DNA from: a virus
Lineage: Duplodnaviria > Caudoviricetes
Direction: 5' to 3' (one strand)
Length of the DNA: 64,000 nucleotides
Virus record (IMG/VR): IMGVR_UViG_3300025840_004398
Shown: positions 1 to 64,000 of the stretch, piece after piece
Position numbering within the stretch: position 1 is the stretch's first letter
Layout: each line of letters opens with the position of its first letter
The notes under the pieces: model-generated
Database searches by the model: none
Seen by the model: only the letters and a program-made list of their open reading frames with translations
Told to the model about the DNA's origin: nothing
Position numbers and translations under genes: made by a program

Positions 1-2
1 GG

Positions 3-257
3 TTGGATACTCCACAATCGTTCTTCTTAGAGAAAGTTATGAATAAGATAGAAACGGGTAAGTTCAAGGTCTATGGAAGGAGTACTATAGCTGGTCTTAG
101 AGTTATCGTAGATAGAGGGTGGTATTCGGATACACAGAAAGAGTGGTTAATGACTATAAGGGAAGATTACTTAGAAGTGTTTTGTAGAGGCGGGGTTAAG
201 GGTAGTCTTACATGGGATTCTGAAGAAAATTTAGATGAACTTACTTGGTCTATGTAG
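3..257 (+). CDS. hypothetical protein, G-x-Y..E..R..Y paralog family
   Basis: ORF track; may start at ATG 39 (aagttATG context) or upstream of the window; motif GWYSDTQKEWLMTIREDYL shared with 378 and 4804. Confidence 0.7.
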   Translation: MDTPQSFFLEKVMNKIETGKFKVYGRSTIAGLRVIVDRGWYSDTQKEWLMTIREDYLEVFCRGGVKGSLTWDSEENLDELTWSM

Positions 258-259
258 TT

Positions 260-316
260 ATGTATCTATACTATGTATTATACTACTATTACTACTATAT
301 ACACTATGTGAGCTGA
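260..316 (+). CDS. possible Tyr-rich micro-ORF (MYLYYVLYYYYYYIHYVS)
   Basis: gttATG start 2 nt after the previous stop; 10 Tyr in 18 codons, mixed TAT/TAC; could be non-coding low complexity. Confidence 0.3.
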   Translation: MYLYYVLYYYYYYIHYVS

Positions 317-377
317 TATCATTATTATCTCATGTACCGAAAATCAGTTCGAGGTTGAAAATTTTAAAATATAAATT

Positions 378-671
378 ATGAGTAAAACAGTTAAATGGAG
401 TTTATCCAATGACCAAGCTTATTGGTTAGACCAACTATGGTATGGAATCCAAGGTAGAGATGGAAAGGTTACCGGTCTTAAAGACTTATGGTGGCAAGAT
501 TTATTCTTCATGGCACAGAATGTAATGGTGGATGGAACATACGATAGACACCAAAGAGAAATATTTAATAAAGTAAGAAAGTTAGTTTTAACCAAAAAGA
601 TAGTTCTTAACTTAAAAGATTACGAAGCTTCAGAAACTTCTTGGTTAGAACCTTATTGTGATACTAATTAA
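378..671 (+). CDS. hypothetical protein, same paralog family
   Basis: ORF track; aaattATG start; motif GTYDRHQREIFNKVRKLVL. Confidence 0.8.
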   Translation: MSKTVKWSLSNDQAYWLDQLWYGIQGRDGKVTGLKDLWWQDLFFMAQNVMVDGTYDRHQREIFNKVRKLVLTKKIVLNLKDYEASETSWLEPYCDTN

Positions 672-687
672 AATTTTTTAGAATAAA

Positions 688-721
688 TTTGGCCAATTAA
701 AATATTTTTCTTATATTTGTA
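688..721 (+). promoter_or_regulatory. Bacteroidetes sigma-A type promoter
   Basis: TTTG 688-691, 20-nt spacer, TATATTTG 712-719. Confidence 0.8.
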
Positions 722-761
722 AAAGATTTGAACATGAAGTTCAAAATATATTTTTTAACCA

Positions 762-1703
762 GTGCATGAAGCACACAATTTAATTTTTATGAATGATTTA
801 ATTATCGACCCATCTAAAATGGGTTACACAAACACTTCGGGAATAAACTTCCCAATTCAAGGTTACACAACATTAGGTAACTTAGTACTTAACGGTAACA
901 ACACCAATCGTCAAATCTATGACAAGCATGTAGATGGTATGACTGGTAAAATTAGAGAGTTCGGGTTCTTAGACTCGATTAAGGTTTTTCCAATGAATAG
1001 TGATGGTAAATACGAAGTTGCCGAAGCACAACACAGAGGAGAGGCATTATCAGCTATATTATCCGACAAGGCATCAGAGACAGTTGTTCCAATATCAATA
1101 CTACATTGGATTGACCCAACAGACCAAGAGGAAATTCAGAACACTATTTTAGCTTTGAATATTGGTAATAAGAACTGGACAATTTTTGACTTTGTTAAAT
1201 CTAATGCCAATATTAAGTCAAAACCAAACCATAAGGACTTTGGTATTATTCTAAACTCTATGAAGGATAAGAAGGATATTCTAAGTAATAACTTAATTGC
1301 TCAAATATATAGTGGTCAACTAATGACACACGATGCTCTTAGAGATGGAACTTGGGTAATGAGAAAGGAAATGGAATCTTTTTACGACTTACTCATAGAT
1401 AACTTATCAACTTTTGTTGGAAGTAAAGGAAAGGAAAACGTTCCAATTCTTTGGTTACGATTCTTAATAAACGGAATGCATAAGGTAAACAAATCTATCA
1501 TGGCATTGAAAGACGATAAGAATACTCCAAGACTTAATACTCTAAACAAGATTCTTCAAAGAGCCTTAAACGAAGCTGGTGTTGTAATCAATCTTCCAAA
1601 TGCTTATTTACCAACAGAAGCCGCTTCTTTTAACCCTTGGTTTCAGAAAGTATATAGTGAGTACATTTCTATTGAAGATAAGGAATTTAAGAAAGTTGCT
1701 TAA
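762..1703 (+). CDS. ParB/Srx N-terminal domain-like protein
   Basis: KIREFGFLDSIKV...YEVAEAQHRGEAL resembles the ParB-N (DGxHR) box; GTG start, alternative ATG at 789. Confidence 0.6.
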   Translation: MHEAHNLIFMNDLIIDPSKMGYTNTSGINFPIQGYTTLGNLVLNGNNTNRQIYDKHVDGMTGKIREFGFLDSIKVFPMNSDGKYEVAEAQHRGEALSAILSDKASETVVPISILHWIDPTDQEEIQNTILALNIGNKNWTIFDFVKSNANIKSKPNHKDFGIILNSMKDKKDILSNNLIAQIYSGQLMTHDALRDGTWVMRKEMESFYDLLIDNLSTFVGSKGKENVPILWLRFLINGMHKVNKSIMALKDDKNTPRLNTLNKILQRALNEAGVVINLPNAYLPTEAASFNPWFQKVYSEYISIEDKEFKKVA

Positions 1704-1721
1704 ATTTATTACAATTAAGTT

Positions 1722-1749
1722 AAACCCACTTCGGTGGGTTTACTTTTTT
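1722..1749 (+). terminator. intrinsic terminator
   Basis: AAACCCAC-TTCG-GTGGGTTT followed by a T-run. Confidence 0.85.
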
Positions 1750-1767
1750 AATTTAAATTATAAAATT

Positions 1768-1929
1768 ATGATAAACGACAGAGAAAAAAGAATGGAACAA
1801 CGAAGAAGAGAATACCAAGAAGATAAGATGGTTTACTCTGCAGTGGGTACGATACTTAAAATAGGTATCGTTGTTTGGATTGTAGCTACAATCGTAACGA
1901 CCATTATTGTGGAGTTTATAGAGAAATAA
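1768..1929 (+). CDS. small single-TM protein
   Basis: start reassigned from 1600 to aaattATG 1768, after the terminator; hydrophobic C-terminal half. Confidence 0.7.
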   Translation: MINDREKRMEQRRREYQEDKMVYSAVGTILKIGIVVWIVATIVTTIIVEFIEK

Positions 1930-1930
1930 T

Positions 1931-2581
1931 ATGAAAGGTACAGTTTGGTGTTTTGGTGACAGTTTTTCCACACCATTTAATAAAGAACCATTTACAGGGT
2001 CGGATGAGTATGTTGATTATAAAGGATATGTTCCTAAAATATACCCACAAATTATTTCAGAAAAACTAAACATGAATCTTAAATACTTCTCAGATAGTGG
2101 TAGAGATAACTACTCAATATTTGAAAGTATATGTGAAGTTGCAGACAAAATAAAAGAAGATGATATTATCATTATAGGATGGTCTCATATTGACAGATTT
2201 AGAGTTGTTCAAACCGATGGAATTTGGAAATCTATATTACCATTACCAAGTAAGTATTTTAAATATTGGGATATGATTCCAAATTTTAATAAAGAATTTT
2301 TTCAAATGATGTTAGTAAATCGTATTGACAAGGAAAAGAATTATGCTGATGAACTTAACAATTGGATAAAACTTTTAAATACATGCTTTAAAGATAATAA
2401 AATCATCCATTGGACAGCTTTTAAACAACCCCTTATAAATTGTATATATTTTGAAAATATAGACCTAATAGTAAATGAAACAAACGGTGAAATTAAAGAT
2501 AGACATTATAGTGAATTAGGACACCAACAATTATCTGGTATATTTTTGGATATAATTAATGATACAAAAAAAATAATATGA
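1931..2581 (+). CDS. SGNH/GDSL-like hydrolase or acyltransferase
   Basis: WCFGDSFS block I; C-terminal DRHYSELGH; ends KKII. Confidence 0.75.
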   Translation: MKGTVWCFGDSFSTPFNKEPFTGSDEYVDYKGYVPKIYPQIISEKLNMNLKYFSDSGRDNYSIFESICEVADKIKEDDIIIIGWSHIDRFRVVQTDGIWKSILPLPSKYFKYWDMIPNFNKEFFQMMLVNRIDKEKNYADELNNWIKLLNTCFKDNKIIHWTAFKQPLINCIYFENIDLIVNETNGEIKDRHYSELGHQQLSGIFLDIINDTKKII

Positions 2582-2751
2582 TTATATATATATTTACAGG
2601 ATTAATATGGACTATATTTTTCGAATGGATATTAAGAAACTTTTCACCAACACAAGAAGGTCTACCAACTAATAGAGCAATAATATTTCACATCATTCTT
2701 TGGCCATTGGCCATGTTTATAGTATTTCGAAACCTATTTAATAATAATTAA
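2578..2751 (+). CDS. small 2-TM membrane protein (57 aa)
   Basis: read by hand: MIIYIFTGLIWTIFFEW...HIILWPLAMFIVFRNLFNNN; ATGA overlap with previous stop; below ORF-track cutoff. Confidence 0.7.
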   Translation: MIIYIFTGLIWTIFFEWILRNFSPTQEGLPTNRAIIFHIILWPLAMFIVFRNLFNNN

Positions 2752-2756
2752 AAAAT

Positions 2757-3347
2757 ATGATGGATATAAAAAAATACAAAATAACCGATATTGATTTTAA
2801 TGAAATGTCTGTTGAAATAGACCAAAATGTATTATATGACAAAAGGGCAAACACCGGTAATGTGTCAAAGGCTTCACCAAGTACACAATCCATCGTTGTT
2901 ATTAAAGGTGGTTGGATGGAACATATAAATAACAAGGTTATTGATATAATGAAAAAGGACATATGGAAAAACGATGATGTTTTATTTACAATGTCAAATT
3001 GGGTTTATATCGTTGGCAAAGAGGATAAGGGGGGACCGGTCTACCACAACCACTTATCTATGGAGGACTTGAATACTGTTGGCCAATGGTCTTTTGTTTA
3101 TTACACATCTATGCCAGATATATTAGAAGGAGATGATGGAGTTATATATTTTAAAAACGATAATGGTGAGGAATATAACATATTACCAAAACCAGGAGAC
3201 TTATTAATATTTCCAGCTGAACTATGGCATTTACCAAAAGTAAATCCGAAGTCTAATGAAAAACGAAGAGTTTTGGCTGGAACATTTTCATTACTAGATT
3301 ATAGAGATAGATTTACTTCATATAAAAAAGAAGTTTCATTATTTTAA
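2757..3347 (+). CDS. 2OG-Fe(II) oxygenase-like (HxH...H type)
   Basis: YHNHL, WSFVYY, PKPGDLLIFPAELWH, RRVLAG. Confidence 0.75.
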   Translation: MMDIKKYKITDIDFNEMSVEIDQNVLYDKRANTGNVSKASPSTQSIVVIKGGWMEHINNKVIDIMKKDIWKNDDVLFTMSNWVYIVGKEDKGGPVYHNHLSMEDLNTVGQWSFVYYTSMPDILEGDDGVIYFKNDNGEEYNILPKPGDLLIFPAELWHLPKVNPKSNEKRRVLAGTFSLLDYRDRFTSYKKEVSLF

Positions 3348-3352
3348 ATAAG

Positions 3353-4213
3353 ATGGAGTATCCTTTTTGGATTAACGATTTCGATAGAGTGGGTAATAAG
3401 TACAACAATAAGTACCCACTTGCAGGTGAGATATTCAAATACCCATCTTCCTTTTGGTATGGTGATAATCCAAAGAAACCAAAACAACATATGGAAAAAT
3501 CTATTCGTAGATTGTTAAACCGAGCTCACCCCCAACTACCTGTTCTTGTTATTTATAATATTCCCAATAGGGACATTGGCCAATACTCCAAGGGTGGTGC
3601 AAAGACAAGAGAACGTTACTTGGACTTTATAAAAAGATTTGCAAAAGGAGTTGGAGATAAATCCCCAATAATAATATACGAACCCGATTCCCTACCCCAC
3701 TCAACATTACTCTCAGAAGAAGAGCAGAATTGGAGAATGGAACTGATGAAAGAAGCATTGACATATCTTACTGAAAATTGTAATGGTATAATTTATATTG
3801 ATGTAGGACATTCAAATTGGCTATCACCAAAACAAGTCAGCAGATTATTAGATAGAATTTCTAACCGAAAGGTTAGGGGATTTTCAATTAACTCTTGTAA
3901 TTATAGAACAACAGAAGAATGTATTACATGGGGAACTGAAGTTTGTAGATTTAGAAGAAGAGATTATTTTGTAATTGATACTTCTCGTAACGGTCAAGGA
4001 CCTAAAGATGATGAGTGGTGTAACCCACAAGGTAGAGGATTGGGTGAACCATCAACAACTAAAACCGAACACAGAAAATGTGATGCATACCTTTGGATTA
4101 AAATACCAGGTGAATCCGATGGTAAGTGTAATGGAGGACCTAAAGCTGGAATGTTTTGGGGAGAACAAGCAGAAGAACTTGTTAAAAACTCTAGTTTATA
4201 TTTGGCAGATTGA
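3353..4213 (+). CDS. glycoside hydrolase family 6 (cellulase-like)
   Basis: YNIPNRD, EPDSL, YIDVGH, VIDTSRNG, WCNP.GRGLG, LWIKIPGESDG.C motifs. Confidence 0.92.
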   Translation: MEYPFWINDFDRVGNKYNNKYPLAGEIFKYPSSFWYGDNPKKPKQHMEKSIRRLLNRAHPQLPVLVIYNIPNRDIGQYSKGGAKTRERYLDFIKRFAKGVGDKSPIIIYEPDSLPHSTLLSEEEQNWRMELMKEALTYLTENCNGIIYIDVGHSNWLSPKQVSRLLDRISNRKVRGFSINSCNYRTTEECITWGTEVCRFRRRDYFVIDTSRNGQGPKDDEWCNPQGRGLGEPSTTKTEHRKCDAYLWIKIPGESDGKCNGGPKAGMFWGEQAEELVKNSSLYLAD

Positions 4214-4234
4214 ATTAATTTTCGTATCTTTGTA
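4201..4234 (+). promoter_or_regulatory. Bacteroidetes sigma-A type promoter
   Basis: TTTG 4201-4204, 20-nt spacer, TATCTTTG 4225-4232. Confidence 0.8.
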
Positions 4235-4249
4235 GTAAATTATTTAATT

Positions 4250-4432
4250 ATGGAAAAACCTATATACCTAACCGACAAAAGATTCTTTTACAATATTGCA
4301 AAAGTAGAACACCGAAACGGCAATATATCAGAAGAAGAACTTAAACTTAAAAAGAAGTTATGGGAAGATGAATACAAAGACCCAAACTACGAAGAAAAGT
4401 TTAAGAAGAAATATGGTCCAAGAGACCTATAA
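4250..4432 (+). CDS. hypothetical protein
   Basis: ORF track; follows a promoter; aattATG start. Confidence 0.75.
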   Translation: MEKPIYLTDKRFFYNIAKVEHRNGNISEEELKLKKKLWEDEYKDPNYEEKFKKKYGPRDL

Positions 4433-4435
4433 TTA

Positions 4436-4509
4436 GGTCGAGTACCCAAGTGGTCTAAGGGGATGGATTGCAAATCCACTATTCGTAGGTTCGAATCCTA
4501 CCTCGACCT
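4436..4509 (+). tRNA. trnC: tRNA-Cys(GCA)
   Basis: GGTCGAG/CTCGACC acceptor stem, loop TTGCAAA, GTTCGAATC T-loop; no encoded CCA. Confidence 0.92.
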
Positions 4510-4514
4510 CAATT

Positions 4515-4588
4515 GGACTCGTAGCTCAGTTGGATAGAGCATCTGCCTTCTAAGCAGACGGTCAAAGGTTCGAATCCTTTCGAGTTCA
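4515..4588 (+). tRNA. trnR: tRNA-Arg(UCU)
   Basis: GGACTCG/CGAGTTC acceptor stem, TCTGC-CTTCTAA-GCAGA anticodon arm; no CCA. Confidence 0.95.
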
Positions 4589-4594
4589 CTATTT

Positions 4595-4804
4595 ATGAAA
4601 AAAATTGTAATTGTATTACTATTTATTATTGGTTGTATTCCTGAAACAGATATATGTGCAAAAGGTGAACCATCACCAAACAATGTAGTTTGTGTTGAAA
4701 TATACCAGCCGGTAATTGCACCAGATGGAACTGAATATACAAACGCTTGTTATGCAGAAAGAGATGGATGGGATAATGGATGTTTAACTTTAAAAGAACT
4801 CTAA
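4595..4804 (+). CDS. Kazal-like domain lipoprotein
   Basis: signal plus lipobox-like IIGC; CVEIYQPVIAPDGTEYTNACYA matches the Kazal pattern minus one Cys. Confidence 0.7.
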   Translation: MKKIVIVLLFIIGCIPETDICAKGEPSPNNVVCVEIYQPVIAPDGTEYTNACYAERDGWDNGCLTLKEL

Positions 4805-5046
4805 TGTACAATAACGCAACATTCGTAACCAAAGAACAATTGAAGTTTTTAAAACAAATGGATAATTGGTTGCGTGATACACATTTTAATTCTATCTCAG
4901 AAGTGGAGACTGTTAACGAAGTTCGTGGTCTTATTTCTAAAATAGAAGAAAAGGGTTACTACTATGAAGGTGAAGCTGAATTACTCAATTTAATGAGAAG
5001 TGAGTATATCGAACATACAAAGAAAACTAAAAAGAAAAGGTTATGA
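4804..5046 (+). CDS. hypothetical protein, G-x-Y..E..R..Y paralog family
   Basis: start reassigned to TAATG-coupled ATG 4804; motif GYYYEGEAELLNLMRSEYI. Confidence 0.8.
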   Translation: MYNNATFVTKEQLKFLKQMDNWLRDTHFNSISEVETVNEVRGLISKIEEKGYYYEGEAELLNLMRSEYIEHTKKTKKKRL

Positions 5047-5129
5047 GAAAGTTGATTTGGAAATTATACAACGATAACATGATTTCACTTGAAGTGGCAA
5101 ACTTATTATTAGATAAATACGATGAGTAA
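5043..5129 (+). CDS. 28-aa peptide (MRKLIWKLYNDNMISLEVANLLLDKYDE)
   Basis: overlaps the previous stop (ATGA) and the next start. Confidence 0.55.
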   Translation: MRKLIWKLYNDNMISLEVANLLLDKYDE

Positions 5130-5460
5130 AATTATATATATGGATGATACCATCAAGATGTTGGGTAAAAAAAATGCAAAAGATACCCAAAAACTTATTA
5201 CTGAAAATGATGTGATTCATACTGATACAATAACTTACTTATCAGTTGAAGAAAAGGATATCAAAATAAGAAAAACTTTGGATGGTAGACCTTTGGTAGA
5301 GTTGGATGAACCAATGGCACTTATCGTAAACACAAAAGTTCCACACAAATGGATTTTACAAGATACAGAAACGGGTGAAATTTATCGTGGAACAACAGAA
5401 ACCACCATTGGTAAACAATGGGAAAAGATTATAGAGATAAATGATAATATAGACTCATAA
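5122..5460 (+). CDS. hypothetical protein
   Basis: ORF track. Confidence 0.75.
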   Translation: MSKIIYMDDTIKMLGKKNAKDTQKLITENDVIHTDTITYLSVEEKDIKIRKTLDGRPLVELDEPMALIVNTKVPHKWILQDTETGEIYRGTTETTIGKQWEKIIEINDNIDS

Positions 5461-5476
5461 TCATTTTAAAAATAAA

Positions 5477-5965
5477 ATGGAAAATAAAATAGAACCACTT
5501 AAAGGATTTACATCGGATAATTTTATTATAGATGGCATGTTTAACAAAATAGAAGTTGATGATGTAGACAACTTAACTGATTTGTTAACCTGCCGAATAG
5601 ATGTAAATAATAATCCTATTTTATTAGAATCTAAAAATTGTAATGAATTTCTTATAAGAAGTTGGACAAAGTTAGTCAAGCTTCATCTCAATATTAAAGA
5701 TATAAAAACTCCACCGGTACAAAAATTTATTAAACCTTATATTATTTGTGCAATGCATCAGGATTTTTGGGTAACCAATAAGAATAACTTTATAAGAGCA
5801 AACAACATACAATTAGGAGATGAACTCCTTACCTTTTCATTTGATACATCATTGACTGTTAGTAAAATAGAATTACTAAAAAATGAAAATAAAAAAAACA
5901 TATACGAACTAAAAAATATAACAGATAACAACAATTATTTTGTTAATGGTGTTTTAACAAGATAG
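5477..5965 (+). CDS. stand-alone degenerate Hint (intein-like) domain protein
   Basis: IRANNIQLGDELL and IYELKNITDNNNYFVNGVLTR match Hint blocks; no C1, TxxH or terminal HN. Confidence 0.65.
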   Translation: MENKIEPLKGFTSDNFIIDGMFNKIEVDDVDNLTDLLTCRIDVNNNPILLESKNCNEFLIRSWTKLVKLHLNIKDIKTPPVQKFIKPYIICAMHQDFWVTNKNNFIRANNIQLGDELLTFSFDTSLTVSKIELLKNENKKNIYELKNITDNNNYFVNGVLTR

Positions 5966-6000
5966 ATGTATATATCTAATTTGTGTAAAAAAAAATAAAA

Positions 6001-6585
6001 ATGTACAATAGATTTATTGAAAACTTCTTTTCTAAACAAGAGTGTGAAGATATAATAGAGTTTAGTAAAACAAAAAAACTAATAAAATTAACATCGGTCT
6101 ATATTGATAAAGATAATAATTTCATACCACATGAAGAAGAAGATGAGGAGAATAATAACAGAAGAAACGGTACGATGTATAGTGAAAGTGAAATCATAAA
6201 AACACCATCTTTAAAAAAAATATACGATAGAACTATTCAATATATAAATGACGAACCTCCCTACAAAGGTATGAGTTGCGATGGTATTCCTAAATTCACA
6301 TTCAATAAATACGAAAAAGGAGATTACTTAAATCATCATTTTGATGGCCATGAAATCGAGTTGGGTGCGATTATAACAATAATATATCAACTAAATGATA
6401 ATTACGATGGTGGGGATGTTACCTATATTATAAATGACGAGGAACTTATTGTTCCTAAAAAACAAGGTTCTATTTTTATATTTGATTCGAGAATAGTTCA
6501 TTCTGTAAAAAAGGTTAAATATGGATGTAGATACTCTATGAATTCGTGGCCAGTTTCAAAGATTGAAAAAAAATCTTTGGTATAA
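6001..6585 (+). CDS. 2OG-Fe(II) oxygenase (P4Hc-like)
   Basis: KYEKGDYLNHHFD, QLNDNYDGGD, VHSVKKV..GCRYS; ends KKSLV. Confidence 0.9.
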   Translation: MYNRFIENFFSKQECEDIIEFSKTKKLIKLTSVYIDKDNNFIPHEEEDEENNNRRNGTMYSESEIIKTPSLKKIYDRTIQYINDEPPYKGMSCDGIPKFTFNKYEKGDYLNHHFDGHEIELGAIITIIYQLNDNYDGGDVTYIINDEELIVPKKQGSIFIFDSRIVHSVKKVKYGCRYSMNSWPVSKIEKKSLV

Positions 6586-6619
6586 TTTGGCCAATTAAAA
6601 ATAATTTCGTATATTTGTA
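6586..6619 (+). promoter_or_regulatory. Bacteroidetes sigma-A type promoter
   Basis: TTTG 6586-6589, 20-nt spacer, TATATTTG 6610-6617. Confidence 0.8.
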
Positions 6620-6633
6620 CAAATAACTATTAA

Positions 6634-6798
6634 ATGATTATTATGGATATGGTACCTGACACTATTGAAAAATGCGTAAGTTGTGGAGAAGATACTCCAT
6701 ACAGATTCAACGAAAACATCTACATGAGAAATTGGTATGTAGAAGGAGCTGGACAACTTTGTGAAACTTGTTATAACAAAATATATCAAACGGTATGA
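6634..6798 (+). CDS. small Zn-ribbon protein (54 aa)
   Basis: read by hand: KCVSCGEDTP...GAGQLCETCY (two CxxC); follows a promoter. Confidence 0.8.
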   Translation: MIIMDMVPDTIEKCVSCGEDTPYRFNENIYMRNWYVEGAGQLCETCYNKIYQTV

Positions 6799-7058
6799 CT
6801 GAAAAAGATTTAATTAATTTAGGATTCGATAAATTCGAACAAAATGATGAAGAAGATAGATTCTACTATTATTGTTATGATTTAAATGGTGAATCGGGAG
6901 GCGGTTCTTTGATATCTCTTGCTAATGATGAAGTAGAGGATGGTAATTGGAAAGTTTCTGCATGGGATATCCATGAGAACTTGGTATTCGAAGATAAAGA
7001 AGATGTCAAGATATACATTGATTTATTAGAAAGAAATATATTACAAAAAGAACTTTGA
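6795..7058 (+). CDS. hypothetical protein
   Basis: ORF track; ATGA overlap. Confidence 0.8.
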   Translation: MTEKDLINLGFDKFEQNDEEDRFYYYCYDLNGESGGGSLISLANDEVEDGNWKVSAWDIHENLVFEDKEDVKIYIDLLERNILQKEL

Positions 7059-7747
7059 TACTATCATTTTTATCATATGGAGAAAAATATCACAAAGAGT
7101 TTTTAGAAATATCAAAAAACTTTAAAAAAGAAAATATAGTCGTTGCTTCTGATAAAATATTTGAAGAGTACCACACAGTATTAATAAAAGACGATTTTAA
7201 TTTTAATTTAAAAGAATTATCAATAACTGAATCTCTTGGGAAAGGTGATTCGGTTTTATATATAGATACTGATACTATTGTTAAAAATCCAAATTATAAC
7301 ATATTAAACGAATTAGATGATGGTATATATGTAAAGTGGATTGGTAATGAAGTTGAATATCTAAATGAAATAATAACATCTAAGAGTTTTAGCTATGGTA
7401 AAACTTCAAGAAGTGATGTAAACAAATATGGAAAAGAACTTTTTAATATAGTGGGTAAACCAATTAAGTTCATAGATGAGTGTATATTATACATAAAATT
7501 AAAAGGGGATATAAAGAATGAATTTATAAAAACCTATAAAGATATAGTATATAAGTTTAAAAATAATACACCTTATAGAGAAACCGATGATAAGTGGGGT
7601 GCAATGGAAGGGTGTATAATATGGTCGGTATCTGAATTATTAAACATTAATATAGATAGTACATCATTATCAGAGTTTTTTAAAGAATTTGAACACTATG
7701 GTCCAACATCAGGACATTCCACAAAAAATATAAAAACAGTTATTTAA
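7055..7747 (+). CDS. glycosyltransferase-like (GT-A, DxD)
   Basis: VLYIDTDTIV DxD motif; TTG start overlapping previous stop; ends KTVI. Confidence 0.55.
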   Translation: MILSFLSYGEKYHKEFLEISKNFKKENIVVASDKIFEEYHTVLIKDDFNFNLKELSITESLGKGDSVLYIDTDTIVKNPNYNILNELDDGIYVKWIGNEVEYLNEIITSKSFSYGKTSRSDVNKYGKELFNIVGKPIKFIDECILYIKLKGDIKNEFIKTYKDIVYKFKNNTPYRETDDKWGAMEGCIIWSVSELLNINIDSTSLSEFFKEFEHYGPTSGHSTKNIKTVI

Positions 7748-7755
7748 ATATCAAT

Positions 7756-8094
7756 ATGAGATATAACGTCAATTTAGATAAACAAGTTCTTTTAGAATTC
7801 CTTCTATTTGAATGGTGGGAGAAGTATTGGGATAAGTATTCAAAACAAGATAACATGAAATTGTGGTGGATGAAGCATATATACCATTCTAAATACTTCG
7901 AAGAAGCTGTTGTGTATGTAGAACAGGGTGGTAATGTTATATGGGAGTTCGAAGATAAACATAAGTTTATATTAAACAAACTTATCCCCAAATACAAAAA
8001 ATATGGTAGAGAAGATTTCGTAAAGTTGTGGAAACAATATAAAAAAGAGTTCTATTCTCATCCAAGAAAGATAAAGCATAAGTTTGAATATTAA
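7756..8094 (+). CDS. hypothetical protein
   Basis: ORF track. Confidence 0.75.
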   Translation: MRYNVNLDKQVLLEFLLFEWWEKYWDKYSKQDNMKLWWMKHIYHSKYFEEAVVYVEQGGNVIWEFEDKHKFILNKLIPKYKKYGREDFVKLWKQYKKEFYSHPRKIKHKFEY

Positions 8095-8510
8095 TGATTA
8101 AACTATTTATTTTACTTTCCTTATTCAATACTAAATTAGAATCAAGAGCACAAAAGTATTTGGGTAAGTATTATGATAAAGAAGTATTACTTATAGAACA
8201 AAGGGATATCTCAAATGGTAAACTTTATTATATACCTAATACAAGTGATATTCTTTATATAGGTAAATCCCCATCAAGGTTTGAGGACTTTGACTTTATG
8301 GTTCTATTTGATAAAGATAAAACAATCAAGTTAGTTAAGATTTTAGTATATCGAGAAGATTATGGTGGAGAGATAGGAGGCAAACGATGGTTAAGACAAT
8401 TCATTGGATGGAAAGAACCTAAACCTTTTGTTGATGCAATAAGTGGAGCAACAATTTCGGTACATAGTTTAAAGACAAGTATTAACACATTATTAAAAGA
8501 AATTCGGTAA
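8094..8510 (+). CDS. FMN-binding domain protein (NqrC/RnfG-like flavinylation substrate)
   Basis: N-terminal hydrophobic stretch; VKILVYREDYGGEI..KRWLRQF and VDAISGATIS motif. Confidence 0.8.
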   Translation: MIKLFILLSLFNTKLESRAQKYLGKYYDKEVLLIEQRDISNGKLYYIPNTSDILYIGKSPSRFEDFDFMVLFDKDKTIKLVKILVYREDYGGEIGGKRWLRQFIGWKEPKPFVDAISGATISVHSLKTSINTLLKEIR

Positions 8511-8542
8511 TTATAATATAACAATTAAGCAAGGAAACAATC

Positions 8543-9043
8543 ATGAATACATTTACTCAGATACTAGCAGGATTCGGAGGATTAATATGGATAACAATAA
8601 CATTCCCTCTATACATAACATACATCCTATGGAGAAACAATTGGAAAGTACTTCATAGTGTATCAGACAGTTGGTACATCCTAAAACAAAAAGAACAACA
8701 CGAAGAGATATTCTTTACTCTATTCACTTACTTTCTCGGTATAGGACTTATACTTCAGTACTATCACTCCCCCTTATTCTTCTTAGGAGGTATGGGTTTA
8801 TTTTGGGTAGGTACTCAAACACAATTCAGAGGAGAATCCATTAAGGGTACAATACACTATGTAGGAGCAGTCTTAGCCATAGTACTATCCCTTATAGGAT
8901 TACTTACTCAAGGTGTGTGGATTCCCTTACTCATATGTGGAGTAGGAACTGGTATTATGTACTTAGGAAAGATAAAGAACTTTATTTGGTGGGTTGAGAT
9001 GTTAGCCTTCCTAACTATAATATGGGGTCTATGGATATTATAA
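8543..9043 (+). CDS. multi-pass membrane protein
   Basis: ORF track; about 5-6 hydrophobic segments. Confidence 0.8.
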   Translation: MNTFTQILAGFGGLIWITITFPLYITYILWRNNWKVLHSVSDSWYILKQKEQHEEIFFTLFTYFLGIGLILQYYHSPLFFLGGMGLFWVGTQTQFRGESIKGTIHYVGAVLAIVLSLIGLLTQGVWIPLLICGVGTGIMYLGKIKNFIWWVEMLAFLTIIWGLWIL

Positions 9044-9096
9044 TGTGGTTAATGGTTCTGTGGATGGGTAATCAACTAATCCTCAACTCACGATGA
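9043..9096 (+). CDS. possible 17-aa coupling peptide
   Basis: MWLMVLWMGNQLILNSR; TAATG overlap upstream and ATGA overlap downstream. Confidence 0.3.
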   Translation: MWLMVLWMGNQLILNSR

Positions 9097-9248
9097 AAAG
9101 AGGGTGGAGATTATGGGCTAAAGCTCTTGGAGGTAAGGAAGGGAATAATAGAGAAGCTGATATAGTTGCTCTATGGAGAACTTTGATTGTGTTACAAGCA
9201 GTTATTACGAATGCATTCATAGTATGGAATATACTGAGGAAGTGGTAA
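9093..9248 (+). CDS. small phage membrane protein (51 aa)
   Basis: read by hand: MKRGWRLWAKALGGKEGNNREADIVALWRTLIVLQ...; resembles a recurrent WRLWAKALG...READ phage family (from recall). Confidence 0.75.
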   Translation: MKRGWRLWAKALGGKEGNNREADIVALWRTLIVLQAVITNAFIVWNILRKW

Positions 9249-9388
9249 CATATTTCCTATTAACTGAATATATAGAGATAAGAGGAAACATATTTCCTAA
9301 ATACTATCAATAGAAAGAAGATGAAAAATACTTTTTTGACCGACCAAAAAATTTTTAAAAAGACCGACACTAACTTAGTGAGTATACT
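9247..9388. repeat. non-coding cluster of direct repeats and palindromes
   Basis: AACATATTTCCTA x2 (9247, 9287); GACCGAC x2 (9338, 9362); CACTAA-C-TTAGTG 9368-9380; AGTATACT 9381-9388. Confidence 0.6.
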
Positions 9389-9504
9389 ATTAAGTGAAGG
9401 GTTATTATCTTTTCTTTTAACTTTTTTTCCGTTAAGTGCTGGTAGTGCTTATAACTATACAAAAATTAAAAAAATAATTCAAAAAAATATTAACAACCTC
9501 GATT

Positions 9505-9864
9505 ATGGAGAAAAGAAGAGAATGTAATGTTTGTGGGAAGAACAAACGATATTCCAAATTCAAACACAACGAAAAGAAAACTTGTCTGAAGTGTGAAACT
9601 CGTTGGTGGATGCAATTCCTAAGAAAGTTGATACAAGAGAGAAGATTATCACCACAAGAAAGAATTGGAAACCGATTGGGATATATGGGTTCTGCTTTTA
9701 TCATGTCATCCCCATACCTCCTCCCCTACGATAACATTGGTGTATATACTTACTTGATTGGTGCGTTATTATCTTTACCACAAGTTTGGTTAGCTAAACA
9801 ATGGAACTTGGTAGTGATTAATTTAAATCTATTAGTAGGATACGGCCTATATCTTTTCTCGTGA
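9505..9864 (+). CDS. Zn-finger plus membrane domain protein
   Basis: CNVC...CLKC N-terminus followed by about 3 TM segments. Confidence 0.75.
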   Translation: MEKRRECNVCGKNKRYSKFKHNEKKTCLKCETRWWMQFLRKLIQERRLSPQERIGNRLGYMGSAFIMSSPYLLPYDNIGVYTYLIGALLSLPQVWLAKQWNLVVINLNLLVGYGLYLFS

Positions 9865-9875
9865 TATTTATATCT

Positions 9876-10055
9876 ATGAGATATAACCCATTCACATGGG
9901 AACAGAAGTTATACTTAACCTTTGTTATTCTTGGAAGAATATTCCAAAATTTAATTCTCATCGTTTACCACTTCACCTTGATGAAGTATTATCAATTAAA
10001 ACAATGGTTACATACAAAATACATAAAGTTACGTTATCTATTGTTCTCGTATTAG
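9876..10055 (+). CDS. small hypothetical protein
   Basis: MRYNPFTWEQKLYLTFV...; track gives GTG 9861; overlaps the start of the next gene. Confidence 0.55.
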   Translation: MRYNPFTWEQKLYLTFVILGRIFQNLILIVYHFTLMKYYQLKQWLHTKYIKLRYLLFSY

Positions 10056-10480
10056 TTACTCTAAATGTTTTAGCATTAACTAATTGGGAATATTATCTTT
10101 TCTTTCGTTCTGATAAATTGTTTATCGATGAACGAGTAGAAGAAGATGTAAACGATGTGATAAAGGGGTTTTATAAACGAGGTGTTCCATTACATCAAAT
10201 CGGTGAGGAATCATTTATGGTTTCTATCGATGATTGTATGCCTCCCTTTTATTGGGGAATAGCTGAAGGAACTGGTATACCCGATAAAGTTCTTATTAGT
10301 CTCAATAGAGAAATTCTCAAATCAACTACCGAATTTAGAAAGTGGGTCATTGCTCACGAACTTGGACACGAACTTGGATACTTCCATGAAGATACTTTAT
10401 ACATCATGGGTCAGTATTTAGGAAAGGGGTCATATGATAAAGCTATGGATGAGTTGATAAAAAAAATTAAAAATAAATAA
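10004..10480 (+). CDS. metzincin (matrixin-like) zinc metalloprotease
   Basis: HELGHELGYFH (HExxHxxGxxH) plus Met-turn IMG; N-terminal TM; start uncertain (track 9896). Confidence 0.8.
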   Translation: MVTYKIHKVTLSIVLVLVTLNVLALTNWEYYLFFRSDKLFIDERVEEDVNDVIKGFYKRGVPLHQIGEESFMVSIDDCMPPFYWGIAEGTGIPDKVLISLNREILKSTTEFRKWVIAHELGHELGYFHEDTLYIMGQYLGKGSYDKAMDELIKKIKNK

Positions 10481-10488
10481 TATAAATT

Positions 10489-10881
10489 ATGAATTTTAAC
10501 GATTGGAATGATGACGATGATTTCGAAAATGAAGATGGTAACCATAGAAATGGATATTTCGATAGAATAAGACAAAATGAAAAAGAAATGTTGAAAATAA
10601 ATATGGTACGTCATTTTGAATTTCCACCTTCTTTAGAAGAGTGGAGAGAATTTTTTGGTGAACCCACCGATGAAGATTGTGCCGATATAACACAAGCTTA
10701 TATAAAACAACACCATCATTATGGAGAAAATCATATTGCTCAATTCGTAGATGCATTCGATATTAATTGGGTAAGATATTTATTATGGTACAATGAATCA
10801 GTTGAAGAATATGAACTATGTGCAATACTAAAATCACACATAGATATAAACATCAAATCTCATAAAAAAAGTATTAAATGA
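10489..10881 (+). CDS. hypothetical protein with UVR-like C-terminal motif
   Basis: ESVEEYELCAILK. Confidence 0.7.
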   Translation: MNFNDWNDDDDFENEDGNHRNGYFDRIRQNEKEMLKINMVRHFEFPPSLEEWREFFGEPTDEDCADITQAYIKQHHHYGENHIAQFVDAFDINWVRYLLWYNESVEEYELCAILKSHIDINIKSHKKSIK

Positions 10882-11513
10882 AAGAATTAAAGCTTTGTGA
10901 TAAAATGTCATATTGGTTATCTAGATTTGACACTAAAAATTTAAAATCGATTCTATCAGACACCATATCTTTATCAGAAAAAAATAAAGCCAACAATGGA
11001 GCTCACATGGTATCTAAGCACAAAAATCTAAATGAATTTAATGAATGGATAAACAAAAAGGAAAATCATTTATCGGAACTTTGTCATCATGCATTCTCAG
11101 TTTGTAAGGGGATTACTAAAAAGGAATGGGAATCGATTGAAAGTACATTTTGGATTAATATAGTTAAAGCTAAAAATCCTGTTCAAAGGGGGAAAGTCGA
11201 TGGTAGGGATGATTTAGTATGGCACAATCATACCGAAATAAATAAAAAATATGAAGAAAATCCACCAGACTATACATTCGTATTTTATTTACAAATGCCA
11301 AATAATTTAAAAAATGATGATGGTATGATTTATTTAAGAGGTTCTAAGGGTGAGATAGTTTCATTCCTTCCCAAAGTTGGTGACTTATTAATTTTGGATG
11401 GAAATTGTTGGCATTCACCACAAACAGCATTAAATTCAGACATGGATAGAATTGTACTTGCCGGTAATTTTTATTTTAAACCAAATTTAAAAAAAATGAA
11501 AACATTATTATGA
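10878..11513 (+). CDS. 2OG-Fe(II) oxygenase-like (HxH...H type), paralog of 2757
   Basis: WHNH, FVFYLQMP...DDGMIY, PKVGDLLI...WHSP, RIVLAGNF; ends KTLL. Confidence 0.75.
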   Translation: MKELKLCDKMSYWLSRFDTKNLKSILSDTISLSEKNKANNGAHMVSKHKNLNEFNEWINKKENHLSELCHHAFSVCKGITKKEWESIESTFWINIVKAKNPVQRGKVDGRDDLVWHNHTEINKKYEENPPDYTFVFYLQMPNNLKNDDGMIYLRGSKGEIVSFLPKVGDLLILDGNCWHSPQTALNSDMDRIVLAGNFYFKPNLKKMKTLL

Positions 11514-12415
11514 AAAAAAAAATGTTTTCATTTGGATGTTCTTATACCAACTACCTTTGGCCGACCTATGCTGATTATATAGGTACCATGTTTGAAAATT
11601 ATTATAACCAAGGGATATCGGGTTCTGGTAATAAACGAATATTTAATATTGTTTGTTCACATCTACATAAGTTTACTAAAAATGATTTTGTTGTAATCCA
11701 ATGGAGTGGGTTAGAAAGAAACGATAAAATATTACCACCCACCCACAATAGAATCGATACATTCTCTAATAGACGAATTGATGATGGAACTTGGTTTTCA
11801 AATGGTTCTGTATTTGAAAACAATGGATTTTTTTCGGAAGAATATCGTACTAATTATTTTAGTTATGATGAACAATACGAAATGTTAATATCATATTGTA
11901 AATGTTTAAAGATGATATTAGATAATATAGGATGTAAGTATTTGTTTATTTTTATGTCAAACCCACTAAATCCTTTGTTAAAGAAACTCAACGGAGAGCC
12001 ATTGGCTATATATTATGAATCGGAACTAAGAAATAGAATGTTAGAATCTTTTTATAAAAAATATAATCACGAACATTTTAATCGAGAATTCATAAGAAAC
12101 CTTAACTTTTATAAAAAATGTTTATTTCATCTACAAACAGAAATAGAACAAAATGAAGAATCAAATTATACAGCATCAGATTTGAATGAGCATTTTATCA
12201 AAGATTATCATCCTAAATCACATACTCACTATAAAATAGCCCTTAAACTAATTAAAGATTTAGATATAATTGGAGACCATCCTCTTAAAGAAGATAAATT
12301 AATGTCTTTATCAAAAGAAATTGACAATAAATTTACATATGATAATCTGGAAAAAATTGAATACGATTATAAAACCATACAGGTTGAATCACACAATTCA
12401 ATCAGAGATTTATAA
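11510..12415 (+). CDS. SGNH-like protein
   Basis: FSFGCSYT, GISGSGN, QWSG..R, DYHPKSHTH. Confidence 0.7.
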   Translation: MKKKMFSFGCSYTNYLWPTYADYIGTMFENYYNQGISGSGNKRIFNIVCSHLHKFTKNDFVVIQWSGLERNDKILPPTHNRIDTFSNRRIDDGTWFSNGSVFENNGFFSEEYRTNYFSYDEQYEMLISYCKCLKMILDNIGCKYLFIFMSNPLNPLLKKLNGEPLAIYYESELRNRMLESFYKKYNHEHFNREFIRNLNFYKKCLFHLQTEIEQNEESNYTASDLNEHFIKDYHPKSHTHYKIALKLIKDLDIIGDHPLKEDKLMSLSKEIDNKFTYDNLEKIEYDYKTIQVESHNSIRDL

Positions 12416-12451
12416 TATAAAAATATTTAATAATAAAAACAACATTTAATA

Positions 12452-13330
12452 GTGGATACTGTAATATACTCTTATAAAAATATAAACACACAAGGTAAAA
12501 CATTTGACGATGATTTTATTAAAATGGCAAGGTTATCGGTTGAATCATCTTCTAAGTTTTACAAAACAAAGTTATATTGTGATGGGGGTAGTAAAGAACT
12601 ATTTGACAGGTATAATATAAAATTTGATGAGGTTATAGTACTTGATGAGTTAAATGATTATAGTGGTTCTGTATTTTGTATGCCAAAAATAATCACAATG
12701 ATGCATCAAACTGAACCATATATTCATTTAGACTTTGATGTTTTAATTTTAAGAAAACTTCAAGATAAAGATTGTATTGGATTTGCATATCCTGAAGTTA
12801 GTATATCACCCACATATAATTTTGAACAAATTGAGTATGTATATGAATCCTATATATTACCATTTAAAAAATACTCAAAGGATAAAACAGATTATAAAGA
12901 ATCTATACTTTGGAACTTTGATAAGATACCAAATCATGGTATCATTTATGTAAACAATCCAAACATAATAAAGTCAGCTTACCAGCAAATTATAATAGAT
13001 TTTGAAGATGCGGTAAACGAATCGAAACCAATGGAGGGATTGGCTCAGTATATAGAACAGTTTAGCTTAAAAAGATATTTAGATGAGAATAAAATAAAAT
13101 ATGATTTTTATGAAGATGTTTGTAATTTTTCATTTGAAATCGATATGAATAAATTTACAATAAGGGGTAATAGTAAATTAAAAACAGATTTACACTTCTT
13201 ATTACATCATGATTTTATTCACTTTCATAATTACCCATTAAATAGAGAACTGTTTAGAGAAATAATTGATTATTTTAATATGTCTATTTTTAATAAAAAA
13301 ACTGAAAAAATAAATAAAATTTTAATGTAA
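12452..13330 (+). CDS. DUF6734-like / GT-like protein
   Basis: PKIITMMHQTEPYIHLDFDVLI; PNHGII; IEQ; ends KILM. Confidence 0.55.
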   Translation: MDTVIYSYKNINTQGKTFDDDFIKMARLSVESSSKFYKTKLYCDGGSKELFDRYNIKFDEVIVLDELNDYSGSVFCMPKIITMMHQTEPYIHLDFDVLILRKLQDKDCIGFAYPEVSISPTYNFEQIEYVYESYILPFKKYSKDKTDYKESILWNFDKIPNHGIIYVNNPNIIKSAYQQIIIDFEDAVNESKPMEGLAQYIEQFSLKRYLDENKIKYDFYEDVCNFSFEIDMNKFTIRGNSKLKTDLHFLLHHDFIHFHNYPLNRELFREIIDYFNMSIFNKKTEKINKILM

Positions 13331-13334
13331 AATA

Positions 13335-13380
13335 TTTGGATTTCTCATATTTTTTTCGTATATTTACTATGTAAATGATT
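13335..13380 (+). promoter_or_regulatory. sigma-A type promoter, extended variant
   Basis: TTTG 13335, 20-nt spacer, TATATTTA 13359; 30-nt block TTTTTTCGTATATTTACTATGTAAATGATT identical to the copy at 27885-27914. Confidence 0.8.
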
Positions 13381-13394
13381 AAGATATAAAAGTT

Positions 13395-13715
13395 ATGGCA
13401 ACTACACAATTTGAAATCTGGTTAGAAAAAGTAGAAAAAGAAAGAGAATCTTATTGGAATAAAAACTTCTCTTACAAACCTTACACCCCACTAATTATTG
13501 AGAAAGGTAGAAAGTATATAAAACTTACTGATTCAATTAATGGTTCAGTTTGGGGATTCGTTTCTATGGTTGATGGTGTGAATAAAGGAGCAGCAATTAA
13601 AAAAGGTGATTTACTAATGCCTGCATCTTGGAGAACTCCTGCTAAACATAGTAGAGGAAACATCTTTGAAGGAACTGATAGTTGGAACTTCAATGGACCT
13701 AATTATTTAAAATAA
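13395..13715 (+). CDS. conserved phage hypothetical protein
   Basis: GRKYIKL..SVWGFV..KKGDLLMPASWRTPAKHSRGNIF, a recurrent phage family (from recall). Confidence 0.85.
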   Translation: MATTQFEIWLEKVEKERESYWNKNFSYKPYTPLIIEKGRKYIKLTDSINGSVWGFVSMVDGVNKGAAIKKGDLLMPASWRTPAKHSRGNIFEGTDSWNFNGPNYLK

Positions 13716-13734
13716 ATTATAAAACTTAAACGAT

Positions 13735-13962
13735 ATGAACATTAAAGAATTTTACTTAGAAAACTACCCAACAGATGATTTGGGTACAGAACTTAAAGAT
13801 AACACAACCTTTACAGGTTTGTTAAATGAACTACACAATGGTAATGATGTATATGATTACATCGGTGTTGGTGATAGTTTAATTAGAGAAAGATTGTTTG
13901 AAAAACTTTCAAACATACTCAACACTTCTTATGATTACATTTGGAACCTTTGGTTAAAATAA
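13735..13962 (+). CDS. hypothetical protein
   Basis: ORF track. Confidence 0.8.
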   Translation: MNIKEFYLENYPTDDLGTELKDNTTFTGLLNELHNGNDVYDYIGVGDSLIRERLFEKLSNILNTSYDYIWNLWLK

Positions 13963-14204
13963 TGGAATGGGATGATATACATGAGTTAGAAGCAGATATC
14001 TACTCAAAGGATTCAAAAACTCCACAACAAGTTATGGAACACAAATTCAATGTGGTTCATAATCGTAATTGGAAAGAATACCTCAACTCAATTGAGTGGG
14101 ATGGTCTTTGGTTGAAACACGATACCGAAGAAGAAAGACAAAGAAAAAAAGAAGAACAATATCAAAGGGAATTAGAAAACTCTCCTTTTGCAAAATGGTT
14201 TTAA
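13962..14204 (+). CDS. hypothetical protein
   Basis: start reassigned to TAATG-coupled ATG 13962. Confidence 0.75.
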   Translation: MEWDDIHELEADIYSKDSKTPQQVMEHKFNVVHNRNWKEYLNSIEWDGLWLKHDTEEERQRKKEEQYQRELENSPFAKWF

Positions 14205-14234
14205 TCCGCATATTTAAGTGTGTAAATTTATATT

Positions 14235-15479
14235 ATGAAAAATATTCACATAATTGGAGGAGGTACTGCGGGTTGGTTAACTGCTATGTTCTTACAAAAC
14301 ATACAACCAAAATCAAATATAACTTTGATTGAAAGTAAATCTATCGGCATAGTAGGTGTGGGTGAAGGTACTACCCCAAACATAAGAGCTTTATTTAAAC
14401 GGCTATGCATAGATGAAGAGGATTTTCAATCAAATACAAATTCTACGAGAAAGATAGGAATTCATTTTAGTAATTGGCCTGGAGATGGTTCATCTTATAA
14501 TCATGATTTTTATTTATCAAATAAAAGAAATTACGCATTTCACTTTGATACCTATACTCTTGGTGAATATTTTAAAAACAAAGCCAAACAAAAAGGTATT
14601 AACTATATACAAGATGATGTATTGGAATTCAAAACAGAAGATGTACTAATTAATGGAGATACCGAATCCCACATAAGACAACTAATACTCCAAGATAATG
14701 GAGTTATTGAAACTGATTTTATATTTGATTGTACCGGATTCTCACGATTAATTCTAGATAAGGTTATGAAATCAAAATGGGTTTCTGTTAAAAAATACTT
14801 AACCCTTAATTCAGCATTACCCTTTTATTTACCAAACGACACTTTGTTATCTAAAGATACTAATACACGAACAGATTCCATCAGTATGAAAAATGGTTGG
14901 TTATGGATGATACCACTCCAAGATAGAATGGGATGTGGGTATGTTTTTGATTCCAACTATATAAGTGATGAAGAAGCAAAAAAAGAAGTAGAAGAATTCT
15001 TAGGTCATTCTGTTGATTTTAAAAAAAGAATATCGTTTGAATCAGGATACTTTAATGAAGTATGGAAAGGAAATTGTATATCAATTGGATTAAGTGGGGG
15101 TTTTTTTGAGCCACTTGAAGCAACATCCATAATGACTATTATTATTCAATTAAATAAATTGATAAGTAACTCGTTTGATTACACTAAACGGAATTTTTAT
15201 AATCTATCTATTAGAAATGCAAATGAACAAATTTTAAATTTTATAAGATATCATTATGTATGTGATAGAGATGATTCTAAATTTTGGCAAGATTATAAAA
15301 AAAGAGAAATGCCTGATAAATTAAAATCTCTTTTAAATGATAAAAATAAATTAAAAGTATTAACTACGAAGGAATTAAATAAAATTTTAAAAAATCCAGT
15401 TGGCGCAACTGTATTTGATATACCAAGTTATTTAATACAAAGTTCGGGTAATTTTAAAAAAGAAACCCCAATAATATAA
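14235..15479 (+). CDS. flavin-dependent halogenase (tryptophan halogenase family)
   Basis: GGGTAGW, GVGEGT, TRKIGIHFSNW (catalytic Lys), YAFHFD, DCTGF, WLWMIP, FFEPLEATSI. Confidence 0.9.
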   Translation: MKNIHIIGGGTAGWLTAMFLQNIQPKSNITLIESKSIGIVGVGEGTTPNIRALFKRLCIDEEDFQSNTNSTRKIGIHFSNWPGDGSSYNHDFYLSNKRNYAFHFDTYTLGEYFKNKAKQKGINYIQDDVLEFKTEDVLINGDTESHIRQLILQDNGVIETDFIFDCTGFSRLILDKVMKSKWVSVKKYLTLNSALPFYLPNDTLLSKDTNTRTDSISMKNGWLWMIPLQDRMGCGYVFDSNYISDEEAKKEVEEFLGHSVDFKKRISFESGYFNEVWKGNCISIGLSGGFFEPLEATSIMTIIIQLNKLISNSFDYTKRNFYNLSIRNANEQILNFIRYHYVCDRDDSKFWQDYKKREMPDKLKSLLNDKNKLKVLTTKELNKILKNPVGATVFDIPSYLIQSSGNFKKETPII

Positions 15480-15529
15480 TAAATGTAAATTGGAATTAGA
15501 AAGATTTCCCTTTACTAAATAGTTTTAAT

Positions 15530-15892
15530 ATGGAAAAAATAAAATGGAGTTATGTACTAATAGGAGCATTCCTAACTTTCTTCGCACAAGGTGGTGCATG
15601 GGCTCAACACAACCTACAATTTAAATACACAGATTATGGAACAACATGGTGGGGATGGTATGTCTTATCTATCCCACTTACTTGGTTATTCTTAACAGGT
15701 ACGAAATATACTGTTGAAGGATTCGATGGTTCTGTGTGGTCTAATAGATTTGTTGGATTTACAATTGGTATAGTTGTTTACGCAGTTCTTACCTCTTGGT
15801 TCTTCAATCAACATATAACTTGGAAGATTGGAGCACAGTTATTATTAGCAATGGGTATATTATTAATACAAGCTCTTTGGCCAGGAAAATGA
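15530..15892 (+). CDS. 4-TM membrane protein
   Basis: ORF track; hydrophobic segments. Confidence 0.8.
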   Translation: MEKIKWSYVLIGAFLTFFAQGGAWAQHNLQFKYTDYGTTWWGWYVLSIPLTWLFLTGTKYTVEGFDGSVWSNRFVGFTIGIVVYAVLTSWFFNQHITWKIGAQLLLAMGILLIQALWPGK

Positions 15893-16107
15893 ACGAATTA
15901 GATTTACATGGATTCACCCACGATGAAGCTGTATTTGTTACTGAAAATTTTGTATTAATGGAATCACAAGACCCACTATTCCAATGTCGAATCATTGTAG
16001 GTAACTCTTCCAAAATGTCAGAATTGGTAAAGGAAGTATTAGATAAACATGATTTTAGATACTATATCCCAAGTTGGAATATTGGTGAAATAATAGTATC
16101 AAATTAA
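15889..16107 (+). CDS. Smr domain-like protein
   Basis: ELDLHGFTHDEA...RIIVGNS; start reassigned to ATGA-coupled 15889. Confidence 0.7.
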   Translation: MNELDLHGFTHDEAVFVTENFVLMESQDPLFQCRIIVGNSSKMSELVKEVLDKHDFRYYIPSWNIGEIIVSN

Positions 16108-16118
16108 ATTACAAATAT

Positions 16119-16152
16119 TTTGGATAATTAAAATATTTTTTGTATATTTGTA
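16119..16152 (+). promoter_or_regulatory. Bacteroidetes sigma-A type promoter
   Basis: TTTG 16119, 20-nt spacer, TATATTTG 16143-16150. Confidence 0.8.
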
Positions 16153-16168
16153 ATATAAAACTTAAAAT

Positions 16169-16357
16169 ATGAACCAATGGAATTATCGAGAAATGGGTTC
16201 TCGAAACAAAAAGACTGGTAAGTTAAATTACTATCAAGTTACAGTAACAGATTATAAGATATCCGATTGTTCGTGTCCAGCAAGAGGGTTTAGAAGATAT
16301 ACCCCATGTAAACATATGAAACGTTTACACGAAAAGCTAGGACACTTAGCTATATAA
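16169..16357 (+). CDS. SWIM zinc finger protein
   Basis: CSCPARGFRRYTPCKH. Confidence 0.8.
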   Translation: MNQWNYREMGSRNKKTGKLNYYQVTVTDYKISDCSCPARGFRRYTPCKHMKRLHEKLGHLAI

Positions 16358-16370
16358 AAGGAAAATAAAA

Positions 16371-16631
16371 ATGAGATTACCTATAATAAAGCATTTAGTA
16401 GAGAACCCAGATTTCGATGAAGATTACTTCGAAGAAACTGTGTATGTGTTAGTATCACTTGCCGATGCACGAGGAATCAAAGATGAAGAACTCGATGTAA
16501 TTGGTGAGTTGGTATCTAACCTTGAAGGTGCCATTGATGTTAAAAAACAAATCAAAGATGGTGTACCTCAGAAAGAAGCACTCAATTCTTTTATGCAAAG
16601 AGTAATGGGTTCATTAAAAAAGATACAATAG
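16371..16631 (+). CDS. DUF6952-like Bacteroidota protein
   Basis: MRLPIIKHL...KDEELDVIGELVSNLEGA..V.K.IKDG..QKEALNSFM.RVMGS resembles the Flavobacteriia family (from recall). Confidence 0.75.
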   Translation: MRLPIIKHLVENPDFDEDYFEETVYVLVSLADARGIKDEELDVIGELVSNLEGAIDVKKQIKDGVPQKEALNSFMQRVMGSLKKIQ

Positions 16632-16634
16632 TAT

Positions 16635-17516
16635 ATGGTGATTCCTACTACAATACTCTTTAATGATAGAGTATGTTTTATAACTTTTTATAAGGTTGGT
16701 AGTAGAGCTACTGTTGACTTATTTAATAGATTTACCAATCAAGAAAACATTATTAAGGCTGAAATTAAAGTAGATGAAAACTTTAAACTTATAGATGATG
16801 ACATTTCCCATATTGGTAAACAACTTGCTCAAATTGAAAAGGACAAGGTAAGAAAAGAATTAAATAATATTTTTTTAGAGAAAACAGAAAAAGATATAAT
16901 AATATTATATCGAGACCCATCTAAAAGATTTTTAACAGGAATTATAGAAGAATTTTCATTTAGTTTAAAAAAGTATTTTGATAATGATAATTATAACACA
17001 ATTATAAGTGATGTAATAAATTCGTTAAATTTTAATGGTACTCAAGATGAATACGAATCAATTTTAGAAAGAAAGGGTGTTTTTGTATTAAATCAAAATT
17101 ATAGTAGACTATCTAAAAATGAATCTGATTTTTATAAAAAATTATTTTATGAATATATTAATGAACTTTCCAAACGTTCGTTTAATACTGGACATACATA
17201 TCACTATTTGACACCACTTTTTTTATTATTAGAGACCAATGAGGCCATAAAAAATAATCGTAAAATAAAATTACTAAATTTAGATTTAGATAAAAATAAA
17301 TTACAAGAAACCTTACTTGGATATGGCTCTCATGGTGAAGTTGAATCAATTCCTAATTCAACTTCCAATTCATTATTCGTAGATTTTGCAAACGAATTGA
17401 TATTCAAAGGTCAGGCTGATTGGGATAAACAAAAACTTAAAAACTCTATATCAAGATATCTAATGTATGAAAATATAGGATATAAAAAACTTATAAATAA
17501 TCCTAAAAATATTTAA
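16635..17516 (+). CDS. sulfotransferase family 2-like protein
   Basis: FYKVGSR (PAPS 5' loop-like) and LYRDPSKRFLTG (3' site-like). Confidence 0.55.
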   Translation: MVIPTTILFNDRVCFITFYKVGSRATVDLFNRFTNQENIIKAEIKVDENFKLIDDDISHIGKQLAQIEKDKVRKELNNIFLEKTEKDIIILYRDPSKRFLTGIIEEFSFSLKKYFDNDNYNTIISDVINSLNFNGTQDEYESILERKGVFVLNQNYSRLSKNESDFYKKLFYEYINELSKRSFNTGHTYHYLTPLFLLLETNEAIKNNRKIKLLNLDLDKNKLQETLLGYGSHGEVESIPNSTSNSLFVDFANELIFKGQADWDKQKLKNSISRYLMYENIGYKKLINNPKNI

Positions 17517-17523
17517 TAAAAAA

Positions 17524-17557
17524 TTTGTATAATTAAAAAATAATTCGTATATTTGTA
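17524..17557 (+). promoter_or_regulatory. Bacteroidetes sigma-A type promoter
   Basis: TTTG 17524, 20-nt spacer, TATATTTG 17548-17555. Confidence 0.8.
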
Positions 17558-17578
17558 AAAATTAATTAAATTAAAATT

Positions 17579-17950
17579 ATGGACAAAGTTTATGTAAGAC
17601 AGGCTGAACGATATACAGTATGGGAAGCCACAGAACCAATCGAAGTTGATGTAGAAAAACTTCGTAAATGTGACCCACCTTTCGAGGGTGAGAACGAACA
17701 AGACCTTTTAGAATACCTAAAAGATAATGTTTGGGGAAATTATGATTGGGCTGAAAATGAAACCAATCAAGAAGTTTATGGTGAAGATGCAGCTATGGAA
17801 CTAACCTTTGATGAGGTGTACGATGTAGAAGTATATTCAGATACTCGTGAGAAGTACCAACAAGCTTGGTTAGATGTTGGAGTACCAAACGATGAGTATC
17901 GTAAGATGGGTGGATTTGAAGTAAAGGCAACTAACGTAGATGAAGCATAA
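17579..17950 (+). CDS. acidic hypothetical protein
   Basis: ORF track; follows a promoter. Confidence 0.85.
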   Translation: MDKVYVRQAERYTVWEATEPIEVDVEKLRKCDPPFEGENEQDLLEYLKDNVWGNYDWAENETNQEVYGEDAAMELTFDEVYDVEVYSDTREKYQQAWLDVGVPNDEYRKMGGFEVKATNVDEA

Positions 17951-17953
17951 GTT

Positions 17954-18220
17954 ATGGCAATAGATAAAGACAAAGCAAAAGAGTTAGTTAACGATGCGAG
18001 ATACATTCACGATTCGTTAAAAACATATCTCAAAGATGATAGTATAGAAGATTCATTATTATTCTTCTATGGGCACAAATGTATTCAGTTAGCATCTGAA
18101 CTTTTTCAAGAGGTAAATTTGAGAGATATAACTAAGAAACAAAAAGGTTATACTTATGATTTACTAAATGCATTTAAGGAAAAGTATCCAGAGTTTGAAG
18201 AAGAGTTCAATAAACAATAG
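17954..18220 (+). CDS. hypothetical protein
   Basis: ORF track. Confidence 0.8.
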   Translation: MAIDKDKAKELVNDARYIHDSLKTYLKDDSIEDSLLFFYGHKCIQLASELFQEVNLRDITKKQKGYTYDLLNAFKEKYPEFEEEFNKQ

Positions 18221-18222
18221 TT

Positions 18223-18825
18223 ATGGCAAGTGAAATGACATCCTTTGTTAAGGTTAAGAACGCTAACAAAGAAGTATATCAAAAGTTAAAAGAAATCTTC
18301 ACACCAAGTGAAGGTAAGTACGATGTAAACTCAATCGAGTTAATCAATCGTGTTTGGGGAAGAAACTATTCCTATAAAGAAGAAAACGAAAATTGGGATG
18401 AAGAAAAAGATTGGCCATCTTGGGAAGAGTGGGATAAACTACTTGGACCTAAGTGGTGTAATGGAGAAGAGTTCTATATGGATGAAGGAGATGATGAAGG
18501 TTCTTTTATTCTCAGAGCTGCATATGCAGTACCACAAGTTCTACTCGAAAAGATAGCAAAAACTCTTAGTGAGATTAAAGAAGATTGTTATTTAGTTGGT
18601 AACTACGAACACGAAGATTATGACCCAGTTGGTGCATTCTTATACGCAAAAGATTGGGATGATATCGAAGATTTAGATTCGGGTTATGATTCAGAAGATT
18701 TATGGGAAAATGATGAACTTAGAGATGATATGTGGGATGAAGTTTCTGAATTAGAAAAAGATATTGAAAATGCGTATTTTGAGTACTTAGAAGATAAAAA
18801 GAATAATCCTGAAGATTACGAATGA
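18223..18825 (+). CDS. acidic hypothetical protein (possibly DUF1281/YubB-like)
   Basis: WDKLLGPKWC...FILRAAYAVPQ pattern; weak family call. Confidence 0.7.
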   Translation: MASEMTSFVKVKNANKEVYQKLKEIFTPSEGKYDVNSIELINRVWGRNYSYKEENENWDEEKDWPSWEEWDKLLGPKWCNGEEFYMDEGDDEGSFILRAAYAVPQVLLEKIAKTLSEIKEDCYLVGNYEHEDYDPVGAFLYAKDWDDIEDLDSGYDSEDLWENDELRDDMWDEVSELEKDIENAYFEYLEDKKNNPEDYE

Positions 18826-19010
18826 GAAAATTAATTTATAACGTAACAGATGGTGATGAAAGATATACTTTAGAGTTTATCACCGATAGAACTCCTGAAT
18901 GGACAGAGCAACAATATACAAGACATCGTATTAATTGTAGAATGGATTTAATTTCAAATGAAACCACAGAAGAACAAAAACCGATATCAAGAGAAGTTGG
19001 ATTGGGATGA
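18822..19010 (+). CDS. hypothetical protein
   Basis: ORF track; ATGA overlap. Confidence 0.75.
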   Translation: MRKLIYNVTDGDERYTLEFITDRTPEWTEQQYTRHRINCRMDLISNETTEEQKPISREVGLG

Positions 19011-19011
19011 T

Positions 19012-19161
19012 ATGACTCATGGTGAGGCATCCCACCACATCGGTAAAAAGACTACCGAAAAAGTTCACAAATCAAAAAAAGATTATTCTCGAAAAGGAAA
19101 ATCTAAAAAGAAATGGGATAGGTTCGATGATGATGATTTCTATCCAGATTCAAGAATATAA
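19012..19161 (+). CDS. small basic protein
   Basis: start reassigned to ATG 19012, 1 nt after the previous stop; KVHKSKKDYSRK. Confidence 0.65.
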   Translation: MTHGEASHHIGKKTTEKVHKSKKDYSRKGKSKKKWDRFDDDDFYPDSRI

Positions 19162-19169
19162 ATAATATA

Positions 19170-19177
19170 TACTTATA
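19170..19177 (+). promoter_or_regulatory. candidate late-promoter motif (TACTTATA variant)
   Basis: 11 nt upstream of tRNA-Ala. Confidence 0.35.
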
Positions 19178-19188
19178 TACTTGAAAAG

Positions 19189-19262
<74 letters not shown>

Positions 19263-19298
19263 CTACATTAAACTAAATTAATGTAATTAAATTAAATT

Positions 19299-20198
19299 AT
19301 GAAAAAAGTAATTTTACTATTTTTACTTTCAGTTATAGGAATAACTGTAAGTTGTGAGAAATCAGATTGGTTCTCACCAGAGGATGTCGATTCCATCAAA
19401 GCAAGCTATCAAACTTATATTAATGATTTGACAGATGCTAAAAATGAATTGACAACTCAAGTAACAGACCTTACAACACAAGTTACTAATCTCACAACCG
19501 AGGTTGAAGAATTAGAAGCTTCTGTAAGTACTCTGACCGAATCAAATACTACGTTAATCGCTGAGAACGCAACAGTTCAAACATTAACTGATAACGTAGC
19601 TACTTTGACTGCACAATTAGCAACCTTAACTTCTGAGAAAGAAGATTTGGATGCACAGATTGTGACTTTAACAACATCTAACACAACTCTAACAACAAGT
19701 AACACAACGTTAACAGACCAAGTTACAACACTTACATCAAGTGTAACTGCTCTACAACTTGAGATTACTGATTTAGAAACAGAGGCAACTACGTTAGAGG
19801 GACAGATTACTTCATTAAAAGATGAAGTATTAACATTTAAAAACTTTAAACTATTGAGAGAGAAACTTGATACAATGGTGGCAGCAACGATTACTGATAC
19901 TAATCTAAATGCAGCTATTGATTCTATCTCTATTGGTTTAACTTCTTCAAGTGTATCAGCAACTGTATTGAAAGGATTGATTAGTACTGAAGCAGATTGG
20001 TTATTTGATAACGCAATCAAGACAGGTACTACATCTATGACTACGGCAGTAAGTACATTCTATGATACATCCACAGATACAAATGTAATTAACTTTAGAA
20101 CTTTAGTTGGTGAACTAACAACTACTTGGAACACTGCTAAAGAAAGTACGTTAATCACATGGTTCATCGAATTCATTAAAGAATACGAGAATCTATAA
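19299..20198 (+). CDS. lipoprotein with a long Thr-rich coiled coil
   Basis: signal peptide with TVSC lipobox; heptads LTTQVTDLTTQVTNLTTEVEEL... Confidence 0.85.
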   Translation: MKKVILLFLLSVIGITVSCEKSDWFSPEDVDSIKASYQTYINDLTDAKNELTTQVTDLTTQVTNLTTEVEELEASVSTLTESNTTLIAENATVQTLTDNVATLTAQLATLTSEKEDLDAQIVTLTTSNTTLTTSNTTLTDQVTTLTSSVTALQLEITDLETEATTLEGQITSLKDEVLTFKNFKLLREKLDTMVAATITDTNLNAAIDSISIGLTSSSVSATVLKGLISTEADWLFDNAIKTGTTSMTTAVSTFYDTSTDTNVINFRTLVGELTTTWNTAKESTLITWFIEFIKEYENL

Positions 20199-20224
20199 TT
20201 GACTGCCAGGCAAGCGTTGGTTTA

Positions 20225-20249
20225 TGGTTGTACCTTAACAACCAATTTT
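20225..20249 (+). terminator. weak hairpin (terminator or processing site)
   Basis: TGGTTGT-ACCTTA-ACAACCA then ATTTT, directly before tRNA-Glu. Confidence 0.35.
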
Positions 20250-20321
20250 GGCCCCTTCGTCTATCGGTTAGGACGCCAGGTTTTCATCCTGGAAAGAGGA
20301 GTTCGATTCTCCTAGGGGCTA
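20250..20321 (+). tRNA. trnE: tRNA-Glu(UUC)
   Basis: GGCCCCT/AGGGGCT acceptor stem; CCAGG-TTTTCAT-CCTGG arm; no CCA. Confidence 0.93.
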
Positions 20322-20337
20322 CTAAACATTTTAAATT

Positions 20338-20676
20338 ATGGTTACAACTATATTAATAGTATCTTTATCAATCTGTATAATTCTTTTATCAAGAGAAATT
20401 ATCAAATTACAAAAAAGAGTTGATGTTCTTAACAAAGAAACCAACACAAGAATTTCGGTAACAGACCAACAAACTCATTTAAGAATTAATGAGGAGGTAT
20501 CTCAACTTCTTGATATCATTAAACAGAATGCAGATAATACAGATACTTCAATAGAATATCAGTTAAAAGAATTGGAAAAGAAAATTAAATCACTTATTCC
20601 ACCTACCAACGATGAGTTGATGATGGAGGTTAAAAAAATGAGAGATGATTTTTTTGCATTAAGACAAAACTTTTAA
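20338..20676 (+). CDS. single-TM coiled-coil protein
   Basis: ORF track. Confidence 0.8.
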
Positions 20677-20681
20677 AAAAA

Positions 20682-20766
20682 GGAGAGTTGGCAGAGTGGT
20701 CGATTGCGGCAGTCTTGAAAACTGTTGAGGGTAACACCTCCGGGGGTTCGAATCCCTCACTCTCCG
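20682..20766 (+). tRNA. trnS: tRNA-Ser(UGA)
   Basis: GGAGAGT/ACTCTCC acceptor stem; loop CTTGAAA; long variable arm GAGGG-TAACA-CCTC; no CCA. Confidence 0.95.
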
Positions 20767-20779
20767 CAAACAACATAAT

Positions 20780-20986
20780 ATGAAAAGATATCCTCATCAA
20801 TGTGGACCAATAGAATATATTAACAATGAGGCTTATCAAATTGTTGCGAGATATTCCATAACAGAAGTTAAAGATGCTCAATTAATCAAAGAATGGTTGG
20901 GGTGTGATACCGTATTTAAATCAAACAGACAAAATCTATTTATATTTTGTAATCACATAGAAGAGATAACTTGGGAAACGATATAG
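20780..20986 (+). CDS. hypothetical protein
   Basis: ORF track. Confidence 0.8.
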
Positions 20987-20988
20987 TT

Positions 20989-21531
20989 ATGAAAATTCTG
21001 ATAATTGCAATACCCCGTTCTGGTTCAACTTCGTTGATGAGCAATATAGCTAATATTTTATCTTTAAAACCAGTACCCGAACCATTTAATCCTACATTTA
21101 CAAAAAAGGTTAATTATACTATTGGTGAAGATGATGTTGTTGTTAAAATAATTACAGGACAGGATGATAGATATTCGGATATAATTGATTGGGATTATTG
21201 GAAATCATTTATATTGGATTTTATTCCACAATTTGATAAAACAATATTGTTAACAAGAATGGATACTAAAGCTCAATTAGAATCATTCTCATATGCTAGT
21301 CATTTTAAAAAAGGATGGTTTGAATCTTATACTTATGAATCACCACCATACGAAGTGATATCTGATTGTAAAGAATATTTAGATTCAAGTATTGAAGCTA
21401 TTAAAGAAGTAATAAGAAAATTAAAAAATAAAGGAATACATTTGGAAATAAAATATTATGAAGATTTTTTCGATGTATCTTCAGAAAAAAGACTAAGAAA
21501 ATCATCCAAAAGCAATAATACTTTAATTTAA
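20989..21531 (+). CDS. sulfotransferase-like protein
   Basis: IIAIPRSGSTSL PAPS loop, EPFNP; start reassigned to 20989; ends KSNNTLI. Confidence 0.7.
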   Translation: MKILIIAIPRSGSTSLMSNIANILSLKPVPEPFNPTFTKKVNYTIGEDDVVVKIITGQDDRYSDIIDWDYWKSFILDFIPQFDKTILLTRMDTKAQLESFSYASHFKKGWFESYTYESPPYEVISDCKEYLDSSIEAIKEVIRKLKNKGIHLEIKYYEDFFDVSSEKRLRKSSKSNNTLI

Positions 21532-21533
21532 TA

Positions 21534-21541
21534 TACTTATA
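21534..21541 (+). promoter_or_regulatory. candidate late-promoter motif (TACTTATA variant)
   Basis: intergenic, just before the dCMP deaminase start. Confidence 0.3.
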
Positions 21542-21544
21542 TAT

Positions 21545-22000
21545 ATGAGATGGGTACAATACTTCAGAGAACTTGCACATACAGTCAAGAAAAAATCCAA
21601 AGATAAGAACACACAAATTGGTGCTGTAATTGTTGGTAAGGATAAAGAAATTGTATCTACTGGTTATAATTCTTTTCCTCGTGGTATTAATGATAATCTC
21701 GATGAAAGACAAGAAAGACCAGAAAAGTATTATTGGTTCGAACATGGTGAAAGAAATGCAATCTACAATGCAGCAAGAATAGGAGTTTCTACCAAGGGAA
21801 CAACTATGTACCTTTCATGTGGAGTTCCTTGTTCAGATTGTGCAAGGGGAATCATAAATGCAGGAATCGTTCGTATCTTTTGTGAACGAGGTGGTGGAGC
21901 AAAAGGACCTAAATGGGCAGATTCAGCCGAACGTAGTTGGGAGATGTTAGAAGAAGCTGGTGTTAAAGTTTGTTTTTACGATGATGATTTCCATGTCTAA
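21545..22000 (+). CDS. dCMP deaminase
   Basis: SKD..TQIGAVIV, TGYNSFPRG, HGERNAI, PCSDCARGI. Confidence 0.93.
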   Translation: MRWVQYFRELAHTVKKKSKDKNTQIGAVIVGKDKEIVSTGYNSFPRGINDNLDERQERPEKYYWFEHGERNAIYNAARIGVSTKGTTMYLSCGVPCSDCARGIINAGIVRIFCERGGGAKGPKWADSAERSWEMLEEAGVKVCFYDDDFHV

Positions 22001-23075
22001 TTTGGTTAATAAAGATACATATTGTGCCTTACCATTCAATCACCTTTACGTTGAATCCACAGGTGACTTAAAACCATGTTGTATTGGTAGTAGATTTAAC
22101 TCATATACAAATTTAAAAGATATGAGTATCGAAGAGGCATTTAACACGGAAGAATATAAAAAACTTAGATTGGATTTACTTAATGGAATAAAAAATCCTT
22201 TGTGTAATTCATGCTGGAATAAAGAAGAGAAGGGTATACTATCTCATAGACAACAAGTAGGTCAAACTGAGAATGTTCTTGGAGTGTGGGAGGAATACTA
22301 TACGAAAGATGGGTATATGAAACCTGAGTTTGAGTATCTTGATATTAGATTTTCAAACTTATGTAATTTTAAGTGTATAATGTGTACTCATGATTATTCT
22401 TCATCTTGGTATGAAGAAAGACATAAAAAAGAAGGTAGACCAAAAGTTTTAAAAGTCAAAGAAAATATCGTATCGGAATTAATCCCATATATAAAAAAAT
22501 TAAAAAGTATATATTTTGCAGGTGGAGAGCCTCTGATTATGCCCGAACATTTCGAGTTACTTTCTTATCTACATAAACATAATAGAGATATTTCTATTGT
22601 TTACAATACAAATTTATCTGTTATAAAATATGATACTACTGATTTAGTCAATATGTGGAAAGACTTCAAATCAGTAATGGTTCAAGTTAGTGTTGATGGT
22701 ATGTATGAAATCGGAGAAAAAATAAGAGAGGGGTTTAAGACAGATAGATTTATAGAAAATATAAAGGTAATTAAAAATAATAATATTACATACCACATAT
22801 CACATACTACAGCAACTTATAATGTAAAAAATATTTATAACTTTATAAATGAACTATTAGATAGTGGTGTTATAAATAATACAAATGAGGTAAGTATAAA
22901 TAACTTTGTAGTTACTCCTGAAAAATATTGTATATCAAACTTATCAACGGAAGAAAAAATAGAAATATACAACTATTTAATAGATGTAAAAAGTAAAATA
23001 GAAGGAGATAGGATAATAGGTCAGATTGATGAAATTATAAAATTTCTTGACCTAAACTTAGAAAAAGTCATATAA
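21993..23075 (+). CDS. radical SAM protein with N-terminal SPASM/twitch-like domain
   Basis: CALPF...PCC...CNSCW then LDIRFSNLCNFKCIMC, FAGGEP; start reassigned to 21993; ends EKVI. Confidence 0.9.
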   Translation: MSNLVNKDTYCALPFNHLYVESTGDLKPCCIGSRFNSYTNLKDMSIEEAFNTEEYKKLRLDLLNGIKNPLCNSCWNKEEKGILSHRQQVGQTENVLGVWEEYYTKDGYMKPEFEYLDIRFSNLCNFKCIMCTHDYSSSWYEERHKKEGRPKVLKVKENIVSELIPYIKKLKSIYFAGGEPLIMPEHFELLSYLHKHNRDISIVYNTNLSVIKYDTTDLVNMWKDFKSVMVQVSVDGMYEIGEKIREGFKTDRFIENIKVIKNNNITYHISHTTATYNVKNIYNFINELLDSGVINNTNEVSINNFVVTPEKYCISNLSTEEKIEIYNYLIDVKSKIEGDRIIGQIDEIIKFLDLNLEKVI

Positions 23076-23076
23076 A

Positions 23077-23508
23077 ATGTTAAAAGAAGGTACTTTAATA
23101 CAGTTAGAAAAAACCAAAAAACAAATTGAAAGAATAAATCTAAGAGAAGAAGTAGTATCCTATGATGTAGAGAGTGCATCATTTTCTAACAATAGTATTG
23201 TTTGTTCTTATTATTCAAACATAGTAGATTCTTTCAGTAAAATAACTTTTGAAAATGAAGAATTTCTAATATGTGGTGGTCATACAAAAATATATACAAA
23301 ACAAAGAGGTATTATATTAGTAGATAATCTTAGATATGGTGATATGTGTTTACGATTAGAAATAGTAAATAACAAAAAAATAAAACAATGGGTAAGAGTT
23401 AAATACATAACATTTGAAGATAATAAGGATGAAATATTTAGATTTATTCAGAGGTTAAGTGGATTTCAATTCTTTTTTGCAAATAATTATTGTATTGGAA
23501 CACCGTAG
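23077..23508 (+). CDS. stand-alone degenerate Hint domain protein
   Basis: MLKEGTLI (CLxxGTxI with C1 replaced by M), LVDNLRYGD, FFFANNYCIGT. Confidence 0.6.
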   Translation: MLKEGTLIQLEKTKKQIERINLREEVVSYDVESASFSNNSIVCSYYSNIVDSFSKITFENEEFLICGGHTKIYTKQRGIILVDNLRYGDMCLRLEIVNNKKIKQWVRVKYITFEDNKDEIFRFIQRLSGFQFFFANNYCIGTP

Positions 23509-23510
23509 AA

Positions 23511-23957
23511 ATGAATAGATTTTTATCAAAAAATATGTCAATTACTTTAGATAATAGAGTAAAAACAATAGAGGAGTTATTCCACAATTCAGAAAAGATA
23601 CTTTCTTATGTTAATGGTGATATTAGGGAATCTGATTTGAATGTTAACAAACTCGAATCCCAAACCCCTTATTTTTTAAACATGATATCTTTTGTACCTC
23701 CAAAAGAAGATAAACATAAACACATGACTATTTTGGTAGGTGATGGTATATATTTTTACTTAAATAATAAAGATAAATGGGTATGTTCCTCTGATTTATG
23801 GCGTGGTGATTCTGTAAAACTATTTAATGGAGAAGAGCTTATTGTAAATGAAATACTATCAAAAAAAGAAAATGAAATATATATTATAGAAGATATATTA
23901 CCACACAATACTTTTTTTATAAATGGAATATTATCTAGTACGATGAAGTTAAAATGA
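23511..23957 (+). CDS. stand-alone degenerate Hint domain protein
   Basis: ITLDNRVKTIEEL..KILSY, SSDLWRGD, IYIIEDILPHNTFFINGILSS; start reassigned to 23511. Confidence 0.65.
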   Translation: MNRFLSKNMSITLDNRVKTIEELFHNSEKILSYVNGDIRESDLNVNKLESQTPYFLNMISFVPPKEDKHKHMTILVGDGIYFYLNNKDKWVCSSDLWRGDSVKLFNGEELIVNEILSKKENEIYIIEDILPHNTFFINGILSSTMKLK

Positions 23958-24112
23958 CAAACGAGAAAATCACAGAAGAACTCTTAATTAAATCCCACTC
24001 ACTTGGAATCAAAGATGAAGTATGGAAACTTGCATCCAAACTTAAAGAAGAAGATAGAACTTTAGATTTCAATGGTTCAATTCAACAAGCTTTCGAACAA
24101 CTTACTAAGTAA
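23954..24112 (+). CDS. small hypothetical protein (52 aa)
   Basis: read by hand: MTNEKITEELLIKSHSLGIKDEVWKLA...; ATGA overlap. Confidence 0.75.
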   Translation: MTNEKITEELLIKSHSLGIKDEVWKLASKLKEEDRTLDFNGSIQQAFEQLTK

Positions 24113-24124
24113 TCCATTTCCATA

Positions 24125-24132
24125 TATTTATA
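24125..24132 (+). promoter_or_regulatory. candidate late-promoter motif TATTTATA
   Basis: intergenic, 4 nt before ATG 24137. Confidence 0.45.
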
Positions 24133-24136
24133 GTAT

Positions 24137-24994
24137 ATGGAATACATCTCTTTAGAAAATATAAGAAATAAATACCCAGAAGAACTTTCTGTATCTCAAA
24201 AATATACAAGAAGAGGAAACTCTATTGTGTATAGTGGTAAGAGTGAATATTCAAATACAATTAATTTAGATTTTGATGTATCTGGTATAAACACAGTACC
24301 AAATAGTTCATTTAAATTTATTGTAGATATTGGGGGTTCTTTGTATACCTCTCCTGATTTTTTGAATTTATTACAAAATGCACAACGAGAAAACAACCCA
24401 TACTTTCAGAAAAAAACCGTTCCTATTGTAAAAATAAATTTAGGTGAAGCTACTACTCAAATTAGTGACCAATCTACGGCTGAGAAATATGCAGAAGTAT
24501 CTGTAACTAACAATTTAAATTTTGGTGATACAACAAATAAAATATTACAACATATAGATTGGCTGATTAGTGACCAAAATGAAGGACTTAGAGACATTAA
24601 GTCCGGTGGTAATAGAGTTTATGGAGATTATAAATTGAATACGAGTCAATATAATATTGAGAGTGATAGTGGTCTTGGATTCGAGTTTACAGATGCACTA
24701 GAAAGTGGATTGGGGGAAACAGCTGAAACTAAAAACATTGTAGTTCCTGATACATCTACACAAGAAACATCAATATCAAAAAGAGAAAATATTCAACCCC
24801 CACCTGTTTACATACCCATAAAAAGAAAAACAGATTTTGATTTTTTAAGTGGAGGTAGAAATACAGGTCTAAGACAATTATCAGACCCAACTGGCTTAGA
24901 TAGAACCGGACTAAGAGATGCGTATGATACTGGAGATTTTGGTCCACTTGGAGCAATGTTTGATAATGGGGAATTCGGTTCATTTGATTTTTAA
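24137..24994 (+). CDS. hypothetical (probably late) protein carrying the GLDRTGLR..YDTGD.GPL motif
   Basis: ORF track; motif shared with 53152..54720. Confidence 0.8.
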   Translation: MEYISLENIRNKYPEELSVSQKYTRRGNSIVYSGKSEYSNTINLDFDVSGINTVPNSSFKFIVDIGGSLYTSPDFLNLLQNAQRENNPYFQKKTVPIVKINLGEATTQISDQSTAEKYAEVSVTNNLNFGDTTNKILQHIDWLISDQNEGLRDIKSGGNRVYGDYKLNTSQYNIESDSGLGFEFTDALESGLGETAETKNIVVPDTSTQETSISKRENIQPPPVYIPIKRKTDFDFLSGGRNTGLRQLSDPTGLDRTGLRDAYDTGDFGPLGAMFDNGEFGSFDF

Positions 24995-25020
24995 GAACTG
25001 AAAGAAGAGAGCTTTAGATT

Positions 25021-25371
25021 ATGAGAAAAAGAGCAGTAAGTCTTACTAATTGGAAAAGGTATTTGGATTATGAAAATAATCCAAAACTTATCCCTTTTAT
25101 AAAATCTCGTGGTAATGAGGTGTTTTGGCAAATTTCTCAAAACGTATGGAAATATAATGGTAGGGGGCTGTCATCACTAACTATGATTATACATGAAAAT
25201 GCACCCTATGCTATTAATATACCAAAAAAAGAATATTTTGAAGTTATGAATTATGCTTTGAGATTTTTTGAAAAGAGAGAAGATTATAAAAAATGTCAAA
25301 GTATAATAGAATGGTTGGATAATATGAAGGAAAATGATAAAAAGAAAATAAAAAAAATTAAACTTATATAA
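25021..25371 (+). CDS. hypothetical protein with UVR-like motif
   Basis: EKREDYKKCQSI; ends KKIKLI. Confidence 0.75.
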   Translation: MRKRAVSLTNWKRYLDYENNPKLIPFIKSRGNEVFWQISQNVWKYNGRGLSSLTMIIHENAPYAINIPKKEYFEVMNYALRFFEKREDYKKCQSIIEWLDNMKENDKKKIKKIKLI

Positions 25372-25377
25372 GGGTTA

Positions 25378-25385
25378 TATTTATA
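25378..25385 (+). promoter_or_regulatory. candidate late-promoter motif TATTTATA
   Basis: intergenic, before 25406. Confidence 0.4.
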
Positions 25386-25405
25386 TTAGAATATAAAACA
25401 TTTTT

Positions 25406-26146
25406 ATGAAGATATTGAAGTATTGGAATAAAGATTCGTTTGAAATTACTAATTACAAATGGTTTTTATCTGACAGAAAAAATAAAACCTTCACTACCAG
25501 TGGTTCTGATAACTCCAATCAAAACAAATACACATATAATAAACTTGGATTTAGAGGAGACTCGATTCCATTAAGTGGTAAGAAATTAATGGCAGTGGGA
25601 TGTTCTCACACCGAAGGTATTGGCGTCAATGATGATGAAACTTGGCCATATTACCTATCAAGATTATTAAACTTTTCCCATATAAACTTTGGATTTACAG
25701 GAAGAAGTAACGACTACATAGCTAGGTGTGTACTTTCTTTTGTAGAAGAAATAAACCCAGACCTAATCTGTATAATGTATTCTTATCCAGAAAGAAGAGA
25801 ATATTACACTAACAGTGGTGGGATAGAATCATATCATCCTAATCCATGGGGTTGGTTTTTAGAAAATGAGAAAGAATTTAAATCAATAACTAATATATCT
25901 AACGATAACAATAATTTTATAAATTGGTATAAAAATCATCTACTAATAAAAAACTATTTACAAAATAAAAAAATACCATTTGTTTGGAATGGTAAATTTT
26001 TAAACACAGAATATAGCGATGAGTTCAGATTTGATGGTAATTATGATATCGAATATGGTAATCACGCAACTTCAATACAAAATAAAATATACGCTAACGA
26101 ATTATATAATTTTATAAAAGAAAGAGAATATGCCGGAGAACATTGA
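25406..26146 (+). CDS. SGNH-like protein
   Basis: NKLGFRGD, AVGCSHTEGIGV...TWPYYL, NFGFTGRSNDYIAR. Confidence 0.75.
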   Translation: MKILKYWNKDSFEITNYKWFLSDRKNKTFTTSGSDNSNQNKYTYNKLGFRGDSIPLSGKKLMAVGCSHTEGIGVNDDETWPYYLSRLLNFSHINFGFTGRSNDYIARCVLSFVEEINPDLICIMYSYPERREYYTNSGGIESYHPNPWGWFLENEKEFKSITNISNDNNNFINWYKNHLLIKNYLQNKKIPFVWNGKFLNTEYSDEFRFDGNYDIEYGNHATSIQNKIYANELYNFIKEREYAGEH

Positions 26147-26792
26147 GAAAAACCCACCAAAGGGTAAAGTTAAATTTAACTTAACTCTTTCAGAAGAACA
26201 AAAAGAAGCAAAAGCAAATATCTTATATCACCCATATAATTTTATATTGGGTAAAGCTGGTAGTGGTAAAACACTCCTAGCGGTACAAGTTGCATTAGAT
26301 ATGTTTTTCACAAGACAGATAAACAAAATCATTATAACAAGACCAACTGTATCCAATGAAGATAATGGATATTTACCTGGTTCTCTTGATGAAAAGATGG
26401 AGCCTTGGTTAGTTCCTATTCGTTCTAATATGAGAAAGGTTTATAACAAACCTATGATATTAGAAAAGATGGAAAGAGAAGATAATATTGAGTTGGTATC
26501 ACTATCACACTTTAGAGGAAGAACTTTTGAAAATGCATGTGTGATTGTAGATGAATTCCAAAACTTAACTAAACAACAATTAGGAATGGTATTGGGTAGG
26601 TTGGGTAAACAATCCACAATGATTCTTACAGGTGACCCACAACAAATTGATTTAAAGTTTAATAATGATTCCGCGATACATGAAGTTCCAAAATTAAAAC
26701 CATCTCAATATGTATATTCGGTATCATTAAAAGATAATCATAGACACGAAGCGTTGGATGAGTTATTGAAATTATTAAATGAATATTCATAA
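26130..26792 (+). CDS. phoH: PhoH family ATPase
   Basis: GKAGSGKT, GYLPGSLDEKMEPW, RGRTF, DEFQN, GDPQQID, RH. Confidence 0.95.
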   Translation: MPENIEKNPPKGKVKFNLTLSEEQKEAKANILYHPYNFILGKAGSGKTLLAVQVALDMFFTRQINKIIITRPTVSNEDNGYLPGSLDEKMEPWLVPIRSNMRKVYNKPMILEKMEREDNIELVSLSHFRGRTFENACVIVDEFQNLTKQQLGMVLGRLGKQSTMILTGDPQQIDLKFNNDSAIHEVPKLKPSQYVYSVSLKDNHRHEALDELLKLLNEYS

Positions 26793-27847
26793 TGAATCGG
26801 TTAAATGAATACATATGTGCAGTTCCATTTGATTCCCTTGAAGTACATGACAAGAGGAACTTTCTTTGTTGTGCGTCTTGGTTAACAAAACATTTACCTG
26901 AAGGTGCATCTGTCTATGATTCTTTTAACTCACAAGAAGCTAAAGATGTAAGAGACTCTATGATAGATGGTTCATATAGGTATTGTGATGAAAATCAATG
27001 TCCTTACTTAAAAATGTTTAAGAATGGTACTGCCGCTCCAATCTATCATAAAGATAAGTTATCTGAAGATTTAAAAGAACGAGTTGAGAGACATAAAAAA
27101 GGACTTGAAATAAAACCAACAGTAGTTCAATTTTCTATGGATAGAACTTGTAATTTAAAGTGTCCATCTTGTAGACTTGATTTAATAGTTGCGGACAGTC
27201 ATAAAATAAAACAAGTAAAAGCTCATATACAAGAGATAGAAGATACATACGCTGACAGTATTAAAACACTATATATAACAGGAACGGGAGACCCATTTGT
27301 ATCGGTTGGATTCAGAGATTTTCTTAGAAATTTCGATAAATCTAAATACCCCAACTTAGATACCATACATCTTCACACAAATGCCACTAAATGGAATAAA
27401 GAAATGTGGGAGAGTATGCCAAATGTACATGAGTTTGTACATTCAGCTGAAATATCAATAGATGCTGCAACAAAATACACATATGAGAACGAAACAAGAA
27501 TCGGTGGTGATTGGGATGAACTAATTGAAAATTTACATTTTATATCTAAACTACCAAATCTAAAAAGAGTAAAAACTTCATTTGTTGTACAAGACACTAA
27601 TTACAAAGAAATGAAATTGTTTTATGATACAATGACTTCTATATTTGAAAAAAAAACAAAAGTATTTTTTGGTAGAATAAATAATTGGGATACCTTTACT
27701 GAAGATGAATTTGAACAAAAAAAAGTATGGGACTCAAACCATCCTTATTACAATGATTTTGTAAAAGAAGTAAACTCAGTACTTCCTGCGTATAATTGTT
27801 TTCATAATCTTGAAGAATTTTTATATAAAAAATCTAATTTAATTTAA
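26792..27847 (+). CDS. radical SAM protein with N-terminal SPASM/twitch-like domain
   Basis: CAVPF...LCCASW...CDENQCP then DRTCNLKCPSC, TGTGDPF; ends KKSNLI. Confidence 0.9.
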   Translation: MNRLNEYICAVPFDSLEVHDKRNFLCCASWLTKHLPEGASVYDSFNSQEAKDVRDSMIDGSYRYCDENQCPYLKMFKNGTAAPIYHKDKLSEDLKERVERHKKGLEIKPTVVQFSMDRTCNLKCPSCRLDLIVADSHKIKQVKAHIQEIEDTYADSIKTLYITGTGDPFVSVGFRDFLRNFDKSKYPNLDTIHLHTNATKWNKEMWESMPNVHEFVHSAEISIDAATKYTYENETRIGGDWDELIENLHFISKLPNLKRVKTSFVVQDTNYKEMKLFYDTMTSIFEKKTKVFFGRINNWDTFTEDEFEQKKVWDSNHPYYNDFVKEVNSVLPAYNCFHNLEEFLYKKSNLI

Positions 27848-27868
27848 CTAAAAATAATTTACTTTTTA

Positions 27869-27914
27869 TTTGGAAATCTCGATTTTTTTTCGTATATTTA
27901 CTATGTAAATGATT
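27869..27914 (+). promoter_or_regulatory. sigma-A type promoter, extended variant
   Basis: TTTG 27869, 20-nt spacer, TATATTTA 27893; 30-nt identity with 13351-13380. Confidence 0.8.
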
Positions 27915-27922
27915 GATAAGAT

Positions 27923-28129
27923 ATGAAAAAGTTATTACAAAAGATAGAATCCAAAATACTCACTAAGTTATTTACAAGATGGGTAAACAATGAATTCGAT
28001 ACTGAACTATTAGAATTAACTAAGATGACTATTCAAAATAGAGAGATACTTGTAAAAAGTATGATTGATAGGGCTAACTACAAACCAATATTGGGATTTC
28101 ACTCTCATTTAAAAAAAAACATAAAATAA
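27923..28129 (+). CDS. hypothetical protein
   Basis: ORF track; lies between two promoters. Confidence 0.75.
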   Translation: MKKLLQKIESKILTKLFTRWVNNEFDTELLELTKMTIQNREILVKSMIDRANYKPILGFHSHLKKNIK

Positions 28130-28170
28130 TTTGGTAAATACAAATAATCTTCGTATATTTACAATGTAAA
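28130..28170 (+). promoter_or_regulatory. sigma-A type promoter, extended variant
   Basis: TTTG 28130, 20-nt spacer, TATATTTA 28154, then CAATGTAAAT. Confidence 0.8.
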
Positions 28171-28178
28171 TAAGTGAT

Positions 28179-28661
28179 ATGACACAAAAGAAAATAGTTT
28201 ACATTGACATGGATGGTGTCCTTGTTGATTTTGGTGCTGCAATTCAAGATTGGTTCGACAAACATCCACATTTAGTAGAGAGATACAAAGAGTTTCCTGA
28301 CCATATACAAGGTCTATTCAGAAACCCACCACCAATCGATGGTGCAATCGAAGCAGTAAAGAAACTACATGAAAGTGGTAAGTATGAATTGTTCATCGCA
28401 ACTTCGGCACCTTGGGGTAATGCTGGTTCTGCAATGGATAAGAGATTGTGGATTGAGGACCATTTTGGTAATTTGTTCCACAAAAAAATGTTTATCACTC
28501 ATAGAAAAGATTTACTTCTTGGTGATTATCTAATTGATGATAGAACCAAGAATGGGGCTGGTGAGTTTAGCGGAGAACTTCTTCAGTTTGGTATAAATTG
28601 GGAAGATGGAAAAGAGGGCCAGTTCCCCAACTGGCAATCAATCTTAGATTACCTTTTATGA
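28179..28661 (+). CDS. 5'(3')-deoxyribonucleotidase (NT5C, HAD)
   Basis: YIDMDGVLVDF, IATS, KRLWIEDHF, LIDDR. Confidence 0.9.
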   Translation: MTQKKIVYIDMDGVLVDFGAAIQDWFDKHPHLVERYKEFPDHIQGLFRNPPPIDGAIEAVKKLHESGKYELFIATSAPWGNAGSAMDKRLWIEDHFGNLFHKKMFITHRKDLLLGDYLIDDRTKNGAGEFSGELLQFGINWEDGKEGQFPNWQSILDYLL

Positions 28662-29101
28662 AAAACGATAAGTTAGGATTTTTAGATTACCTTATTTTAG
28701 TTTTATTGTTAGGTGTATTGATTCTTTCAACATCATGTACGCAAGAAGGTGTTATACCATTTGAACCTACTTTAGAATTAGATGCAAGATTACCACATGA
28801 TACTAATGGATATTATCATCTAAAACTAAATCCAAACACAAACCAAACCATACATAGAATTGATGGTAGGGTTACCAATATATTAGAACCAACAAAAGTC
28901 AGTTTTAGTTCAAATTTATCTTGGTTATTTATGGGAGAATCCGTACCAACATCTAATTTTAGTTCTTGGGCAACTCCAGATGACCCAAGTATATCAAATG
29001 TAATCGCACCCATTTATGGCATGAGAACTGATACATTAACTCTTGTTTGTAGAGTTAATGAATGGGATATCATACAAAAACTAAATATTGTATTAGAATG
29101 A
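28658..29101 (+). CDS. hypothetical lipoprotein
   Basis: hydrophobic stretch then STSC; start reassigned to 28658. Confidence 0.75.
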   Translation: MKNDKLGFLDYLILVLLLGVLILSTSCTQEGVIPFEPTLELDARLPHDTNGYYHLKLNPNTNQTIHRIDGRVTNILEPTKVSFSSNLSWLFMGESVPTSNFSSWATPDDPSISNVIAPIYGMRTDTLTLVCRVNEWDIIQKLNIVLE

Positions 29102-29418
29102 TTGAATACCCCTCGACACCAATAACAGAAGAAACCTTTGAAAGACAAGGATGGGAGATGATAGTAGAAAAAGAAGAAATAGATGGAGAGGTTGATGAGT
29201 ATTACTACTGGGTCTTACCTCTACCAAAAGATAATCCTGACCCTAACTGTTTTAAACTTATTTCATCTAATAATGATGATTATAAGGAAATCGAATTATT
29301 GAAAGAGGGAGAATATATAGTAGAAATAAATGAATCATATGGACTTGGATTTTGTTATTCAGAAGAAGAATTAGAAATTCTTTATAGAGCTTTAACAAAA
29401 TCAGAAATAGAAGATTGA
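29098..29418 (+). CDS. acidic hypothetical protein
   Basis: start reassigned to ATGA-coupled 29098. Confidence 0.8.
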   Translation: MIEYPSTPITEETFERQGWEMIVEKEEIDGEVDEYYYWVLPLPKDNPDPNCFKLISSNNDDYKEIELLKEGEYIVEINESYGLGFCYSEEELEILYRALTKSEIED

Positions 29419-29479
29419 CATATTGTCATGTTATATGTTTACAAAACTGACAAAATGTCATCTTATATGTTGACAAATA
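29416..29479. promoter_or_regulatory. tandem TGACA-N3-TGTCA palindromes upstream of hsp20
   Basis: TGACAtatTGTCA 29416-29428 and TGACAaaaTGTCA 29448-29460 inside an imperfect 32-bp direct repeat. Confidence 0.7.
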
Positions 29480-29536
29480 CGATTGGTATGAATTTGGTAA
29501 TATATAAATCGAAGTTTAATTTAAAAAAGGAAAATT

Positions 29537-29917
29537 ATGTACATTGCAACATTCGACAGATTATTTGACTCAGTATGGAATGACCCATTCATTTCAGAAG
29601 CGGTAACAAAACAAAGAAAAACTTATGGAAACTTCGATGTAGAAGTTTTAGAAAATGGGAAGCAACAAGTTACAATTAACACTATTGGACATAACCCAAA
29701 GGATATTACAGTAGATGTAACTGAAGAAGAAATTACAGTTAAAGCAAAGAAGGGAGAGGATAAATCTCGTTTCGTAAAGGATATCGATTTAACTTTTACA
29801 GTTGGTTCTGATTATGATGGAACTAAATCTGAGGCTAAATTCGAAAATGGATTACTCACTCTCCTAATTGATAAGAAGGTAAATAAAAAGGCAAAGACCC
29901 TAAAAATTTCTTATTAA
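29537..29917 (+). CDS. hsp20: small heat-shock protein (Hsp20/alpha-crystallin)
   Basis: GHNPKDITVDV, AKFENGLLTL, C-terminal LKI motif. Confidence 0.88.
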   Translation: MYIATFDRLFDSVWNDPFISEAVTKQRKTYGNFDVEVLENGKQQVTINTIGHNPKDITVDVTEEEITVKAKKGEDKSRFVKDIDLTFTVGSDYDGTKSEAKFENGLLTLLIDKKVNKKAKTLKISY

Positions 29918-29940
29918 TCATATCCGAGTAAATTGATGGA

Positions 29941-29966
29941 AGGGGGTGGTAACACTCCCTTTTTTT
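29941..29966 (+). terminator. intrinsic terminator
   Basis: AGGGGGTG-GTAA-CACTCCCT plus T-run. Confidence 0.85.
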
Positions 29967-29975
29967 ATATCATAA

Positions 29976-29983
29976 TATTTATA
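29976..29983 (+). promoter_or_regulatory. candidate late-promoter motif TATTTATA
   Basis: directly after the terminator, before ATG 30008. Confidence 0.5.
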
Positions 29984-30007
29984 AGTAAACAATAAAATAT
30001 ATCATAT

Positions 30008-30187
30008 ATGAAAGATATCTATATAGATAGAGTTGCAAATAACATCGATTCTTGTGTTACCAAAGTAAATGTGGTAAAAGGAATGATTACAGGAGAAAGA
30101 CCTGCTGACCCAAAACAGGCAGAATCTTATCTACAACAAATCGTTAAAGTCCTTGAAGATATCAAGGAGGTTGTGGAACGAGGATGA
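30008..30187 (+). CDS. small hypothetical protein (59 aa)
   Basis: read by hand: MKDIYIDRVANNIDSCVTKV...GERPADPKQAE... Confidence 0.8.
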   Translation: MKDIYIDRVANNIDSCVTKVNVVKGMITGERPADPKQAESYLQQIVKVLEDIKEVVERG

Positions 30188-30190
30188 TAA

Positions 30191-31495
30191 ATGAAATTCA
30201 GAACTCTTTTATTAGGACTATCAGCATTATTTGTAGCGTTTAATGCAGCATTCTTTTCGGTAAGTGGTTTATCGAAACTATTTGCTGGTGCTTCACTTTC
30301 AGTAATTCTAATGGCAAGTTCACTTGAAGCAGCAAAACTAATTACTGCTGGTTATCTATACAACTATTGGGAAAAGATTAATAAAGCTTTTAGAATTTAT
30401 TTATCTATTGGAGTTTTAATTTTAGTACTAATAACTTCATTGGGTATCTATGGATTCTTAACTGCTGCATTCCAAGATACCTTTAATACTTTTTCGGTAA
30501 CTGAAAAACAAAAAGCATTTTTAGAACAAAAAGAAGAATTCTGGCAATCAGATGTAACAAGATATGATGAAGAACTTAAAAGAATTTCTAATAATATTAG
30601 TACTCTCAGTAATGCAAAAACTTCCTCAATCCAAGTACGGGACACATCGGTTGTGGGCGGTGTTAGACAAACCATCTCCACTACTGAACTTAGGTTATCT
30701 CAACAACGTATTGCAGTGGAAGAGGAAAATCGTAAAGAAGTTCAAGCGAAAAGAGAAGTAGCAGCAGATTCTCTACAATCTATCCAACTTAGGATATTAG
30801 ATTTAGAAACTGATACAGATGTATCTGCAGAACTTGGACCTCTTCAATATCTTAGTGGATTATTAGATAAACCAATGGACCAGATTATCAACTGGTTTAT
30901 TCTAATCATCATCTTTGTATTTGACCCACTTGCAGTTGCACTTGTAATTGCATTTAACAATGCGGTTAAAGTTGATAAAGGTGAGAAAGATAAAAAGAAA
31001 ATAGTTCAGAAACGAGAACTCTATGGTGAATCTGATATAGATAATCGTAAAGAATCCGATTTGTGGTCTAATACTTTACAAGATGGATTGGAAGATGAAG
31101 AGTGGGATGAATCACATGGGTTAGACCAAGTACTAAATGATATGGTGGAAGATATCGAAGTAGAATCAGAAGTAGTTGAATCTGATGAATCTTATTTAGA
31201 TTTGGATGGGGATGGGATTATATCAGATGAAGAAAGATTGGCAGATACCGATGGAGATGGTAAAATATCAGAAGAAGAATACAATGAATGGTATGAAAAT
31301 AACGGTGGTTGGAAAGAACCATATAAAGGAAGAGATTATTGGTTTCATCCAAAATTTGATTGGTCAAAAAGAGAACGATGGATAAATAACCAAGGTGCTA
31401 TTAAATATTGGGTAAATAATAGAGGTGGTAGTTATACAAAAGTACAAGAATACAAAAATGAATACCCAACAGATTTCTCATCAAAAACTTATTAA
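30191..31495 (+). CDS. membrane protein with coiled coil and two EF-hand-like loops
   Basis: 3 N-terminal TM, coiled coil, TM (FVFDPLAV), then DLDGDGIISDEE and DTDGDGKISEEE. Confidence 0.8.
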   Translation: MKFRTLLLGLSALFVAFNAAFFSVSGLSKLFAGASLSVILMASSLEAAKLITAGYLYNYWEKINKAFRIYLSIGVLILVLITSLGIYGFLTAAFQDTFNTFSVTEKQKAFLEQKEEFWQSDVTRYDEELKRISNNISTLSNAKTSSIQVRDTSVVGGVRQTISTTELRLSQQRIAVEEENRKEVQAKREVAADSLQSIQLRILDLETDTDVSAELGPLQYLSGLLDKPMDQIINWFILIIIFVFDPLAVALVIAFNNAVKVDKGEKDKKKIVQKRELYGESDIDNRKESDLWSNTLQDGLEDEEWDESHGLDQVLNDMVEDIEVESEVVESDESYLDLDGDGIISDEERLADTDGDGKISEEEYNEWYENNGGWKEPYKGRDYWFHPKFDWSKRERWINNQGAIKYWVNNRGGSYTKVQEYKNEYPTDFSSKTY

Positions 31496-31496
31496 T

Positions 31497-31841
31497 ATGA
31501 ATAACGCAGTAACACTTACAGAATCAGCAGAAAAAAAGTTATTAGAAACTTTTCAAGAAGAAGGAAAATCAACAGATACACATCATCTTAGAGTTGGTGT
31601 GGCAAGTGGTGGTTGTAGTGGATTGCAATACTACATGGAAATCCACAAAAAAGAAGATAGAGATGAAACTGATGAAGTTACAACCTATAATGAAATTGAA
31701 GTAGTTGTAGATAGACAATCATTCTTTTACCTACTTGGTTCTCAATTAAACTTTTCATCAGGTCTTAATGGAAAGGGATTTGAATGGTCTAATCCAAATG
31801 CACAAAGAACTTGTGGATGTGGTGAAAGTTTTGCTTTATAA
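31497..31841 (+). CDS. iscA: IscA/HesB Fe-S cluster assembly protein
   Basis: LRVGV.SGGCSGLQY, NPNAQRTCGCGESF; start reassigned to 31497. Confidence 0.95.
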   Translation: MNNAVTLTESAEKKLLETFQEEGKSTDTHHLRVGVASGGCSGLQYYMEIHKKEDRDETDEVTTYNEIEVVVDRQSFFYLLGSQLNFSSGLNGKGFEWSNPNAQRTCGCGESFAL

Positions 31842-31842
31842 A

Positions 31843-31876
31843 TTTGGATATTTAAAATATTTTTCGTATATTTGTA
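31843..31876 (+). promoter_or_regulatory. Bacteroidetes sigma-A type promoter
   Basis: TTTG 31843, 20-nt spacer, TATATTTG 31867-31874. Confidence 0.8.
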
Positions 31877-31904
31877 TAGAAATAAAACATAAAACTATAC
31901 TATT

Positions 31905-32804
31905 ATGAATTTAGGCTACGCATGTATTAATATGACTCTTGGTAATCAAAAACCAAAAGTTACCACAAATCGTTCAATGATTAAACGTACCTTTTTAGAA
32001 AAAGGTGTTGAATATGCTGGTGAATTAGGATTACAAAACTCACGAGATTTATTTAAAATATTAGAGTGGAATAACCACAACAACATCAAAGTATTTCGTT
32101 TATCATCAGATATGTTCCCTTGGGCATCTGAATATGGTATCGAGAACTCACCATACTACAAACGAATAGAAACTGTATTACAAGCATGTGGTCACTATGC
32201 AAAAACACATGGTATTCGTATCACTTGTCATCCTGGTCCTTTCAACGTATTAGTATCACCCAACGAACGAGTGGTACAAAACACAATTACTGATTTAGAA
32301 ATTCATGGTAAGATATTTGATATGTTAGGCCTTTCTCGTACACCTTACAACAAAATCAACATTCATTGTAATGGTGTGTATGGTGATAAGATTTCTGCTA
32401 TGGATAGGTTCTGTAAGAACTTTGAGAGATTATCAGAATCAGTTAAAACACGCCTAACAGTAGAAAACGATGATAAGGGTACAATGTACTCAGTAAAAGA
32501 TTTAATGTACATACACGAACGTATAGGGATTCCTATTGTGTTTGATTATCACCACCACAAATTCTGTACAGGTGATTTATCAGAACAAGAAGCATTAGAA
32601 CTTGCTTTATCTACTTGGCCTGATGGTATCAAACCAATCGTACATTATTCAGAATCAAAAGCGTTACATGAAGAAAACGATAAACTTAAACCACAAGCAC
32701 ATTCAGATTATATCAACGAGTTACCTAACTTATATGGTAATGATGTGGATGTGATGGTAGAGGCTAAGGCGAAGGAGTTATCAATCCTTCCTTTTATTAA
32801 TTAA
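31905..32804 (+). CDS. uvsE: UV damage endonuclease
   Basis: LGYACIN, FRLSSDMFP, HPGPF, LEIHG, NIH..GVYGDK, LTVENDD, FDYHHH, HYSES, AHSD, EAKAKE. Confidence 0.95.
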   Translation: MNLGYACINMTLGNQKPKVTTNRSMIKRTFLEKGVEYAGELGLQNSRDLFKILEWNNHNNIKVFRLSSDMFPWASEYGIENSPYYKRIETVLQACGHYAKTHGIRITCHPGPFNVLVSPNERVVQNTITDLEIHGKIFDMLGLSRTPYNKINIHCNGVYGDKISAMDRFCKNFERLSESVKTRLTVENDDKGTMYSVKDLMYIHERIGIPIVFDYHHHKFCTGDLSEQEALELALSTWPDGIKPIVHYSESKALHEENDKLKPQAHSDYINELPNLYGNDVDVMVEAKAKELSILPFIN

Positions 32805-32816
32805 AAATAGGAGATT

Positions 32817-32972
32817 ATGATGAACAGAGTTTTAAGAATGTTTAAATCGAGTATTGCTCGTAGAAAACGTAGAGAATTAAAAGAACTTAAAGAAGAGTTA
32901 CAAGAAAGAAAATATAAAAAAGCACGCAACCTTCGTAAAAAACATCAAAAGATAAAGGGTAAAAAAGAATGA
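32817..32972 (+). CDS. small highly basic protein (51 aa)
   Basis: read by hand: MMNRVLRMFKSSIARRKRRELKELK...; AGGAG upstream. Confidence 0.7.
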   Translation: MMNRVLRMFKSSIARRKRRELKELKEELQERKYKKARNLRKKHQKIKGKKE

Positions 32973-33109
32973 CAGAAGATGATAAAAAATACAGACAAGG
33001 TAGAAGTAAAAGACAAGTAGAAGAAAATGAACGTATAATGTTCATATCTTCTATTTGTTTAGGAACTACCTTATTGGGAATTATAATTTTTGGTTTACTT
33101 AATGGGTAA
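32969..33109 (+). CDS. small single-TM protein (46 aa)
   Basis: read by hand: MTEDDKKYRQGRSKRQVEENERIMFISSICLG...; ATGA overlap. Confidence 0.7.
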   Translation: MTEDDKKYRQGRSKRQVEENERIMFISSICLGTTLLGIIIFGLLNG

Positions 33110-33317
33110 TTTAAATGCAAGTGTACCTGTCGTAGTAGTACATAAAGGCCCTAGAAAAAACTCTAAAGTTCAATTAGAGATATTTAATAACATTAGACCT
33201 GATGATATCATCGATGGTAATAAACGAAAACCATACATTCCACACGAGAACGAAATACTCGAACTTGGGTGGGGTGAAACTTTTATAGAAAAATATAAAA
33301 AGAAGTATAAACTTTGA
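33102..33317 (+). CDS. hypothetical protein
   Basis: start reassigned to 33102. Confidence 0.75.
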   Translation: MGNLNASVPVVVVHKGPRKNSKVQLEIFNNIRPDDIIDGNKRKPYIPHENEILELGWGETFIEKYKKKYKL

Positions 33318-34696
33318 AGTTACGAGAAAATCAAATAGAACCAGTTGCAATTGGTGTGGAGTTTTTTAGAACTCCTAAAATGAAACCTTCGATTATCGTT
33401 GCCCCAACGGCATTCGGTAAATCGATTGTTATCGCTGCCATTGCAAAGGAACTAGGTGAGAAACTTCTCGTACTCCAACCATCTAAAGAACTGTTAGAAC
33501 AGAACTATAATAAATTTGTTACACTTGGTGGTGAGGCATCAATATACTCAGCATCAATGGGTAGTAAAGAATTAGGTGATGTAACTTATGCAACGATTGG
33601 TTCAATAATCAACATTGCACATCAGTTCAAAGAGATGGGGGTCAGTAAAATCATCATAGATGAGTGTGATAGGTATCCGAGAGATAAATCGGGACAACTC
33701 CGTAGATTCGTAGACGGTATGAAAGCAACTCATGTACTTGGTTTAACTGCAACCCCCTTAAAATTGCAAACCAACATGGGAGATACAGGCCCATTTTCAA
33801 AGTTGGTAATGTTAACGAATCGTTCTAAACATGGAGTGTTCTTTAAATACATTCTTCATGTTTCTCAGATTCAAGACATTGTAAAGTTAGGTTATTGGAC
33901 ACCGTTAGAGTATCAATCTTATGATTTCGATACTGGTGCTTTAGTTTATAATTCTTCTGGTGCTGAATATACTTCTGATTCTATTGCTCGTTCTTATGAA
34001 AACCAAAACATTGGTAATAAGATTGTAAAGAAGATTGAAGAAGTATATGATAGAAAATCTATTTTAGTTGCAGTACCAACAATAGAACAAGCAACAGAAC
34101 TTGCAAAAAAGATTCCACAAGCAGCAGTAGTTCATGGTGGTACACCAAAGACAGAACGAGATAGAATAATCGAAGAATTTAGAAACCAACAGATACGAGT
34201 TATTGTACAAGTAAATGTGTTAACAGTTGGTTTCGATTACCCTGAATTAGATTGTTTGATTACAGGTAGACCAACCGCATCAATTTCTTGGTGGTATCAA
34301 TTCGTTGGTAGAGGGACTCGTATCCACCCAAATAAAAAAGATTGTTTAGTTGTTGATTTTGTGGGTTCAGTAGAAAAGTTTGGTAAGGTTGAAGAACTAT
34401 ACTATAAAGATACTGGTGGTGAAGAATGGGAATTATTTGGTGAGGGTAAAAAACAAATCACAGGTATCCCAATGCACGAAATCGGAGTACACTTGGAAGG
34501 AGGTATTAATCTTGCAGAAAAAACCAACGAAGATGGTGATATAGAAAAAGTTTATATGACCTTTGGTAAATATAAAGGTAAACCAGTTGCATCAATACCA
34601 CCTTATTACAGAAAGTGGTTAATTGATAATATTACTTGGGGTCCTTGGAACATAAAAGTAAAAGAAGAAATAGAAAGGTTGGCAAATATAAAATGA
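33314..34696 (+). CDS. superfamily 2 helicase (RadD/YejH- or UvsW-like) with C-terminal DUF3820-like domain
   Basis: APTAFGKS, IIDECD, LTATP, YQFVGRGTR; tail MTFGKYKGKPVASIPPYYRKWL; TTG start. Confidence 0.9.
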   Translation: MKLRENQIEPVAIGVEFFRTPKMKPSIIVAPTAFGKSIVIAAIAKELGEKLLVLQPSKELLEQNYNKFVTLGGEASIYSASMGSKELGDVTYATIGSIINIAHQFKEMGVSKIIIDECDRYPRDKSGQLRRFVDGMKATHVLGLTATPLKLQTNMGDTGPFSKLVMLTNRSKHGVFFKYILHVSQIQDIVKLGYWTPLEYQSYDFDTGALVYNSSGAEYTSDSIARSYENQNIGNKIVKKIEEVYDRKSILVAVPTIEQATELAKKIPQAAVVHGGTPKTERDRIIEEFRNQQIRVIVQVNVLTVGFDYPELDCLITGRPTASISWWYQFVGRGTRIHPNKKDCLVVDFVGSVEKFGKVEELYYKDTGGEEWELFGEGKKQITGIPMHEIGVHLEGGINLAEKTNEDGDIEKVYMTFGKYKGKPVASIPPYYRKWLIDNITWGPWNIKVKEEIERLANIK

Positions 34697-35958
34697 GTTT
34701 AGATAAATCAAAATTAAATAAAGATACTTTTTGTATGGCTCCTTGGATAGAGGCTCATTTTAGTGTACAAAAAAATATACTTCCTTGTTGTATATACAAT
34801 ATGGATTATTCTTTTGGTAATCTGAATAATTCGGATGATGTAGTTGAGATATACAACAGTGATATAGCTAAAGAAGTTAGAAAAAGTTTATTTAATGGAA
34901 TAAAACACGAGGCTTGTAAATCATGTTGGTTATCTGAAGAAATTTCAACAAATGATAGTTACAGAATAAACCACAATAAAATGTATAAAAGATTTATAAA
35001 TGAATCTTTAGAAAATACAAACGAAGATTTTTCTTTAAAAAAAGTAACACTTAGACGATTGGATATTAGATTTGATAATAAGTGTAATTTAAAATGTAGA
35101 ATATGTACTGCTGAATATTCTACTTCTTGGTATTCTGATAATAAAGAAATTCAGAAAAGAACTAAACATTTAGGACATATCGATTTGTCAGGAAATATTT
35201 ATAAACAAACTGTAAGTGAAAATGTTTATTCTTTTATATTATCACAACTTACAAATGTAGATGAAATATTTTTTGCAGGAGGAGAACCACTTATACAAGA
35301 TAAACACTACGAAATTTTAAATAAATTAATAGATTTAGGAATTTCTAAAAATGTAGCGATAACATATAATACCAATTTTACTAAATTAAAATATAGAGAT
35401 TATGATGTATTGGATATATGGAAAAACTTCAGAGTAGTTAATGTATGTGCTAGCTTAGATGACTCTCATGAAAGGGGAGAATTTCAACGTAAAAATATGG
35501 TTTGGGAAGATGTAATAAATAATGTAAAGTTATTAAAAGAAAAAGGAACACCAAATATATCCTTTTCAATAATACCCACACTATCATCTCTTAATGTTTA
35601 TAATTTACCAAATTTCCACAAAGAATGGATAGAATTGGGATATATAACTTATAATGATTTTTTTGTAAATATACTATGGGGACCTGATTGGTATGATGTG
35701 AAAAACTTACCAAATAAAAATAAAAAAGAGGTGATTAAAATATATCAAGATTATATAAATTATTTACAAGAAATAGAAAATTCAGAAGTTAGTGTAGAAG
35801 AATTTAAAAAATGTATATCGTATATTAAAAAAGAAGGACATACAGAAAAAATGGAAGCTTTTGAAAATTTCAACAAAACACTTGATGAATTAAGAAATGA
35901 AAATTTATTAAAAGTACTTCCTGAGTATAAAAACCTATATATAAAAAATGTCATTTAG
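34693..35958 (+). CDS. radical SAM protein with N-terminal SPASM/twitch-like domain
   Basis: CMAPW...PCC...CKSCW then LDIRFDNKCNLKCRIC, FAGGEP; start reassigned to 34693; ends KNVI. Confidence 0.9.
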   Translation: MSLDKSKLNKDTFCMAPWIEAHFSVQKNILPCCIYNMDYSFGNLNNSDDVVEIYNSDIAKEVRKSLFNGIKHEACKSCWLSEEISTNDSYRINHNKMYKRFINESLENTNEDFSLKKVTLRRLDIRFDNKCNLKCRICTAEYSTSWYSDNKEIQKRTKHLGHIDLSGNIYKQTVSENVYSFILSQLTNVDEIFFAGGEPLIQDKHYEILNKLIDLGISKNVAITYNTNFTKLKYRDYDVLDIWKNFRVVNVCASLDDSHERGEFQRKNMVWEDVINNVKLLKEKGTPNISFSIIPTLSSLNVYNLPNFHKEWIELGYITYNDFFVNILWGPDWYDVKNLPNKNKKEVIKIYQDYINYLQEIENSEVSVEEFKKCISYIKKEGHTEKMEAFENFNKTLDELRNENLLKVLPEYKNLYIKNVI

Positions 35959-37156
35959 AGAAAAATCAAGATTCTTAACAAAAGAGGCCGAATTTAAAAG
36001 AAATAAACAAAAAACCTTACTTCATTTTGAATTGTCAAATAAATGCAATTCTCAATGTCCTGGATGTCCGCGATACTTTTTAAATACACCAGTTATAAAT
36101 CCGGCTTTAACATTGTCTGAAGTAAAATATGAAGATTTTGTAAAATGGATTCCTGAATATATATTACAAACAGCTTCTAAAATAAACATATGTGGTGGTC
36201 ATGGAGACCCAATATTATGTACAGATTTAATTAAAATACTTGAGTACATAAAAATAAATTTAGGACAATCTGGGTTTGTTGAGATAAGAACAAACGGTGG
36301 AACACGAAGTGAGAAATTTTGGAAAACACTTGCAGAAATATCTAATAACAGAATTGTATTAATTTTTAGTGTAGATGGTTTAGAAGATACAAATCACAAG
36401 TATAGAAGAAATGTAAAGTGGAATGTTCTTGAAAAGAACATAAAAACCTTTACCGAAAATGGAGGTATTGGGTTTCAAGAATGTTTACTTTTTAAACACA
36501 ATGAACACCAAAAAGATGAAATAAAAAAATGGAATTCTGAAATTGGACTAAAGGAAGTTACATTTAAAAGACCAATCGGTTTTGATAACTATGTGGACAA
36601 AAAGTCAAAACCCATGCCAGTTTACGACAATTGGGGGGATATAGATTACTTAATTGAGCCTGCTAATGAATATATACCCGATGGTTTTGTTTATGATAAA
36701 AATGATTTTGAAAGAAATTTACCCTTTATAGACAAAGCTAAAAAATCGTGCGATTTTAATCCAGATGAAATTAATTATGATAATTATTTACACTTTAATG
36801 ATGTAGAAATTAAATGTAAATCCATCACAGATAATAGTGTTGAGTATTATATGAACACACATGGAACTCTATATCCTTGTTGTTATATTCCCACTCATGA
36901 AAATATAAAAGTACCAATTGATGAAATAAAACAAATTAGAAAAATATTGGATAATTCCAATAATCAATATAATTTAAATTATAACTCCTTTGAAAATATA
37001 ATTGATTTGTTTGATAATAATTTAGTTCCAACTTGGGACAAAAAAGTTGAAGATGGAAAGTGCTTATATTGCTCAAGACAGTGTGGAGTTGATAAATCTA
37101 TACAAGACCTATTTGTAGATGGTCCTCCTGATTATTTATTGAAATCAATAATATGA
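35948..37156 (+). CDS. radical SAM protein with C-terminal SPASM-like domain
   Basis: FELSNKCNSQCPGC, CGGHGDP, TNGG, FSVDG; C-terminal GTLYPCC...CLYCSRQC; ends KSII. Confidence 0.88.
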   Translation: MSFREKSRFLTKEAEFKRNKQKTLLHFELSNKCNSQCPGCPRYFLNTPVINPALTLSEVKYEDFVKWIPEYILQTASKINICGGHGDPILCTDLIKILEYIKINLGQSGFVEIRTNGGTRSEKFWKTLAEISNNRIVLIFSVDGLEDTNHKYRRNVKWNVLEKNIKTFTENGGIGFQECLLFKHNEHQKDEIKKWNSEIGLKEVTFKRPIGFDNYVDKKSKPMPVYDNWGDIDYLIEPANEYIPDGFVYDKNDFERNLPFIDKAKKSCDFNPDEINYDNYLHFNDVEIKCKSITDNSVEYYMNTHGTLYPCCYIPTHENIKVPIDEIKQIRKILDNSNNQYNLNYNSFENIIDLFDNNLVPTWDKKVEDGKCLYCSRQCGVDKSIQDLFVDGPPDYLLKSII

Positions 37157-37830
37157 AAAATATATGGTTTTTTGGAGATAGTTTTACAGATGGAACTCAA
37201 TGTAATCCTGGTGATGAATACTATGAAACTTATGCTGAATTGGTTAGTGAAAAATGGACAACTATCGTTTCACGAGAAATGGAAGGTATTGAAAAATTAA
37301 AATCACTACCAGCATGTTCAGTACATTACATTTTAAAAGAGTTAATACTAAATTTAAGTAAATTTAAAAAAGATGATATAGTAATTTTATCTGGTACTAT
37401 AATTGAAAGATTGGATACCTATGCCAATTGGCATAAAAATGAAAAAGAACTTTCAAAAGATATTAGGAATAAAATAATATCTAAACCAATTATGTATGAA
37501 TTATTAGAAGAAAAAAAATACTCTGATATTATTTCATTAAAACGTAGAGTAAATTTATTAGAATATATGGAGCACAATATATTCCCATATGTACAATATA
37601 TAAAAAAAGACTTTGAAGAACAGATATATTCTATAAAACATGAATTAATAAAAAGAGGAGTTGATTTTTTTTATTGGGAACATTCTGATGTATATAAATT
37701 CGAATCAATAGAAAAAGAAACAAATGGTAAAATCAAAGATGGTCATTTCAGTTGGAAAGGCCACAAAGATTTTGCAAAATATTTTTTAACAGAATATGTT
37801 AAATTACCCAAATATATAAATTTAATATAA
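37153..37830 (+). CDS. SGNH-like protein, paralog of 1931
   Basis: WFFGDSFT; ETNGKIKDGHFSWKGH; ends KYINLI. Confidence 0.75.
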   Translation: MKNIWFFGDSFTDGTQCNPGDEYYETYAELVSEKWTTIVSREMEGIEKLKSLPACSVHYILKELILNLSKFKKDDIVILSGTIIERLDTYANWHKNEKELSKDIRNKIISKPIMYELLEEKKYSDIISLKRRVNLLEYMEHNIFPYVQYIKKDFEEQIYSIKHELIKRGVDFFYWEHSDVYKFESIEKETNGKIKDGHFSWKGHKDFAKYFLTEYVKLPKYINLI

Positions 37831-37837
37831 TTTAATT

Positions 37838-38005
37838 ATGCAAAGTTTAAAACTATATGAGTTGAAAATAGAACAACTCGAAAAAGAAAATAAAGACCTT
37901 AAACAACAACTTGAAAAACAAGAGTTAATAAAAGAAGGTTATAAAGAAGAAATTTCTAAGTGGAATAAAAAATATAAAGATTTAAAAAATCAAATGATAA
38001 AATGA
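37838..38005 (+). CDS. small coiled-coil protein (55 aa)
   Basis: read by hand: MQSLKLYELKIEQLEKENKDLKQQ... Confidence 0.7.
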   Translation: MQSLKLYELKIEQLEKENKDLKQQLEKQELIKEGYKEEISKWNKKYKDLKNQMIK

Positions 38006-38130
38006 CACCACACGATATAAAACAAATTCAAAGAGAATTATCATTACTTAAAATGAAAGAAGTAATTACGATAAACGATAAATACAGAATACAAAAATTA
38101 CAACAATTATTAGACGAAAATTATGATTAG
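38002..38130 (+). CDS. small hypothetical protein (42 aa)
   Basis: read by hand: MTPHDIKQIQRELSLLKMKE...; ATGA overlap. Confidence 0.65.
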   Translation: MTPHDIKQIQRELSLLKMKEVITINDKYRIQKLQQLLDENYD

Positions 38131-39085
38131 AACAGCAGAATGTGTATCACCGATGCACCCAGATAAGATGTGTGATAGAATATCAGACACTCTTTTAGAT
38201 TTATATTTAGAACAAGACCCTAACTCACGAGTAGCAATTGAAACTTGTGGTGGTATGGGTGAAGTTTATATAACAGGAGAAGTTACTTCAAATGCAAATG
38301 TATCTGAAGAAAAAATTACCGAAGTAGTTAAAGAAATTGTGAAGGATGATGTTATCGTTCTTATAAACCTTAACTCACAATCACCAGAGATTGCAAATGG
38401 AGTTGATACTGGTGGTGCAGGAGACCAAGGAATTATGACTGGTTATGCTTGTAGAGAAAACGAACAACTACTACCACAAGAATATTTCCTTGCAAGAGAA
38501 CTCAACAAATTCATTTTTGAGAAGTTTCCTTTTGATGGTAAAACTCAAATCACTTTAGATAGAAATAGAATCAGAGCAGTTGCCTCTTTTCAGAAAGCAC
38601 CCACTACTGAACTATACACTTTGGTAACCGATTTCTTCAAAGAATACCCACAATACACTTTACAAGAAATCCATTGTAATCCTGCGGGTGATTGGAACAT
38701 TGGAGGATTTACTGCGGATGCAGGATTAACTGGTAGAAAACTTGCAGTAGATAATTATGGTCCTCGTATCCCAATCGGTGGAGGTGCGTTTAGTGGTAAA
38801 GACTCAACCAAAGTTGATAGAAGTGCTGCCTACATGGCTCGTAGAGTTGCAGTAGATATCTTAGAACAAAATCAAGAAGCACAAGAAGTATTCATTCAAC
38901 TCGCTTATGCAATTGGATATGACCAACCACTTCAGGCAACTGCAGTAATCGATGGAGTAGAAACTCCAATCGAAGGATATGATTTATCACCAAAAGGAAT
39001 TATCGAATTTTTAGATTTAAGAAAACCAATCTTTGCAGAAACCGCAAAGTTTGGACATATGGGTGCAGGATTTTCTTGGAAATAA
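38123..39085 (+). CDS. metK: S-adenosylmethionine synthetase
   Basis: HPDKMCDRISD, GAGDQG, GLTGRK, GGGAFSGKD.TKVDRSAAY, FGH. Confidence 0.95.
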   Translation: MIRTAECVSPMHPDKMCDRISDTLLDLYLEQDPNSRVAIETCGGMGEVYITGEVTSNANVSEEKITEVVKEIVKDDVIVLINLNSQSPEIANGVDTGGAGDQGIMTGYACRENEQLLPQEYFLARELNKFIFEKFPFDGKTQITLDRNRIRAVASFQKAPTTELYTLVTDFFKEYPQYTLQEIHCNPAGDWNIGGFTADAGLTGRKLAVDNYGPRIPIGGGAFSGKDSTKVDRSAAYMARRVAVDILEQNQEAQEVFIQLAYAIGYDQPLQATAVIDGVETPIEGYDLSPKGIIEFLDLRKPIFAETAKFGHMGAGFSWK

Positions 39086-39086
39086 A

Positions 39087-39120
39087 TTTGGAAATATAAA
39101 AAATTATTCGTATCTTTGTA
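39087..39120 (+). promoter_or_regulatory. Bacteroidetes sigma-A type promoter
   Basis: TTTG 39087, 20-nt spacer, TATCTTTG 39111-39118. Confidence 0.8.
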
Positions 39121-39137
39121 TAACAAAACTATAATAA

Positions 39138-39608
39138 ATGAAAAAGTATAAAGTTATTTTAATTAGTGGAGGATTTGACCCTGTTCATAGAGGACACATC
39201 GAATGTATTAATAATGCCAAAGAACTTGCTGATGAAGTTTGGATTGGTCTTAATAACGATAGATGGTTACAACAGAAAAAAGGTAAAGCATTTATGAACG
39301 AAAAAGAAAGACATTTTATAATGAGTAATCTTAAAAATGTTGATTGGGTTTATATAATGAATCCCAAAGACTACGAAGATAAAACTGCAATTGATTTCAT
39401 AGAACAAGCTAGATTAAAATATATCAAAGAAAATGGTGAATTACCAAAAGGTGTAATGGCATTTGGTAATGGTGGTGATAGAACAGAAACTACAACACCA
39501 GAAAATGATACTTGTAATGGATTTGGAATTGATTCAGTATGGGGATTGGGAGAAAAAGTACAATCTTCATCTTGGTTATTAGAAAAGTATTTAAATATTG
39601 CAGAATAA
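39138..39608 (+). CDS. cytidylyltransferase-like nucleotidyltransferase (HxGH)
   Basis: SGGFDPVHRGH, GLNNDRWL..KKG, FGNGGDR, KVQSSS. Confidence 0.88.
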   Translation: MKKYKVILISGGFDPVHRGHIECINNAKELADEVWIGLNNDRWLQQKKGKAFMNEKERHFIMSNLKNVDWVYIMNPKDYEDKTAIDFIEQARLKYIKENGELPKGVMAFGNGGDRTETTTPENDTCNGFGIDSVWGLGEKVQSSSWLLEKYLNIAE

Positions 39609-39847
39609 TGAATATAGAACAATTAGTAAAAGATTATCCCAACGATATGGAGTTGGGTGGGAAGATTAGAGAACTCTATTGGAAAGGTAGAGAGAACTTT
39701 GATACTCTAAAAGAAAAAATGAAAGATGCAAAAATCTTTGAATCACCAGATGGAGGTAAAACTGTTTATGTTCGTGGGTGGGGTGAAGATGTTTCTTCAA
39801 GAAAAAAAGTTACAACACAATTAAATTTATTCGATGAGGCTAATTAA
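39608..39847 (+). CDS. hypothetical protein
   Basis: start reassigned to 39608; DYPNDMELG and IFESPDGGKTVY. Confidence 0.75.
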   Translation: MNIEQLVKDYPNDMELGGKIRELYWKGRENFDTLKEKMKDAKIFESPDGGKTVYVRGWGEDVSSRKKVTTQLNLFDEAN

Positions 39848-40448
39848 AGACCCAAATAAGTTGAGAAAACCATTGGAACCAAAACCAATGACTCAAGAAC
39901 AGATTGATGAAATATCAACAACTCTATTAACAGAACTTACAAAACATGGTGGTATAGGATTATCTGCAAACCAAATAGGTTTAGATGTTCGTGCCTGTGT
40001 AATCAATGTAAAAGAACCTTTGGTACTAATAAACCCAATCGTTACAGAAGTATCAAAAGATACCGTTGCATATGTAGAACAATGTTTATCATTAGATAAA
40101 ACAATGAAGAAACCTGTCAAGACTGTAAGACATAAATCATTTACAGTTGAGTGTGATAATTTAGGAACTGTTATCTTTTCACCAGACCAAAAAGAACCTT
40201 GGAAGGATTCTAATGAATTCTTTTCAGATGAGGGGTTATTAGAGTGTGTTTGTGCACAACACGAACTAGACCACCTTAATGGGGTTCTAATCACCGATAA
40301 AATCAGAAGATATACAACAACAGTTGTATCAACTAAAAAGTATGGTAGAAACGATAGAGTAATGGTAAAACTTGCTAATGGAGATACTGAATTTATGAAG
40401 TATAAAAAGGCACAACCTTTACTTTCACAAGGAGCAGAAATCCTCTAA
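39834..40448 (+). CDS. def: peptide deformylase
   Basis: GIGLSANQIG, EQCLS, AQHELDH; C-terminal KYGRND extension. Confidence 0.9.
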   Translation: MRLIKDPNKLRKPLEPKPMTQEQIDEISTTLLTELTKHGGIGLSANQIGLDVRACVINVKEPLVLINPIVTEVSKDTVAYVEQCLSLDKTMKKPVKTVRHKSFTVECDNLGTVIFSPDQKEPWKDSNEFFSDEGLLECVCAQHELDHLNGVLITDKIRRYTTTVVSTKKYGRNDRVMVKLANGDTEFMKYKKAQPLLSQGAEIL

Positions 40449-40461
40449 AAAATTTGTAAAA

Positions 40462-40725
40462 ATGGGAAAACTTATATTTAGATATACAGATGAACTCGTA
40501 GAAGATATACGAGAAGCAAAAGAAATTGAACTCACCGTACCAGATGATATGGATATCAATGAGTTTAAAGTTATGTGTGTAAGAATGGCATCTGCTATGG
40601 GATATCAAGAAAAATCTATCCAAAAATCATTTGGAGATTTGGTTTTCGGTGATGAAGATGTAAACACATTAAAGGAATTATTAGATGAACTTAACATCAA
40701 AAGAAACAATCAAGAATTTGAATGA
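40462..40725 (+). CDS. conserved phage hypothetical protein
   Basis: ORF track. Confidence 0.8.
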   Translation: MGKLIFRYTDELVEDIREAKEIELTVPDDMDINEFKVMCVRMASAMGYQEKSIQKSFGDLVFGDEDVNTLKELLDELNIKRNNQEFE

Positions 40726-40975
40726 ACGCCTATTTACTCAATCAGCAGTTATTGAAACCCTCTGTGAATTGTTGATTAGTAAAGAAGTGGTTACACATGA
40801 TGAGTTAGAAAATCTCATTTACAATAATATAGAAACTCGAAAAGACGAGTTAAAAGAACTAACAAAAAAACTCAAACCAACTAAGATACAAATCTCAGTT
40901 GAAGATGAGTTTAATAATGCATTTGATGAGGGTCTAATGGAGGGAATGTACTTCGGTCCAATTGGTGAATGTTAA
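40685..40975 (+). CDS. hypothetical protein
   Basis: ORF track; possible alternative TTG start at 40718. Confidence 0.7.
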   Translation: MNLTSKETIKNLNERLFTQSAVIETLCELLISKEVVTHDELENLIYNNIETRKDELKELTKKLKPTKIQISVEDEFNNAFDEGLMEGMYFGPIGEC

Positions 40976-40991
40976 GATAACTTAATATTTA

Positions 40992-41025
40992 TTTGGATAT
41001 ATAAGATATTTTTCGTATCTTTGTA
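40992..41025 (+). promoter_or_regulatory. Bacteroidetes sigma-A type promoter
   Basis: TTTG 40992, 20-nt spacer, TATCTTTG 41016-41023. Confidence 0.8.
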
Positions 41026-41051
41026 AAAGTATTATCCCAAAAGGAGAAACT

Positions 41052-41636
41052 ATGAAAAAATATAATGTAATAGGACTTGTATCCCTTATATCATTAATAC
41101 TGATGAGTTTTACAAGTTATATAATGAGAGATTCTGTTGAAACAACAATCCTCAAAGCAAAACCAATAGTAACGATAGAACCTACTATTGAAATTAAACC
41201 AATCAAAATTGAAATTGACCAAACACAAATGTTCTTAGATGCAATCGGAATGAGAGAATCATCAAACCGATACGATGTTGTGAACAAATGGGGATATATG
41301 GGAAAATATCAATTTGGAAGAAGAACTCTTAAATCATTGGGTTACGATATAACAAAAAAAGAGTTTTTGAATTCACCAATACTACAAGAAAGAGCAATGT
41401 TAGATTTACTAAATCACAATAAGAAAATTTTACAGAAGTATATAAATTATTGGGATGGTAAAAAAATCAATGGTACTATAATTACCGAAAGTGGTATCTT
41501 AGCAGCTGCACATCTTGCAGGACCTGGTAATGTTAAAAGATTCCTTAAAGAAGGAAAAGAATTTAAAGATGGCAATGGTACAAAACTTACAAGATACCTT
41601 ACCTTATTTAGCGGTTATGAAATAAATATCGATTAA
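41052..41636 (+). CDS. lysozyme-fold / lytic transglycosylase-like protein with N-terminal anchor
   Basis: AIGMRESSNRY..VN..GYMGKYQFG...L...Q; AAAHLAG. Confidence 0.75.
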   Translation: MKKYNVIGLVSLISLILMSFTSYIMRDSVETTILKAKPIVTIEPTIEIKPIKIEIDQTQMFLDAIGMRESSNRYDVVNKWGYMGKYQFGRRTLKSLGYDITKKEFLNSPILQERAMLDLLNHNKKILQKYINYWDGKKINGTIITESGILAAAHLAGPGNVKRFLKEGKEFKDGNGTKLTRYLTLFSGYEINID

Positions 41637-41637
41637 T

Positions 41638-41913
41638 ATGTTAGAACTATTTACAACCTATAATATCATTATTGGTATTTCGGTTATCACAAATGTTATA
41701 TTATTGGTAGGTGTTAGAAACCTACTTAGACAGAACGAACAGTTGGAAGATAGATTAGTTGAAACCAATGATTTCGTAAAGAATAAAGTAGAAGCATCAC
41801 TTGATAGAATGAGACAATTAGATTTCAAACAAGCCTTTGAAAAAGATGATGAAGTTGGTGTAACTTTCCAAGAATTAAAAAAAGTAGTTGAAGAACTAAA
41901 CAACGACCTATAA
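41638..41913 (+). CDS. single-TM coiled-coil protein
   Basis: ORF track. Confidence 0.75.
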   Translation: MLELFTTYNIIIGISVITNVILLVGVRNLLRQNEQLEDRLVETNDFVKNKVEASLDRMRQLDFKQAFEKDDEVGVTFQELKKVVEELNNDL

Positions 41914-41914
41914 T

Positions 41915-42688
41915 ATGGCCAAACAAAGAAGAAAAAAATCCAAAATATATTTTGGTACTCCTGCACAAGAAGCAATCATAGAATACAACAAATCAAAAGA
42001 CCCAGCAGAAAGGTCTAAGATTTACGAAACAAGAATTAAATATCCTTTTGAAAAACTTGCAGAAAATGTTTTAAACACATTTAAATTTACTTACTTTGAT
42101 GTTCCTAAGAAAGATATACAAACAGAAGTAGTTTCTACAATGGTAGAAAAAATGCATATGTTTAAAGAAGGTAAGGGGAGAGCGTTTTCATACTTTACTA
42201 TTATTGCAAAAAACCATCTTATCTTAAAAAATAATGGAAATTATAAAAGGTGGAAACAAAATTCACTTCTTTCAGAGATGCCAGAAACTTGGAATCCTGA
42301 AAATGATTTTGAAGTAGTACAAGAGAATAATGAGTTTAAAGAATTTAAATATATGATGATTGCATATTGGGATAGAAATTTAAACTCCGTATTTACAAAG
42401 AAAAGAGATTTACAAATTGCTGATGCCGTATTAGAATTATTTAGACGAAGTGACCATATAGAAAACTTTAATAAAAAACATCTATACCTACTTATAAGAG
42501 AGATGACTGATTGTAAAACTCACTACATCACCAAAGTTGTAAATGTAATGAAACAACATCAGAAAAAAATGTTAAATGAGTATCTTGAACATGGTGAGTT
42601 TAAAGAACCAAATAGAAAACCATTTTGGCAAAAACCAACTCAAGAAGATGAGGGTGAGAACCCATATTTAGATAACGAATTTTTATAG
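41915..42688 (+). CDS. RNA polymerase sigma-factor-like protein (candidate late sigma)
   Basis: region-2-like LAENVLNTFKF...DIQTE...KMHMFKEGKGRAFSYFTIIAKNHLI. Confidence 0.55.
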   Translation: MAKQRRKKSKIYFGTPAQEAIIEYNKSKDPAERSKIYETRIKYPFEKLAENVLNTFKFTYFDVPKKDIQTEVVSTMVEKMHMFKEGKGRAFSYFTIIAKNHLILKNNGNYKRWKQNSLLSEMPETWNPENDFEVVQENNEFKEFKYMMIAYWDRNLNSVFTKKRDLQIADAVLELFRRSDHIENFNKKHLYLLIREMTDCKTHYITKVVNVMKQHQKKMLNEYLEHGEFKEPNRKPFWQKPTQEDEGENPYLDNEFL

Positions 42689-42694
42689 AAAAAA

Positions 42695-44401
42695 ATGAAA
42701 GGTTATATTTTAGGAATATCGTGTGGATATCACGATAGTGCAGCTGCACTGATTAAAGATGGAAAAGTTTTAGGAGCGGTAGAAGAAGAAAGATTTACTG
42801 GTATAAAACACGATTCATCTTTTCCTATTAATACAATCCAATGGTTATACAAAGAATTCAAAATAGAAGGTGAGGATATAGAATCAGTTGCTTTCTATGA
42901 TAATCCCAAAACCAAATTAGATAGAATACAAAAATCTCTTAAACGAGGACCTATATCTCAATATTTTAATCGTGGTAAAATTCTAAAAAGAAATAAAATA
43001 AAATACGATACTTTTGAAAAACAAATTTATGGTATTACACATACCAACGTAAATATATTTTATTCAGACCACCACCTTTCACACGCATCATATTCCTTTT
43101 ACACATCTCCATATGATAGAGCATCTATTCTTTCGGTAGATGGAGTTGGTGAATGGGAAACAACCACTCTTTGGTATGGTGAAGGAAATAAGATTTCAAA
43201 AATACAACAGATTAACTTCCCACATTCACTTGGGATGTTATATTCAGCCTTTACTGCTTTCTTAGGTTTCAAACCAAACGAAGGTGAGTACAAAGTTATG
43301 GGTTTGGCTCCATATGGTGACCCAAAAACGTTTCTTAATAAATTTAGGAAACTATATACCCTCACAGATGATGGTGGATTCGAACTGAATATGGAATACT
43401 TTACATATGATTGGTCAGATACTCATATGTTTAACGAGAAGTTGGGACAACTCTTGGGTATTCCAAATCGGTTACCTGAAGATAATTTAAATCAACCTCA
43501 CAAAGATTTATCAGCAACTCTACAACACGAATACGAATTTCTATTCTTTAGATTAGTAAATAGATTATTCGCAGTTCGTTCATCTAACAATTTATGTTTG
43601 AGTGGTGGATGTGCATACAATGGAACTGCAAATGGAAAGATATTAGAGAAATCAAACTTTAAGAATGTTTGGATTCCACCTGCTCCATCTGATGCTGGTT
43701 CTGCTATCGGTGCCGCACTTCATGTTTATTTCGAAATGGGGGGAACTCAAAAGGTAGATAACACAACTCCTTATCTTGGTCCTCACTACAAAAACGAAGA
43801 TGTAGAAAAGGCTTTAGAAGAAATGGATGTAGATGTTTGGTTCGAAAAGAAATCACATTCAGAAATAATTCCTTTAATCTCAAAAGAAATCACAGAAGGA
43901 AATGTAGTAGGTTGGTTTGAAGGTAAAATGGAATTTGGTTCTCGTGCATTAGGAAATCGTTCTATTTTAGCAAATCCATGTGACCCACAAATGAAATCAA
44001 GGGTAAATCGAGTAATTAAAAAGAGAGAAGGATTCAGACCCTTTGCTCCAATGGTAAAGTTAGAAGAACAAACAAAATACTTTGATTATAAAAAAGAAGT
44101 TCCTTATATGAATCAAGTGGTAAAGGTAAAAGAAGAGCATCAATCTAAATTACCAGCAATCACTCATGTTGATGGTTCTGCAAGAATTCAATCAGTTACC
44201 AAAAGACAACATAAGAGAATCTACGAACTTCTCACACAACTTCACAAAGATAATGGATATCCAATAGTTCTCAACACTTCATTCAATTTAAAAGACCAAA
44301 CAATGGTTTTAGACCCAAGAACTGCAATCGAAACTTTCTTAGATTGTGAAATGGATACTTTAGTAATTCACAATTATATTATAAAGAAAAAGATTTTATA
44401 A
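42695..44401 (+). CDS. carbamoyltransferase (NodU/CmcH/TobZ family)
   Basis: HDSAAAL..EEERF..KH, HHLSHA, DGVGE, GEYKVMGLAPYG, GFRPFAP, HVDGSARIQ, NTSFN; ends KKKIL. Confidence 0.95.
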   Translation: MKGYILGISCGYHDSAAALIKDGKVLGAVEEERFTGIKHDSSFPINTIQWLYKEFKIEGEDIESVAFYDNPKTKLDRIQKSLKRGPISQYFNRGKILKRNKIKYDTFEKQIYGITHTNVNIFYSDHHLSHASYSFYTSPYDRASILSVDGVGEWETTTLWYGEGNKISKIQQINFPHSLGMLYSAFTAFLGFKPNEGEYKVMGLAPYGDPKTFLNKFRKLYTLTDDGGFELNMEYFTYDWSDTHMFNEKLGQLLGIPNRLPEDNLNQPHKDLSATLQHEYEFLFFRLVNRLFAVRSSNNLCLSGGCAYNGTANGKILEKSNFKNVWIPPAPSDAGSAIGAALHVYFEMGGTQKVDNTTPYLGPHYKNEDVEKALEEMDVDVWFEKKSHSEIIPLISKEITEGNVVGWFEGKMEFGSRALGNRSILANPCDPQMKSRVNRVIKKREGFRPFAPMVKLEEQTKYFDYKKEVPYMNQVVKVKEEHQSKLPAITHVDGSARIQSVTKRQHKRIYELLTQLHKDNGYPIVLNTSFNLKDQTMVLDPRTAIETFLDCEMDTLVIHNYIIKKKIL

Positions 44402-44410
44402 GATATTTAT

Positions 44411-44541
44411 GATTATAGAAGGGATGGAAAAAACTTTTAAAGTTCGTTAGTTTAGAAACACTACTAGCATCCATATGATACCCTAATCGTAATTCAAAAT
44501 GATTCGATAGAAACCCACCAATAGGTGGGTTTGGTTTTTTA
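44411..44541 (+). ncRNA. candidate small non-coding transcript
   Basis: TATTTATG motif at 44404, about 100 nt with only a 13-codon ORF and several complementary segments, closed by its own terminator. Confidence 0.25.
44511..44541 (+). terminator. intrinsic terminator
   Basis: AAACCCACC-AATA-GGTGGGTTT plus T-run. Confidence 0.8.
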
Positions 44542-44559
44542 TATAAATTCCACTTTAAC

Positions 44560-44597
44560 TTAACACTAAATTAACATTACATAACATTTTCTTAACA
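44560..44597 (+). promoter_or_regulatory. four phased (T/A)TAACA direct repeats
   Basis: TAACA at 44561, 44572, 44582, 44593 (11/10/11-bp period). Confidence 0.55.
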
Positions 44598-44603
44598 TTG
44601 GTG

Positions 44604-44611
44604 TATTTATA
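44604..44611 (+). promoter_or_regulatory. candidate late-promoter motif TATTTATA
   Basis: followed by AAGAGGA and ATG 44628. Confidence 0.45.
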
Positions 44612-44627
44612 ATAAAGAGGAATACCT

Positions 44628-44960
44628 ATGAGAACACAACATTTACTTTTAGTAAAAATGGTTAAGATAGTGTGTATTCTTTTATTAGCACTATTTAGTA
44701 CACCAATTTTCTCCCAAACTTCAGAAGGAGAAATAAAAAAGTACAAACAAGATTGTCAAACAGGTTACTTCATCAAGAAAGATGGTAAATGGTTAAGACA
44801 TGGTATATGGAAACATCACTATGCATCTGCCGAGTATGACAATGGACAAATGGTTTGGATTGAATTAAAAGATGGTAGAAAGTTTACCTCAGAACAAATC
44901 AAAATCAAACAATTAGAATTAAAGATTGCGAGATTAGAAGAAAGAATCGCATCTAACTAA
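44628..44960 (+). CDS. secreted hypothetical protein
   Basis: signal-like LLLALFSTPIFS-Q; C-terminal coiled coil. Confidence 0.75.
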   Translation: MRTQHLLLVKMVKIVCILLLALFSTPIFSQTSEGEIKKYKQDCQTGYFIKKDGKWLRHGIWKHHYASAEYDNGQMVWIELKDGRKFTSEQIKIKQLELKIARLEERIASN

Positions 44961-44965
44961 AATCT

Positions 44966-44994
44966 AAAACCCACCAACTCGGTGGGTTTTTTTT
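44966..44994 (+). terminator. intrinsic terminator
   Basis: AAAACCCACC-AACTC-GGTGGGTTTT plus T-run. Confidence 0.85.
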
Positions 44995-45148
44995 CATATA
45001 TATTTTATTAAATACAAACGATAATTGAGGATTCCATATATATTAGCTAATTTTTTTATGGACTTTTCATAGTTATTTGATGGATATCCCAATGTTTTGT
45101 AATATGAAAAAGTTATAGATTGCTTAACCAAAACAAAGGAGATAATTT

Positions 45149-45385
45149 ATGGAATTTCTAAAAAAGATTGGCTCTTGGGCTAACTCATTAACAGAAATTG
45201 GTATAAGTATCATCGCTCTTGGAGTAGTATTAGAAGTACTATTCAAAGGTGCAACGATTCCTTTCTGGCCAGATAACTCAGTAGTAGATAATCTAATGAG
45301 TATTTTGGGTGGATTGAGTAATGAAGGACTACTTGGTTTAGTAGGAGCATTCATTTTATACCACATCCTTAAAAACAAATCATAA
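45149..45385 (+). CDS. small 2-TM membrane protein
   Basis: AAGGAG SD; GISIIALGVVLEVLF...EGLLGLVGAFILY. Confidence 0.85.
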   Translation: MEFLKKIGSWANSLTEIGISIIALGVVLEVLFKGATIPFWPDNSVVDNLMSILGGLSNEGLLGLVGAFILYHILKNKS

Positions 45386-45413
45386 GGACTCAACTTCCAT
45401 AAGCGCGTTGGAT

Positions 45414-45441
45414 AAAAACCTCACTTCGGTGAGGTTTTTTT
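45414..45441 (+). terminator. intrinsic terminator
   Basis: AAAAACCTCAC-TTCG-GTGAGGTTTTT. Confidence 0.88.
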
Positions 45442-45449
45442 ATTCAGTA

Positions 45450-45457
45450 TATTTATA
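45450..45457 (+). promoter_or_regulatory. candidate late-promoter motif TATTTATA
   Basis: after the terminator, at the head of the structural operon. Confidence 0.55.
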
Positions 45458-45479
45458 TACAACATAATGTATAAAAATC

Positions 45480-45890
45480 ATGAGTACAGATTTTGAATTA
45501 TTTCCAGGAAAGAATCTAAGTGGATTGTTCAAGGATATCTACGATAACCAACAAAACAAGAAACAAAGAATCTCAGAACTGATTGCTGAAATGAAGAAGG
45601 TAATCAGACACGCAGGTGATATGGCAGTTATTGGACCAATCATCAAAGATTTAGTTGATACCTCAGTAAAGAACGATGATGCTTTAATCAAGATGGCAGC
45701 AATTGCTCAACGTATCATTGGTGCACAACACAAAGCAGAAGGAGATAGTGGATTCCTTTCTGATGAAGAAAAAGAACAACTTCTAAAACAATTAGATGAA
45801 ACCATCGCAGAAGTGGCCGATGAACAAGATTTAAAGGTTGATGAACTTACAAACGAAATAGAAGAATTAAAACAAAAGGTAGGTAAGTAA
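45480..45890 (+). CDS. conserved phage hypothetical protein
   Basis: ORF track; first gene of the late block. Confidence 0.85.
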   Translation: MSTDFELFPGKNLSGLFKDIYDNQQNKKQRISELIAEMKKVIRHAGDMAVIGPIIKDLVDTSVKNDDALIKMAAIAQRIIGAQHKAEGDSGFLSDEEKEQLLKQLDETIAEVADEQDLKVDELTNEIEELKQKVGK

Positions 45891-45891
45891 C

Positions 45892-47145
45892 ATGGCAAAA
45901 GAAATATTAGTACAGTCCTATAAAAATAAATCAACAAATAAAAAGAGCAGAACTAGTAGTGTAACTGGAATAGTTATAGATGTTATATTAGATGATGATA
46001 CTTCTCCTGACTTATCAATAAATGATACTGATAATTTTTCCACTAGTAAAGATACTAGATTTGTTGGATGTGTTCTTGTTAAAAAAACTAAAAGTTTAGA
46101 ATCTTCTTTTAAATATACAGGAGAACCAATTCCCCCTTTTAATACAGACGAGGACCTTCCTTTAAAAAATGAAGAAGTTGAGTTAATAAAGTTAGGAAAT
46201 AGTTTATATTACAAACGATTAAATTCAACCGACTTAAATGTTGGAAATGCATTTGAAGGGAAAACAACAAGAAGTTTTAAGGCAGATGAAAAAGAATCTC
46301 CATCTGGTGACTATTCATCAACCTCCTCTACTGGTACTTCAAAATCATCTGCAACAGATAATGATGAAAAAATAGGTAAGTATTTTGAACCTACCCAAGT
46401 AAATAGATTATTAAAATATGAAGGTGATAAAATAATTGAATCTAGATTTGGACAATCTATTAGATTTAGTGGATACAATAATCAAGATGAAGAATTGTCA
46501 CCAACTATTATAATAAGAAATAGACAAAACTCTGAAAGTTTATCTAAATTAAAAAGATTTGATTCTGTTGAAGAAGATGTAAATAAAGATGGTTCAACGA
46601 TATTACTTTCATCTAACAAATATAAAATCGATTTTCAACCTGGCACTGTTGATGATGGTGGTTCGTCTGATTTTGAAACAAATCCAATTAACTTTGAATT
46701 ACCACAAGAATATACAGGATTTGACCAAATGTTGTTATCATCTGAAAGAATTATCTTATCTGCTAAATCACAAGAGATGATTTTCTTCTCAAAAGGAAAT
46801 TATGGATTTATATCAGATGGTAAGTTTACGATAGATAATGGTAATGGTGGTGCTGATTTAGATTTTGGTGATGATGTAAATATTACTACTGATAGAAACA
46901 ATGGGAATTTTTCAGTAAATACAGGTAATGGCAATATCTTACTTAATACTGATAATACCAATGAAGCGATTGTTAGAGGTAACACTCTTGTAGATTTACT
47001 TACTCAACTTATAGATGCAATAAATCAACAAACTTTCAATACACCATCAGGACCAACGGCATTAGGACCGAATAACAGAGCAACCTTTAATGATATTAAA
47101 TCTAAACTTAGAGATGCTCTATCAACTTTAAACTTTACGGAGTAA
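45892..47145 (+). CDS. baseplate hub/spike protein (gp5/gpV-like)
   Basis: GDKIIESRFGQSIRF, beta-helix-like segment, C-terminal AIVRGNTLVDLL...TPSGPT; position upstream of gp25. Confidence 0.6.
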   Translation: MAKEILVQSYKNKSTNKKSRTSSVTGIVIDVILDDDTSPDLSINDTDNFSTSKDTRFVGCVLVKKTKSLESSFKYTGEPIPPFNTDEDLPLKNEEVELIKLGNSLYYKRLNSTDLNVGNAFEGKTTRSFKADEKESPSGDYSSTSSTGTSKSSATDNDEKIGKYFEPTQVNRLLKYEGDKIIESRFGQSIRFSGYNNQDEELSPTIIIRNRQNSESLSKLKRFDSVEEDVNKDGSTILLSSNKYKIDFQPGTVDDGGSSDFETNPINFELPQEYTGFDQMLLSSERIILSAKSQEMIFFSKGNYGFISDGKFTIDNGNGGADLDFGDDVNITTDRNNGNFSVNTGNGNILLNTDNTNEAIVRGNTLVDLLTQLIDAINQQTFNTPSGPTALGPNNRATFNDIKSKLRDALSTLNFTE

Positions 47146-47148
47146 AAG

Positions 47149-47721
47149 ATGTCTTGGAATAGTTTTAAATCCATTATGAATGCTTATATGAGTAATCCGA
47201 ATGGAGTAAAATCCAAAGAAGATTTTGCCAAACAATTTACTCAGGCATATGATTCTGCAATGATTACTGGTTCTGTTGTTACTCGTGGTTTTGGTGGGTT
47301 TCCTCTTCCAATTCAAAAAGGAAATAAAGAGTTAATGGAAACTATGGTAGTTCTTGCTTGTTCAATAGCATTGACTAAAAAAGATAGACATACTTTCATA
47401 AAAGATTTAGGTAAGGCAGTATTGGGATATTGGGGTGGAGCAACCTTACAATTAATACCACCATCGATTCCAGCCGTAGGTTCATTTCAAAATATAGCAG
47501 CAACAACGGCAGTGGTTTCTAATGCGGGTACTTGGCCAGAAACACCACCAGAATTCCCAACAGATGATAGTGGTAAATTTTTAGATTTATTTATTGCATA
47601 TGCAACAACACACCTAACAACAGTTCAAGCAATTGTATCTACAACATCATTATATCCTGGTTTTCCATTATTACCACCATCTCCTGGTGTTGTAACTCTG
47701 ACTGGATATCAATTACCATAA
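47149..47721 (+). CDS. baseplate-region structural hypothetical protein
   Basis: ORF track; position in the operon. Confidence 0.75.
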   Translation: MSWNSFKSIMNAYMSNPNGVKSKEDFAKQFTQAYDSAMITGSVVTRGFGGFPLPIQKGNKELMETMVVLACSIALTKKDRHTFIKDLGKAVLGYWGGATLQLIPPSIPAVGSFQNIAATTAVVSNAGTWPETPPEFPTDDSGKFLDLFIAYATTHLTTVQAIVSTTSLYPGFPLLPPSPGVVTLTGYQLP

Positions 47722-47735
47722 AACTAACAAAGATA

Positions 47736-47743
47736 TATTTATA
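47736..47743 (+). promoter_or_regulatory. candidate late-promoter motif TATTTATA
   Basis: intergenic, before 47769. Confidence 0.5.
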
Positions 47744-47768
47744 TTAAGATAAAAGGAAATTTTACAAA

Positions 47769-48338
47769 ATGGATAACAAACAACTTATAAAAGTAATAAA
47801 AGCACTAGTGGAAGTTGAAGTAGCAAAGAAACATGAAAAGTTTCTTAAAGAACAATTTCCAGCAATACTTGATGAAGCCGTTAAAGGTAAAATGAAAACT
47901 TTGAAAAAAACCACACCAACAAATGTGGTGAGTGAAGAAGTAGACCCCTTTGAAGTGGCAAATCAAGTATTACAAAATGAAAGACAAGAACAACCAAAAA
48001 GACAATTCACTAAAAATGAAGCGTTAAATGAAGTTCTAAATCAAACAAAACCATTCACTAAAGAACAAAGAGCGGGTGGAACACAAGTTAAATCTGTATT
48101 AGATTCATTTCAACCAGTAAATGAAAGTATGGATAAAACAGTTGAGTTTACTCAAGGAGGAGCAGGAGCTGGTTTAGATGGAATGAGAGCTTCAATGGCA
48201 TCACAAATGGGTTATGGTGACCTACAAACAAGTGGTGGAGCTAAAAAAAGTGGATTGGGTGTTCAGACAGGATTACCAGCTTTAGATAGAGTTTTAAACA
48301 GAGATAACTCTGAATTAGTTAAAAGATTTAAAAGATAA
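47769..48338 (+). CDS. conserved phage hypothetical protein
   Basis: ORF track. Confidence 0.8.
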   Translation: MDNKQLIKVIKALVEVEVAKKHEKFLKEQFPAILDEAVKGKMKTLKKTTPTNVVSEEVDPFEVANQVLQNERQEQPKRQFTKNEALNEVLNQTKPFTKEQRAGGTQVKSVLDSFQPVNESMDKTVEFTQGGAGAGLDGMRASMASQMGYGDLQTSGGAKKSGLGVQTGLPALDRVLNRDNSELVKRFKR

Positions 48339-48457
48339 TGATTGAAGGTTTAATCATATTAGTAATGTTAGGTGTTTCTGTATTTACACTTACCAAAAGT
48401 TTAAAGAAAAAGGCTTATGGTGAATGTGGATGTGGGAAGTGCCAATGTGGAGGATAA
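48338..48457 (+). CDS. FeoB-associated-type Cys-rich membrane micro-protein (39 aa)
   Basis: MIEGLIILVMLGVSVFTLTKSLKKKAYGECGCGKCQCGG; TAATG-coupled. Confidence 0.7.
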   Translation: MIEGLIILVMLGVSVFTLTKSLKKKAYGECGCGKCQCGG

Positions 48458-48460
48458 TAA

Positions 48461-48889
48461 GTGGCTTACGAGTTAGGTAGAAAAGTTGTATTAGATACAG
48501 AAGAGTTTGACTCTTATGCATATGGCATTTCATCGCCAACAAAAAGAGGTAATGTTATGTTTGAACAAACATTTACTTCATTTGAAGCTGCTAAATCAAA
48601 TCTTCGTAATTTGTTACTAACAAGACAAGGTGAGAGAGTAATGCAACCTGAATTTGGAACAGGATTACACGAACTTTTATTTGGTCAAATTGATGAAGAT
48701 TTTGAAACAAATATACAAACTACACTAACTGATAGTGTTAGTTTTTGGTTACCTTATATTACTATTGATGAAATAACAATAGAAGCGACTGATGAAATGA
48801 AAGATAAAAACCAAGTTGGTTTAGAGGTTTCTTTTAAGGTTGGAACAGACGAACAAATAAGTACATTAGGAATAACGTTTCAGGGGTAA
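48461..48889 (+). CDS. baseplate wedge protein gp25-like
   Basis: AAKSNLRNLLLTRQGERVMQPEFGTGL..LLF; FWLPYI; GTG start with GGAGGA SD. Confidence 0.9.
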   Translation: MAYELGRKVVLDTEEFDSYAYGISSPTKRGNVMFEQTFTSFEAAKSNLRNLLLTRQGERVMQPEFGTGLHELLFGQIDEDFETNIQTTLTDSVSFWLPYITIDEITIEATDEMKDKNQVGLEVSFKVGTDEQISTLGITFQG

Positions 48890-48892
48890 AAA

Positions 48893-50908
48893 ATGGCTTT
48901 AAACGCAAGAAATAATACAAGTGGTAGAAATATAAATTATCTTAATAAAGATTTTAATCAATTTAGAGATAATCTTGTTGAATACGCCAAAACGTATTTC
49001 CCACAAACATATACAGATTTTAATGAATCATCACCAGGTATGATGTTTATAGAAATGGCATCTTACTTAGGTGATGTACTTTCTTATTATATAGATGATA
49101 CTTTAAAAGAATCTTTTATAACAACCGCAACTGATAGGGAGAACATAGTGGCCTTATCAAACATAATGGGATATAAACCAAAAGTTACATCACCAGCGAT
49201 TACAACTATTTCTGTATATCAACTGGTACCAAGTAAACTTAAAAGTGGTCAAAATACAGAATACGAACCTGATAGTAGATTTTACTTGAGAATAAAAGAA
49301 GGTATGTTGGTAGAATCAACTGAAAGTGGAGTCACATTTAGGACTTCTGAATTGGTTGATTTTAATGAATCTTATGATAGAGAAATTTCAATTTATCAAA
49401 GAGATGAAAATGGAAAACCTGAATTCTATCTTGTAAAAAAACAGGTTAAAGCTTTGTCTGGTCTTTTAAAAACAGTAGAAGTTACTGCAAACGCTTCTGA
49501 TTCATTTCAAACATTCACTCTTGGTGAAACTAATATAATCAACATTCATGATGTTAGAGATTCAAATGGAAACAAGTGGTATGAAGTTCCTTATCTTGCA
49601 CAAGAATCGGTTTATATAGATTATCCAAATACAGAACAATATGACAAAGACTTATCTCAATTTAAAGATTCTGTTTCAAACATATTAAAAGTATTAAAGA
49701 CTTCAAGAAGATTTGTAAAACAAATAAATCCTGATAATACAACATCAATAGTATTTGGAGGAGGAACCGCTTCTGATGATGAAACTTTAATACCTAATTT
49801 TAAAAATGTTGGTTTGGGATTGAATTCTTCTATTGATAGATTAAATGACTCATTTGACCCATCAAACTTTTTAAAAACAAAATCATATGGTCAATCCCCA
49901 AGTGGAACTATGACAATTTCATATTTAGTTGGTGGTGGGATTGATTCAAATGTATCCAAAGGACAACTTGTTAAAATAGAATCAATTTCTTATGATGATG
50001 ATGACGGTATATTCACACCAAGTGAATTGAGTTTATATAAATTTTGCAAATCCTCGGTTGCAGTAGACAACGAAATTCCAGCAACAGGTGGGAGAGGTCC
50101 TGAAACTATAAATGAGATACGAGAGAATTCATTAGCAATGTTTGGTTCTCAAAATAGAGCGGTAACTCGTAAAGATTATCAAGTAAGAGTACTGTCTTTA
50201 CCTGGAAAATATGGTGGTGTTGCAAAGGCATATTGTGCACCTGATGGGGAGTTGGATAATAATTCTCCTTCCTCAATATTATCAAATCCACAATCCCTAC
50301 AACAATTTTCTGATTTGGTTATTTCTTTAAAAGAAAAAGACTTATCAGAATCACAAATACAAGAAGAAATAAATAAATTTTTAGTTGGTAAAAAATCTAA
50401 CTTAGATGAAAAAAATAACCCATTTGCTATCAATTTATATCTACTTGGATATGATAATAATAACAAATTAACTAATCTAAACAGAGCAGTTAAAGAAAAC
50501 GTAAAAACTTATTTAGGTGAGTATAGACTTTTAACTGATGGACTAAATATTTTAGATGGATTCATAATAAATATTGGAGTTGATTTTGAAATAAGAGTGT
50601 ATAGTGGATATAATAATAGACAAGTAATGACCTCTTGTATAAGAGAAATAAAACAATTTTTTAATATTAATAATTGGGGATTCAATACACCTATAAATTT
50701 ATCTGAATTAGAATTGGTAATTGCTGGAGTTGAGGGAGTACAATCTGTTCCAAAATGTGACGTTACTAATAAATGTGGTGGAAATTATTCAAATGTTAAA
50801 TATAATATTTCAGCGGCAACTAAAAACAAATTAGTTTACCCATCACTTGACCCATCGGTATTTGAATTAAAATTTCCTGATAAGGACATAAAGGGGAGGG
50901 TTGTATAA
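48893..50908 (+). CDS. baseplate wedge protein gp6-like
   Basis: DFNQFRDNL..YAK.YFP..YTDFN..SPG, GDVLSYY.D, GGRGPET..EIR, QNRAVT..DY. Confidence 0.88.
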   Translation: MALNARNNTSGRNINYLNKDFNQFRDNLVEYAKTYFPQTYTDFNESSPGMMFIEMASYLGDVLSYYIDDTLKESFITTATDRENIVALSNIMGYKPKVTSPAITTISVYQLVPSKLKSGQNTEYEPDSRFYLRIKEGMLVESTESGVTFRTSELVDFNESYDREISIYQRDENGKPEFYLVKKQVKALSGLLKTVEVTANASDSFQTFTLGETNIINIHDVRDSNGNKWYEVPYLAQESVYIDYPNTEQYDKDLSQFKDSVSNILKVLKTSRRFVKQINPDNTTSIVFGGGTASDDETLIPNFKNVGLGLNSSIDRLNDSFDPSNFLKTKSYGQSPSGTMTISYLVGGGIDSNVSKGQLVKIESISYDDDDGIFTPSELSLYKFCKSSVAVDNEIPATGGRGPETINEIRENSLAMFGSQNRAVTRKDYQVRVLSLPGKYGGVAKAYCAPDGELDNNSPSSILSNPQSLQQFSDLVISLKEKDLSESQIQEEINKFLVGKKSNLDEKNNPFAINLYLLGYDNNNKLTNLNRAVKENVKTYLGEYRLLTDGLNILDGFIINIGVDFEIRVYSGYNNRQVMTSCIREIKQFFNINNWGFNTPINLSELELVIAGVEGVQSVPKCDVTNKCGGNYSNVKYNISAATKNKLVYPSLDPSVFELKFPDKDIKGRVV

Positions 50909-51966
50909 TGTATCACTTTGTAACAGCATCCAAAGATGCAACGATTTACTTACAACAACCAACTCAGAATACTGGCTTGGATGAAATCTTAGAAGTTTCT
51001 AAAACTTATTATGGAAACTTAAAAGATGTTGCTCATTCACTTATTAAATTTGATACAACTCAATTATCAACTTTAATTACAAGTGGTGAGGTAACCATGT
51101 CATCTGCCGAATTAATCCTTCGAGAGTGTGAATCAAGTGAAATTCCGTTGGATTATACAATTTATGCATATCAAGTTTCTCAATCATGGGATATGGGAAT
51201 TGGAACTCGCTTTGATGATATTACAACAGATGGAGTTTCTTGGAATAAAAGAACAACAACTGACAATTGGTTGGGTAATGATTTCGCCGAAGGAACTTCT
51301 GGTTCATTCAATGGTAAGGGTGGTGTTTGGTACACTGGTTCGGTTGCAACACAATCATTCTCATACGAAACATCTGATATTGAAATGGATGTATTAGAAC
51401 CAATGAATACTTGGTTAAGTGGTTCAATTCCAAATGAAGGTTGGATTTTAAAACACGATTCTGCAGTAGAAAATGATACAGATGATTATGGTCAATTAAA
51501 ATTCTTTTCAAAAGAAACAAATACTATTTACCAACCTAAATTAAGAATTGGTTGGGATGATTCTTCGTTCTCTACTGGCTCTTTAACAGAACTTACCGCT
51601 GATGATATTCATGTAACATTCAAAAGATTAAAGACCAGATACAAGCGTGGAAGTAAACCTGAAATCAGAGTTTTCGGTAGAGAGAAGTATCCTCTCAAAA
51701 CATACACCAATCAATACTCTTACACAGATGTAAAATATTTACCATCATCTACTTATTACCAAATAAAAGATATAGTAACAGAAGATGTGATTGTACCGTT
51801 TGGAGATTATACAAAAGTTTCGTGTGATTCAAATGGTAACTTCTTTAAACTCGATTTAACAAATTGGGAATATCAACGAGATTATTATATTGAAATTAAA
51901 GTAGATAGAAATGGTGTAATCGAATATTTCGAAGATAAGGATTTAACTTTCACAATAGAGAAATAA
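50908..51966 (+). CDS. structural protein (DNRLRE-like domain)
   Basis: DATIY..QP.QNTGLDEILEV...SLIKFD; NEGWILK; FFSKET..IYQPKL. Confidence 0.6.
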   Translation: MYHFVTASKDATIYLQQPTQNTGLDEILEVSKTYYGNLKDVAHSLIKFDTTQLSTLITSGEVTMSSAELILRECESSEIPLDYTIYAYQVSQSWDMGIGTRFDDITTDGVSWNKRTTTDNWLGNDFAEGTSGSFNGKGGVWYTGSVATQSFSYETSDIEMDVLEPMNTWLSGSIPNEGWILKHDSAVENDTDDYGQLKFFSKETNTIYQPKLRIGWDDSSFSTGSLTELTADDIHVTFKRLKTRYKRGSKPEIRVFGREKYPLKTYTNQYSYTDVKYLPSSTYYQIKDIVTEDVIVPFGDYTKVSCDSNGNFFKLDLTNWEYQRDYYIEIKVDRNGVIEYFEDKDLTFTIEK

Positions 51967-51969
51967 TAA

Positions 51970-53148
51970 ATGGCAATTGATAATCAATTTAGAATTAATG
52001 AACTCATAAGTAGTGGTTCCGGAGCTATCGTATCAAAAGATAGTATCACTGGAAATCATACCTTTGTGCAAGGTTCTAAAACAATTGTTCTTGGAAAATC
52101 AGAAGGTGGACAAGCTCCATATACACACTTAAAAGGTGAAAGAGATGGGGAGCAGACTGGTAGAATTGAAAAACCAAAATATAACGAAGAAGAGTTAATA
52201 AAGGCAGTTGATACTAAAGTTGATGAATTAATTGGACCTCCAAAGAAACCACAACCTGATGTAGTTCCAAGACCTGTATATGAAGATTTAAGAAGATTAT
52301 ACAACGAAGCCTTAGCTGAAATATCAAGATTAGAAAACTTAGTTAGTGAATTAGAATCAAGAATTGCACAGCTTGAAGCTGAGAATGAGGCTCTTAAAAT
52401 AGAAAACGATTCATTACAATTAAGAACCTCAACTGCGGAAAATGAGGCACAGTCTGCTAATCAAAGATATGGAGATTTATTAAAAGATTTTTCAAACGCT
52501 ATTGTAAAAGGAACACGAGATGCAATAGAAAGGGTATCATTAAAAGCACAAGTAGAAGGTTTAAGAGCACAGAAAGAAACTCTAAGAGAACAATTAAAAT
52601 CTCTTAACCTGATAATTGGTCAGTTACAAGCACAAGTAGAAGCCGAACAAGTTAGACAAGCTGCATCTGAAGCCCTTGAAGGTGTAGTTGGAACATATGA
52701 GCAAAAAACAAATACAGGTTGGAAACTACCTCAGTCTGAAATTAAAAAACAAGATAAACAACTTTATCTTGAAATATGGACTAGAAATAATAAGAATGAT
52801 ATTAGAGTTGTTCAAGGAACCGCTATTAACGTTTATAACTTCAATGAAGAAGAACCACAGACGTTTACTGCGTCAAGTAATGTTTCATGGTTAAGAGTTG
52901 GAGGACCAATTACAGTTCAGCCACGAGAAGGAAATGAAGCTGGTAAAGGTTATATAGGAGTTCAATGGTCAAAAGGACCAAGAACGTCTAAGAGAAAACA
53001 AGAAATACCTGGTACAGTTACAATAACCGCTTCTCCAAGTGGAGAACAACACACTATATCAGCTATTATGTTTAAAGAGGTACAAAGATTAAATAAAGAT
53101 TTTACACAAGGTAGTACACGAAGTGCTGCTGGTTCGGAGAAAAGTTAA
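51970..53148 (+). CDS. structural protein: long coiled coil plus Ig/BACON-like C-terminus
   Basis: heptad region; FTASSNVSWLRV...TVTITAS. Confidence 0.7.
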   Translation: MAIDNQFRINELISSGSGAIVSKDSITGNHTFVQGSKTIVLGKSEGGQAPYTHLKGERDGEQTGRIEKPKYNEEELIKAVDTKVDELIGPPKKPQPDVVPRPVYEDLRRLYNEALAEISRLENLVSELESRIAQLEAENEALKIENDSLQLRTSTAENEAQSANQRYGDLLKDFSNAIVKGTRDAIERVSLKAQVEGLRAQKETLREQLKSLNLIIGQLQAQVEAEQVRQAASEALEGVVGTYEQKTNTGWKLPQSEIKKQDKQLYLEIWTRNNKNDIRVVQGTAINVYNFNEEEPQTFTASSNVSWLRVGGPITVQPREGNEAGKGYIGVQWSKGPRTSKRKQEIPGTVTITASPSGEQHTISAIMFKEVQRLNKDFTQGSTRSAAGSEKS

Positions 53149-53151
53149 TAG

Positions 53152-54720
53152 ATGGCAATTAGTAATTTTAAAAATATAGAAAATACCAAAGGATATTTTG
53201 TCAATGATAGTGATAGAAAAATCTTTGAGAGAGAAGTCTCCAAGGGTTATTTTGGTATGAATATAGGAGATATTATTGAGTTTGTCATATATGATTCAAA
53301 TGATAACATATTACCTCAAGAATCAAGTGGTGGTAAATATGTAAGGTACATAGAATACAACGATGATTCTGAAAAGAAATACTTTGGTAAAGTTCAAAAA
53401 AATAAAACAACATTAAAATCAAACGATTCCGATGAGTTCTTTATTGATACTGAAAAACTAATTACGGAAGCTGGATATAAGAATGGTGTTTTCAAGACTC
53501 AAATATCTCTCTTAAATAGAAGGCTCGGTTCTGAAGATAGAGAGAATGATAAAGTGTGGATACATGAAATTGCTCCCTCTAGAACTGAAATAAGAGTATT
53601 GCCAACAATTGATGATAAAACTGGTAAACCGAATTCTGATTTGGAAGAAAGATATAATTGTTTTATAAATGAAAAAACATTTTACTCAGATTTATCTCCT
53701 TTTATCGATTCTTTTGTTGAACAATTTGATGTAGAAAAGGTTATACGAGATTTTTTAATTTCTAAGGGGGATGTTAAATCTGGACAATCTTACATTAGTT
53801 TAATTAGAGATGAATTTAAAATAGAAAGTTTTGATTTGTTAATTCAACAAATAAGGGATAGATTTATAAAATCTGTTAATTATTATAAACAAAATAGAGA
53901 TTCTAATATTTTATCTAATAACTACGGCCAACCATTAGGAAATACAAAAGGTATTTGTACTGATGTAAATAATATTCTATATGATATTATTAATATAGTA
54001 GGTAATTGTGTTGAATATTCATTGCCAAAAAGAAATGTTCGTTCTGAAAATTCTTTAACCATAGAACAACAAGAAAGTTTAGATAAGGTAAATGATATAT
54101 TAAAAACAGTAACAAGTAATTCCAAATATACATCTACAATACCATCCTCAGTATCCGCTAAAATAGTTGGATGTAAGAACCCATCGGCATCAAATTATAA
54201 TCCTGATGCAGATATACATGATGAGGGATTGTGTGTTTTTATTGAAAAACCACAACCTAAACCACAACCTAAACCACAACCTAAATTACAACCCAAACCA
54301 CGACCTAAACCAGTGGTAATACCACCAAAACCAAAACCTAAACCAGTGGTAATACCAAAACCAAAGGTTGACCCTGATTTCATATTAAATGATTCGGTTG
54401 AGTTTACAAGAGAGGTATTGTCAGAACCAGGTGGTTTAGATAGAACGGGATTGAGAGAAAGATATGATACTGGTGATTATGGACCATTAGCTGCTATTTT
54501 AGAGGAACAGTCAACTCCGATAGTAACTTATACACCACCGGTAGTAAACACACCAATATCAGTTGGTTCTAGATTTTTAAATCCAATTAGTGATACTACA
54601 ACAGTAAGTGGTAGAGCTACCGCCTTGAATAGTGGTCGAAGTCCTTTGACTGAAGAACCGAATTTGTTTAATGAAAGAATAGTTACATCCCAAAAAAGAT
54701 TTTTAAAAGATAGATTTTAA
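53152..54720 (+). CDS. structural protein with GCxNP-type Cys motif, Pro-rich linker and GLDRTGLR motif
   Basis: WIHEIAPSRTEIRV; GCKNPSASNYNPDADIHDEGLCVF; PKPQ repeats. Confidence 0.8.
   Translation: MAISNFKNIENTKGYFVNDSDRKIFEREVSKGYFGMNIGDIIEFVIYDSNDNILPQESSGGKYVRYIEYNDDSEKKYFGKVQKNKTTLKSNDSDEFFIDTEKLITEAGYKNGVFKTQISLLNRRLGSEDRENDKVWIHEIAPSRTEIRVLPTIDDKTGKPNSDLEERYNCFINEKTFYSDLSPFIDSFVEQFDVEKVIRDFLISKGDVKSGQSYISLIRDEFKIESFDLLIQQIRDRFIKSVNYYKQNRDSNILSNNYGQPLGNTKGICTDVNNILYDIINIVGNCVEYSLPKRNVRSENSLTIEQQESLDKVNDILKTVTSNSKYTSTIPSSVSAKIVGCKNPSASNYNPDADIHDEGLCVFIEKPQPKPQPKPQPKLQPKPRPKPVVIPPKPKPKPVVIPKPKVDPDFILNDSVEFTREVLSEPGGLDRTGLRERYDTGDYGPLAAILEEQSTPIVTYTPPVVNTPISVGSRFLNPISDTTTVSGRATALNSGRSPLTEEPNLFNERIVTSQKRFLKDRF
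54247..54366 (+). repeat. 12-nt tandem repeat encoding (KPQP)n plus duplicated KPVVIP
   Basis: AAACCACAACCT x3 plus 2 degenerate copies; AAACCAGTGGTAATACCA x2. Confidence 0.9.
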
Positions 54721-54733
54721 ATAGGAATAAAAA

Positions 54734-57700
54734 ATGGCAGCACCAAACCGCAGGGGTAATTTTAATGGAGAAAAAGTAGGAGAATGGACCTGGTCAGATG
54801 TGACCGGTACATGGCTCAACCTTGGTGGTATTGCTAATCTTGGTAGTAATATCAGTATTACAAATCCATATAGCGAGGCATTTGAAAAACTATCATATAA
54901 TTTAGAAAGAAGTAATATTGCTGTTGATGTTGCAACTTCTCTTAGAGAACAAATGGGCGATTTAAGTGGAGTTGGTAGAGGAATACAAAACCTACAAGCA
55001 ATATATGGTGGAGGTACAACAAACGCCATTTCCATTATTTCTAAACCATATGATATAAAAGTAAATGTTCTCATAAGGAGAAGTCTTTTTAGGGGAGACG
55101 TTCATATTAATGGTTCTTTAAATAATAATACTACTAAAATATATAATGTCAAGGAGCTTTCTAGTACTCTAACATATGATATAAGGGAGAGTGGTAAAAA
55201 AACAAAAGAATCTTATAAAGTATATAGTAGACAAGTTAGTAACATAGGTGGATATCCTACTACCAAATGGGTGGTTTATGTTGATAAGTATATTAATGGT
55301 GTATTCAATTCTAAAAAAACATATGATAAAGATGGTGATTTGGTTATTTTAGAATTTGATACTTCTATTTGGGATACTCCTCCTGTAACCAAAGCCTCAC
55401 CTGTAATTAGTGATGTTAACGATACTTTGGAAACAATTTTAGAACCAACTACAAGTGAACCAATTATAAGAAGAGCTTCAGGTGCAACTGTAAAATTATC
55501 AAGACCATCTATATCAGTATCACCATCATCAACCTCTTATAATTTAAATGATAGTGGTGTTAATATTAGTTGGAATACTACAAACGCAAAATCAGTAAAT
55601 TTCACTTTAGGAAAAGTTAAAAGAACTTTAGGTACTCGTGGTTCATTAACGTTAAGACCTTCCGATTTTCCAAACGGAGCGGGTCAATATACTGCGTATT
55701 TACAACCAGTTGGAGATGGTGGTAGTGGTGATGTGGGTAAGGTTGTTCTAAATGTATTACAAAAAACCACACTTCCTGGTCCTGACATTACCCATATTAC
55801 TTATCCTCAGAATATTATTGGTAAAGATTTCCAAGGGTATGATGTTGATTTTAGAATAGACTGGGCTTCTGTTAATACTGATTGGGTAGATGTTTATGTT
55901 GGTAAAAAATCAAATTCCAATGGATTGGCTTCTAAAAAATCCCCACAGGGTTCTTTGACATTAAACATATCAGATGTTCTTAAAAAAGCAGAAGATAGAT
56001 TATCGGAAGATACTGATGTTGTACAATTTAAATTAATTTTAATTCCATATAACGACCAAGGTGACCAAACAGTAAGTGGTAAGGAAGAAGAAATTTTAAT
56101 TAATTTTGATAAAGGTAATCTTAAACTTCGTAGAGGAGATGTTGTAAGAGATATTAGGGAATCAATTAAGAAACAATTTAATACCGATATTCTAAAAAAT
56201 CAATCTTCAAAATATCTAACTCACATATTACACATAGGAGATGCGGATAATAAGTTAATATCTACATGGGGAATTGATAAAGAAACTTTTTCTGAATATA
56301 GAGTTGTTGATGAGATGACGGGTAGAGAAGAAAAAGTAAAAGAAGTAAAAACTCTTGTACTAAAACTTTATGAACCATTACCAAAAGATATACAACCAAA
56401 CCAACAAGTTTGGATTTCTAAAATAGAATCAATACCAATTATTGAACAAATAACAGTAATTGACGAGGGGGGTGACGATTGTATTGTATTACAACCAAAT
56501 TTAAATGATAAATTTGTTGATAATGTTGGTTTACAAATTTACGATGATTTAATATCAAGTGGTTCTGCAACCTCAACTAATATTATTAATGAAATAGTTA
56601 GTTCTTCTGGTTTTAATTTAGATAAATTAGACATACAGTTTGTTTCTGAATCTGTTTCATTAGTTGGTTCAGAAGAAACAGGATATGTTTACCAAAAATC
56701 GGGTGAAACTTATGCATGGAATAATTTTGTAAAATATTCATCTGCATCGGAAAGGGTACAAAACTTTTGGTATAAATTAGAACTTATTGAGTTTTATGAT
56801 AATAAATTAGAATTGATTACATCTGGTTCTGATTTCACATCTTCTATATCTTTATTAAACGAAAAAAATAGAATAGAACGAAAGAAAAATGAAGTAACAC
56901 TTGGTTTTGATGCATTTGAAAAATGGTTGTACACAAGTTCATCTGTTGATGGTCTTACATATCCAGGTGCAGGTCAGATAACACTATCATCTTCTACGGA
57001 TTCTGATTCTACCGCTTGGTATGAGGGGATTTACAGTTCTGCTCAAAATTATGATAAATACAACACATCAAGACTAGTAAATAACTTACCATCTCATGTT
57101 CAAAACGAAGATGTTGGTCAAGAGTTTGTTCTGTTCTTTGACATGATAGGTCAGCATTTTGATATTCTTTGGTTATATACTAAAGAATTTTCTAAAAGCA
57201 AAAAAATTGAACATAAACAAAAATTTGGAATTAAAGATGAGTTTATATACCAAATGTTAGAATCTCTTGGTTGGGATGCTGATTTAGGTGTTCAATCACA
57301 GGCCTTGTGGGAATATGCTTTTGGTAAATCGAGTGATTCTTCGGTAGAAAGATTAACAAGTGGAAAAGATAGACAAAATCAGGTTTGGAGAAGAATTCTA
57401 AATAACTTACCATACCTTTTAAAACACAAGGGTACAAAAAGAGCACTTCATGCTTTAATGTCTTGTTATGGTGTTCCTGCTTCATTACTAACGGTAATGG
57501 AGTTCGGTGGACCAAAAGACGTTACTCAATCCGGTACAAGTAATTTCACTTATGAGGATAGAACTGCATCTATTAATATAAGTGGGTCTGCTTCCATAAC
57601 GATACCTTGGAAAACACATACATCGGATTATCCAAACTCTGTTGAAATAAGATTAAATACTCAAGAAAGACAAGACCAACAAATAATTAGTGGTTCTAAT

Positions 57701-59626
57701 TGGTCATTAGATGTTTTAAAGGATACCGGCTCATTGGCTACGTTCCAACTAACTGTTGGTTCTGTTTCCTCTTCAACTCAACCAATACCATTCTTCAATG
57801 ATGAGTACACTCAAATTGTTGTAAATAGAGTAACTGGTAGTAGTGGTGATGAATTTACTCTTTATGCAAAAGAGGCATTCCAAGAAAGAATTAGAAACGA
57901 GGTATCAACTACATTATCCGCAACAACAAAAGCGTGGACAAGTGGTAGTGAAATTAAAATTGGTGGAAGTACATTTAATGGTTCGGTTGATGAATTTCGT
58001 TTATGGAAAATTCCATTAGATGAGGTAAATATTGACAACCATACTTTGTTACCTGATGCTATTGATGGTACATCCCCTTCCGCGTCAACCGAAGATTTAA
58101 TTTTAAGACATGACTTCGAATATCCAAAAAACAGAAATACTGATACTGAAATTAAAAACGTATCAATAACAAGAACATATAGTACTGGTTCAATTGCAAG
58201 TGGATTTGATAGTGTTGCTATGTATCCATATCAATATACTCCATATGATAGAACAGTAACCGCAAAAGTTCCTTCAAGTGGATTTAATCTTAATAACAAA
58301 TTAAGATTTGAGTCTCAATATGAATTGGGAGAAACAAATGTATTATCGGCTACATCAAGTATTGATTTATCATATCGTTCTCGTTCAACCAAAAAGTCAT
58401 TTGATAAATCACCAATTGATTCTGATAAATTAGGATTATTTTTCTCTCCAATTAAAGAGATTAATATGGATATCCTAAAATCAGTAGGTCCTTTAAATAT
58501 TGATGATTACATAGGAGACCCATCTGACAATTATAATGATACATATTCTTCATTGGAAACATTTAGAAATTATTATTTCGAAAGATTTAATTTAAATTTC
58601 AATGAATATGTTCAGTTAGTTCGTTATATAGAACGAGGGTTGTTTGACCAACTCGAATCCCTTGTACCAGCAAGAGCTAAAGTTGCAAAAGGTTTACTTT
58701 TTGAACCACATATCTTAGAGAGAAGTAAAACTAAATGGACAAAACCAACAGGTGATGAAAATTACCATGAAACTGTTATTAACACTACTGAAGATACAAT
58801 AGTAACATCAGACAATCCACAATACTTAGCTTTAGTATCTGCTTCTGAAGATACTAAACTTAATGTAGATACTCCATTCTATGATGGACACATTAGTGAA
58901 TCGGATGATACGAGAGTTTCTACTGAAATTTTAAACTATGATGGAACATACTCATCTTTTGATGATACTTCTTTAAGTGGAGTAATTACAAGAAATAGTG
59001 GCTCTACTATGGGAGGATTTGAGATATTTATAGATGCCAAACTAACTGGCTCTGCAAATGCATTCTATGACTCAACTACATTCCAACAAGTAGGTGGATT
59101 CGGTCCTGAAGATTTAGCCGTGGCTGGATTTGGTTTATATGGTAGTGGTTCTCATGCTATTAGAACACGATTTGATTTATATGGGAATATAGTTAAAGAT
59201 AGAATTAAAGTTTTTAAAGTAAAAGAATCTTATACTGAATACGAAAGACAACAAGTTAGTGGTTGGCCTAAAACAACTGGTTCGAATGACCAAGTTGCTT
59301 ATGATGTTGTTGGAGTAGAAAAATATAGAACAAAAGTTACTATACTACCATTTTTAGATTCAAATGGTTCTGAATCAACTGATATTACATCAGGTGGTAA
59401 TATTGTAGAAGTTACACCTTTAAACGGAACATTTTCAACTCATTATAGAATAGTAGAAGATTTAACAAGTGGATTAGAAAATTCATTCTTTAATGGTTCA
59501 AAACAAACAAGCGGAACTACCTTAGATGGTGGTTCACCTGTACAAACATTTACTACTAATCCTAACACACTTAGAGTTAATGATAGTGGTAGAGGTAGTG
59601 GTGAACCAATTTTAGAGGTAGATTAA
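54734..59626 (+). CDS. large baseplate/tail structural protein with LamG-like domain
   Basis: 1630 aa; NNLPYLLKHKGTKRAL (gp7/gpI-like wedge), FNGSVDEFRLW (ConA/LamG). Confidence 0.75.
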   Translation: MAAPNRRGNFNGEKVGEWTWSDVTGTWLNLGGIANLGSNISITNPYSEAFEKLSYNLERSNIAVDVATSLREQMGDLSGVGRGIQNLQAIYGGGTTNAISIISKPYDIKVNVLIRRSLFRGDVHINGSLNNNTTKIYNVKELSSTLTYDIRESGKKTKESYKVYSRQVSNIGGYPTTKWVVYVDKYINGVFNSKKTYDKDGDLVILEFDTSIWDTPPVTKASPVISDVNDTLETILEPTTSEPIIRRASGATVKLSRPSISVSPSSTSYNLNDSGVNISWNTTNAKSVNFTLGKVKRTLGTRGSLTLRPSDFPNGAGQYTAYLQPVGDGGSGDVGKVVLNVLQKTTLPGPDITHITYPQNIIGKDFQGYDVDFRIDWASVNTDWVDVYVGKKSNSNGLASKKSPQGSLTLNISDVLKKAEDRLSEDTDVVQFKLILIPYNDQGDQTVSGKEEEILINFDKGNLKLRRGDVVRDIRESIKKQFNTDILKNQSSKYLTHILHIGDADNKLISTWGIDKETFSEYRVVDEMTGREEKVKEVKTLVLKLYEPLPKDIQPNQQVWISKIESIPIIEQITVIDEGGDDCIVLQPNLNDKFVDNVGLQIYDDLISSGSATSTNIINEIVSSSGFNLDKLDIQFVSESVSLVGSEETGYVYQKSGETYAWNNFVKYSSASERVQNFWYKLELIEFYDNKLELITSGSDFTSSISLLNEKNRIERKKNEVTLGFDAFEKWLYTSSSVDGLTYPGAGQITLSSSTDSDSTAWYEGIYSSAQNYDKYNTSRLVNNLPSHVQNEDVGQEFVLFFDMIGQHFDILWLYTKEFSKSKKIEHKQKFGIKDEFIYQMLESLGWDADLGVQSQALWEYAFGKSSDSSVERLTSGKDRQNQVWRRILNNLPYLLKHKGTKRALHALMSCYGVPASLLTVMEFGGPKDVTQSGTSNFTYEDRTASINISGSASITIPWKTHTSDYPNSVEIRLNTQERQDQQIISGSNWSLDVLKDTGSLATFQLTVGSVSSSTQPIPFFNDEYTQIVVNRVTGSSGDEFTLYAKEAFQERIRNEVSTTLSATTKAWTSGSEIKIGGSTFNGSVDEFRLWKIPLDEVNIDNHTLLPDAIDGTSPSASTEDLILRHDFEYPKNRNTDTEIKNVSITRTYSTGSIASGFDSVAMYPYQYTPYDRTVTAKVPSSGFNLNNKLRFESQYELGETNVLSATSSIDLSYRSRSTKKSFDKSPIDSDKLGLFFSPIKEINMDILKSVGPLNIDDYIGDPSDNYNDTYSSLETFRNYYFERFNLNFNEYVQLVRYIERGLFDQLESLVPARAKVAKGLLFEPHILERSKTKWTKPTGDENYHETVINTTEDTIVTSDNPQYLALVSASEDTKLNVDTPFYDGHISESDDTRVSTEILNYDGTYSSFDDTSLSGVITRNSGSTMGGFEIFIDAKLTGSANAFYDSTTFQQVGGFGPEDLAVAGFGLYGSGSHAIRTRFDLYGNIVKDRIKVFKVKESYTEYERQQVSGWPKTTGSNDQVAYDVVGVEKYRTKVTILPFLDSNGSESTDITSGGNIVEVTPLNGTFSTHYRIVEDLTSGLENSFFNGSKQTSGTTLDGGSPVQTFTTNPNTLRVNDSGRGSGEPILEVD

Positions 59627-59658
59627 TAAAAGAAAATAATTAAAAATTATAAATGTTA

Positions 59659-59666
59659 TATTTATA
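59659..59666 (+). promoter_or_regulatory. candidate late-promoter motif TATTTATA
   Basis: intergenic, followed by AAGAGGA and ATG 59692. Confidence 0.55.
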
Positions 59667-59691
59667 TATTGAATAACAAGAGGAATAAATT

Positions 59692-60321
59692 ATGGCTTAT
59701 TTAGATAATTCAACAATTACCGTAGATGCAATTCTTACTAAAAAGGGTAGAGAAAAACTTGCAGCCGGTCAAGGTTTAAACATTACAAAGTTTGCTTTGG
59801 GTGATGATGAGGTAGATTACACTCTATACGAACCAGCACATCCAAAAGGTTCTGCATATTATGATGCAGCAATTAGAGCAATCCCAATCACAGAAGCTTC
59901 ACCAGATGAAACTCAAGTATTAAAATACAAATTGGTAACTTTACCAAAAGGAACAAAGAAGATTCCAAAAGTAGAATTTGGTGTTCCGAATATTTCGGTG
60001 AACCAAACTTCAGGTCAAGTTGCTTTATCACCAACTACATCCCCAAGTGGAAATTCACAAGCAGGATATACAGTAGTTCTTTCAAACAAAAACGCTGGTT
60101 CTGTAATTGGTGAAGGAGCGGGAGCTGGAAGTGGAACTGTACCAGTATTCTTAGGAGATGAAATTACAACAACTGCAGCAGTAGAAACGGGTCTTACATT
60201 TACATTTATTCCTAACCCAAATATTACTACTACTATTAAGACAACATTGACTGTATATGGTAACGAAACAGGTGGTTCACAAACTATTCCTGTTACGGTA
60301 ACCTATGTACAACCAACATAA
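59692..60321 (+). CDS. tail/baseplate protein (DUF3751 N-half-like)
   Basis: AILTKKGREKLAAGQGLNITKFALGDDE. Confidence 0.6.
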   Translation: MAYLDNSTITVDAILTKKGREKLAAGQGLNITKFALGDDEVDYTLYEPAHPKGSAYYDAAIRAIPITEASPDETQVLKYKLVTLPKGTKKIPKVEFGVPNISVNQTSGQVALSPTTSPSGNSQAGYTVVLSNKNAGSVIGEGAGAGSGTVPVFLGDEITTTAAVETGLTFTFIPNPNITTTIKTTLTVYGNETGGSQTIPVTVTYVQPT

Positions 60322-60340
60322 TAAAGAGGAACAATAAAAG

Positions 60341-61552
60341 ATGGCACAAATAACAGGACAAGCAGGAGTAAATTTATCTACCGAATTAGCTAATTATTTA
60401 TCAGCTAATCAAGGTAACCTCACTTCTGAACAATTAAGTCAAATTATCAATAACTATTTGACTGGTGGTGATAAATTAGCCACTCAGGGTGGTTCAGTAA
60501 CACAAGGAATCTATAAAAGATTTGGTGAATTTGACCAAGTAACTGGAAAAGTTGAAGTGGTAACTACTGGTTTGTGGAGTGGAGATACTGGTAGTTTAAC
60601 TACTTTCTATACTTCATCTGCTCAAGTATCCGCTGCAAGTGGAGATTATTACTATAATGTTTATAATACCGCAGAAACTTCATCAGTACAATTCGCAGTT
60701 GCATATGGACATAGATTGGGTAGTGGTTCGGTATCATTAGCTAATAATGATAATTCAACAGTGGCTACAAAAGCAACTTACGCACAATACAAACAAATTT
60801 TATTAGAACAAGATGATTCTCAATTTACATTTTTCTCATCTTCTGCAGCGGGAACTCATGATTCGGATGCCATCTATGTAATCAATGTTGCTCGAGCAAG
60901 ATACAAAGAAAAAATGGATGCAGGAAACTGGACACTTTGTTTAAGTGGTTCTAATGGTGTTTCTTATTTCATTGATGATAGTGGTAAGAAATTCGATGAT
61001 ACGGTTGGTAAAGCTGGTAGAGTGTTTAATGTGGTAAGTGGTTCTCTTAACTTAGGAACTGAAAATGCTGCAACTGTTAATACTGCAACTGCTTCTAACG
61101 GACAAGGATTTGGATTGTTCTATCCAGACCAAGGTCTTATCGTACTTAACCCAGCCGCTATATCTAATGTAGTTGGTTCTGAACTTTCACCTTCGGATAG
61201 TGTAACTGTTGAACAAGAAAACCATAAATTACTATGGAATTCTATTAAATTAGGAGCGGGTTCATCTACCAATCCAGGATTTGAAGCTCGTAGAACTGAA
61301 AATGTTTCTACATCTCATTATTTTGTAAGAGCAACAAACAGAGAATTTAATTATTCAAATAACCCCTCATTCGTAACAGGTTCGGATGGAACATTTGCAG
61401 AATCTACTTTTGAGAAAGACCCAAAAACTTTCATCACAACGGTAGGACTTTATTCTGATGCAAATGAACTTATCGCGGTAGCTAAAACTTCACAACCAAT
61501 TGCTAAATCATTTGATAAAGAAGTATTAATCAAAGTAAAACTTGATTTTTAA
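60341..61552 (+). CDS. tail/baseplate structural protein
   Basis: EFNYSNNPSF; ITTVGLYSDANELIAVAKTSQPI; paralog of 61628. Confidence 0.75.
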   Translation: MAQITGQAGVNLSTELANYLSANQGNLTSEQLSQIINNYLTGGDKLATQGGSVTQGIYKRFGEFDQVTGKVEVVTTGLWSGDTGSLTTFYTSSAQVSAASGDYYYNVYNTAETSSVQFAVAYGHRLGSGSVSLANNDNSTVATKATYAQYKQILLEQDDSQFTFFSSSAAGTHDSDAIYVINVARARYKEKMDAGNWTLCLSGSNGVSYFIDDSGKKFDDTVGKAGRVFNVVSGSLNLGTENAATVNTATASNGQGFGLFYPDQGLIVLNPAAISNVVGSELSPSDSVTVEQENHKLLWNSIKLGAGSSTNPGFEARRTENVSTSHYFVRATNREFNYSNNPSFVTGSDGTFAESTFEKDPKTFITTVGLYSDANELIAVAKTSQPIAKSFDKEVLIKVKLDF

Positions 61553-61571
61553 TCTAACTTAACCTATGAAC

Positions 61572-61599
61572 AACCCCACTTCGGTGGGGTTTTTTGTTT
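61572..61599 (+). terminator. intrinsic terminator
   Basis: AACCCCAC-TTCG-GTGGGGTT plus T-run. Confidence 0.88.
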
Positions 61600-61604
61600 C
61601 CATA

Positions 61605-61612
61605 TATTTATA
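61605..61612 (+). promoter_or_regulatory. candidate late-promoter motif TATTTATA
   Basis: directly after the terminator, then AGAGGA and ATG 61628. Confidence 0.55.
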
Positions 61613-61627
61613 TAGAGGAATTATCGT

Positions 61628-62758
61628 ATGTTAAAATCAATACCAAAATCAAATATATCTCATAGGAGTTTTAAAGTCTATAAGAGATTTACAGCAGACC
61701 AATCAGTTTATCCGGTAATAAAGGCATATTCTGAGGATGGGGTGTTTGATTCCGATACATTCACTAAAGATGAAGGTGTATATGTTCATTTGATTTATAA
61801 ATCAATTGAAAAAAAATATTATACTGATAATGGTTTATTAAACAATTATGGTTTAACTAATAAAAATCGTACATTTGCGGAAGAACGAGAATTTGGTGAT
61901 ACTATTTATGTAATAAAAATAAATCAATCAAAATTTGGTGAGAGAATCAAACCAGGTTCTTTAGACATTACAGATACAGATAGAAACATTACATATATAG
62001 ATAGTGGTGATGGTAGATTGACAAGTTCTTCTCCAACTTATGTTATAACAAGTTTAGATGTTGAAAATGGAACATTGACTTTATCGATAGATGGTAATGA
62101 TGTCATTTTAACAGTTACTTCAATTGATTTGGAAACAGGTGCTGCAATTTTGACCTATGGTTCTTCTACTGATACTGAATTTATATCTATTATTGATTTT
62201 GAAAATGATACAATTACTTTTACTGCTGAACTTCAGTTTGGTAGTTTGCAATTTCCAAGACAAGATTTTGGAAATATATTTTACTCAGATGGTTTAATTG
62301 TATTTACAGAACTTGATGTTGATTTAGAAAATTATGAAATAGAATATAGAGCAACACAAACAATACACGAAACCGAAGTTTTACTTGAAGCAAAATCAGG
62401 CGAATTTAATTTCTCACAAAACCCATCTGCTGTTGATGTTACACTTAGTGGTTCGTATGATTTTACTACAACCGCAATTACAAATGTATCACCTGCTAAA
62501 ACAGTTAAAATTAAAGAAGTTTTAGATATATCACAAAAAACATCTTATGATGGTTCATATGGTTCTAATACTGGCTCTTGGGATGATTATGATAATTATA
62601 AAATTACAGACCCAACTGGTTCATATTTAGCTCCGTTTGTAACAACTATTGGGTTATATGATAACGAAGGTAATATGATTGCGGTAGCTAAATTACCTCA
62701 ACCAATTAAGAATTTACCAGATTATGATGTGAACTTTATTGTTCGTTTTGATACTTAG
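61628..62758 (+). CDS. tail/baseplate structural protein, paralog of 60341
   Basis: EFNFSQNPSA; VTTIGLYDNEGNMIAVAKLPQPI. Confidence 0.75.
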   Translation: MLKSIPKSNISHRSFKVYKRFTADQSVYPVIKAYSEDGVFDSDTFTKDEGVYVHLIYKSIEKKYYTDNGLLNNYGLTNKNRTFAEEREFGDTIYVIKINQSKFGERIKPGSLDITDTDRNITYIDSGDGRLTSSSPTYVITSLDVENGTLTLSIDGNDVILTVTSIDLETGAAILTYGSSTDTEFISIIDFENDTITFTAELQFGSLQFPRQDFGNIFYSDGLIVFTELDVDLENYEIEYRATQTIHETEVLLEAKSGEFNFSQNPSAVDVTLSGSYDFTTTAITNVSPAKTVKIKEVLDISQKTSYDGSYGSNTGSWDDYDNYKITDPTGSYLAPFVTTIGLYDNEGNMIAVAKLPQPIKNLPDYDVNFIVRFDT

Positions 62759-62762
62759 AACA

Positions 62763-62770
62763 TATTTATA
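62763..62770 (+). promoter_or_regulatory. candidate late-promoter motif TATTTATA
   Basis: intergenic, then AAGAGGA and ATG 62790. Confidence 0.55.
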
Positions 62771-62789
62771 CTAAAAGAGGAAGATTATT

Positions 62790-62975
62790 ATGGCTTCAAT
62801 TAAAGACTTATACGACAAATCAGATTTTTCTAAATATCCATTGGGTACTAAATTAGACAAAACACCAATCGAAGCGGATGGTGGTAAAGATTTGTCTAAA
62901 GATGAAAAGGCTCTTGAAAAAGCAAGAGGAGCTAAATTAAATCTGAAAAAATACTCAGATTCGGTTCAATACTAA
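62790..62975 (+). CDS. small hypothetical protein
   Basis: ORF track; SD present. Confidence 0.8.
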   Translation: MASIKDLYDKSDFSKYPLGTKLDKTPIEADGGKDLSKDEKALEKARGAKLNLKKYSDSVQY

Positions 62976-62986
62976 ACCAATCACTT

Positions 62987-63556
62987 TTGAGTTTATTAAT
63001 CAATCATTTTAACAAATGGGGGTTTGTTCATATACCAAAAACTGGTGGAACAACAATATCTACTGTGCTTAGAACTCAACCAAATACAGAAGTGTTGGAT
63101 TCTCACAATTCTATAAATAAATTATCTGATATAAATGGATATTATATATTTTCTTGTGTTAGAAATCCTTTTACAAGATTAGCTTCTACATATTATCACG
63201 AATGTAGAAAATCACAACAAATACCCTTTTCTAATTTTTTAAAAGAGATAGACAAGAATTATATATTATATCTTCCCCAAAGTTATTATTTAAAAACCGG
63301 TAAGGAACTTAATCAAAATATATCGTACATTTGTAGGTACGAAAATTTTATAAACGATTTTAAAAATGTACTTGATAAATTAAATATATCGAGTCAAATT
63401 CCTCACCTAAATCGTAATCCAATTTATGATAGACATCCAAACTTAAATCAAGAACAATATTATAAGTTTTTGTATCAAGAGGAGTGGATGAAAGATTGGG
63501 TACGAGAAAGGTACGAAGATGATTTCAAAATTTTTAACTATGACATGGACATATAA
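62987..63556 (+). CDS. sulfotransferase family 2 protein
   Basis: FVHIPKTGGTTI; VRNPFTRLAS; ICRYEN; TTG start. Confidence 0.88.
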   Translation: MSLLINHFNKWGFVHIPKTGGTTISTVLRTQPNTEVLDSHNSINKLSDINGYYIFSCVRNPFTRLASTYYHECRKSQQIPFSNFLKEIDKNYILYLPQSYYLKTGKELNQNISYICRYENFINDFKNVLDKLNISSQIPHLNRNPIYDRHPNLNQEQYYKFLYQEEWMKDWVRERYEDDFKIFNYDMDI

Positions 63557-64000
63557 AGGAAAACTAATAACTGAATTATCAGACATGCCCGAAGATGTAT
63601 TTGGGTTTATTTACAAAATAACAAATGGTAAAACTGATGAATACTATATTGGAAAAAAACAAGTAGTTTCAGTTCGTAAAAGAAATTTCGGTAAAAAAGA
63701 AATTGCTGCTCTTGAAGATAAGAGAATGAAAAAATACGAAATGGTTACCAAAGAATCTGATTGGAAAACATATCGTTCATCCAATGGAACAGTAAGAATG
63801 TGGTTTCACGAAAATGATAAAGCTCTTAAAGAAGATAGAAGAGATGATATCAATGACCAACTAAAATTAGAGATACTTCATTTTTGTTCAAATAAAAAAT
63901 CACTTACATATTACGAACTACAAGAACAGTTTGCACATAATGTTCTTGCTGATGAAAATTCACTAAACGATAATCTTCTTGGAAAATTTTTTCGAAAAGA
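63540..64000 (+). CDS. GIY-YIG family nuclease (T4 endonuclease II-like), truncated by the window edge
   Basis: read by hand: MTWTYKG...FGFIYKITN..TDEYYIGKK...ESDWKTYRSS. Confidence 0.8.
   Translation, partial: MTWTYKGKLITELSDMPEDVFGFIYKITNGKTDEYYIGKKQVVSVRKRNFGKKEIAALEDKRMKKYEMVTKESDWKTYRSSNGTVRMWFHENDKALKEDRRDDINDQLKLEILHFCSNKKSLTYYELQEQFAHNVLADENSLNDNLLGKFFRK

Follow-up and report, generated by a model that had tools for sequence, protein, structure and literature searches.

The peroxisomal targeting signal PTS1 is a -SKL-COOH end that is read by the TPR domain of PEX5 and addresses dozens of unrelated enzymes to the peroxisome. Encapsulin cargo-loading peptides, the clamp tails of T4 gp43, gp33 and gp55, and SSB-Ct are likewise C-terminal docking tails. 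The ClpX C-motif 2 degron is exemplified by MuA, which ends in ..RRKKAI-COOH, and a free carboxylate is needed. The CIA targeting complex recognizes the tripeptide [LIM]-[DES]-[WF]-COO- on eukaryotic cytosolic Fe-S proteins (PMC10245660), and recognition through leader peptides and RREs in the biosynthesis of RiPPs includes proteusins with large folded leader domains (PMC10858898).

In the present study, a C-terminal tag consisting of lysines followed by a terminal pair of aliphatic residues was observed in 15 unrelated proteins encoded in the window, the whole stretch of 64,000 nucleotides that was analysed (Table 1). The window belongs to a tailed phage, as indicated by a gp6-like baseplate wedge protein, and carries promoters of the Bacteroidota type. 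The polymerase of this phage group is of family A, as seen in Flavobacterium phage immuto. The tagged genes belong to several small operons dispersed across 43 kb and do not form one block.

A shared tail on unrelated phage enzymes

The earlier note had written out tails for 14 enzymes and for the hypothetical protein 25021; all 14 and the hypothetical protein match exactly, and the four exceptions that it named are genuinely untagged. Three start positions differ from those given previously by the choice of start codon only (20971/20989, 21960/21993 and 34636/34693). The family labels proposed there were upheld in part. Pfam confirms the 2OG oxygenase 6001, the halogenase, the radical SAM enzymes 21960, 34636 and 35948, and the carbamoyltransferase, while the matches of 2OG 2757 and 10878, radical SAM 26792 and SGNH 1931 and 37153 lie below the cut-off. 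The protein 12452, described as glycosyltransferase-like, is assigned to DUF6734, and the glycosyltransferase label of 7055 found no Pfam support. The same is true of the sulfotransferase label of 20971, but a relative of this protein shows a weak Sulfotransfer_1 match.

Table 1. Tagged proteins of the window and the four untagged exceptions (all on the + strand)
Position	Strand	Protein	Length (aa)	C-terminal end	Remark
1931..2581	+	SGNH/GDSL-like protein	216	..TKKII	weak Lipase_GDSL match, E 0.017
2757..3347	+	2OG-Fe(II) oxygenase-like	196	..EVSLF	Pfam match below cut-off
6001..6585	+	P4H-type 2OG-Fe(II) oxygenase	194	..KKSLV	Pfam E 2e-11
7055..7747	+	unknown-family protein	230	..IKTVI	
10878..11513	+	2OG-Fe(II) oxygenase-like	211	..MKTLL	Pfam match below cut-off
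11510..12415	+	untagged exception	301	..SIRDL	L099 homologue untagged too
12452..13330	+	DUF6734 protein	292	..NKILM	Pfam
14235..15479	+	flavin-dependent (Trp-type) halogenase	414	..KKETPII	Pfam E 7e-95
16635..17516	+	untagged exception	293	..NPKNI	
20971..21531	+	small sulfotransferase-like protein	186	..NNTLI	
21960..23075	+	radical SAM enzyme, N-terminal SPASM module	371	..LEKVI	Pfam
25021..25371	+	hypothetical protein	116	..KIKLI	
25406..26146	+	untagged exception, DUF6071/SGNH-like	246	..YAGEH	
26792..27847	+	radical SAM-like enzyme	351	..KKSNLI	Pfam 27.8 bits, just under cut-off
34636..35958	+	radical SAM enzyme, N-terminal SPASM module	440	..IKNVI	Pfam
35948..37156	+	radical SAM enzyme	402	..LKSII	Pfam
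37153..37830	+	SGNH/GDSL-like protein	225	..YINLI	weak match
42695..44401	+	NodU/CmcH-type carbamoyltransferase	568	..IKKKIL	Pfam
62987..63556	+	untagged Sulfotransfer_2 enzyme, in structural region		..YDMDI	

Two last residues drawn from ILVMF were found in 20 of the 97 non-overlapping ORFs of the window, compared with an internal dipeptide frequency of 7.7%. When a strict motif was applied (K/R within -7..-3, a polar residue at -3 and two ILVMF residues last), 16 ORFs were observed against 2.2 expected (p 8.6e-10). The strict motif is present in 13 of the 18 tailoring enzymes, a set defined by the earlier note, and in 3 of the 80 other window ORFs (Fisher p 7.5e-10); among ORFs of at least 150 aa the corresponding counts are 13/18 and 1/32 (p 3e-7). 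Control for AT content, which the earlier note had asked for, was performed with the same test on four phages of 33-36% GC, and none showed an excess: 1 observed versus 4.1 expected in immuto, 7 versus 5.6 in Microcystis phage Mel-JY01, 6 versus 3.7 in HTVC008M, and 3 versus 4.9 in P-SSM2. The shared tail is genuine, and AT-richness is not its explanation.

Conservation and anatomy of the tail

The tail is conserved in relatives of several of these enzymes. The halogenase carries it in 113 of 120 metagenomic homologues, and 88% of 81 carbamoyltransferase relatives end in [KR]K[KTN][IV][ILVF]. Orthologues of 2OG 6001 end in ..KKSII, ..KKSLL or ..KKSLI, with a two-aliphatic end in 39 of the best 50 50%-cluster representatives; 2OG 2757 is homologous to a 217-aa family tagged in 100% of its members, and relatives of DUF6734 12452 end in ..TKIIV and ..TKFVI. 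In G001, a related phage genome, the homologues of SGNH/GDSL-like 1931 (at 265415), SGNH/GDSL-like 37153 and hypothetical 25021 end in ..TNKLI, ..KPNII and ..SKKTLI, respectively. The bacterial-homologue comparison suggested by the earlier note as a possible refutation was run for the halogenase and did not overturn the tag; because only 1 of 80 bacterial halogenases is tagged, the tail was not inherited from bacteria.

The tail is kept across homologues at 30-45% identity, and the linker before it is variable. In 16 tagged families, the two aliphatic residues are the last two in 653 of 662 members. The tag logo is dominated by I (0.69) and L (0.15) at -1 and by L (0.73) and I (0.20) at -2; S/T/K/N/E occur at -3, with S or T in 49% of family-weighted tags, K/N/R occur at -4 (K 0.47), and positions -5 to -8 are K-rich. 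Ten different hydrophobic codons are used at the last position in the carbamoyltransferase relatives, and AAA and AAG are both common at the lysine positions (33:32 to 48:32). Since codons vary for the same residue class and no conserved DNA element was found, selection acts at the protein level. In the AF2 model of halogenase 14235, the tail is predicted to be a flexible coil beyond the last helix (396-406), with a mean pLDDT of 56 for residues 411-414. The tail is a selected short linear motif with the consensus Lys-(Ser/Thr/Lys/Asn)-(Leu/Ile/Val)-(Ile/Leu)-COOH, ending a flexible Lys/Asn-rich extension.

The tag follows the pathway rather than the fold, and has been gained and lost independently of the latter, because carbamoyltransferases, DUF6734 proteins and radical SAM enzymes occur both with and without it. 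Carbamoyltransferase homologues of the L099 lineage, HTVC008M and P-SSM2 are untagged, as is the DUF6734 homologue of the L099 lineage (..LMKPK). Only one of the three radical SAM genes of G001 is tagged, namely that of the island, and the 40%-identical homologue of 21960 at 216646, outside the island, ends in ..VENFPK. In relatives, one half of the 25406 family has the tag and the other half does not, and the housekeeping enzymes MetK, PDF, PhoH, UvdE, dCMP deaminase, GH6 and NT5C lack the tag. Because the tail is also absent from the enzymes of HTVC008M and P-SSM2, it is not general to marine phages.

The precursor-like gene and a proposed role of the tail

A precursor-like gene was observed in relatives of the window phage (G001, 50818-52305; L099, 13633-15123; L016, 4145-6097), and a search of the window itself did not find it. 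The untagged protein comprises an ATP-grasp-like domain and a Hint domain together with a peptide of ~30 residues that has 6 Cys and is rich in Trp/Tyr; Foldseek matched a Hint/intein fold (E 1e-7) and E. coli YjfC (E 5e-5), and both an ExN and a QEF motif are invariant. The gene lies within blocks of tagged genes in L099, L100 and G001, and four tagged enzymes are encoded directly upstream of it in L016, which is a relative from the lineage of the window. In the neighbourhoods of 79 homologues, 649 of 1517 ORFs were tagged versus 36 expected (555 of 981 among those of at least 150 aa), and of 16 tagged families, 8 have the two-aliphatic end in 98-100% of members and the rest in 85-99%; the value for the 20971 family around this gene is 99%. 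In the G002 variant, the Cys-rich peptide is absent and the neighbours are tagged nonetheless. No BLAST match to the gene was obtained in immuto, Mel-JY01, HTVC008M or P-SSM2, the genomes with no tag excess. Tagged genes co-occur with the precursor-like gene, in a comparison based on few fully sequenced genomes. The last tag residue did not co-vary between genomes and gave no co-evolution signal towards a partner.

The tail is probably an address label for one biosynthetic pathway. Herein, we propose that it labels the tailoring enzymes of a phage-encoded, RiPP-like peptide-modification pathway, the precursor of which would unite a GspS/YjfC-like ATP-grasp domain with a Hint self-cleavage domain and the 6-Cys peptide in one fusion protein. 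Each enzyme might dock onto one common reader through its free carboxylate and the pair of aliphatic side chains; this reader would most likely be on the precursor-like protein itself, and we give about an even chance to such a carboxylate-anchored docking label that brings the enzymes to this protein. In that case, the precursor's folded N-terminal region would stand in for the leader-peptide/RRE recognition of ordinary RiPP pathways, but with reversed polarity, the peptide being on the enzymes and the reader on the substrate. It is possible, if rather doubtful, that the ATP-grasp domain of the substrate is what binds the free C-terminal carboxylate of the K-(S/T)-L-I tails. Under such an inverted logic, any enzyme might join the pathway through a few point mutations at its own C-terminus, which would account for the tag having been gained and lost among carbamoyltransferase, DUF6734 and radical SAM proteins. 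The idea of a common address, raised in the earlier note, was partly borne out: the tag is lineage- and pathway-specific, strictly terminal and flexible, and travels with the precursor-like gene, whereas its reader is putative; nothing was found in support of its capsid and compartment variants.

Different readings of the address have also been considered. The reader might instead be DUF2061, a 126-aa protein, APS kinase, a PDZ- or TPR-like protein of the host, a site on the membrane or a compartment. The class I PDZ-ligand form (S/T)-x-hydrophobic-COOH describes approximately half of the tags, and DUF2061, the 126-aa protein and APS kinase, all small untagged families, are restricted to tag-bearing genomes. 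However, the single PDZ model searched, PDZ_2 (PF13180), was not found in the phage genomes G001-G005, export or capsid loading is at odds with the cytoplasmic cofactors required by radical SAM and 2OG enzymes, and four or five residues would be too few for a membrane-binding helix; such a reader is conceivable, with a fairly low probability. We regard as unlikely that the tail is a degron, a basic and nonpolar C-terminus that a host AAA+ protease would recognize like ClpX C-motif 2, with the pathway enzymes being short-lived or removed at a set time. Unfoldases reportedly recognize such C-termini (Flynn et al. 2003), and the composition, the strict anchoring at the free C-terminus and the flexible, exposed tail of the halogenase model suit this mode; but the same region expresses small early proteins and housekeeping enzymes that lack the tag, and what the tag tracks is a single pathway with a single precursor-like gene rather than a class of expression. 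A ClpP gene was not found in G001-G005, although a host protease would suffice.

RimK, TTL and LysX act on protein C-termini, and the tails might be substrates, with the ATP-grasp domain activating the C-terminal carboxylate of the enzyme and ligating it to an amine. The catalytic motifs of this domain are invariant in 59 homologues, and the domain is kept in two-Hint variants, in which the C-terminus of the peptide itself is not free. Nevertheless, it is not evident what use capturing a dozen enzymes covalently would have, and the sequences give no sign of an acceptor; this purely inferential reading is quite improbable. A tail with no function, arising as a by-product of AT-rich codons, from a DNA element at gene ends or by inheritance from donor genes, is barely credible. 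K, I, L and N do have AT-rich codons, and the window genes abut closely, with some stops overlapping the next start; against this stand the four AT-rich control genomes, the codon diversity, the tail-less bacterial and cultured-phage homologues and the persistence of the tail in divergent proteins.

Should the tail be a docking label, it would provide a four-residue portable means of assigning enzymes to a biosynthetic pathway and a simple handle for engineered enzyme recruitment, and sequence alone would predict which genes of large uncultured phages act together, even when scattered as here. The finding points to a widespread phage-encoded peptide-making system, of which no description was found in the literature searched, in which a peptide rich in Trp, Tyr and Cys would acquire halogen, hydroxyl, sulfate or carbamoyl groups or cross-links in the course of infection. 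It bears on the old question of what purpose the many 2OG oxygenase, halogenase and radical SAM genes of aquatic phages serve.

Comparison with described systems

The earlier note knew of no description of the tag, which holds within the literature searched, and the link of the tag to the precursor-like gene is new here. The CIA signal resembles the tag as a peptide of very few residues, found strictly at the C-terminus of many unrelated clients; one hub reads its free carboxylate. However, it is eukaryotic, acidic/aromatic, used for cofactor delivery and has a known reader, whereas the phage tag is basic/aliphatic with a putative reader; its logo has no acidic or aromatic positions, and membership was rejected. 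PTS1 resembles the tag as a C-terminal tri- or tetrapeptide near basic residues that brings unrelated enzymes to one destination. The consensus [SAC]-[KRH]-[LM]-COOH was rejected by the L/I at -2, where PTS1 has K/R/H, and its host requirement (a eukaryote with PEX5 and peroxisomes) by a tailed phage with Bacteroidota-type promoters; a bacterial virus lacks organelles, and a TPR reader was not seen here.

Encapsulin, clamp and SSB-type tails also bring several different proteins to one partner, but their motifs are longer or acidic with another consensus, and no shell or clamp context was seen here. The logo contains no ~10-residue Gly/Ser/Leu-rich cargo-loading peptide, a shell gene is absent among the conserved neighbours of the precursor-like gene, and the bacterial beta-clamp motif QL[SD]LF / QLxLxL was rejected by K/N/R, not L, at -4. 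ClpX C-motif 2 shares basic residues followed by a nonpolar C-terminus, and the tag has the same sequence features (K-rich at -4 to -8, aliphatic at -1/-2); it differs as a degradation signal without a pathway link. RiPP pathways share one recognition element for all tailoring enzymes, the same enzyme classes (halogenase, radical SAM and 2OG) and the existence of large N-terminal precursor domains. A putative precursor with a core peptide lies beside tailoring enzymes in relatives (79 loci), not in the window, and no RRE was detected here. Known systems place the recognition peptide on the substrate and equip the enzymes with the reader domain, whereas here it is the enzymes that carry the peptide.

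Occurrence of the tag and selection on the tail

The C-termini quoted in the earlier note were all correct when the ORFs of the window were read again, and its main observation, a Lys-rich stretch with two terminal aliphatic residues on unrelated tailoring enzymes, is confirmed as a whole. Two terminal ILVMF residues were observed in 20 of the 97 non-overlapping ORFs, compared with an internal dipeptide frequency of 7.7%. Using a strict definition (K/R within -7 to -3, position -3 polar and both terminal residues from ILVMF), 16 tags were observed in the window versus 2.2 expected (p 8.6e-10), and the strict tag was present on 13/18 listed tailoring enzymes versus 3/80 other ORFs (Fisher p 7.5e-10). 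The tagged genes, including those for four radical SAM enzymes, two SGNH-like proteins, a carbamoyltransferase and a DUF6734 protein, are dispersed in the window. The whole genome of the relative G001 carries 22 strict tags versus 8.4 expected (p 5e-5), and these cluster in islands. The AT-rich codons of K, I, N and L had been named in the earlier note as a possible source of such endings. However, the same test revealed no excess in four other AT-rich phage genomes (observed/expected: immuto 1/4.1, Mel-JY01 7/5.6, HTVC008M 6/3.7 and P-SSM2 3/4.9), and AT-rich codon usage was therefore rejected as the cause. Among these genomes without an excess are those of the distant cultured relatives, Flavobacterium phage immuto and Microcystis phage Mel-JY01.

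The codons of the tail and the DNA downstream vary from gene to gene in the window, which indicates that the tail is under selection at the protein level; a DNA-level element at the gene ends was rejected for the same reason. In 80 carbamoyltransferase homologues, ten different hydrophobic codons encode the last residue, and Lys is encoded about as often by AAA as by AAG; [KR]K[KTN][IV][ILVF] is kept in 88% of 81 relatives. For the halogenase, 113 of the 120 best metagenomic homologues (41-100% identity) have a Lys/Asn-rich stretch, variable in both sequence and length, followed by two terminal aliphatic residues. Such an ending was found in just 1/80 bacterial homologues from GTDB genomes (29-35% identity), so that, for this enzyme, the comparison with bacteria proposed earlier does not refute the tag, and inheritance from a bacterial donor was rejected. 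The tail is missing from the halogenase, 2OG and PhyH enzymes that Pelagibacter phage HTVC008M and Prochlorococcus phage P-SSM2 encode, and the idea of a tag common to the auxiliary enzymes of marine phages was rejected on this basis. The 2OG oxygenase at 6001 shows the tail, typically ..KKTLL or ..KKSLI, in 39 of its 50 best 50%-identity cluster representatives, and remoter representatives mostly end in ..GPxFK. In the family-weighted logo, position -1 is I (0.69) or L (0.15), -2 is L (0.73) or I (0.20), -3 is S/T/K/N/E, -4 is K (0.47), and -5 to -8 are Lys-rich; the aliphatic pair is exactly terminal in 653/662 proteins. The tail forms a coil past the last helix (396-406) in the AlphaFold2 model of the halogenase (mean pLDDT 91), with a mean pLDDT of 56 for the last four residues (411-414). 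No co-variation of the last residue was observed between genomes, the observed variance being below the permuted value.

Genomic setting and pathway association

The window is part of a large uncultured myovirus, with a GC content of 30-32%, nearly all genes on the + strand and a gp6-like baseplate wedge. The closest cultured relatives are Mel-JY01 and immuto (38-41% identity). Neither a megablast search of GenBank phages nor an exact-match search of IMG/VR and JGI metagenomes recovered the genome to which the window belongs. Intergenic sites of the Bacteroidota sigma-A type (TTTG-N17-21-TAnnTTTG) were observed 11 times in the window versus 4.3 expected, and 8 of the 11 share a longer sequence on the + strand, TTTGG..(A/T-rich)..TTCGTAT(A/C)TTTG. 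Judging from these promoter-type sites, the host is probably a member of Bacteroidota. The predicted sites stand at the head of small operons with tagged genes, which suggests early expression.

Features of the window and of related genomes, with coordinates
Feature	Location	Strand	Remarks
Eight predicted promoter sites	window 688-719, 4201-4232, 6586-6617, 16119-16150, 17524-17555, 31843-31874, 39087-39118, 40992-41023	+	-33 TTTG, -7 TAnnTTTG
GH6 (cellulase-type) gene in a phage	window 3353-4213		E 3e-52; untagged
162-aa ORF	window 5477-5965		weak pretoxin-Hint match (E 3.5e-4); no Cys-rich peptide after it
Radical SAM genes	window 21960-23075, 34636-35958		SPASM-type auxiliary-cluster module N-terminal to CxxxCxxC core; usual order reversed
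SAM synthetase	window 38123-39085		would supply radical SAM enzymes and methyltransferases
Cytidylyltransferase-like gene	window 39138-39608
Peptide deformylase	window 39834-40448
Conserved 257-aa protein	window 41915-42688
Precursor-like gene	G001 50818-52305 (L084 10818-12305); L099 13633-15123		peptide last
Precursor-like gene, two-Hint form	L016 4145-6097		peptide between Hint domains
Precursor-like gene, two-Hint form	G002 47616-49556 (locus L303)		without Cys-rich peptide

Several large proteins encoded in the same region are untagged, namely the GH6 hydrolase, dCMP deaminase, PhoH, UvdE, SAM synthetase, cytidylyltransferase, peptide deformylase, NT5C and a helicase. Moreover, the same family occurs in tagged or untagged form. 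In the lineage of the window, the tag is found on both the carbamoyltransferase and DUF6734, which lack it in a second phage lineage, represented by loci L099 and L100 (..YKQVK and ..LMKPK, respectively). The G001 homologue of radical SAM 21960 (40% identical) is encoded away from the island and carries no tag, and among the three radical SAM genes of this complete 288.7-kb genome, the tag is present on just one, within the island. In these sequences, the tag goes with the pathway rather than the fold. The SAM synthetase, cytidylyltransferase-like and peptide deformylase genes adjoin the carbamoyltransferase gene in dozens of relatives. The relatives of the conserved 257-aa protein have a different, acidic-aromatic C-terminal tail, ..(I/L)D(N/E/T)(D/E)(Y/F)L, in most of 75 loci, which recalls SSB or clamp-binding tails.

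The precursor-like gene

In L099 and L100, approximately twelve consecutive tagged genes (2OG oxygenases, halogenase, DUF6071 and unknowns) are interrupted by, among others, an untagged 496-aa ORF and a 112-aa ORF ending in ..RHLIP. The 496-aa product, with a homologue (64% identical) in the middle of a tagged block in G001, is herein called the precursor-like protein. It had no Pfam match and no match in a sequence-profile search of the PDB. With Foldseek, the structure model (pLDDT 68, moderate confidence) matched Hint/intein domains at E 1e-7 with a target TM of up to 0.79, and its N-terminal half matched YjfC of E. coli (E 5e-5), an ATP-grasp protein resembling glutathionylspermidine synthetase. 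ExN and QEF motifs are invariant in 59 homologues. The terminal His-Asn of the Hint domain is followed by a conserved peptide of approximately 30 residues with six Cys, several Trp/Tyr and the core CWCPWNYCG.., then by a Gly/Pro-rich stretch and K-(L/I/V)-COOH. The surroundings of homologues at 79 further IMG/VR loci were also examined, and here the strict tag was observed on 649/1517 ORFs versus 36 expected, and on 555/981 ORFs of at least 150 aa. Sixteen families have at least 85% of members ending in two aliphatic residues, and eight of these are strict-tagged in 98-100%. The tag is missing from other families at these loci, namely the precursor-like protein, DUF2061, a 126-aa protein, APS kinase and the carbamoyltransferase of that lineage. 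BLAST gave no match to the gene in the four genomes that lack a tag excess (immuto, Mel-JY01, HTVC008M and P-SSM2), nor did tblastn in 50,697 GenBank phage records, and the gene is absent from the 64-kb window.

A second architecture was observed in L016, a relative in the lineage of the window, where the ATP-grasp and Hint domains are followed by a 32-aa Cys-rich peptide and a second Hint domain rather than by a peptide with a free C-terminus; four tagged enzymes are encoded directly upstream. This order of intein C-part, peptide and intein N-part is that of engineered SICLOPPS, so that the 6-Cys peptide could conceivably be cyclised head to tail. In G002, the two Hint domains are parted by Asn-Phe only, and the neighboring enzymes are still tagged.

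Reading of the tag and known systems

The tag is best read as a pathway address, because it is found only on enzymes with a plausible role in modifying a Trp/Tyr/Cys-rich peptide and because it occurs together with the precursor-like gene; we give this putative docking label an even chance. A strictly terminal motif on a floppy tail points to a reader gripping the free carboxylate and the two aliphatic side chains, with the precursor-like protein as the leading candidate. Carboxylate binding is what ATP-grasp domains are made for. However, the phyletic pattern of the precursor-like gene is shared by DUF2061, the 126-aa protein and APS kinase, which are a counterweight to the precursor-like protein as putative reader. 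A complex prediction for the G001 precursor-like protein and its cognate tagged 2OG oxygenase, run without controls, scored 0.30 against a mark of 0.32 and is taken as evidence neither for nor against docking. A reader elsewhere in the phage or host is rather unlikely, and no phage-encoded PDZ_2 domain was found in the genomes G001-G005. The same ATP-grasp domain might instead ligate the tails, which we consider very improbable, and a tail without function is scarcely credible.

The earlier note had interpreted the tag as a common address or a timed degron. The address is partly supported, with the addition that the tag is terminal, flexible, pathway-limited and accompanied by the precursor-like gene. 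A degron resembling the ClpX C-motif-2 is improbable, and ClpP was not found in G001-G005. A literature search revealed no published description of the tag or of an ATP-grasp-Hint-peptide gene. Among C-terminal client-recognition peptides, of which the tag is putatively a variant, a similar format is seen in the CIA targeting tripeptide (PMC10245660) and PTS1; however, these differ in sequence and context, and the tag logo fits neither. RiPP pathways also use a single shared recognition element, and large leader domains are known from proteusins (PMC10858898). In those pathways the recognition peptide is located on the substrate, whereas the tag described here is located on the enzymes.

Follow-up and report, generated by a model that had tools for sequence, protein, structure and literature searches.

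What could be the substrate of about 19 tailoring enzymes dispersed among the early genes of a large uncultured water phage? The enzymes were found in a 64,000-nt stretch (the window), and a preliminary description had proposed a combinatorial decoration pathway for virion proteins or glycans, the host surface or DNA. The relatives of the window form a phage family with complete genomes of 250–290 kb, of which the window represents the early-to-baseplate portion; the host is probably among aquatic Bacteroidota. The features considered are listed below, where 'tagged' denotes the C-terminal tail described later, with the final residues in brackets.

1931..2581 (+), SGNH-like protein, 216 aa; tagged (..DTKKII); GDS..G..N..DxxH conserved (alignment A1); weak Pfam GDSL match
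2757..3347 (+), PF13759-type oxygenase (2OG_b), 196 aa; tagged (..EVSLF); 2OG-FeII_Oxy_5, E 2e-5; HxH..H..R
5477..5965 (+), stand-alone Hint-like ORF, 162 aa, upstream of 2OG_a; PT-HINT, E 3.5e-4
6001..6585 (+), canonical 2OG-Fe(II) oxygenase (2OG_a), 194 aa; tagged (..KKSLV); PF13640; HxD..H..R invariant
7055..7747 (+), ORFan, 230 aa, DxD motif; tagged (..NIKTVI); putatively GT-like
10878..11513 (+), PF13759-type oxygenase (2OG_b), 211 aa; tagged (..KMKTLL); HxH..H..R
11510..12415 (+), SGNH-like protein, 301 aa, GCS replacing GDS; untagged; family by jackhmmer
12452..13330 (+), DUF6734 protein, 292 aa, predicted GT-A/GT8-like fold; tagged (..INKILM); PF20508, E 6e-9
14235..15479 (+), flavin-dependent halogenase, 414 aa; tagged (..KETPII); PF04820; GxGxxG and WxWxIP
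16635..17516 (+), sulfotransferase-like protein, 293 aa; half tag (..NPKNI); KVGS and RDPxKRxxT motifs
20971..21531 (+), sulfotransferase-like P-loop protein, 186 aa; tagged (..NNTLI); PRSGST motif
21960..23075 (+), N-terminal-twitch radical SAM enzyme, ~364 aa; tagged (..LEKVI); NF033640, 296 bits; CxxxCxxC
23077..23957 (+), two stand-alone Hint-like ORFs, 143 and 155 aa; weak matches, E ~2e-3
25021..25371 (+), small tagged protein, 116 aa, no family assigned (..KKIKLI)
25406..26146 (+), SGNH-like protein, 246 aa; untagged; late-type promoter motif upstream; family by jackhmmer
26792..27847 (+), divergent N-terminal-twitch radical SAM enzyme, 351 aa; tagged (..KSNLI); NF033640, 74 bits, under the cut-off
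31425..31841 (+), IscA-like Fe-S assembly protein; PF01521
34636..35958 (+), N-terminal-twitch radical SAM enzyme, ~421 aa; tagged (..IKNVI); NF033640, 357 bits
35948..37156 (+), radical SAM enzyme with C-terminal Cys-rich domain, 402 aa; tagged (..LKSII); PF04055
37153..37830 (+), SGNH-like protein, 225 aa; tagged (..YINLI); family by jackhmmer
38123..39085 (+), SAM synthetase MetK, 320 aa; untagged; three MetK Pfam domains; TIGR01034, E 1e-72
39138..39608 (+), cytidylyl/adenylyltransferase-family enzyme, 156 aa; untagged, conserved; PF01467; RfaE domain II, E 6e-16
42695..44401 (+), NodU/CmcH-type carbamoyltransferase, 568 aa; tagged (..KKKIL); PF02543 and PF16861; NodU model, E 7e-47
62987..63556 (+), Sulfotransfer_2 enzyme, 189 aa; untagged; PF03567, E 3e-13

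Motifs, a jackhmmer family and Pfam or profile matches bore out the four radical SAM, four SGNH-like and three oxygenase calls of the preliminary description. The radical SAM enzymes are of the twitch/SPASM types, and CxxxCxxC is intact in all four ORFs (21960, 26792, 34636 and 35948). Two exceeded the 170-bit cut-off of NF033640 (N_Twi_rSAM), one was a divergent member and one had the canonical domain order. The enzyme at 26792 shares 53% identity with the radical SAM enzyme closing the compact cluster of relatives described below, while that at 34636 opens a phage-specific insert in the helicase slot and occupies the same place in one of 33 relatives. No homologue of 35948 was found among the fetched relatives. 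The SGNH-like proteins at 1931, 11510, 25406 and 37153 belong to a single family with conserved Ser, Gly, Asn and His residues, of which 5 of 23 members matched Pfam GDSL; weak PDB matches were to carbohydrate esterases (CE2, CE12). The gene at 25406 follows the late-type promoter motif ATATTTATA at 25378, runs on with PhoH and the radical SAM gene at 26792, and has a syntenic 72% homologue in the complete genome G001. The oxygenases at 2757 and 10878 are paralogues. For the oxygenase at 6001, PDB profile matches were to PKHD hydroxylases and prolyl 4-hydroxylases, indicating from its sequence an enzyme of that type.

Three sulfotransferase-like proteins were likewise upheld, 62987 firmly and the others with moderate confidence: 20971 on the basis of 5 of 21 family members matching Sulfotransfer_4, and 16635 on its motifs and a fold search (VIA) with a model of pLDDT 65, in which the top 12 matches were all sulfotransferases (Z 5.3–6.8), heparan-sulfate sulfotransferases being closest. 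The gene at 62987 lies directly after the tail-fibre genes, has a late motif upstream at 62763 and is syntenic in complete genomes G001 and G002; this untagged enzyme probably belongs to a separate late glycan process. Of two proteins described as GT-like, 12452 is predicted to have a GT8 glycosyltransferase-like fold (AlphaFold2 model, mean pLDDT 80; best Foldseek matches XXYLT1, glycogenin and LgtC, E 6e-6), with a nearly invariant DxD. The other, 7055, had no Pfam match and only two relatives in the database search; as an ORFan with a DxD motif only, its call stays putative. Pfam or model matches supported the halogenase (14235), carbamoyltransferase (42695) and nucleotidyltransferase (39138). 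The halogenase has >565 viral relatives and also scores against LodB and QhpG, flavoenzymes that modify protein Trp. The carbamoyltransferase is syntenic in 26 of 33 relatives, and the nucleotidyltransferase is probably outside the tagged set. MetK likely supplies cofactor to the radical SAM enzymes, which the IscA-like protein likely supports.

The genes are placed as first described, singly or in runs of two to three with conserved genes between. They close early transcription units and fill variable slots; most lie within early units, apart from the late virion genes. Their reported AT-richness, based on hand-picked samples that proved exact (12/60 GC at 12301–12360; 24/60 in metK at 38701–38760), held for all ORFs of at least 100 aa (GC 0.276 for enzymes vs 0.324 for the rest; Mann-Whitney p=4e-6). 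The deficit sits in GC1 and GC2, with GC3 the same as in core genes; the enzyme genes are therefore not recent imports, and a foreign origin deduced from low GC was rejected. Nor are they decaying, a possibility raised at the outset: dN/dS was 0.10–0.38 in 14 of 15 testable genes (NG86) and catalytic motifs are intact, so the genes are under purifying selection.

A feature common to most of these enzymes, which come from unrelated families, is the tail K-K-[S/T]-L-I (consensus K-K-[S/T/K]-[L/I]-[I/L]). It ends 14 of the 19 enzymes, five lacking it, vs 2 of 78 other ORFs (Fisher p=4e-11), one of these two being 25021..25371. The tail is retained in most homologues of 2OG_a (86%), the sulfotransferase-like family ST_c (89%), halogenase (87%), the radical SAM family rSAM_b (87%) and 2OG_b (79%), and in 50–60% of GT8-like, rSAM_N, SGNH and carbamoyltransferase homologues. 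The rate was 12% in background ORFs and 0–3% in homologues of MetK, the nucleotidyltransferase (2%) and DUF7717. Genome-wide, the excess is small (6–7% in G001 and G002 vs 4.5% in G004).

More than 50 viral contigs of relatives carry these enzyme families as a single, tightly packed operon-like block of ~16 kb. Its order is GT8-like, carbamoyltransferase, oxygenase, GT25, SGNH, GT8-like and halogenase between two oxygenase types, followed by a peptide gene, SGNH, oxygenase, sulfotransferase-like and radical SAM; common to the loci is 2OG_b, SGNH, GT8-like, halogenase, then ST_c and rSAM_b. Eight genes of the tightly packed operon L203/L277 have homologues in the window. An oxygenase lies within 1.5 kb of the halogenase in ~85% of 79 halogenase loci on viral contigs, across 25 halogenase clusters (70% identity). 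The peptide gene (~496 aa), the centre of the block, occurs near the halogenase in 52 of the 79 loci. It encodes an N-domain that matched no Pfam family or solved structure in sequence searches, a Hint domain ending in ..MHN (PT-HINT, E 6.6e-8 for the G001 gene) and a six-Cys, Trp/Pro/Tyr-rich peptide of 27–30 residues with the form SCWCPWNYCGHWCNSxxCPxC...K[L/I].

This hub gene sits 2–5 kb after the dCMP deaminase gene in relatives. In loci of ~20 kb anchored on that gene, an anchor independent of the enzymes, 11 had both hub and enzymes, none had the hub without enzymes, three had enzymes without the hub and 17 had neither (Fisher p=4e-6, shared ancestry being ignored). Among complete genomes, G001 has the hub with 22 enzyme-family genes and G002 the hub with 21; G004 has neither. 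In G001, the homologue of the small tagged protein 25021 lies immediately upstream of the 2OG_a and Hint-peptide genes. The hub gene is absent from the window, where the Hint-like ORFs at 23077..23957 occupy its position in close relatives and weakly match (E ~2e-3) the Hint/intein parts of their hub genes. The preliminary description had noted that no canonical RiPP precursor was visible in the window; the relatives, however, encode a candidate substrate, the hub peptide, as a putative non-canonical precursor that could not be seen there because the hub gene is missing.

The shared tail, the collinear clustering in relatives and the co-occurrence with the hub support a functional link among the enzymes, as opposed to a random assortment. 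In this phage the block has been pulled apart. The set is indeed combinatorial, but at the population level, each phage carrying its own subset and alleles. The tail and the single block around a Hint-peptide gene suggest that they probably form one peptide-decorating system. On balance, we lean towards a tailoring set of one phage-family-specific RiPP-like system, its peptide gene not in the window. The Hint domain would release or transfer the Cys-rich peptide, and the tail would bring all enzymes to a putative common receptor. The halogenase would act on Trp, the prolyl-hydroxylase-like oxygenase on Pro and the sulfotransferases on Tyr or hydroxyl groups. The radical SAM enzymes, fed by MetK and the IscA-like protein, would make Cys cross-links, and the GT8-like enzyme, carbamoyltransferase and SGNH enzymes would attach further groups.

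Given several families typical of carbohydrate enzymes, a glycan or glycopeptide product would fit equally well, the latter uniting both readings, and the originally proposed glycan target is retained as a live rival. Here, the enzymes would sulfate, carbamoylate and acylate a sugar-nucleotide or sugar polymer and edit it by radical SAM chemistry; this target would be a glycan on the host surface or be made by the conserved late glycan operon that lies downstream of the tail-fibre genes. The GT8-like fold, the NodU-type carbamoyltransferase, the CE2 and CE12 matches, the heparan-sulfate likeness of 16635, the two NF033640 members, the GT25 (1.7e-14) and APS kinase (5e-19) of the compact cluster and the late, fibre-adjacent 62987 all point this way. 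However, the most constant part of the cluster is the halogenase with prolyl-hydroxylase-like oxygenases, not sugar enzymes, a Cys-rich peptide gene lies at its centre, most window enzymes are early, and 62987 looks like a separate process. We regard glycan tailoring as unlikely, though it is the strongest competitor.

Less probable still, the enzymes could be unconnected 'morons', exchanged freely and one by one within a hyperplastic early region and serving no common pathway, much as 2OG oxygenase, halogenase and carbamoyltransferase genes occur sporadically in T4-like cyanophages and pelagiphages. For cyanophages, these classes have been catalogued among the sporadic non-core genes (PMC3037559), and the cultured pelagiphage HTVC008M has an oxygenase and a halogenase wedged between its terminase genes. 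Each window enzyme is in its own place in only 0–4 of ~32 relatives, compared to 17–33 for flanking genes, and the post-helicase slot varies from 56 bp to 5.7 kb, containing DUF6734, oxygenase, sulfotransferase-like, halogenase or radical SAM genes in other phages. Against this stand the common tail on unrelated families, the conserved order and tight operon in relatives and the all-or-none co-occurrence with the peptide gene. The set is indeed combinatorial, but at the population level, each phage carrying its own subset and alleles.

Hypermodification of phage DNA or its precursors, the remaining suggestion, is very improbable. In its favour, dCMP deaminase and 5'-nucleotidase genes are interspersed with the enzymes, and the helicase slot, filled by thyA in 44 related loci, here contains two radical SAM genes and one SGNH gene instead. 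However, the canonical oxygenase clusters with prolyl and lysyl hydroxylases rather than TET/JBP-like enzymes, with far lower scores for Tet-like ones; the window showed no gene of base-transferase or glycosylase type; and the nucleotide genes are untagged conserved core, present even in the enzyme-less G004.

Phage clusters of dioxygenases and halogenases have been known since 2010, when peptide modification was inferred for those with multiple dioxygenases and Trp halogenases (Iyer et al. 2010, PMC2938197). The enzymes diverge far faster than neighbouring genes, and such fast swapping and divergence between phages would yield different peptide variants, presumably in an arms race.

The preliminary description had proposed a combinatorial decoration pathway from a dispersed arsenal of enzyme genes. 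The observation was confirmed and the interpretation was supported in part. A C-terminal tail carried by most of the enzymes, their clustering in relatives and a partner gene within that cluster indicate, at the level of sequence, that the enzymes form one system. What gives the system its interest is the tail that its enzymes share, together with the non-canonical precursor, rather than the dispersal of its genes.

Pfam and NCBIfam scans bore out the four radical SAM genes originally listed, with CxxxCxxC found in all four. Membership of the N-terminal-twitch subfamily (NF033640, N_Twi_rSAM) was judged by this motif, by the curated cut-off of 170 bits and by a Cys-rich twitch module N-terminal to the core. 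The four genes, by ORF start position, were:

21960, plus strand: radical SAM enzyme, NF033640 at 296 bits (above the cut-off of 170), N-terminal-twitch member
34636, plus strand: radical SAM enzyme, NF033640 at 357 bits (above the cut-off of 170), N-terminal-twitch member
26792, plus strand: radical SAM enzyme, NF033640 at 74 bits (below the cut-off), divergent and outside the subfamily cut-off
35948, plus strand: radical SAM enzyme, NF033640 at 51 bits (core only, below the cut-off), canonical domain order with a Cys-rich C-terminus

The same scans confirmed the halogenase, the NodU-type carbamoyltransferase and the cytidylyl/adenylyltransferase-family enzyme, and also supported MetK and one firm Sulfotransfer_2 enzyme. 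The halogenase was assessed for a GxGxxG FAD motif, a WxWxIP motif, a catalytic Lys and a PF04820 match. The protein (PF04820; 414 aa, shorter than PrnA and RebH) contains GGGTAGW for the first motif and GWLWMIPL for the second, and is a predicted flavin-dependent, Trp-type halogenase.

The four SGNH-like ORFs were found to be one family by iterated search against fetched relatives. They were assessed for the block I Ser (GDS), block II Gly, block III Asn and block V DxxH His, and for the Pfam gathering score. In a 23-member alignment, the Ser, Gly, Asn and His were each at least 90% conserved; Pfam GDSL was matched weakly by five of the 23 members (best E 6.8e-5), and none reached the gathering score. 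Profile matches to the PDB were also weak (E 0.05–0.9), and eight of the ten were to SGNH esterases; the weak matches are carbohydrate esterases. Ten copies of this family occur in each of two complete relative genomes, G001 and G002 (loci L155–L183), with seven or eight crowded within the final 30 kb of the sequence, and none in a third, G004.

For the 2OG-Fe(II) oxygenases, the HxD/E...H facial triad and the 2OG-binding Arg were inspected. In the oxygenase at 6001, H113, D115, H167 and R177 were invariant among 20 sequences, and the best solved relatives were the PKHD hydroxylase 3dkq (3e-14) and prolyl 4-hydroxylases; it is predicted to be a canonical 2OG-Fe(II) oxygenase of the prolyl-4-hydroxylase/PKHD-like type. 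The putative oxygenases at 2757 and 10878 are of the PF13759 type, with an HxH..H..R pattern and scores under the Pfam cut-off. Across the 21 aligned members of their family, the Arg was invariant, as were both the second and the distal His, and the HxH pattern was present in 18. The acidic metal-ligand position varied (Asp in seven, Glu in four, Arg in three, Pro in three, Ser in one, among others), being Ser in the protein at 2757. The family may have a three-His site, or may include halogenase-like variants among its members.

Three sulfotransferase-like and two glycosyltransferase-like genes had also been listed. The former were examined for the 5'-phosphosulfate loop (PKxGxT/S), the 3'-phosphate motif (RxxxxRxxS) and a Pfam match. 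The assignment held firmly for the gene at 62987 (PF03567 at 51 bits against a cut-off of 22), and was suggestive for those at 20971 and 16635. The protein at 20971 contains PRSGST; five of 21 members of its family matched Sulfotransfer_4, with E down to 7e-5, and hhalign gave a probability of 32% against the firm sulfotransferase. When each of the two weak families was set against the firm one by profile–profile alignment, matching was confined to the P-loop and 3'-PB motifs (probability 8–32%). Both PAPS-binding motifs (KVGS and RDPxKRxxT) were found in the protein at 16635. With its model, of middling confidence (pLDDT 65), the 12 best VIA-align matches were all sulfotransferases at middling Z values of 5.3–6.8, and Foldseek returned no significant match. 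The glycosyltransferase-like genes were judged by a Rossmann-like GT-A fold and a DxD metal motif. For the DUF6734 protein at 12452, the model (pLDDT 80) had a GT-A fold nearest to GT8 enzymes, Foldseek matched XXYLT1, glycogenin, LgtC and UGGT at probability 1.0 (TM 0.4–0.5), and D94/D96 of the DxD were nearly invariant, so that a GT8-like GT-A glycosyltransferase fold is predicted from the model. The second gene, at 7055, is a putative glycosyltransferase-like ORFan, for which a database search found only itself and one relative at 66% identity.

The C-termini of these enzymes were then compared. Two final aliphatic residues with a preceding Lys or Arg were present in 14 of the 19 tailoring enzymes, compared with two of the 78 other ORFs (p=4e-11). 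Over 638 distinct homologues, the consensus was K-K-[S/T/K]-[L/I]-[I/L], and the tail was retained in 50–89% of members per enzyme family, compared with 0–3% for homologues of MetK, the nucleotidyltransferase and DUF7717, and 12% for background ORFs. In sequence, K-K-[S/T]-L-I resembles a PDZ-type C-terminal ligand. The same tail (..KKIKLI) ends a 116-aa protein of no recognised family (25021–25371, plus strand), whose homologue in G001 lies directly upstream of oxygenase and Hint-peptide genes.

A collection of viral contigs was searched by alignment with the halogenase, giving more than 565 relatives, and the best 79 loci were examined. In about 85% of these, spanning 25 halogenase clusters at 70% identity, an oxygenase lay within 1.5 kb of the halogenase. 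Many halogenase loci contained a densely packed run of about 16 kb. In order, it comprises genes for DUF6734, a carbamoyltransferase, an oxygenase, GT25, SGNH, a DUF6734-like protein, an APS-kinase-like protein and the halogenase; these are followed by two oxygenases, three genes without known family, SGNH, an oxygenase, a sulfotransferase-like gene and a radical SAM gene. Homologues of eight genes of this run are present in the window with the backbone order shared, spread over about 42 kb. The APS-kinase-like gene was given little weight as support for sulfation, since G004 keeps this gene without having any sulfotransferase-like gene.

One of the conserved family-less genes of the compact cluster, found in 52 of the 79 loci, encodes a 496-aa protein with an N-domain, a Hint domain and a six-Cys peptide, referred to here as the hub. 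Its Hint C-terminal motif is followed by a peptide of 27–30 residues, SCWCPWNYCGHWCNSxxCPxC...K[L/I]; the candidate precursor is fused behind the Hint domain and is without a short leader. The hub protein, N-domain included, matched no Pfam family and, by sequence, no solved structure; an identity as an ATP-grasp ligase was accordingly left unconfirmed. No match to the hub was found among deposited phage genomes. In G001, the closest complete relative (20727–23021, locus L156), the protein is 764 aa long, with further Hint domains inserted. The Hint/intein-like insertions there fall within its short tail, which includes Cys residues (..VHNA-PC-[Hint]-RESLPC-[Hint]-K).

The occurrence of the hub and the enzymes in dCMP-deaminase-anchored loci was almost all-or-none (11 loci with both, 0 with the hub only, 3 with enzymes only and 17 with neither; p=4e-6, uncorrected for ancestry). 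Both G001 and G002 have the hub together with the enzyme families, and G004 has neither. A complex prediction of the hub (L197 type, alignment A9) with the window oxygenase at 6001 (alignment A7) scored 0.00, which gives no verdict either way on binding. The absence of a visible RiPP precursor was upheld for the window itself, where tblastn found no hub homologue, but a candidate is present inside the cluster of relatives. On its own, then, the window does not amount to a RiPP cluster, and its enzymes may be a working part of one. Close relatives have the hub 2–5 kb after the dCMP deaminase; the window has at that site a radical SAM gene plus two Hint-like ORFs that stand alone.

The distribution of the enzymes was determined in 31–33 full-length relatives, with the helicase and dCMP deaminase as anchors independent of the enzymes. 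The enzymes were variable between conserved, syntenic core genes. Each enzyme was at the same place in 0–4 of these relatives, where it was usually just 25–60% identical, and the interleaved conserved genes were found in 17–33. None of the enzyme families was present in G004. In the relative whose helicase is 95% identical, the oxygenase, GT8-like, halogenase and sulfotransferase-like genes at the corresponding positions were only 31–42% identical, compared with 52–82% for the genes between them. Among about 230 loci, the best match was 34–72% for most tagged enzymes against 76–96% for core genes; for the syntenic carbamoyltransferase it was 84%.

Among relatives, the slot that follows the helicase, up to the next conserved gene, ranged from 56 bp to 5.7 kb. 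Elsewhere it usually holds thyA, and also DUF6734, oxygenase, sulfotransferase-like, halogenase or radical SAM genes; in the window (34697–37837, ending at a 55-aa gene before MetK) it is occupied by a pair of radical SAM genes together with one SGNH gene. Thymidylate synthase (PF00303, E 7e-95) fills this slot in 44 related loci; thyA is nowhere in the window, yet the dCMP deaminase (21545–22000) is retained.

Decay of the enzymes, with dN/dS near 1, was not seen. The NG86 dN/dS was 0.10–0.38 in 14 of 15 testable genes, with dS near saturation and the one outlier resting on an alignment of 39% identity. Metagenome copies of the phage (99.8–100% identical) were too similar for pN/pS. The AT-richness first noted held in the per-gene comparison of all window ORFs of at least 100 aa, where GC was 0.276 for the nineteen enzymes and 0.324 for the rest (p=4e-6); the two 60-nt GC values originally quoted were exact. 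GC1 (p=2e-5) and GC2 (p=0.0015) differed but GC3 did not (0.188 against 0.211, p=0.15), and the bias therefore sits in amino-acid composition, as expected when genes evolve fast under AT pressure, and does not mark the genes as foreign. Recent horizontal import from a GC-richer donor was rejected, as the GC3 of the enzymes equals that of the core genes.

An early promoter unit of the Bacteroidota (-33/-7) type, 45–60 nt long with the form TTTGG-N19-CGTATATTTG, was present in eleven copies (670, 4183, 6568, 13334, 16101, 17506, 27868, 28129, 31825, 39069 and 40974). These head the transcription units of the first 45 kb, and most tagged enzymes are distal in early units. By analogy with T4, where repeated promoter units act as recombination sites for cassette shuffling, these units could do likewise. 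A late motif, ATATTTATA, was located 23–34 nt upstream of eleven starts, mainly of virion genes. It lies upstream of the run formed by SGNH 25406, PhoH and radical SAM 26792, and of the untagged sulfotransferase at 62987, which follows the fibre genes; in one relative, a late-type motif lies 27 nt upstream of the hub. Units of terminator plus late promoter were observed at 45414 and 61569.

All genes of the window are on the plus strand, with a GC content of about 30% and five tRNA genes; tRNA, nucleotide-metabolism and repair genes are interleaved with the enzyme module. From about 4 to 65 kb, it is collinear with G001 (276 kb), and thus spans the right-hand portion of a large phage's early region together with its baseplate and fibre module. 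The other complete relatives compared were G002 (289 kb with terminal repeats) and G004 (253 kb). The helicase (33314–34696) has homologues at 63–95% identity on 64 IMG/VR contigs, some of them complete genomes of 253–289 kb, and its nearest matches in cultured phages are at 37%, in Cellulophaga phages phi17:2 and phi4:1. The host is probably an aquatic member of the Bacteroidota. ENA and JGI metagenome contigs, the longest of 94 kb, carry the sequence at 99.8–100% identity. No near-identical match was found when 20 kb of it was searched as DNA against deposited phages, and ten ORFs without family gave no match in PHROGs. A 434-aa protein (30191–31495) with N-terminal membrane segments, a coiled coil, an acidic EF-hand-like tail and an upstream late motif was present in all 33 helicase-anchored relatives. 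At 3353–4213 is a cellulase-type glycoside hydrolase of family 6 (PF01341, E 2.7e-52), a gene carried by just two related viral contigs.

The enzyme set of the window is postulated to tailor the Cys-, Trp-, Pro- and Tyr-rich peptide of the hub, with whose residues the enzyme classes fit. MetK and an IscA-like protein would provide cofactor support, and recruitment would be through the common tail. In its fullest form this would be leaderless tailoring, with up to about 14 unrelated enzymes brought by the same short tail to one receptor that is linked to a self-cutting six-Cys peptide protein; this form is put forward tentatively, as a possibility on the unlikely side.

A product that is instead a glycan or glycopeptide is possible, and the GT8-like, GT25, NodU-type and carbohydrate-type sulfotransferase-like members favour it. 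An alternative target for the oxygenases could be the 45-residue (KPQP)n/(KP)n linker of a 522-aa late protein (53152–54720), since Pro-rich repeats are substrates of viral prolyl hydroxylases (PBCV-1). The 522-aa protein and a 285-aa protein (24137–24994, after a late motif) have in common a 29-residue motif, GLDRTGLR.RYDTGD.GPL.

Peptide tailoring has a proposed precedent in the Syn9 gp40–gp54 array of ten dioxygenases and two halogenases, for which successive hydroxylation and halogenation of a peptide was predicted without identifying the peptide, and whose bacterial versions also include sulfotransferases and ATP-grasp peptide synthetases (Iyer, Abhiman, de Souza & Aravind 2010, PMC2938197). 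Like the present set, these tandem clusters of dioxygenase and tryptophan-halogenase genes in T4-like cyanophages combine several unrelated 2OG oxygenase families with flavin-dependent halogenases in a large marine or aquatic myovirus. Unlike them, the window adds radical SAM, SGNH, GT8-like, carbamoyl- and sulfotransferase-like enzymes, most of its enzymes have the common tail, and the cluster of its relatives contains the Hint-fused Cys-rich peptide gene. In HTVC008M, the one cultured pelagiphage checked, an oxygenase and a halogenase, both without the tail, are wedged between the terminase genes.

RiPP clusters include peptide-Trp halogenases such as MibH and twitch/SPASM radical SAM maturases. 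As in these, an encoded Cys-, Trp- and Pro-rich peptide lies beside halogenase, oxygenase, radical SAM and sulfo-/glycosyl-transferase genes. Here, however, no leader peptide or RRE stands out, the peptide forms the C-terminus of a protein of about 496 aa behind Hint, and the common recognition element appears on the enzymes rather than on the substrate; the window genes are scattered, with the precursor outside.

Variable enzyme slots between conserved core modules are also a feature of the hyperplastic or hypervariable regions and host-recognition cluster of T4-like cyanophages and pelagimyophages, where they differ even among close relatives. Multi-copy 2OG oxygenases, PrnA-type halogenases and carbamoyltransferases are sporadic genes of the former (Sullivan et al. 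2010, PMC3037559), and variable radical SAM and glycosyltransferase cassettes occur in the latter (Zaragoza-Solas et al. 2020, PMC7029224). By contrast, the present phage probably infects Bacteroidota, has relatives of 250–290 kb, and has variable enzymes united by the tail and by synteny with a peptide gene, features not found in these two papers at the terms searched. These enzymes go unmentioned in a paper on freshwater Bacteroidetes myoviruses that encode bS21, and a literature search for the tagged module or for similar phage RiPP clusters turned up nothing of relevance.

Since about 2010, the targets of phage halogenases, radical SAM enzymes, hydroxylases and sulfo-, carbamoyl- and glycosyl-transferases in marine and freshwater systems have been obscure. 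If the leaderless reading is true, the enzymes could be scattered, swapped and replaced by distant alleles without loss of the pathway because recognition sits on the enzymes, and the shared tail would explain how the pathway is kept working though its genes are dispersed and exchanged singly. The module would be a source of new tailoring enzymes, and the tail, the Hint-peptide protein and one small product would give a direct experimental handle. If the enzymes do tailor the hub peptide, a widespread group of uncultured large phages would make a heavily modified cysteine-rich product; in the leaderless form, a phage population would have its decorated peptides as a combinatorial library to deploy against hosts or rival phages.

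What the first reader, a model, noticed from the sequence alone, without database searches (positions are those of the whole stretch)
24881..54495. 25-aa motif shared by two otherwise unrelated proteins 30 kb apart
Seen: SDPTGLDRTGLRDAYDTGDFGPLGA (24881-24955, in 24137..24994) versus SEPGGLDRTGLRERYDTGDYGPLAA (54421-54495, in 53152..54720), 19/25 identical. Codons differ synonymously (ggc/ggt, acc/acg, cta/ttg), so conservation is at protein level. In both proteins it lies in a low-complexity C-terminal tail after a Pro-rich stretch. 24137 has its own TATTTATA late-type motif and sits inside the tailoring-enzyme region; 53152 is in the baseplate operon. Inference: a docking, processing or modification-acceptor peptide on virion proteins, and a candidate substrate for the tagged enzymes.
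Basis: partly seen in the sequence, partly recalled or inferred. Interest (0 to 1): 0.72.

Follow-up and report, generated by a model that had tools for sequence, protein, structure and literature searches.

The report
Shared tail peptide on two phage proteins
Two otherwise unrelated late proteins of an uncultured aquatic phage end in the same strongly conserved, apparently unstructured peptide module, which related phages swap between genes by recombination; it most likely serves as a common docking handle, but its partner is unknown.

Summary
P0001 (24137-24994) and P0002 (53152-54720) share 20 of 29 residues (BLASTP E 3e-11; about 21 sd above shuffled tails), with synonymous codon differences.

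The 25-residue motif is the core of a larger module of about 45-80 residues that follows a Pro-rich linker. An exhaustive profile search and degenerate DNA scans found it in only two families of uncultured aquatic phages:
- fam1 is small late proteins like P0001. Their N-domain is variable and the module is constant.
- fam2 is baseplate-operon fibre-like proteins like P0002. Their N-terminal 365 residues are constant and the C-terminal cassettes are variable. Only about 9 of 120 carry the module.

There were no hits in 596 Gb of prokaryote genomes, in isolated phages, Pfam or PHROGs.

The module reassorts independently of its carrier. The window's fam1 module is 92-99% identical in DNA to relatives whose N-domains are about 33% identical in protein.

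AlphaFold models it as disordered in both proteins.

Best reading, at 0.4 confidence: a recombining docking peptide on a flexible tether.

The adjacent radical-SAM block is missing from close relatives that keep the module.

This is a new sequence module within a familiar phage design principle, and of moderate interest.

The parts
24137..24994 (+). fam1 gene (P0001, 285 aa): variable N-domain, short linker, C-terminal module
   Evidence: RNA-library contigs cover it at 100% identity
24137..24772 (+). fam1 N-domain (residues 1-212). This is a hypervariable cassette. It has no DNA similarity to the close relatives L005 and L020, and 79% to L025
   Evidence: fold unknown
24833..24991 (+). Module copy 1 (residues 233-285), from DFDFL to the C-terminus. 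It is flavour A, shortened by a 7-codon deletion after RNTG
24881..24955 (+).
24868..25009 (+). DNA patch 92-94% identical to L005, L019 and L020 (99% over the 28 core codons), although their N-domains are about 33% identical in protein. RNA-library contigs of co-occurring strains diverge exactly at 24870 and 24996
23954..24112 (+). 52-aa ORF forming the conserved upstream flank of the fam1 cassette (78-90% DNA identity in all relatives)
24123..24132 (+). TATATTTATA, one of six + strand copies that all lie just upstream of ORF starts; a possible late promoter or initiation element
53152..54720 (+). fam2 gene (P0002, 522 aa) in the baseplate operon
53152..54237 (+). fam2 conserved N-terminal region (residues 1-362). 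It ends in a two-Cys GCxxPxAxNYNPxA...C element with C341 and C361 invariant
54247..54366 (+). Pro-rich KP/QP linker (residues 366-405). Its repetitive DNA is where one public contig is misjoined
54367..54507 (+). Module copy 2 (residues 406-452), from VDPDFILNDS to AAILEE; flavour B
54421..54495 (+).
54508..54717 (+). 70-residue tail after the module, shared only with the closest fam2 orthologs

Best explanation
The motif is the core of a mobile C-terminal protein module of about 45-80 residues, with no fixed structure of its own, held on a Pro-rich (polyproline-like) tether. Its invariant pattern is G-L-x-x-(T/A)-G-L-x3-Y-D-T-G-x-x-G-P-(L/M)-x-x-(I/M)-(L/F).

It most likely acts as a constant docking peptide that folds on binding one conserved partner, probably a virion component. 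In fam1 it would anchor an exchangeable N-terminal domain. In fam2, whose N-terminus is the conserved part, it is one of many alternative distal cassettes.

**Shown**
- The module exists and is conserved at the protein level.
- It is confined to two families.
- It reassorts by recombination at or near the linker.

**Inferred**
- That it binds something.
- That the partner is shared by both carriers.
- That both carriers are virion proteins.
For: 1. **Conservation is decoupled from the carrier.** fam1 pairs with under 30% N-domain identity have on average 86% identical cores, up to 100%. Pairs with more than 80% identical N-domains can have cores only 57% identical.
2. **Constant flanks, swapped centre.** L005 and L020 are 83-97% identical in DNA to the window in core genes. 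They match at 90% in the upstream 52-aa ORF and at 92-94% in the module, but not at all in the fam1 N-domain. This is the layout of attachment region plus specificity region known from phage adhesins (PMC3157838) and from Hoc (PMC10385173).
3. **Purifying selection.** Older copies keep the residues with many synonymous changes, for example 10 of 23 identical codons against L013 and L027, and 8 of 20 between the two window copies.
4. **Disorder.** AlphaFold gives pLDDT 35-42 for the module in P0001 and 31-43 in P0002, while parts of both N-domains reach 80-90. This fits a peptide that is disordered until bound.
5. **Specificity.**
   - All 26 metagenome contigs and both viral contigs matching the degenerate pattern are fam1 or fam2.
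   - The exhaustive profile search of 1.84 billion representatives adds no third family.
   - There are no matches in 596 Gb of prokaryote genomes.
6. **fam2 looks like a fibre-type protein.** It lies behind gp25-like and gp6-like genes. Its relatives carry BACON domains (24 of 68) and the endosialidase chaperone domain (2 of 68) in the same C-terminal slot.
7. **The fam1 module works without an intact fam2 module.** The 83-kb relative that carries the same fam1 module has only a vestige in fam2. This argues for a third partner rather than obligate module-to-module pairing.
Against: - No partner is identified.
- Neither carrier has been shown to be in virions, and no isolate exists.
- Some close fam1 orthologs (P0004, P0005, P0007-P0009) lack the module or carry a degenerate form. 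Two long relatives (G003; G004, rated 100% complete) lack it in both genes and across the whole record, so the function is dispensable or replaceable.
- In P0002 the module is internal, with 70 residues after it. In fam1 it is terminal or nearly so.
- The same data fit a host-directed ligand equally well.
Confidence: 0.4

Rival explanations
1. Host-directed ligand. The tethered peptide binds a conserved host surface or periplasmic component, as an adhesion or capture epitope at the end of a stiff Pro-rich rod. It would not bind a phage protein.
For: - In fam2 the module occupies the distal slot that otherwise holds BACON-type putative binding domains.
- In P0085 and P0086 it lies beyond a BACON domain at the far end of a second Pro-rich linker.
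- High conservation across phages with different cargo domains would fit a conserved host target.
Against: - In fam1 the module is the constant part and the N-domain the variable part. For a host-facing element one expects the reverse.
- No host protein carries or mimics the motif: there are no hits in prokaryote genomes.
Confidence: 0.2
2. Modification acceptor. The invariant Thr, Tyr and Asp residues of the core (and the repeated T-G dipeptides of flavour A) are sites for the phage's glycosyltransferases, radical-SAM enzymes or oxygenases.
For: - The window is rich in radical-SAM enzymes.
- An unchecked earlier scan note reports a large glycan operon elsewhere in the genome whose acceptor is unknown.
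- The module is exposed and disordered.
- Flavour A has up to seven T-G dipeptides.
Against: - Adjacency to an enzyme gene is not conserved. The radical-SAM block 22002-23954 is absent from L005 and L020, which keep the module.
- Module-less G003 has a radical-SAM gene right upstream of fam1.
- The carriers are 285-760 residue proteins, not short precursors.
- There is no conserved Cys.
- The extra T-G repeats are missing from flavour B and from P0001 itself.
Confidence: 0.15
3. Assembly element. The module nucleates oligomerisation or registration of fibre chains from the C-terminus, as a foldon or a C-terminal intramolecular chaperone does.
For: - It is C-terminal in a fibre-like family whose other members carry the endosialidase chaperone domain in the same slot.
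- In five fam2 relatives it lies directly before a self-cleaving-type Hint domain, which would leave it as the mature C-terminus.
Against: - What precedes it are Pro-rich linkers and globular domains, not coiled coils or beta-helices that need registration.
- fam1 is small and shows no fibre features.
- There is no Pfam match to known chaperone domains.
Confidence: 0.12
4. No function as a protein. The sequence is kept only as a DNA recombination linker, or it is a passive hitch-hiker of recent gene conversion.
For: - Recombination junctions do coincide with the module edges.
- The window's fam1 copy was exchanged recently.
Against: - The two window copies are only 74% identical in DNA, yet 20 of 28 residues are identical.
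- Older fam1 copies differ at about 40% of identical-residue codons.
- That is purifying selection on the peptide, not on the DNA.
Confidence: 0.05

Closest known systems
[quoted passage not shown]
   Same: - A constant C-terminal attachment part carries variable outward-facing N-terminal domains through linkers.
- Some phages reuse the same attachment domain on a second, different protein.
   Different: - Hoc's binding part is a folded domain with a known site on gp23 hexamers. Here the module is shorter and is modelled as disordered.
- There is no sequence relation.
- One carrier sits in the baseplate operon.
- No binding has been shown.
T-even gp38 adhesin and the gp37 tip: attachment domain plus hypervariable segments bounded by conserved glycine-rich motifs (PMC3157838)
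   Same: - Short, Gly-rich, highly conserved motifs sit beside hyperplastic sequence.
- Recombination happens in or near the conserved motifs and creates chimeras.
   Different: - In gp38 the attachment domain is N-terminal, and the Gly-rich motifs form the core of a folded specificity domain.
- Here a single C-terminal module is shared by two non-homologous genes 29 kb apart.
Shared anchor modules of multi-tailspike phages and cohesin-dockerin type docking (from general knowledge, not tested here)
   Same: One docking element is placed on several different cargo proteins so that they plug into a common socket.
   Different: - Those anchors are folded domains, usually N-terminal in tailspikes.
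- The module's loops do not fit the EF-hand or dockerin calcium-loop consensus (sequence inspection only).
Hedgehog-type and bacterial intein-like (BIL) Hint domains
   Same: - 32 of about 120 fam2 relatives end in a roughly 145-residue Hint-like domain.
- Gly lies at -1, Cys at position 1, the domain ends in ...THN, and a non-nucleophile follows.
- In five of them the module is the segment directly before the G|C junction.
   Different: - The window's own P0002 has no Hint domain.
- The Pfam Hint matches are below the curated cut-off.
- Self-cleavage is untested.

Membership tests
Any catalogued protein family (Pfam-A, PHROGs) | Significant profile match over the module or its carriers | tested here: not met
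   - P0001 and P0002 have no Pfam family at E up to 1.
- The only PHROG match is an unannotated family, to P0002, at E 0.037.
- The 12 fam1 N-domains have no Pfam match better than E 0.067.
- A fam1 N-domain profile against PDB sequences gives nothing below E 0.7.
T4-type baseplate or fibre operon protein (for P0002) | Gene lies in a conserved order with recognised baseplate genes | tested here: met
   - The gp25 family gene lies at 48461-48889 (E 5e-14).
- The gp6-like wedge gene lies at 48893-50908 (PHROG 219, E 1e-24).
- Two ORFs and then 53152 follow.
- The same order is seen in L001-L003, L037 and L038.
T4-type baseplate or fibre operon protein (for P0002) | Fold related to a solved baseplate or fibre protein | tested here: inconclusive
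   - The model has mean pLDDT 59.8.
- The best PDB matches reach Z 6.4 on a generic helical bundle.
- BFVD gives only an uncharacterised homolog.
Hoc-like decoration protein | Constant C-terminal attachment part with variable N-terminal domains | tested here: met
   This is a resemblance of architecture only.
Hoc-like decoration protein | Homology to the Hoc capsid-binding domain; binding to capsid hexamers | not testable with these tools
   - There is no Pfam hit of any kind.
- The capsid genes lie outside the window.
RiPP-like precursor with a dedicated radical-SAM/SPASM maturase | Conserved gene adjacency of substrate and maturase | tested here: not met
   - The radical-SAM block 22002-23954 is absent from L005 and L020, which keep the module.
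- A radical-SAM gene lies next to a module-less fam1 in L035.
RiPP-like precursor with a dedicated radical-SAM/SPASM maturase | Short precursor with leader and core, and conserved modifiable residues | tested here: not met
   - The carriers are 285-763 residues long.
- The core has no Cys; its invariant residues are G, L, Y, D, T and P.
Peptidase_S74-type intramolecular chaperone or foldon | Profile match to the chaperone domain | tested here: not met
   - P0001, P0002, P0036 and P0039 have no match.
- The domain occurs in 2 of 68 other fam2 members as an alternative cassette.
Hint / BIL autoprocessing domain (fam2 relatives only) | Cys1 block A, C-terminal (T/S)HN block, and a profile match | tested here: inconclusive
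   - The sequence blocks are present in 32 relatives.
- The Pfam Hint and Hom_end_hint matches score 16-21 bits, below the cut-offs of 30-32.
- The domain is absent from the window's P0002.
Retropepsin-type aspartic protease (D-T-G) | A roughly 100-residue fold with hydrophobic-hydrophobic-D-T/S-G-A and a second conserved block | tested here: not met
   Only the tripeptide matches. The module is 45-80 residues, is modelled as disordered, and has no Pfam hit.

The most novel reading that the evidence does not exclude
The module is the recognition handle of a covalent plug-in system. In fam2 variants where it sits directly before a Hedgehog-type Hint domain, the Hint domain would form a thioester at the Gly that follows the module. 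The module would position that activated C-terminus on a partner, either a virion protein or the phage-made glycan, so that the fibre is ligated to it. Terminal copies such as fam1 would use the same socket non-covalently.
Probability: 0.05. Interest if true: 0.85.

Novelty: new variant of a known kind. Interest (0 to 1): 0.42.

Why it matters
- **Possible plug-and-socket system.** If the module is a portable docking peptide, it defines such a system in a large, uncultured group of aquatic phages, probably phages of Bacteroidota. It would show how these phages swap outward-facing domains without touching the particle scaffold.
- **Annotation.** It gives a concrete handle for annotating two families that each have at least dozens (fam1) to hundreds (fam2) of metagenomic members and no assigned function.
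- **Partner search.** It gives a starting point for finding the partner.
- **Display tag.** A short, transferable attachment peptide could serve as a display tag, as Hoc and Soc do for T4.
- **If it is ordinary.** The case still documents, base by base, cassette exchange between conserved flanks in environmental phage populations.

Tried and rejected
- **Module-to-module binding.** Complex prediction with the P0002 module region against the P0001 tail, each with its own alignment, returned 'no answer' with score 0.00. This is no evidence either way.
- **Folds.**
  - The P0001 model (mean pLDDT 48.5) gave no PDB match above Z 3.3.
  - The P0002 model gave only generic helical-bundle matches and one uncharacterised viral homolog.
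  - ESM Atlas features for the fam1 N-domain pointed to tail-tube families at 0.80-0.83. That range is often reached by shuffled proteins, and no profile search supported it. I keep it as a lead only.
  - The Atlas had nothing for the fam2 N-domain or for the module alone.
- **Apparent third family.**
  - P0029 is a chimeric contig end. Its contig is 100% identical to the window from 54254 onward and is misjoined inside the Pro-rich repeat.
  - P0033 has a different N-terminus on the module of a normal fam1 gene (L011, L022) and is probably another assembly artefact. I did not follow this up.
  - P0030 is a low-complexity false positive.
- **Coupled tails in module-less genomes.** The fam1 and fam2 tails of G003 and G004 share nothing above shuffled level.
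- **Isolated phages.** tblastn of P0001, P0002 and P0034 against 50,697 phage records gave no match.
- **Co-occurrence in one genome.** This could be tested in only four genomes: the window (both genes carry the module), the 83-kb relative (fam1 intact, fam2 vestige only; an error-prone assembly) and G003 and G004 (neither gene). That is too few for statistics.
- **Rejected by inspection.**
  - EF-hand or dockerin loop.
  - LysM.
  - TonB box.
  - Aspartic-protease DTG.
  - T4-type head-protease site. I-L-E occurs in some copies but is not conserved, and the protein is not a head protein.
- **RNA-library contigs.** They cover fam1, but such libraries can contain DNA, so I do not claim transcription.


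Full report
**1. The observation**

Window 24137-24994 translates to a 285-residue protein (P0001) and 53152-54720 to a 522-residue protein (P0002).
- BLASTP aligns residues 248-276 with 423-451: 20 of 29 identical, 25 of 29 similar, no gaps, E 3e-11. No other segment is significant.
- The local alignment score of the two tails is 139, against 30.6 +/- 5.2 for 300 shuffles.
- At the DNA level the copies are about 74% identical. Eight of the 20 identical residues use different codons.
- A six-frame regex scan and two profile HMMs find no third copy in the window.

**2. The genome**

- The window has 30.8% G+C and almost all genes lie on the + strand.
- It encodes a gp25-family baseplate wedge protein (48461-48889) and a gp6-like wedge protein (48893-50908).
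- It also encodes PhoH, dCMP deaminase, a helicase, a carbamoyltransferase and several radical-SAM enzymes.
- The gp6-like protein is 38-41% identical to proteins of Microcystis phage Mel-JY01 and of the Flavobacterium 'immuto' phages.
- Neither P0001 nor P0002 has any match among 50,697 isolated phage records.
- Public runs that hold the stretch are freshwater, estuary and aquatic metagenomes.
- Earlier unchecked notes of this scan call it a large uncultured phage of aquatic Bacteroidota. I used that only as context.

**3. The motif is the core of a larger module**

Invariant positions are G-L-x-x-(T/A)-G-L-x3-Y-D-T-G-x-x-G-P-(L/M).

There are two flavours.
- Flavour A is found in most fam1 proteins. 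It has a longer N-terminal part and ends in GPLGAMF plus 2-14 residues.
- Flavour B is found in fam2 and in part of fam1. It begins (P)KVDPDF(I/L)LN(D/N)S and ends in GPMxxIL(D/E).

P0001 has a shortened flavour A and P0002 has flavour B. In both families the module follows a Pro-rich linker.

**4. Who carries it**

- *Exhaustive profile search.* A module profile was searched against 1.84 billion cluster representatives and returned eight clusters.
  - Five are fam1.
  - One (P0029) is a chimeric contig end of the window's own phage.
  - One (P0033) is probably an artefact.
  - One (P0030) is a repeat-protein false positive.
- *Metagenome contigs.* A degenerate DNA pattern for the core found 26 metagenome contigs. 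Every one is a real copy: 23 in fam1 genes and 3 in fam2 genes. No contig has two copies.
- *Viral contigs.* The looser pattern found two IMG/VR contigs.
- *Prokaryote genomes.* The pattern found nothing in 596 Gb of prokaryote genomes.

The module is therefore confined to two protein families of one group of uncultured phages.

**5. The two families have opposite polarity**

*fam2 (like P0002)*
- It has at least 298 relatives.
- The first 365 or so residues are conserved. They end in an invariant two-Cys element, and the Pro-rich linker follows.
- The C-terminus is a cassette slot.
  - 24 of 68 sampled members carry a BACON domain.
  - 2 of 68 carry the endosialidase chaperone domain.
  - Others carry Gly-rich tails.
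- 32 of about 120 end in a Hint-like domain.
- The module occurs in 5 of 119 relatives by the strict profile (plus P0028 and P0002 itself), and in 9 of about 120 by a broader profile that also picks up divergent forms.
- Orthologs 77% identical in the N-terminal part (L002) and 46% identical (L003) lack it. L001 (77%) has it.

*fam1 (like P0001)*
- It is the reverse: the N-domain is variable and the module is the constant part.
- Pairs with under 30% N-domain identity average 86% core identity.
- A caveat applies. Its word index favours distant homologs that share the motif. and the DNA comparisons do not depend on that search.

**6. Recombination**

- L005 and L020 are close relatives of the window: dCMP deaminase is 96-97% and PhoH 92% identical in DNA, and long blocks are 83-91% identical.
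- Around fam1 they match the upstream 52-aa ORF at 88-90% and the module at 92-94% (24868-25009; 99% over the 28 core codons). The N-domain in between shows no DNA similarity and about 33% protein identity.
- L025, a more distant phage, shows the converse. It matches the window's N-domain at 79% but has a different linker and an older copy of the module, with 9 synonymous differences in 24 identical codons.
- The window's P0001 is thus a chimera.
  - It has a clade-I N-domain up to F-L-S-G-G-R.
  - From N-T-G onward it has a clade-II module lacking seven codons.
- Contigs from RNA libraries of the same habitat contain co-occurring strains that match the window only between 24870 and 24996. The unmatched part of one reads as the longer clade-II form.
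- The (P)KVDPDF(I/L)LN start of flavour B is the same in fam1 and fam2 copies, so exchange between the two genes happened at the end of the Pro-rich linker.

**7. Structure**

AlphaFold with family alignments gives low confidence for the module in both proteins: pLDDT 35-42 in P0001 and 31-43 in P0002. Parts of the N-domains reach 80-91. Fold searches did not identify either N-domain.

**8. Does the fam1 module need a fam2 module?**

- *Module-less relatives.* Two long relatives have both genes about 33 kb apart and no module in either gene or anywhere in the record. They are G003 (101.7 kb) and G004 (276 kb, rated complete). Their two tails share nothing.
- *The 83-kb relative.* I walked along the 83-kb contig that carries P0017, whose fam1 module is almost DNA-identical to the window's.
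  - I reached its fam2 gene.
  - After the poly-Pro stretch it has only a vestige, then a Hint-like domain.
  - The vestige is a G-D-Y-G-P-M-Q-S string in another frame, bracketed by two compensating indels.
  - That assembly has many frameshifts, so the vestige could be partly an error.
  - There is no intact module, and no first half of the module in any frame.
- *Counts.* fam1 copies outnumber fam2 copies 23 to 3 among the metagenome hits.

Obligate module-to-module pairing is therefore unlikely, and a third, shared partner is more likely.

**9. Interpretation**

- *Best-supported reading: a portable docking peptide on a flexible or stiff tether.*
  - The evidence rests on the following.
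    - Selection acts on the peptide.
    - The peptide is constant while its carriers vary.
    - The peptide is modelled as disordered on its own.
    - fam2 lies in a structural-gene context.
    - fam1 shares an upstream 10-mer with baseplate-region genes.
  - The binding itself, the identity of the partner and the presence of fam1 in the virion are inferences.
- *Substrate hypothesis.*
  - It is not excluded.
  - It lost its one piece of local support when the neighbouring radical-SAM block proved to be an indel unrelated to module presence.
- *Other rivals.* The host-ligand and assembly-element readings remain open.
- *DNA-only role.* It is contradicted by the synonymous-site pattern.

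**10. Comparison with known systems**

- The architecture resembles T4 Hoc, which has a constant C-terminal capsid-binding domain and variable Ig domains. Some phages reuse that domain on a second protein (PMC10385173).
- It also resembles the T-even gp38 and gp37 adhesin system, where conserved Gly-rich motifs flank hypervariable segments and are preferred recombination sites (PMC3157838).
- It is a member of neither family. There is no sequence or fold relation. The module is much shorter and apparently unstructured, and it is shared by two non-homologous genes.
- I rate it a new variant of a known design principle, built on a sequence module that is in no library I searched.

Noticed in passing
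fam2 relatives P0085, P0086, P0093, P0096, P0101-P0150 (not the window's P0002); also L044:14796 onward: About 32 of 120 fam2 proteins end in a roughly 145-residue Hint-like domain. Gly, often poly-Gly, lies at -1; the domain starts C-L-V-G-N-T, ends ...I-L-T-H-N, and is followed by a non-nucleophile and a short tail. This looks like a Hedgehog/BIL-type self-cleaving C-terminus on a baseplate fibre family. The Pfam Hint matches are below the cut-off.
   Followed up: partly
window 23954-24112: A 52-aa ORF upstream of fam1 is unusually conserved in DNA (78-90% identity) across all relatives, including those whose fam1 N-domain is unalignable. It has no Pfam match. Together with the module it forms the constant flanks of the fam1 cassette.
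   Followed up: partly
window 24123, 25376, 45448, 47734, 59657, 61603: TATATTTATA occurs six times, always on the + strand and 4-35 nt upstream of an ORF start. 1.7 copies are expected and 2 of 100 shuffles reach six. It may be a late promoter or an initiation-region element. At 24137 it would imply a nearly leaderless message.
   Followed up: partly
window 21960-23075: A radical-SAM protein has the SPASM-type Fe-S domain (residues 22-86) before the radical-SAM core (130-280), the reverse of the usual order. The block 22002-23954 is an indel relative to the close relatives L005 and L020.
   Followed up: partly
window 54169-54237; L038:1501-3225: An invariant two-Cys element, G-C-x-x-P-x-A-x-N-Y-N-P-x-A ... 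C, closes the conserved fam2 N-terminal region just before the Pro-rich linker. It is duplicated in tandem in the G004 ortholog. AlphaFold models it with pLDDT around 81-83.
   Followed up: no
L039:1-927 (ENA contig k141_287716, 89 kb): A public contig of the same phage is 100% identical to the window from 54254 onward, but it is joined to unrelated sequence inside the KP/QP repeat. This produces a spurious 224-aa protein (P0029) in the protein collections.
   Followed up: yes
L043 and L044 (JGI contig Ga0610007_02382, 83 kb): This contig of a close relative has many frameshifted genes, for example the carbamoyltransferase in three pieces. That suggests an error-prone assembly, and gene calls from it should be read with care.
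   Followed up: partly
L005:11330-13234: A 634-aa gene two genes downstream of fam1 in the relative carries an intein-splicing domain. The window has no counterpart at that position.
   Followed up: no
window 51970-53148: The 392-aa protein just upstream of fam2 has a long central coiled coil and a conserved N-terminus. It is conserved next to fam2 in all relatives and may be a whisker-like or fibre-like partner of fam2.
   Followed up: no
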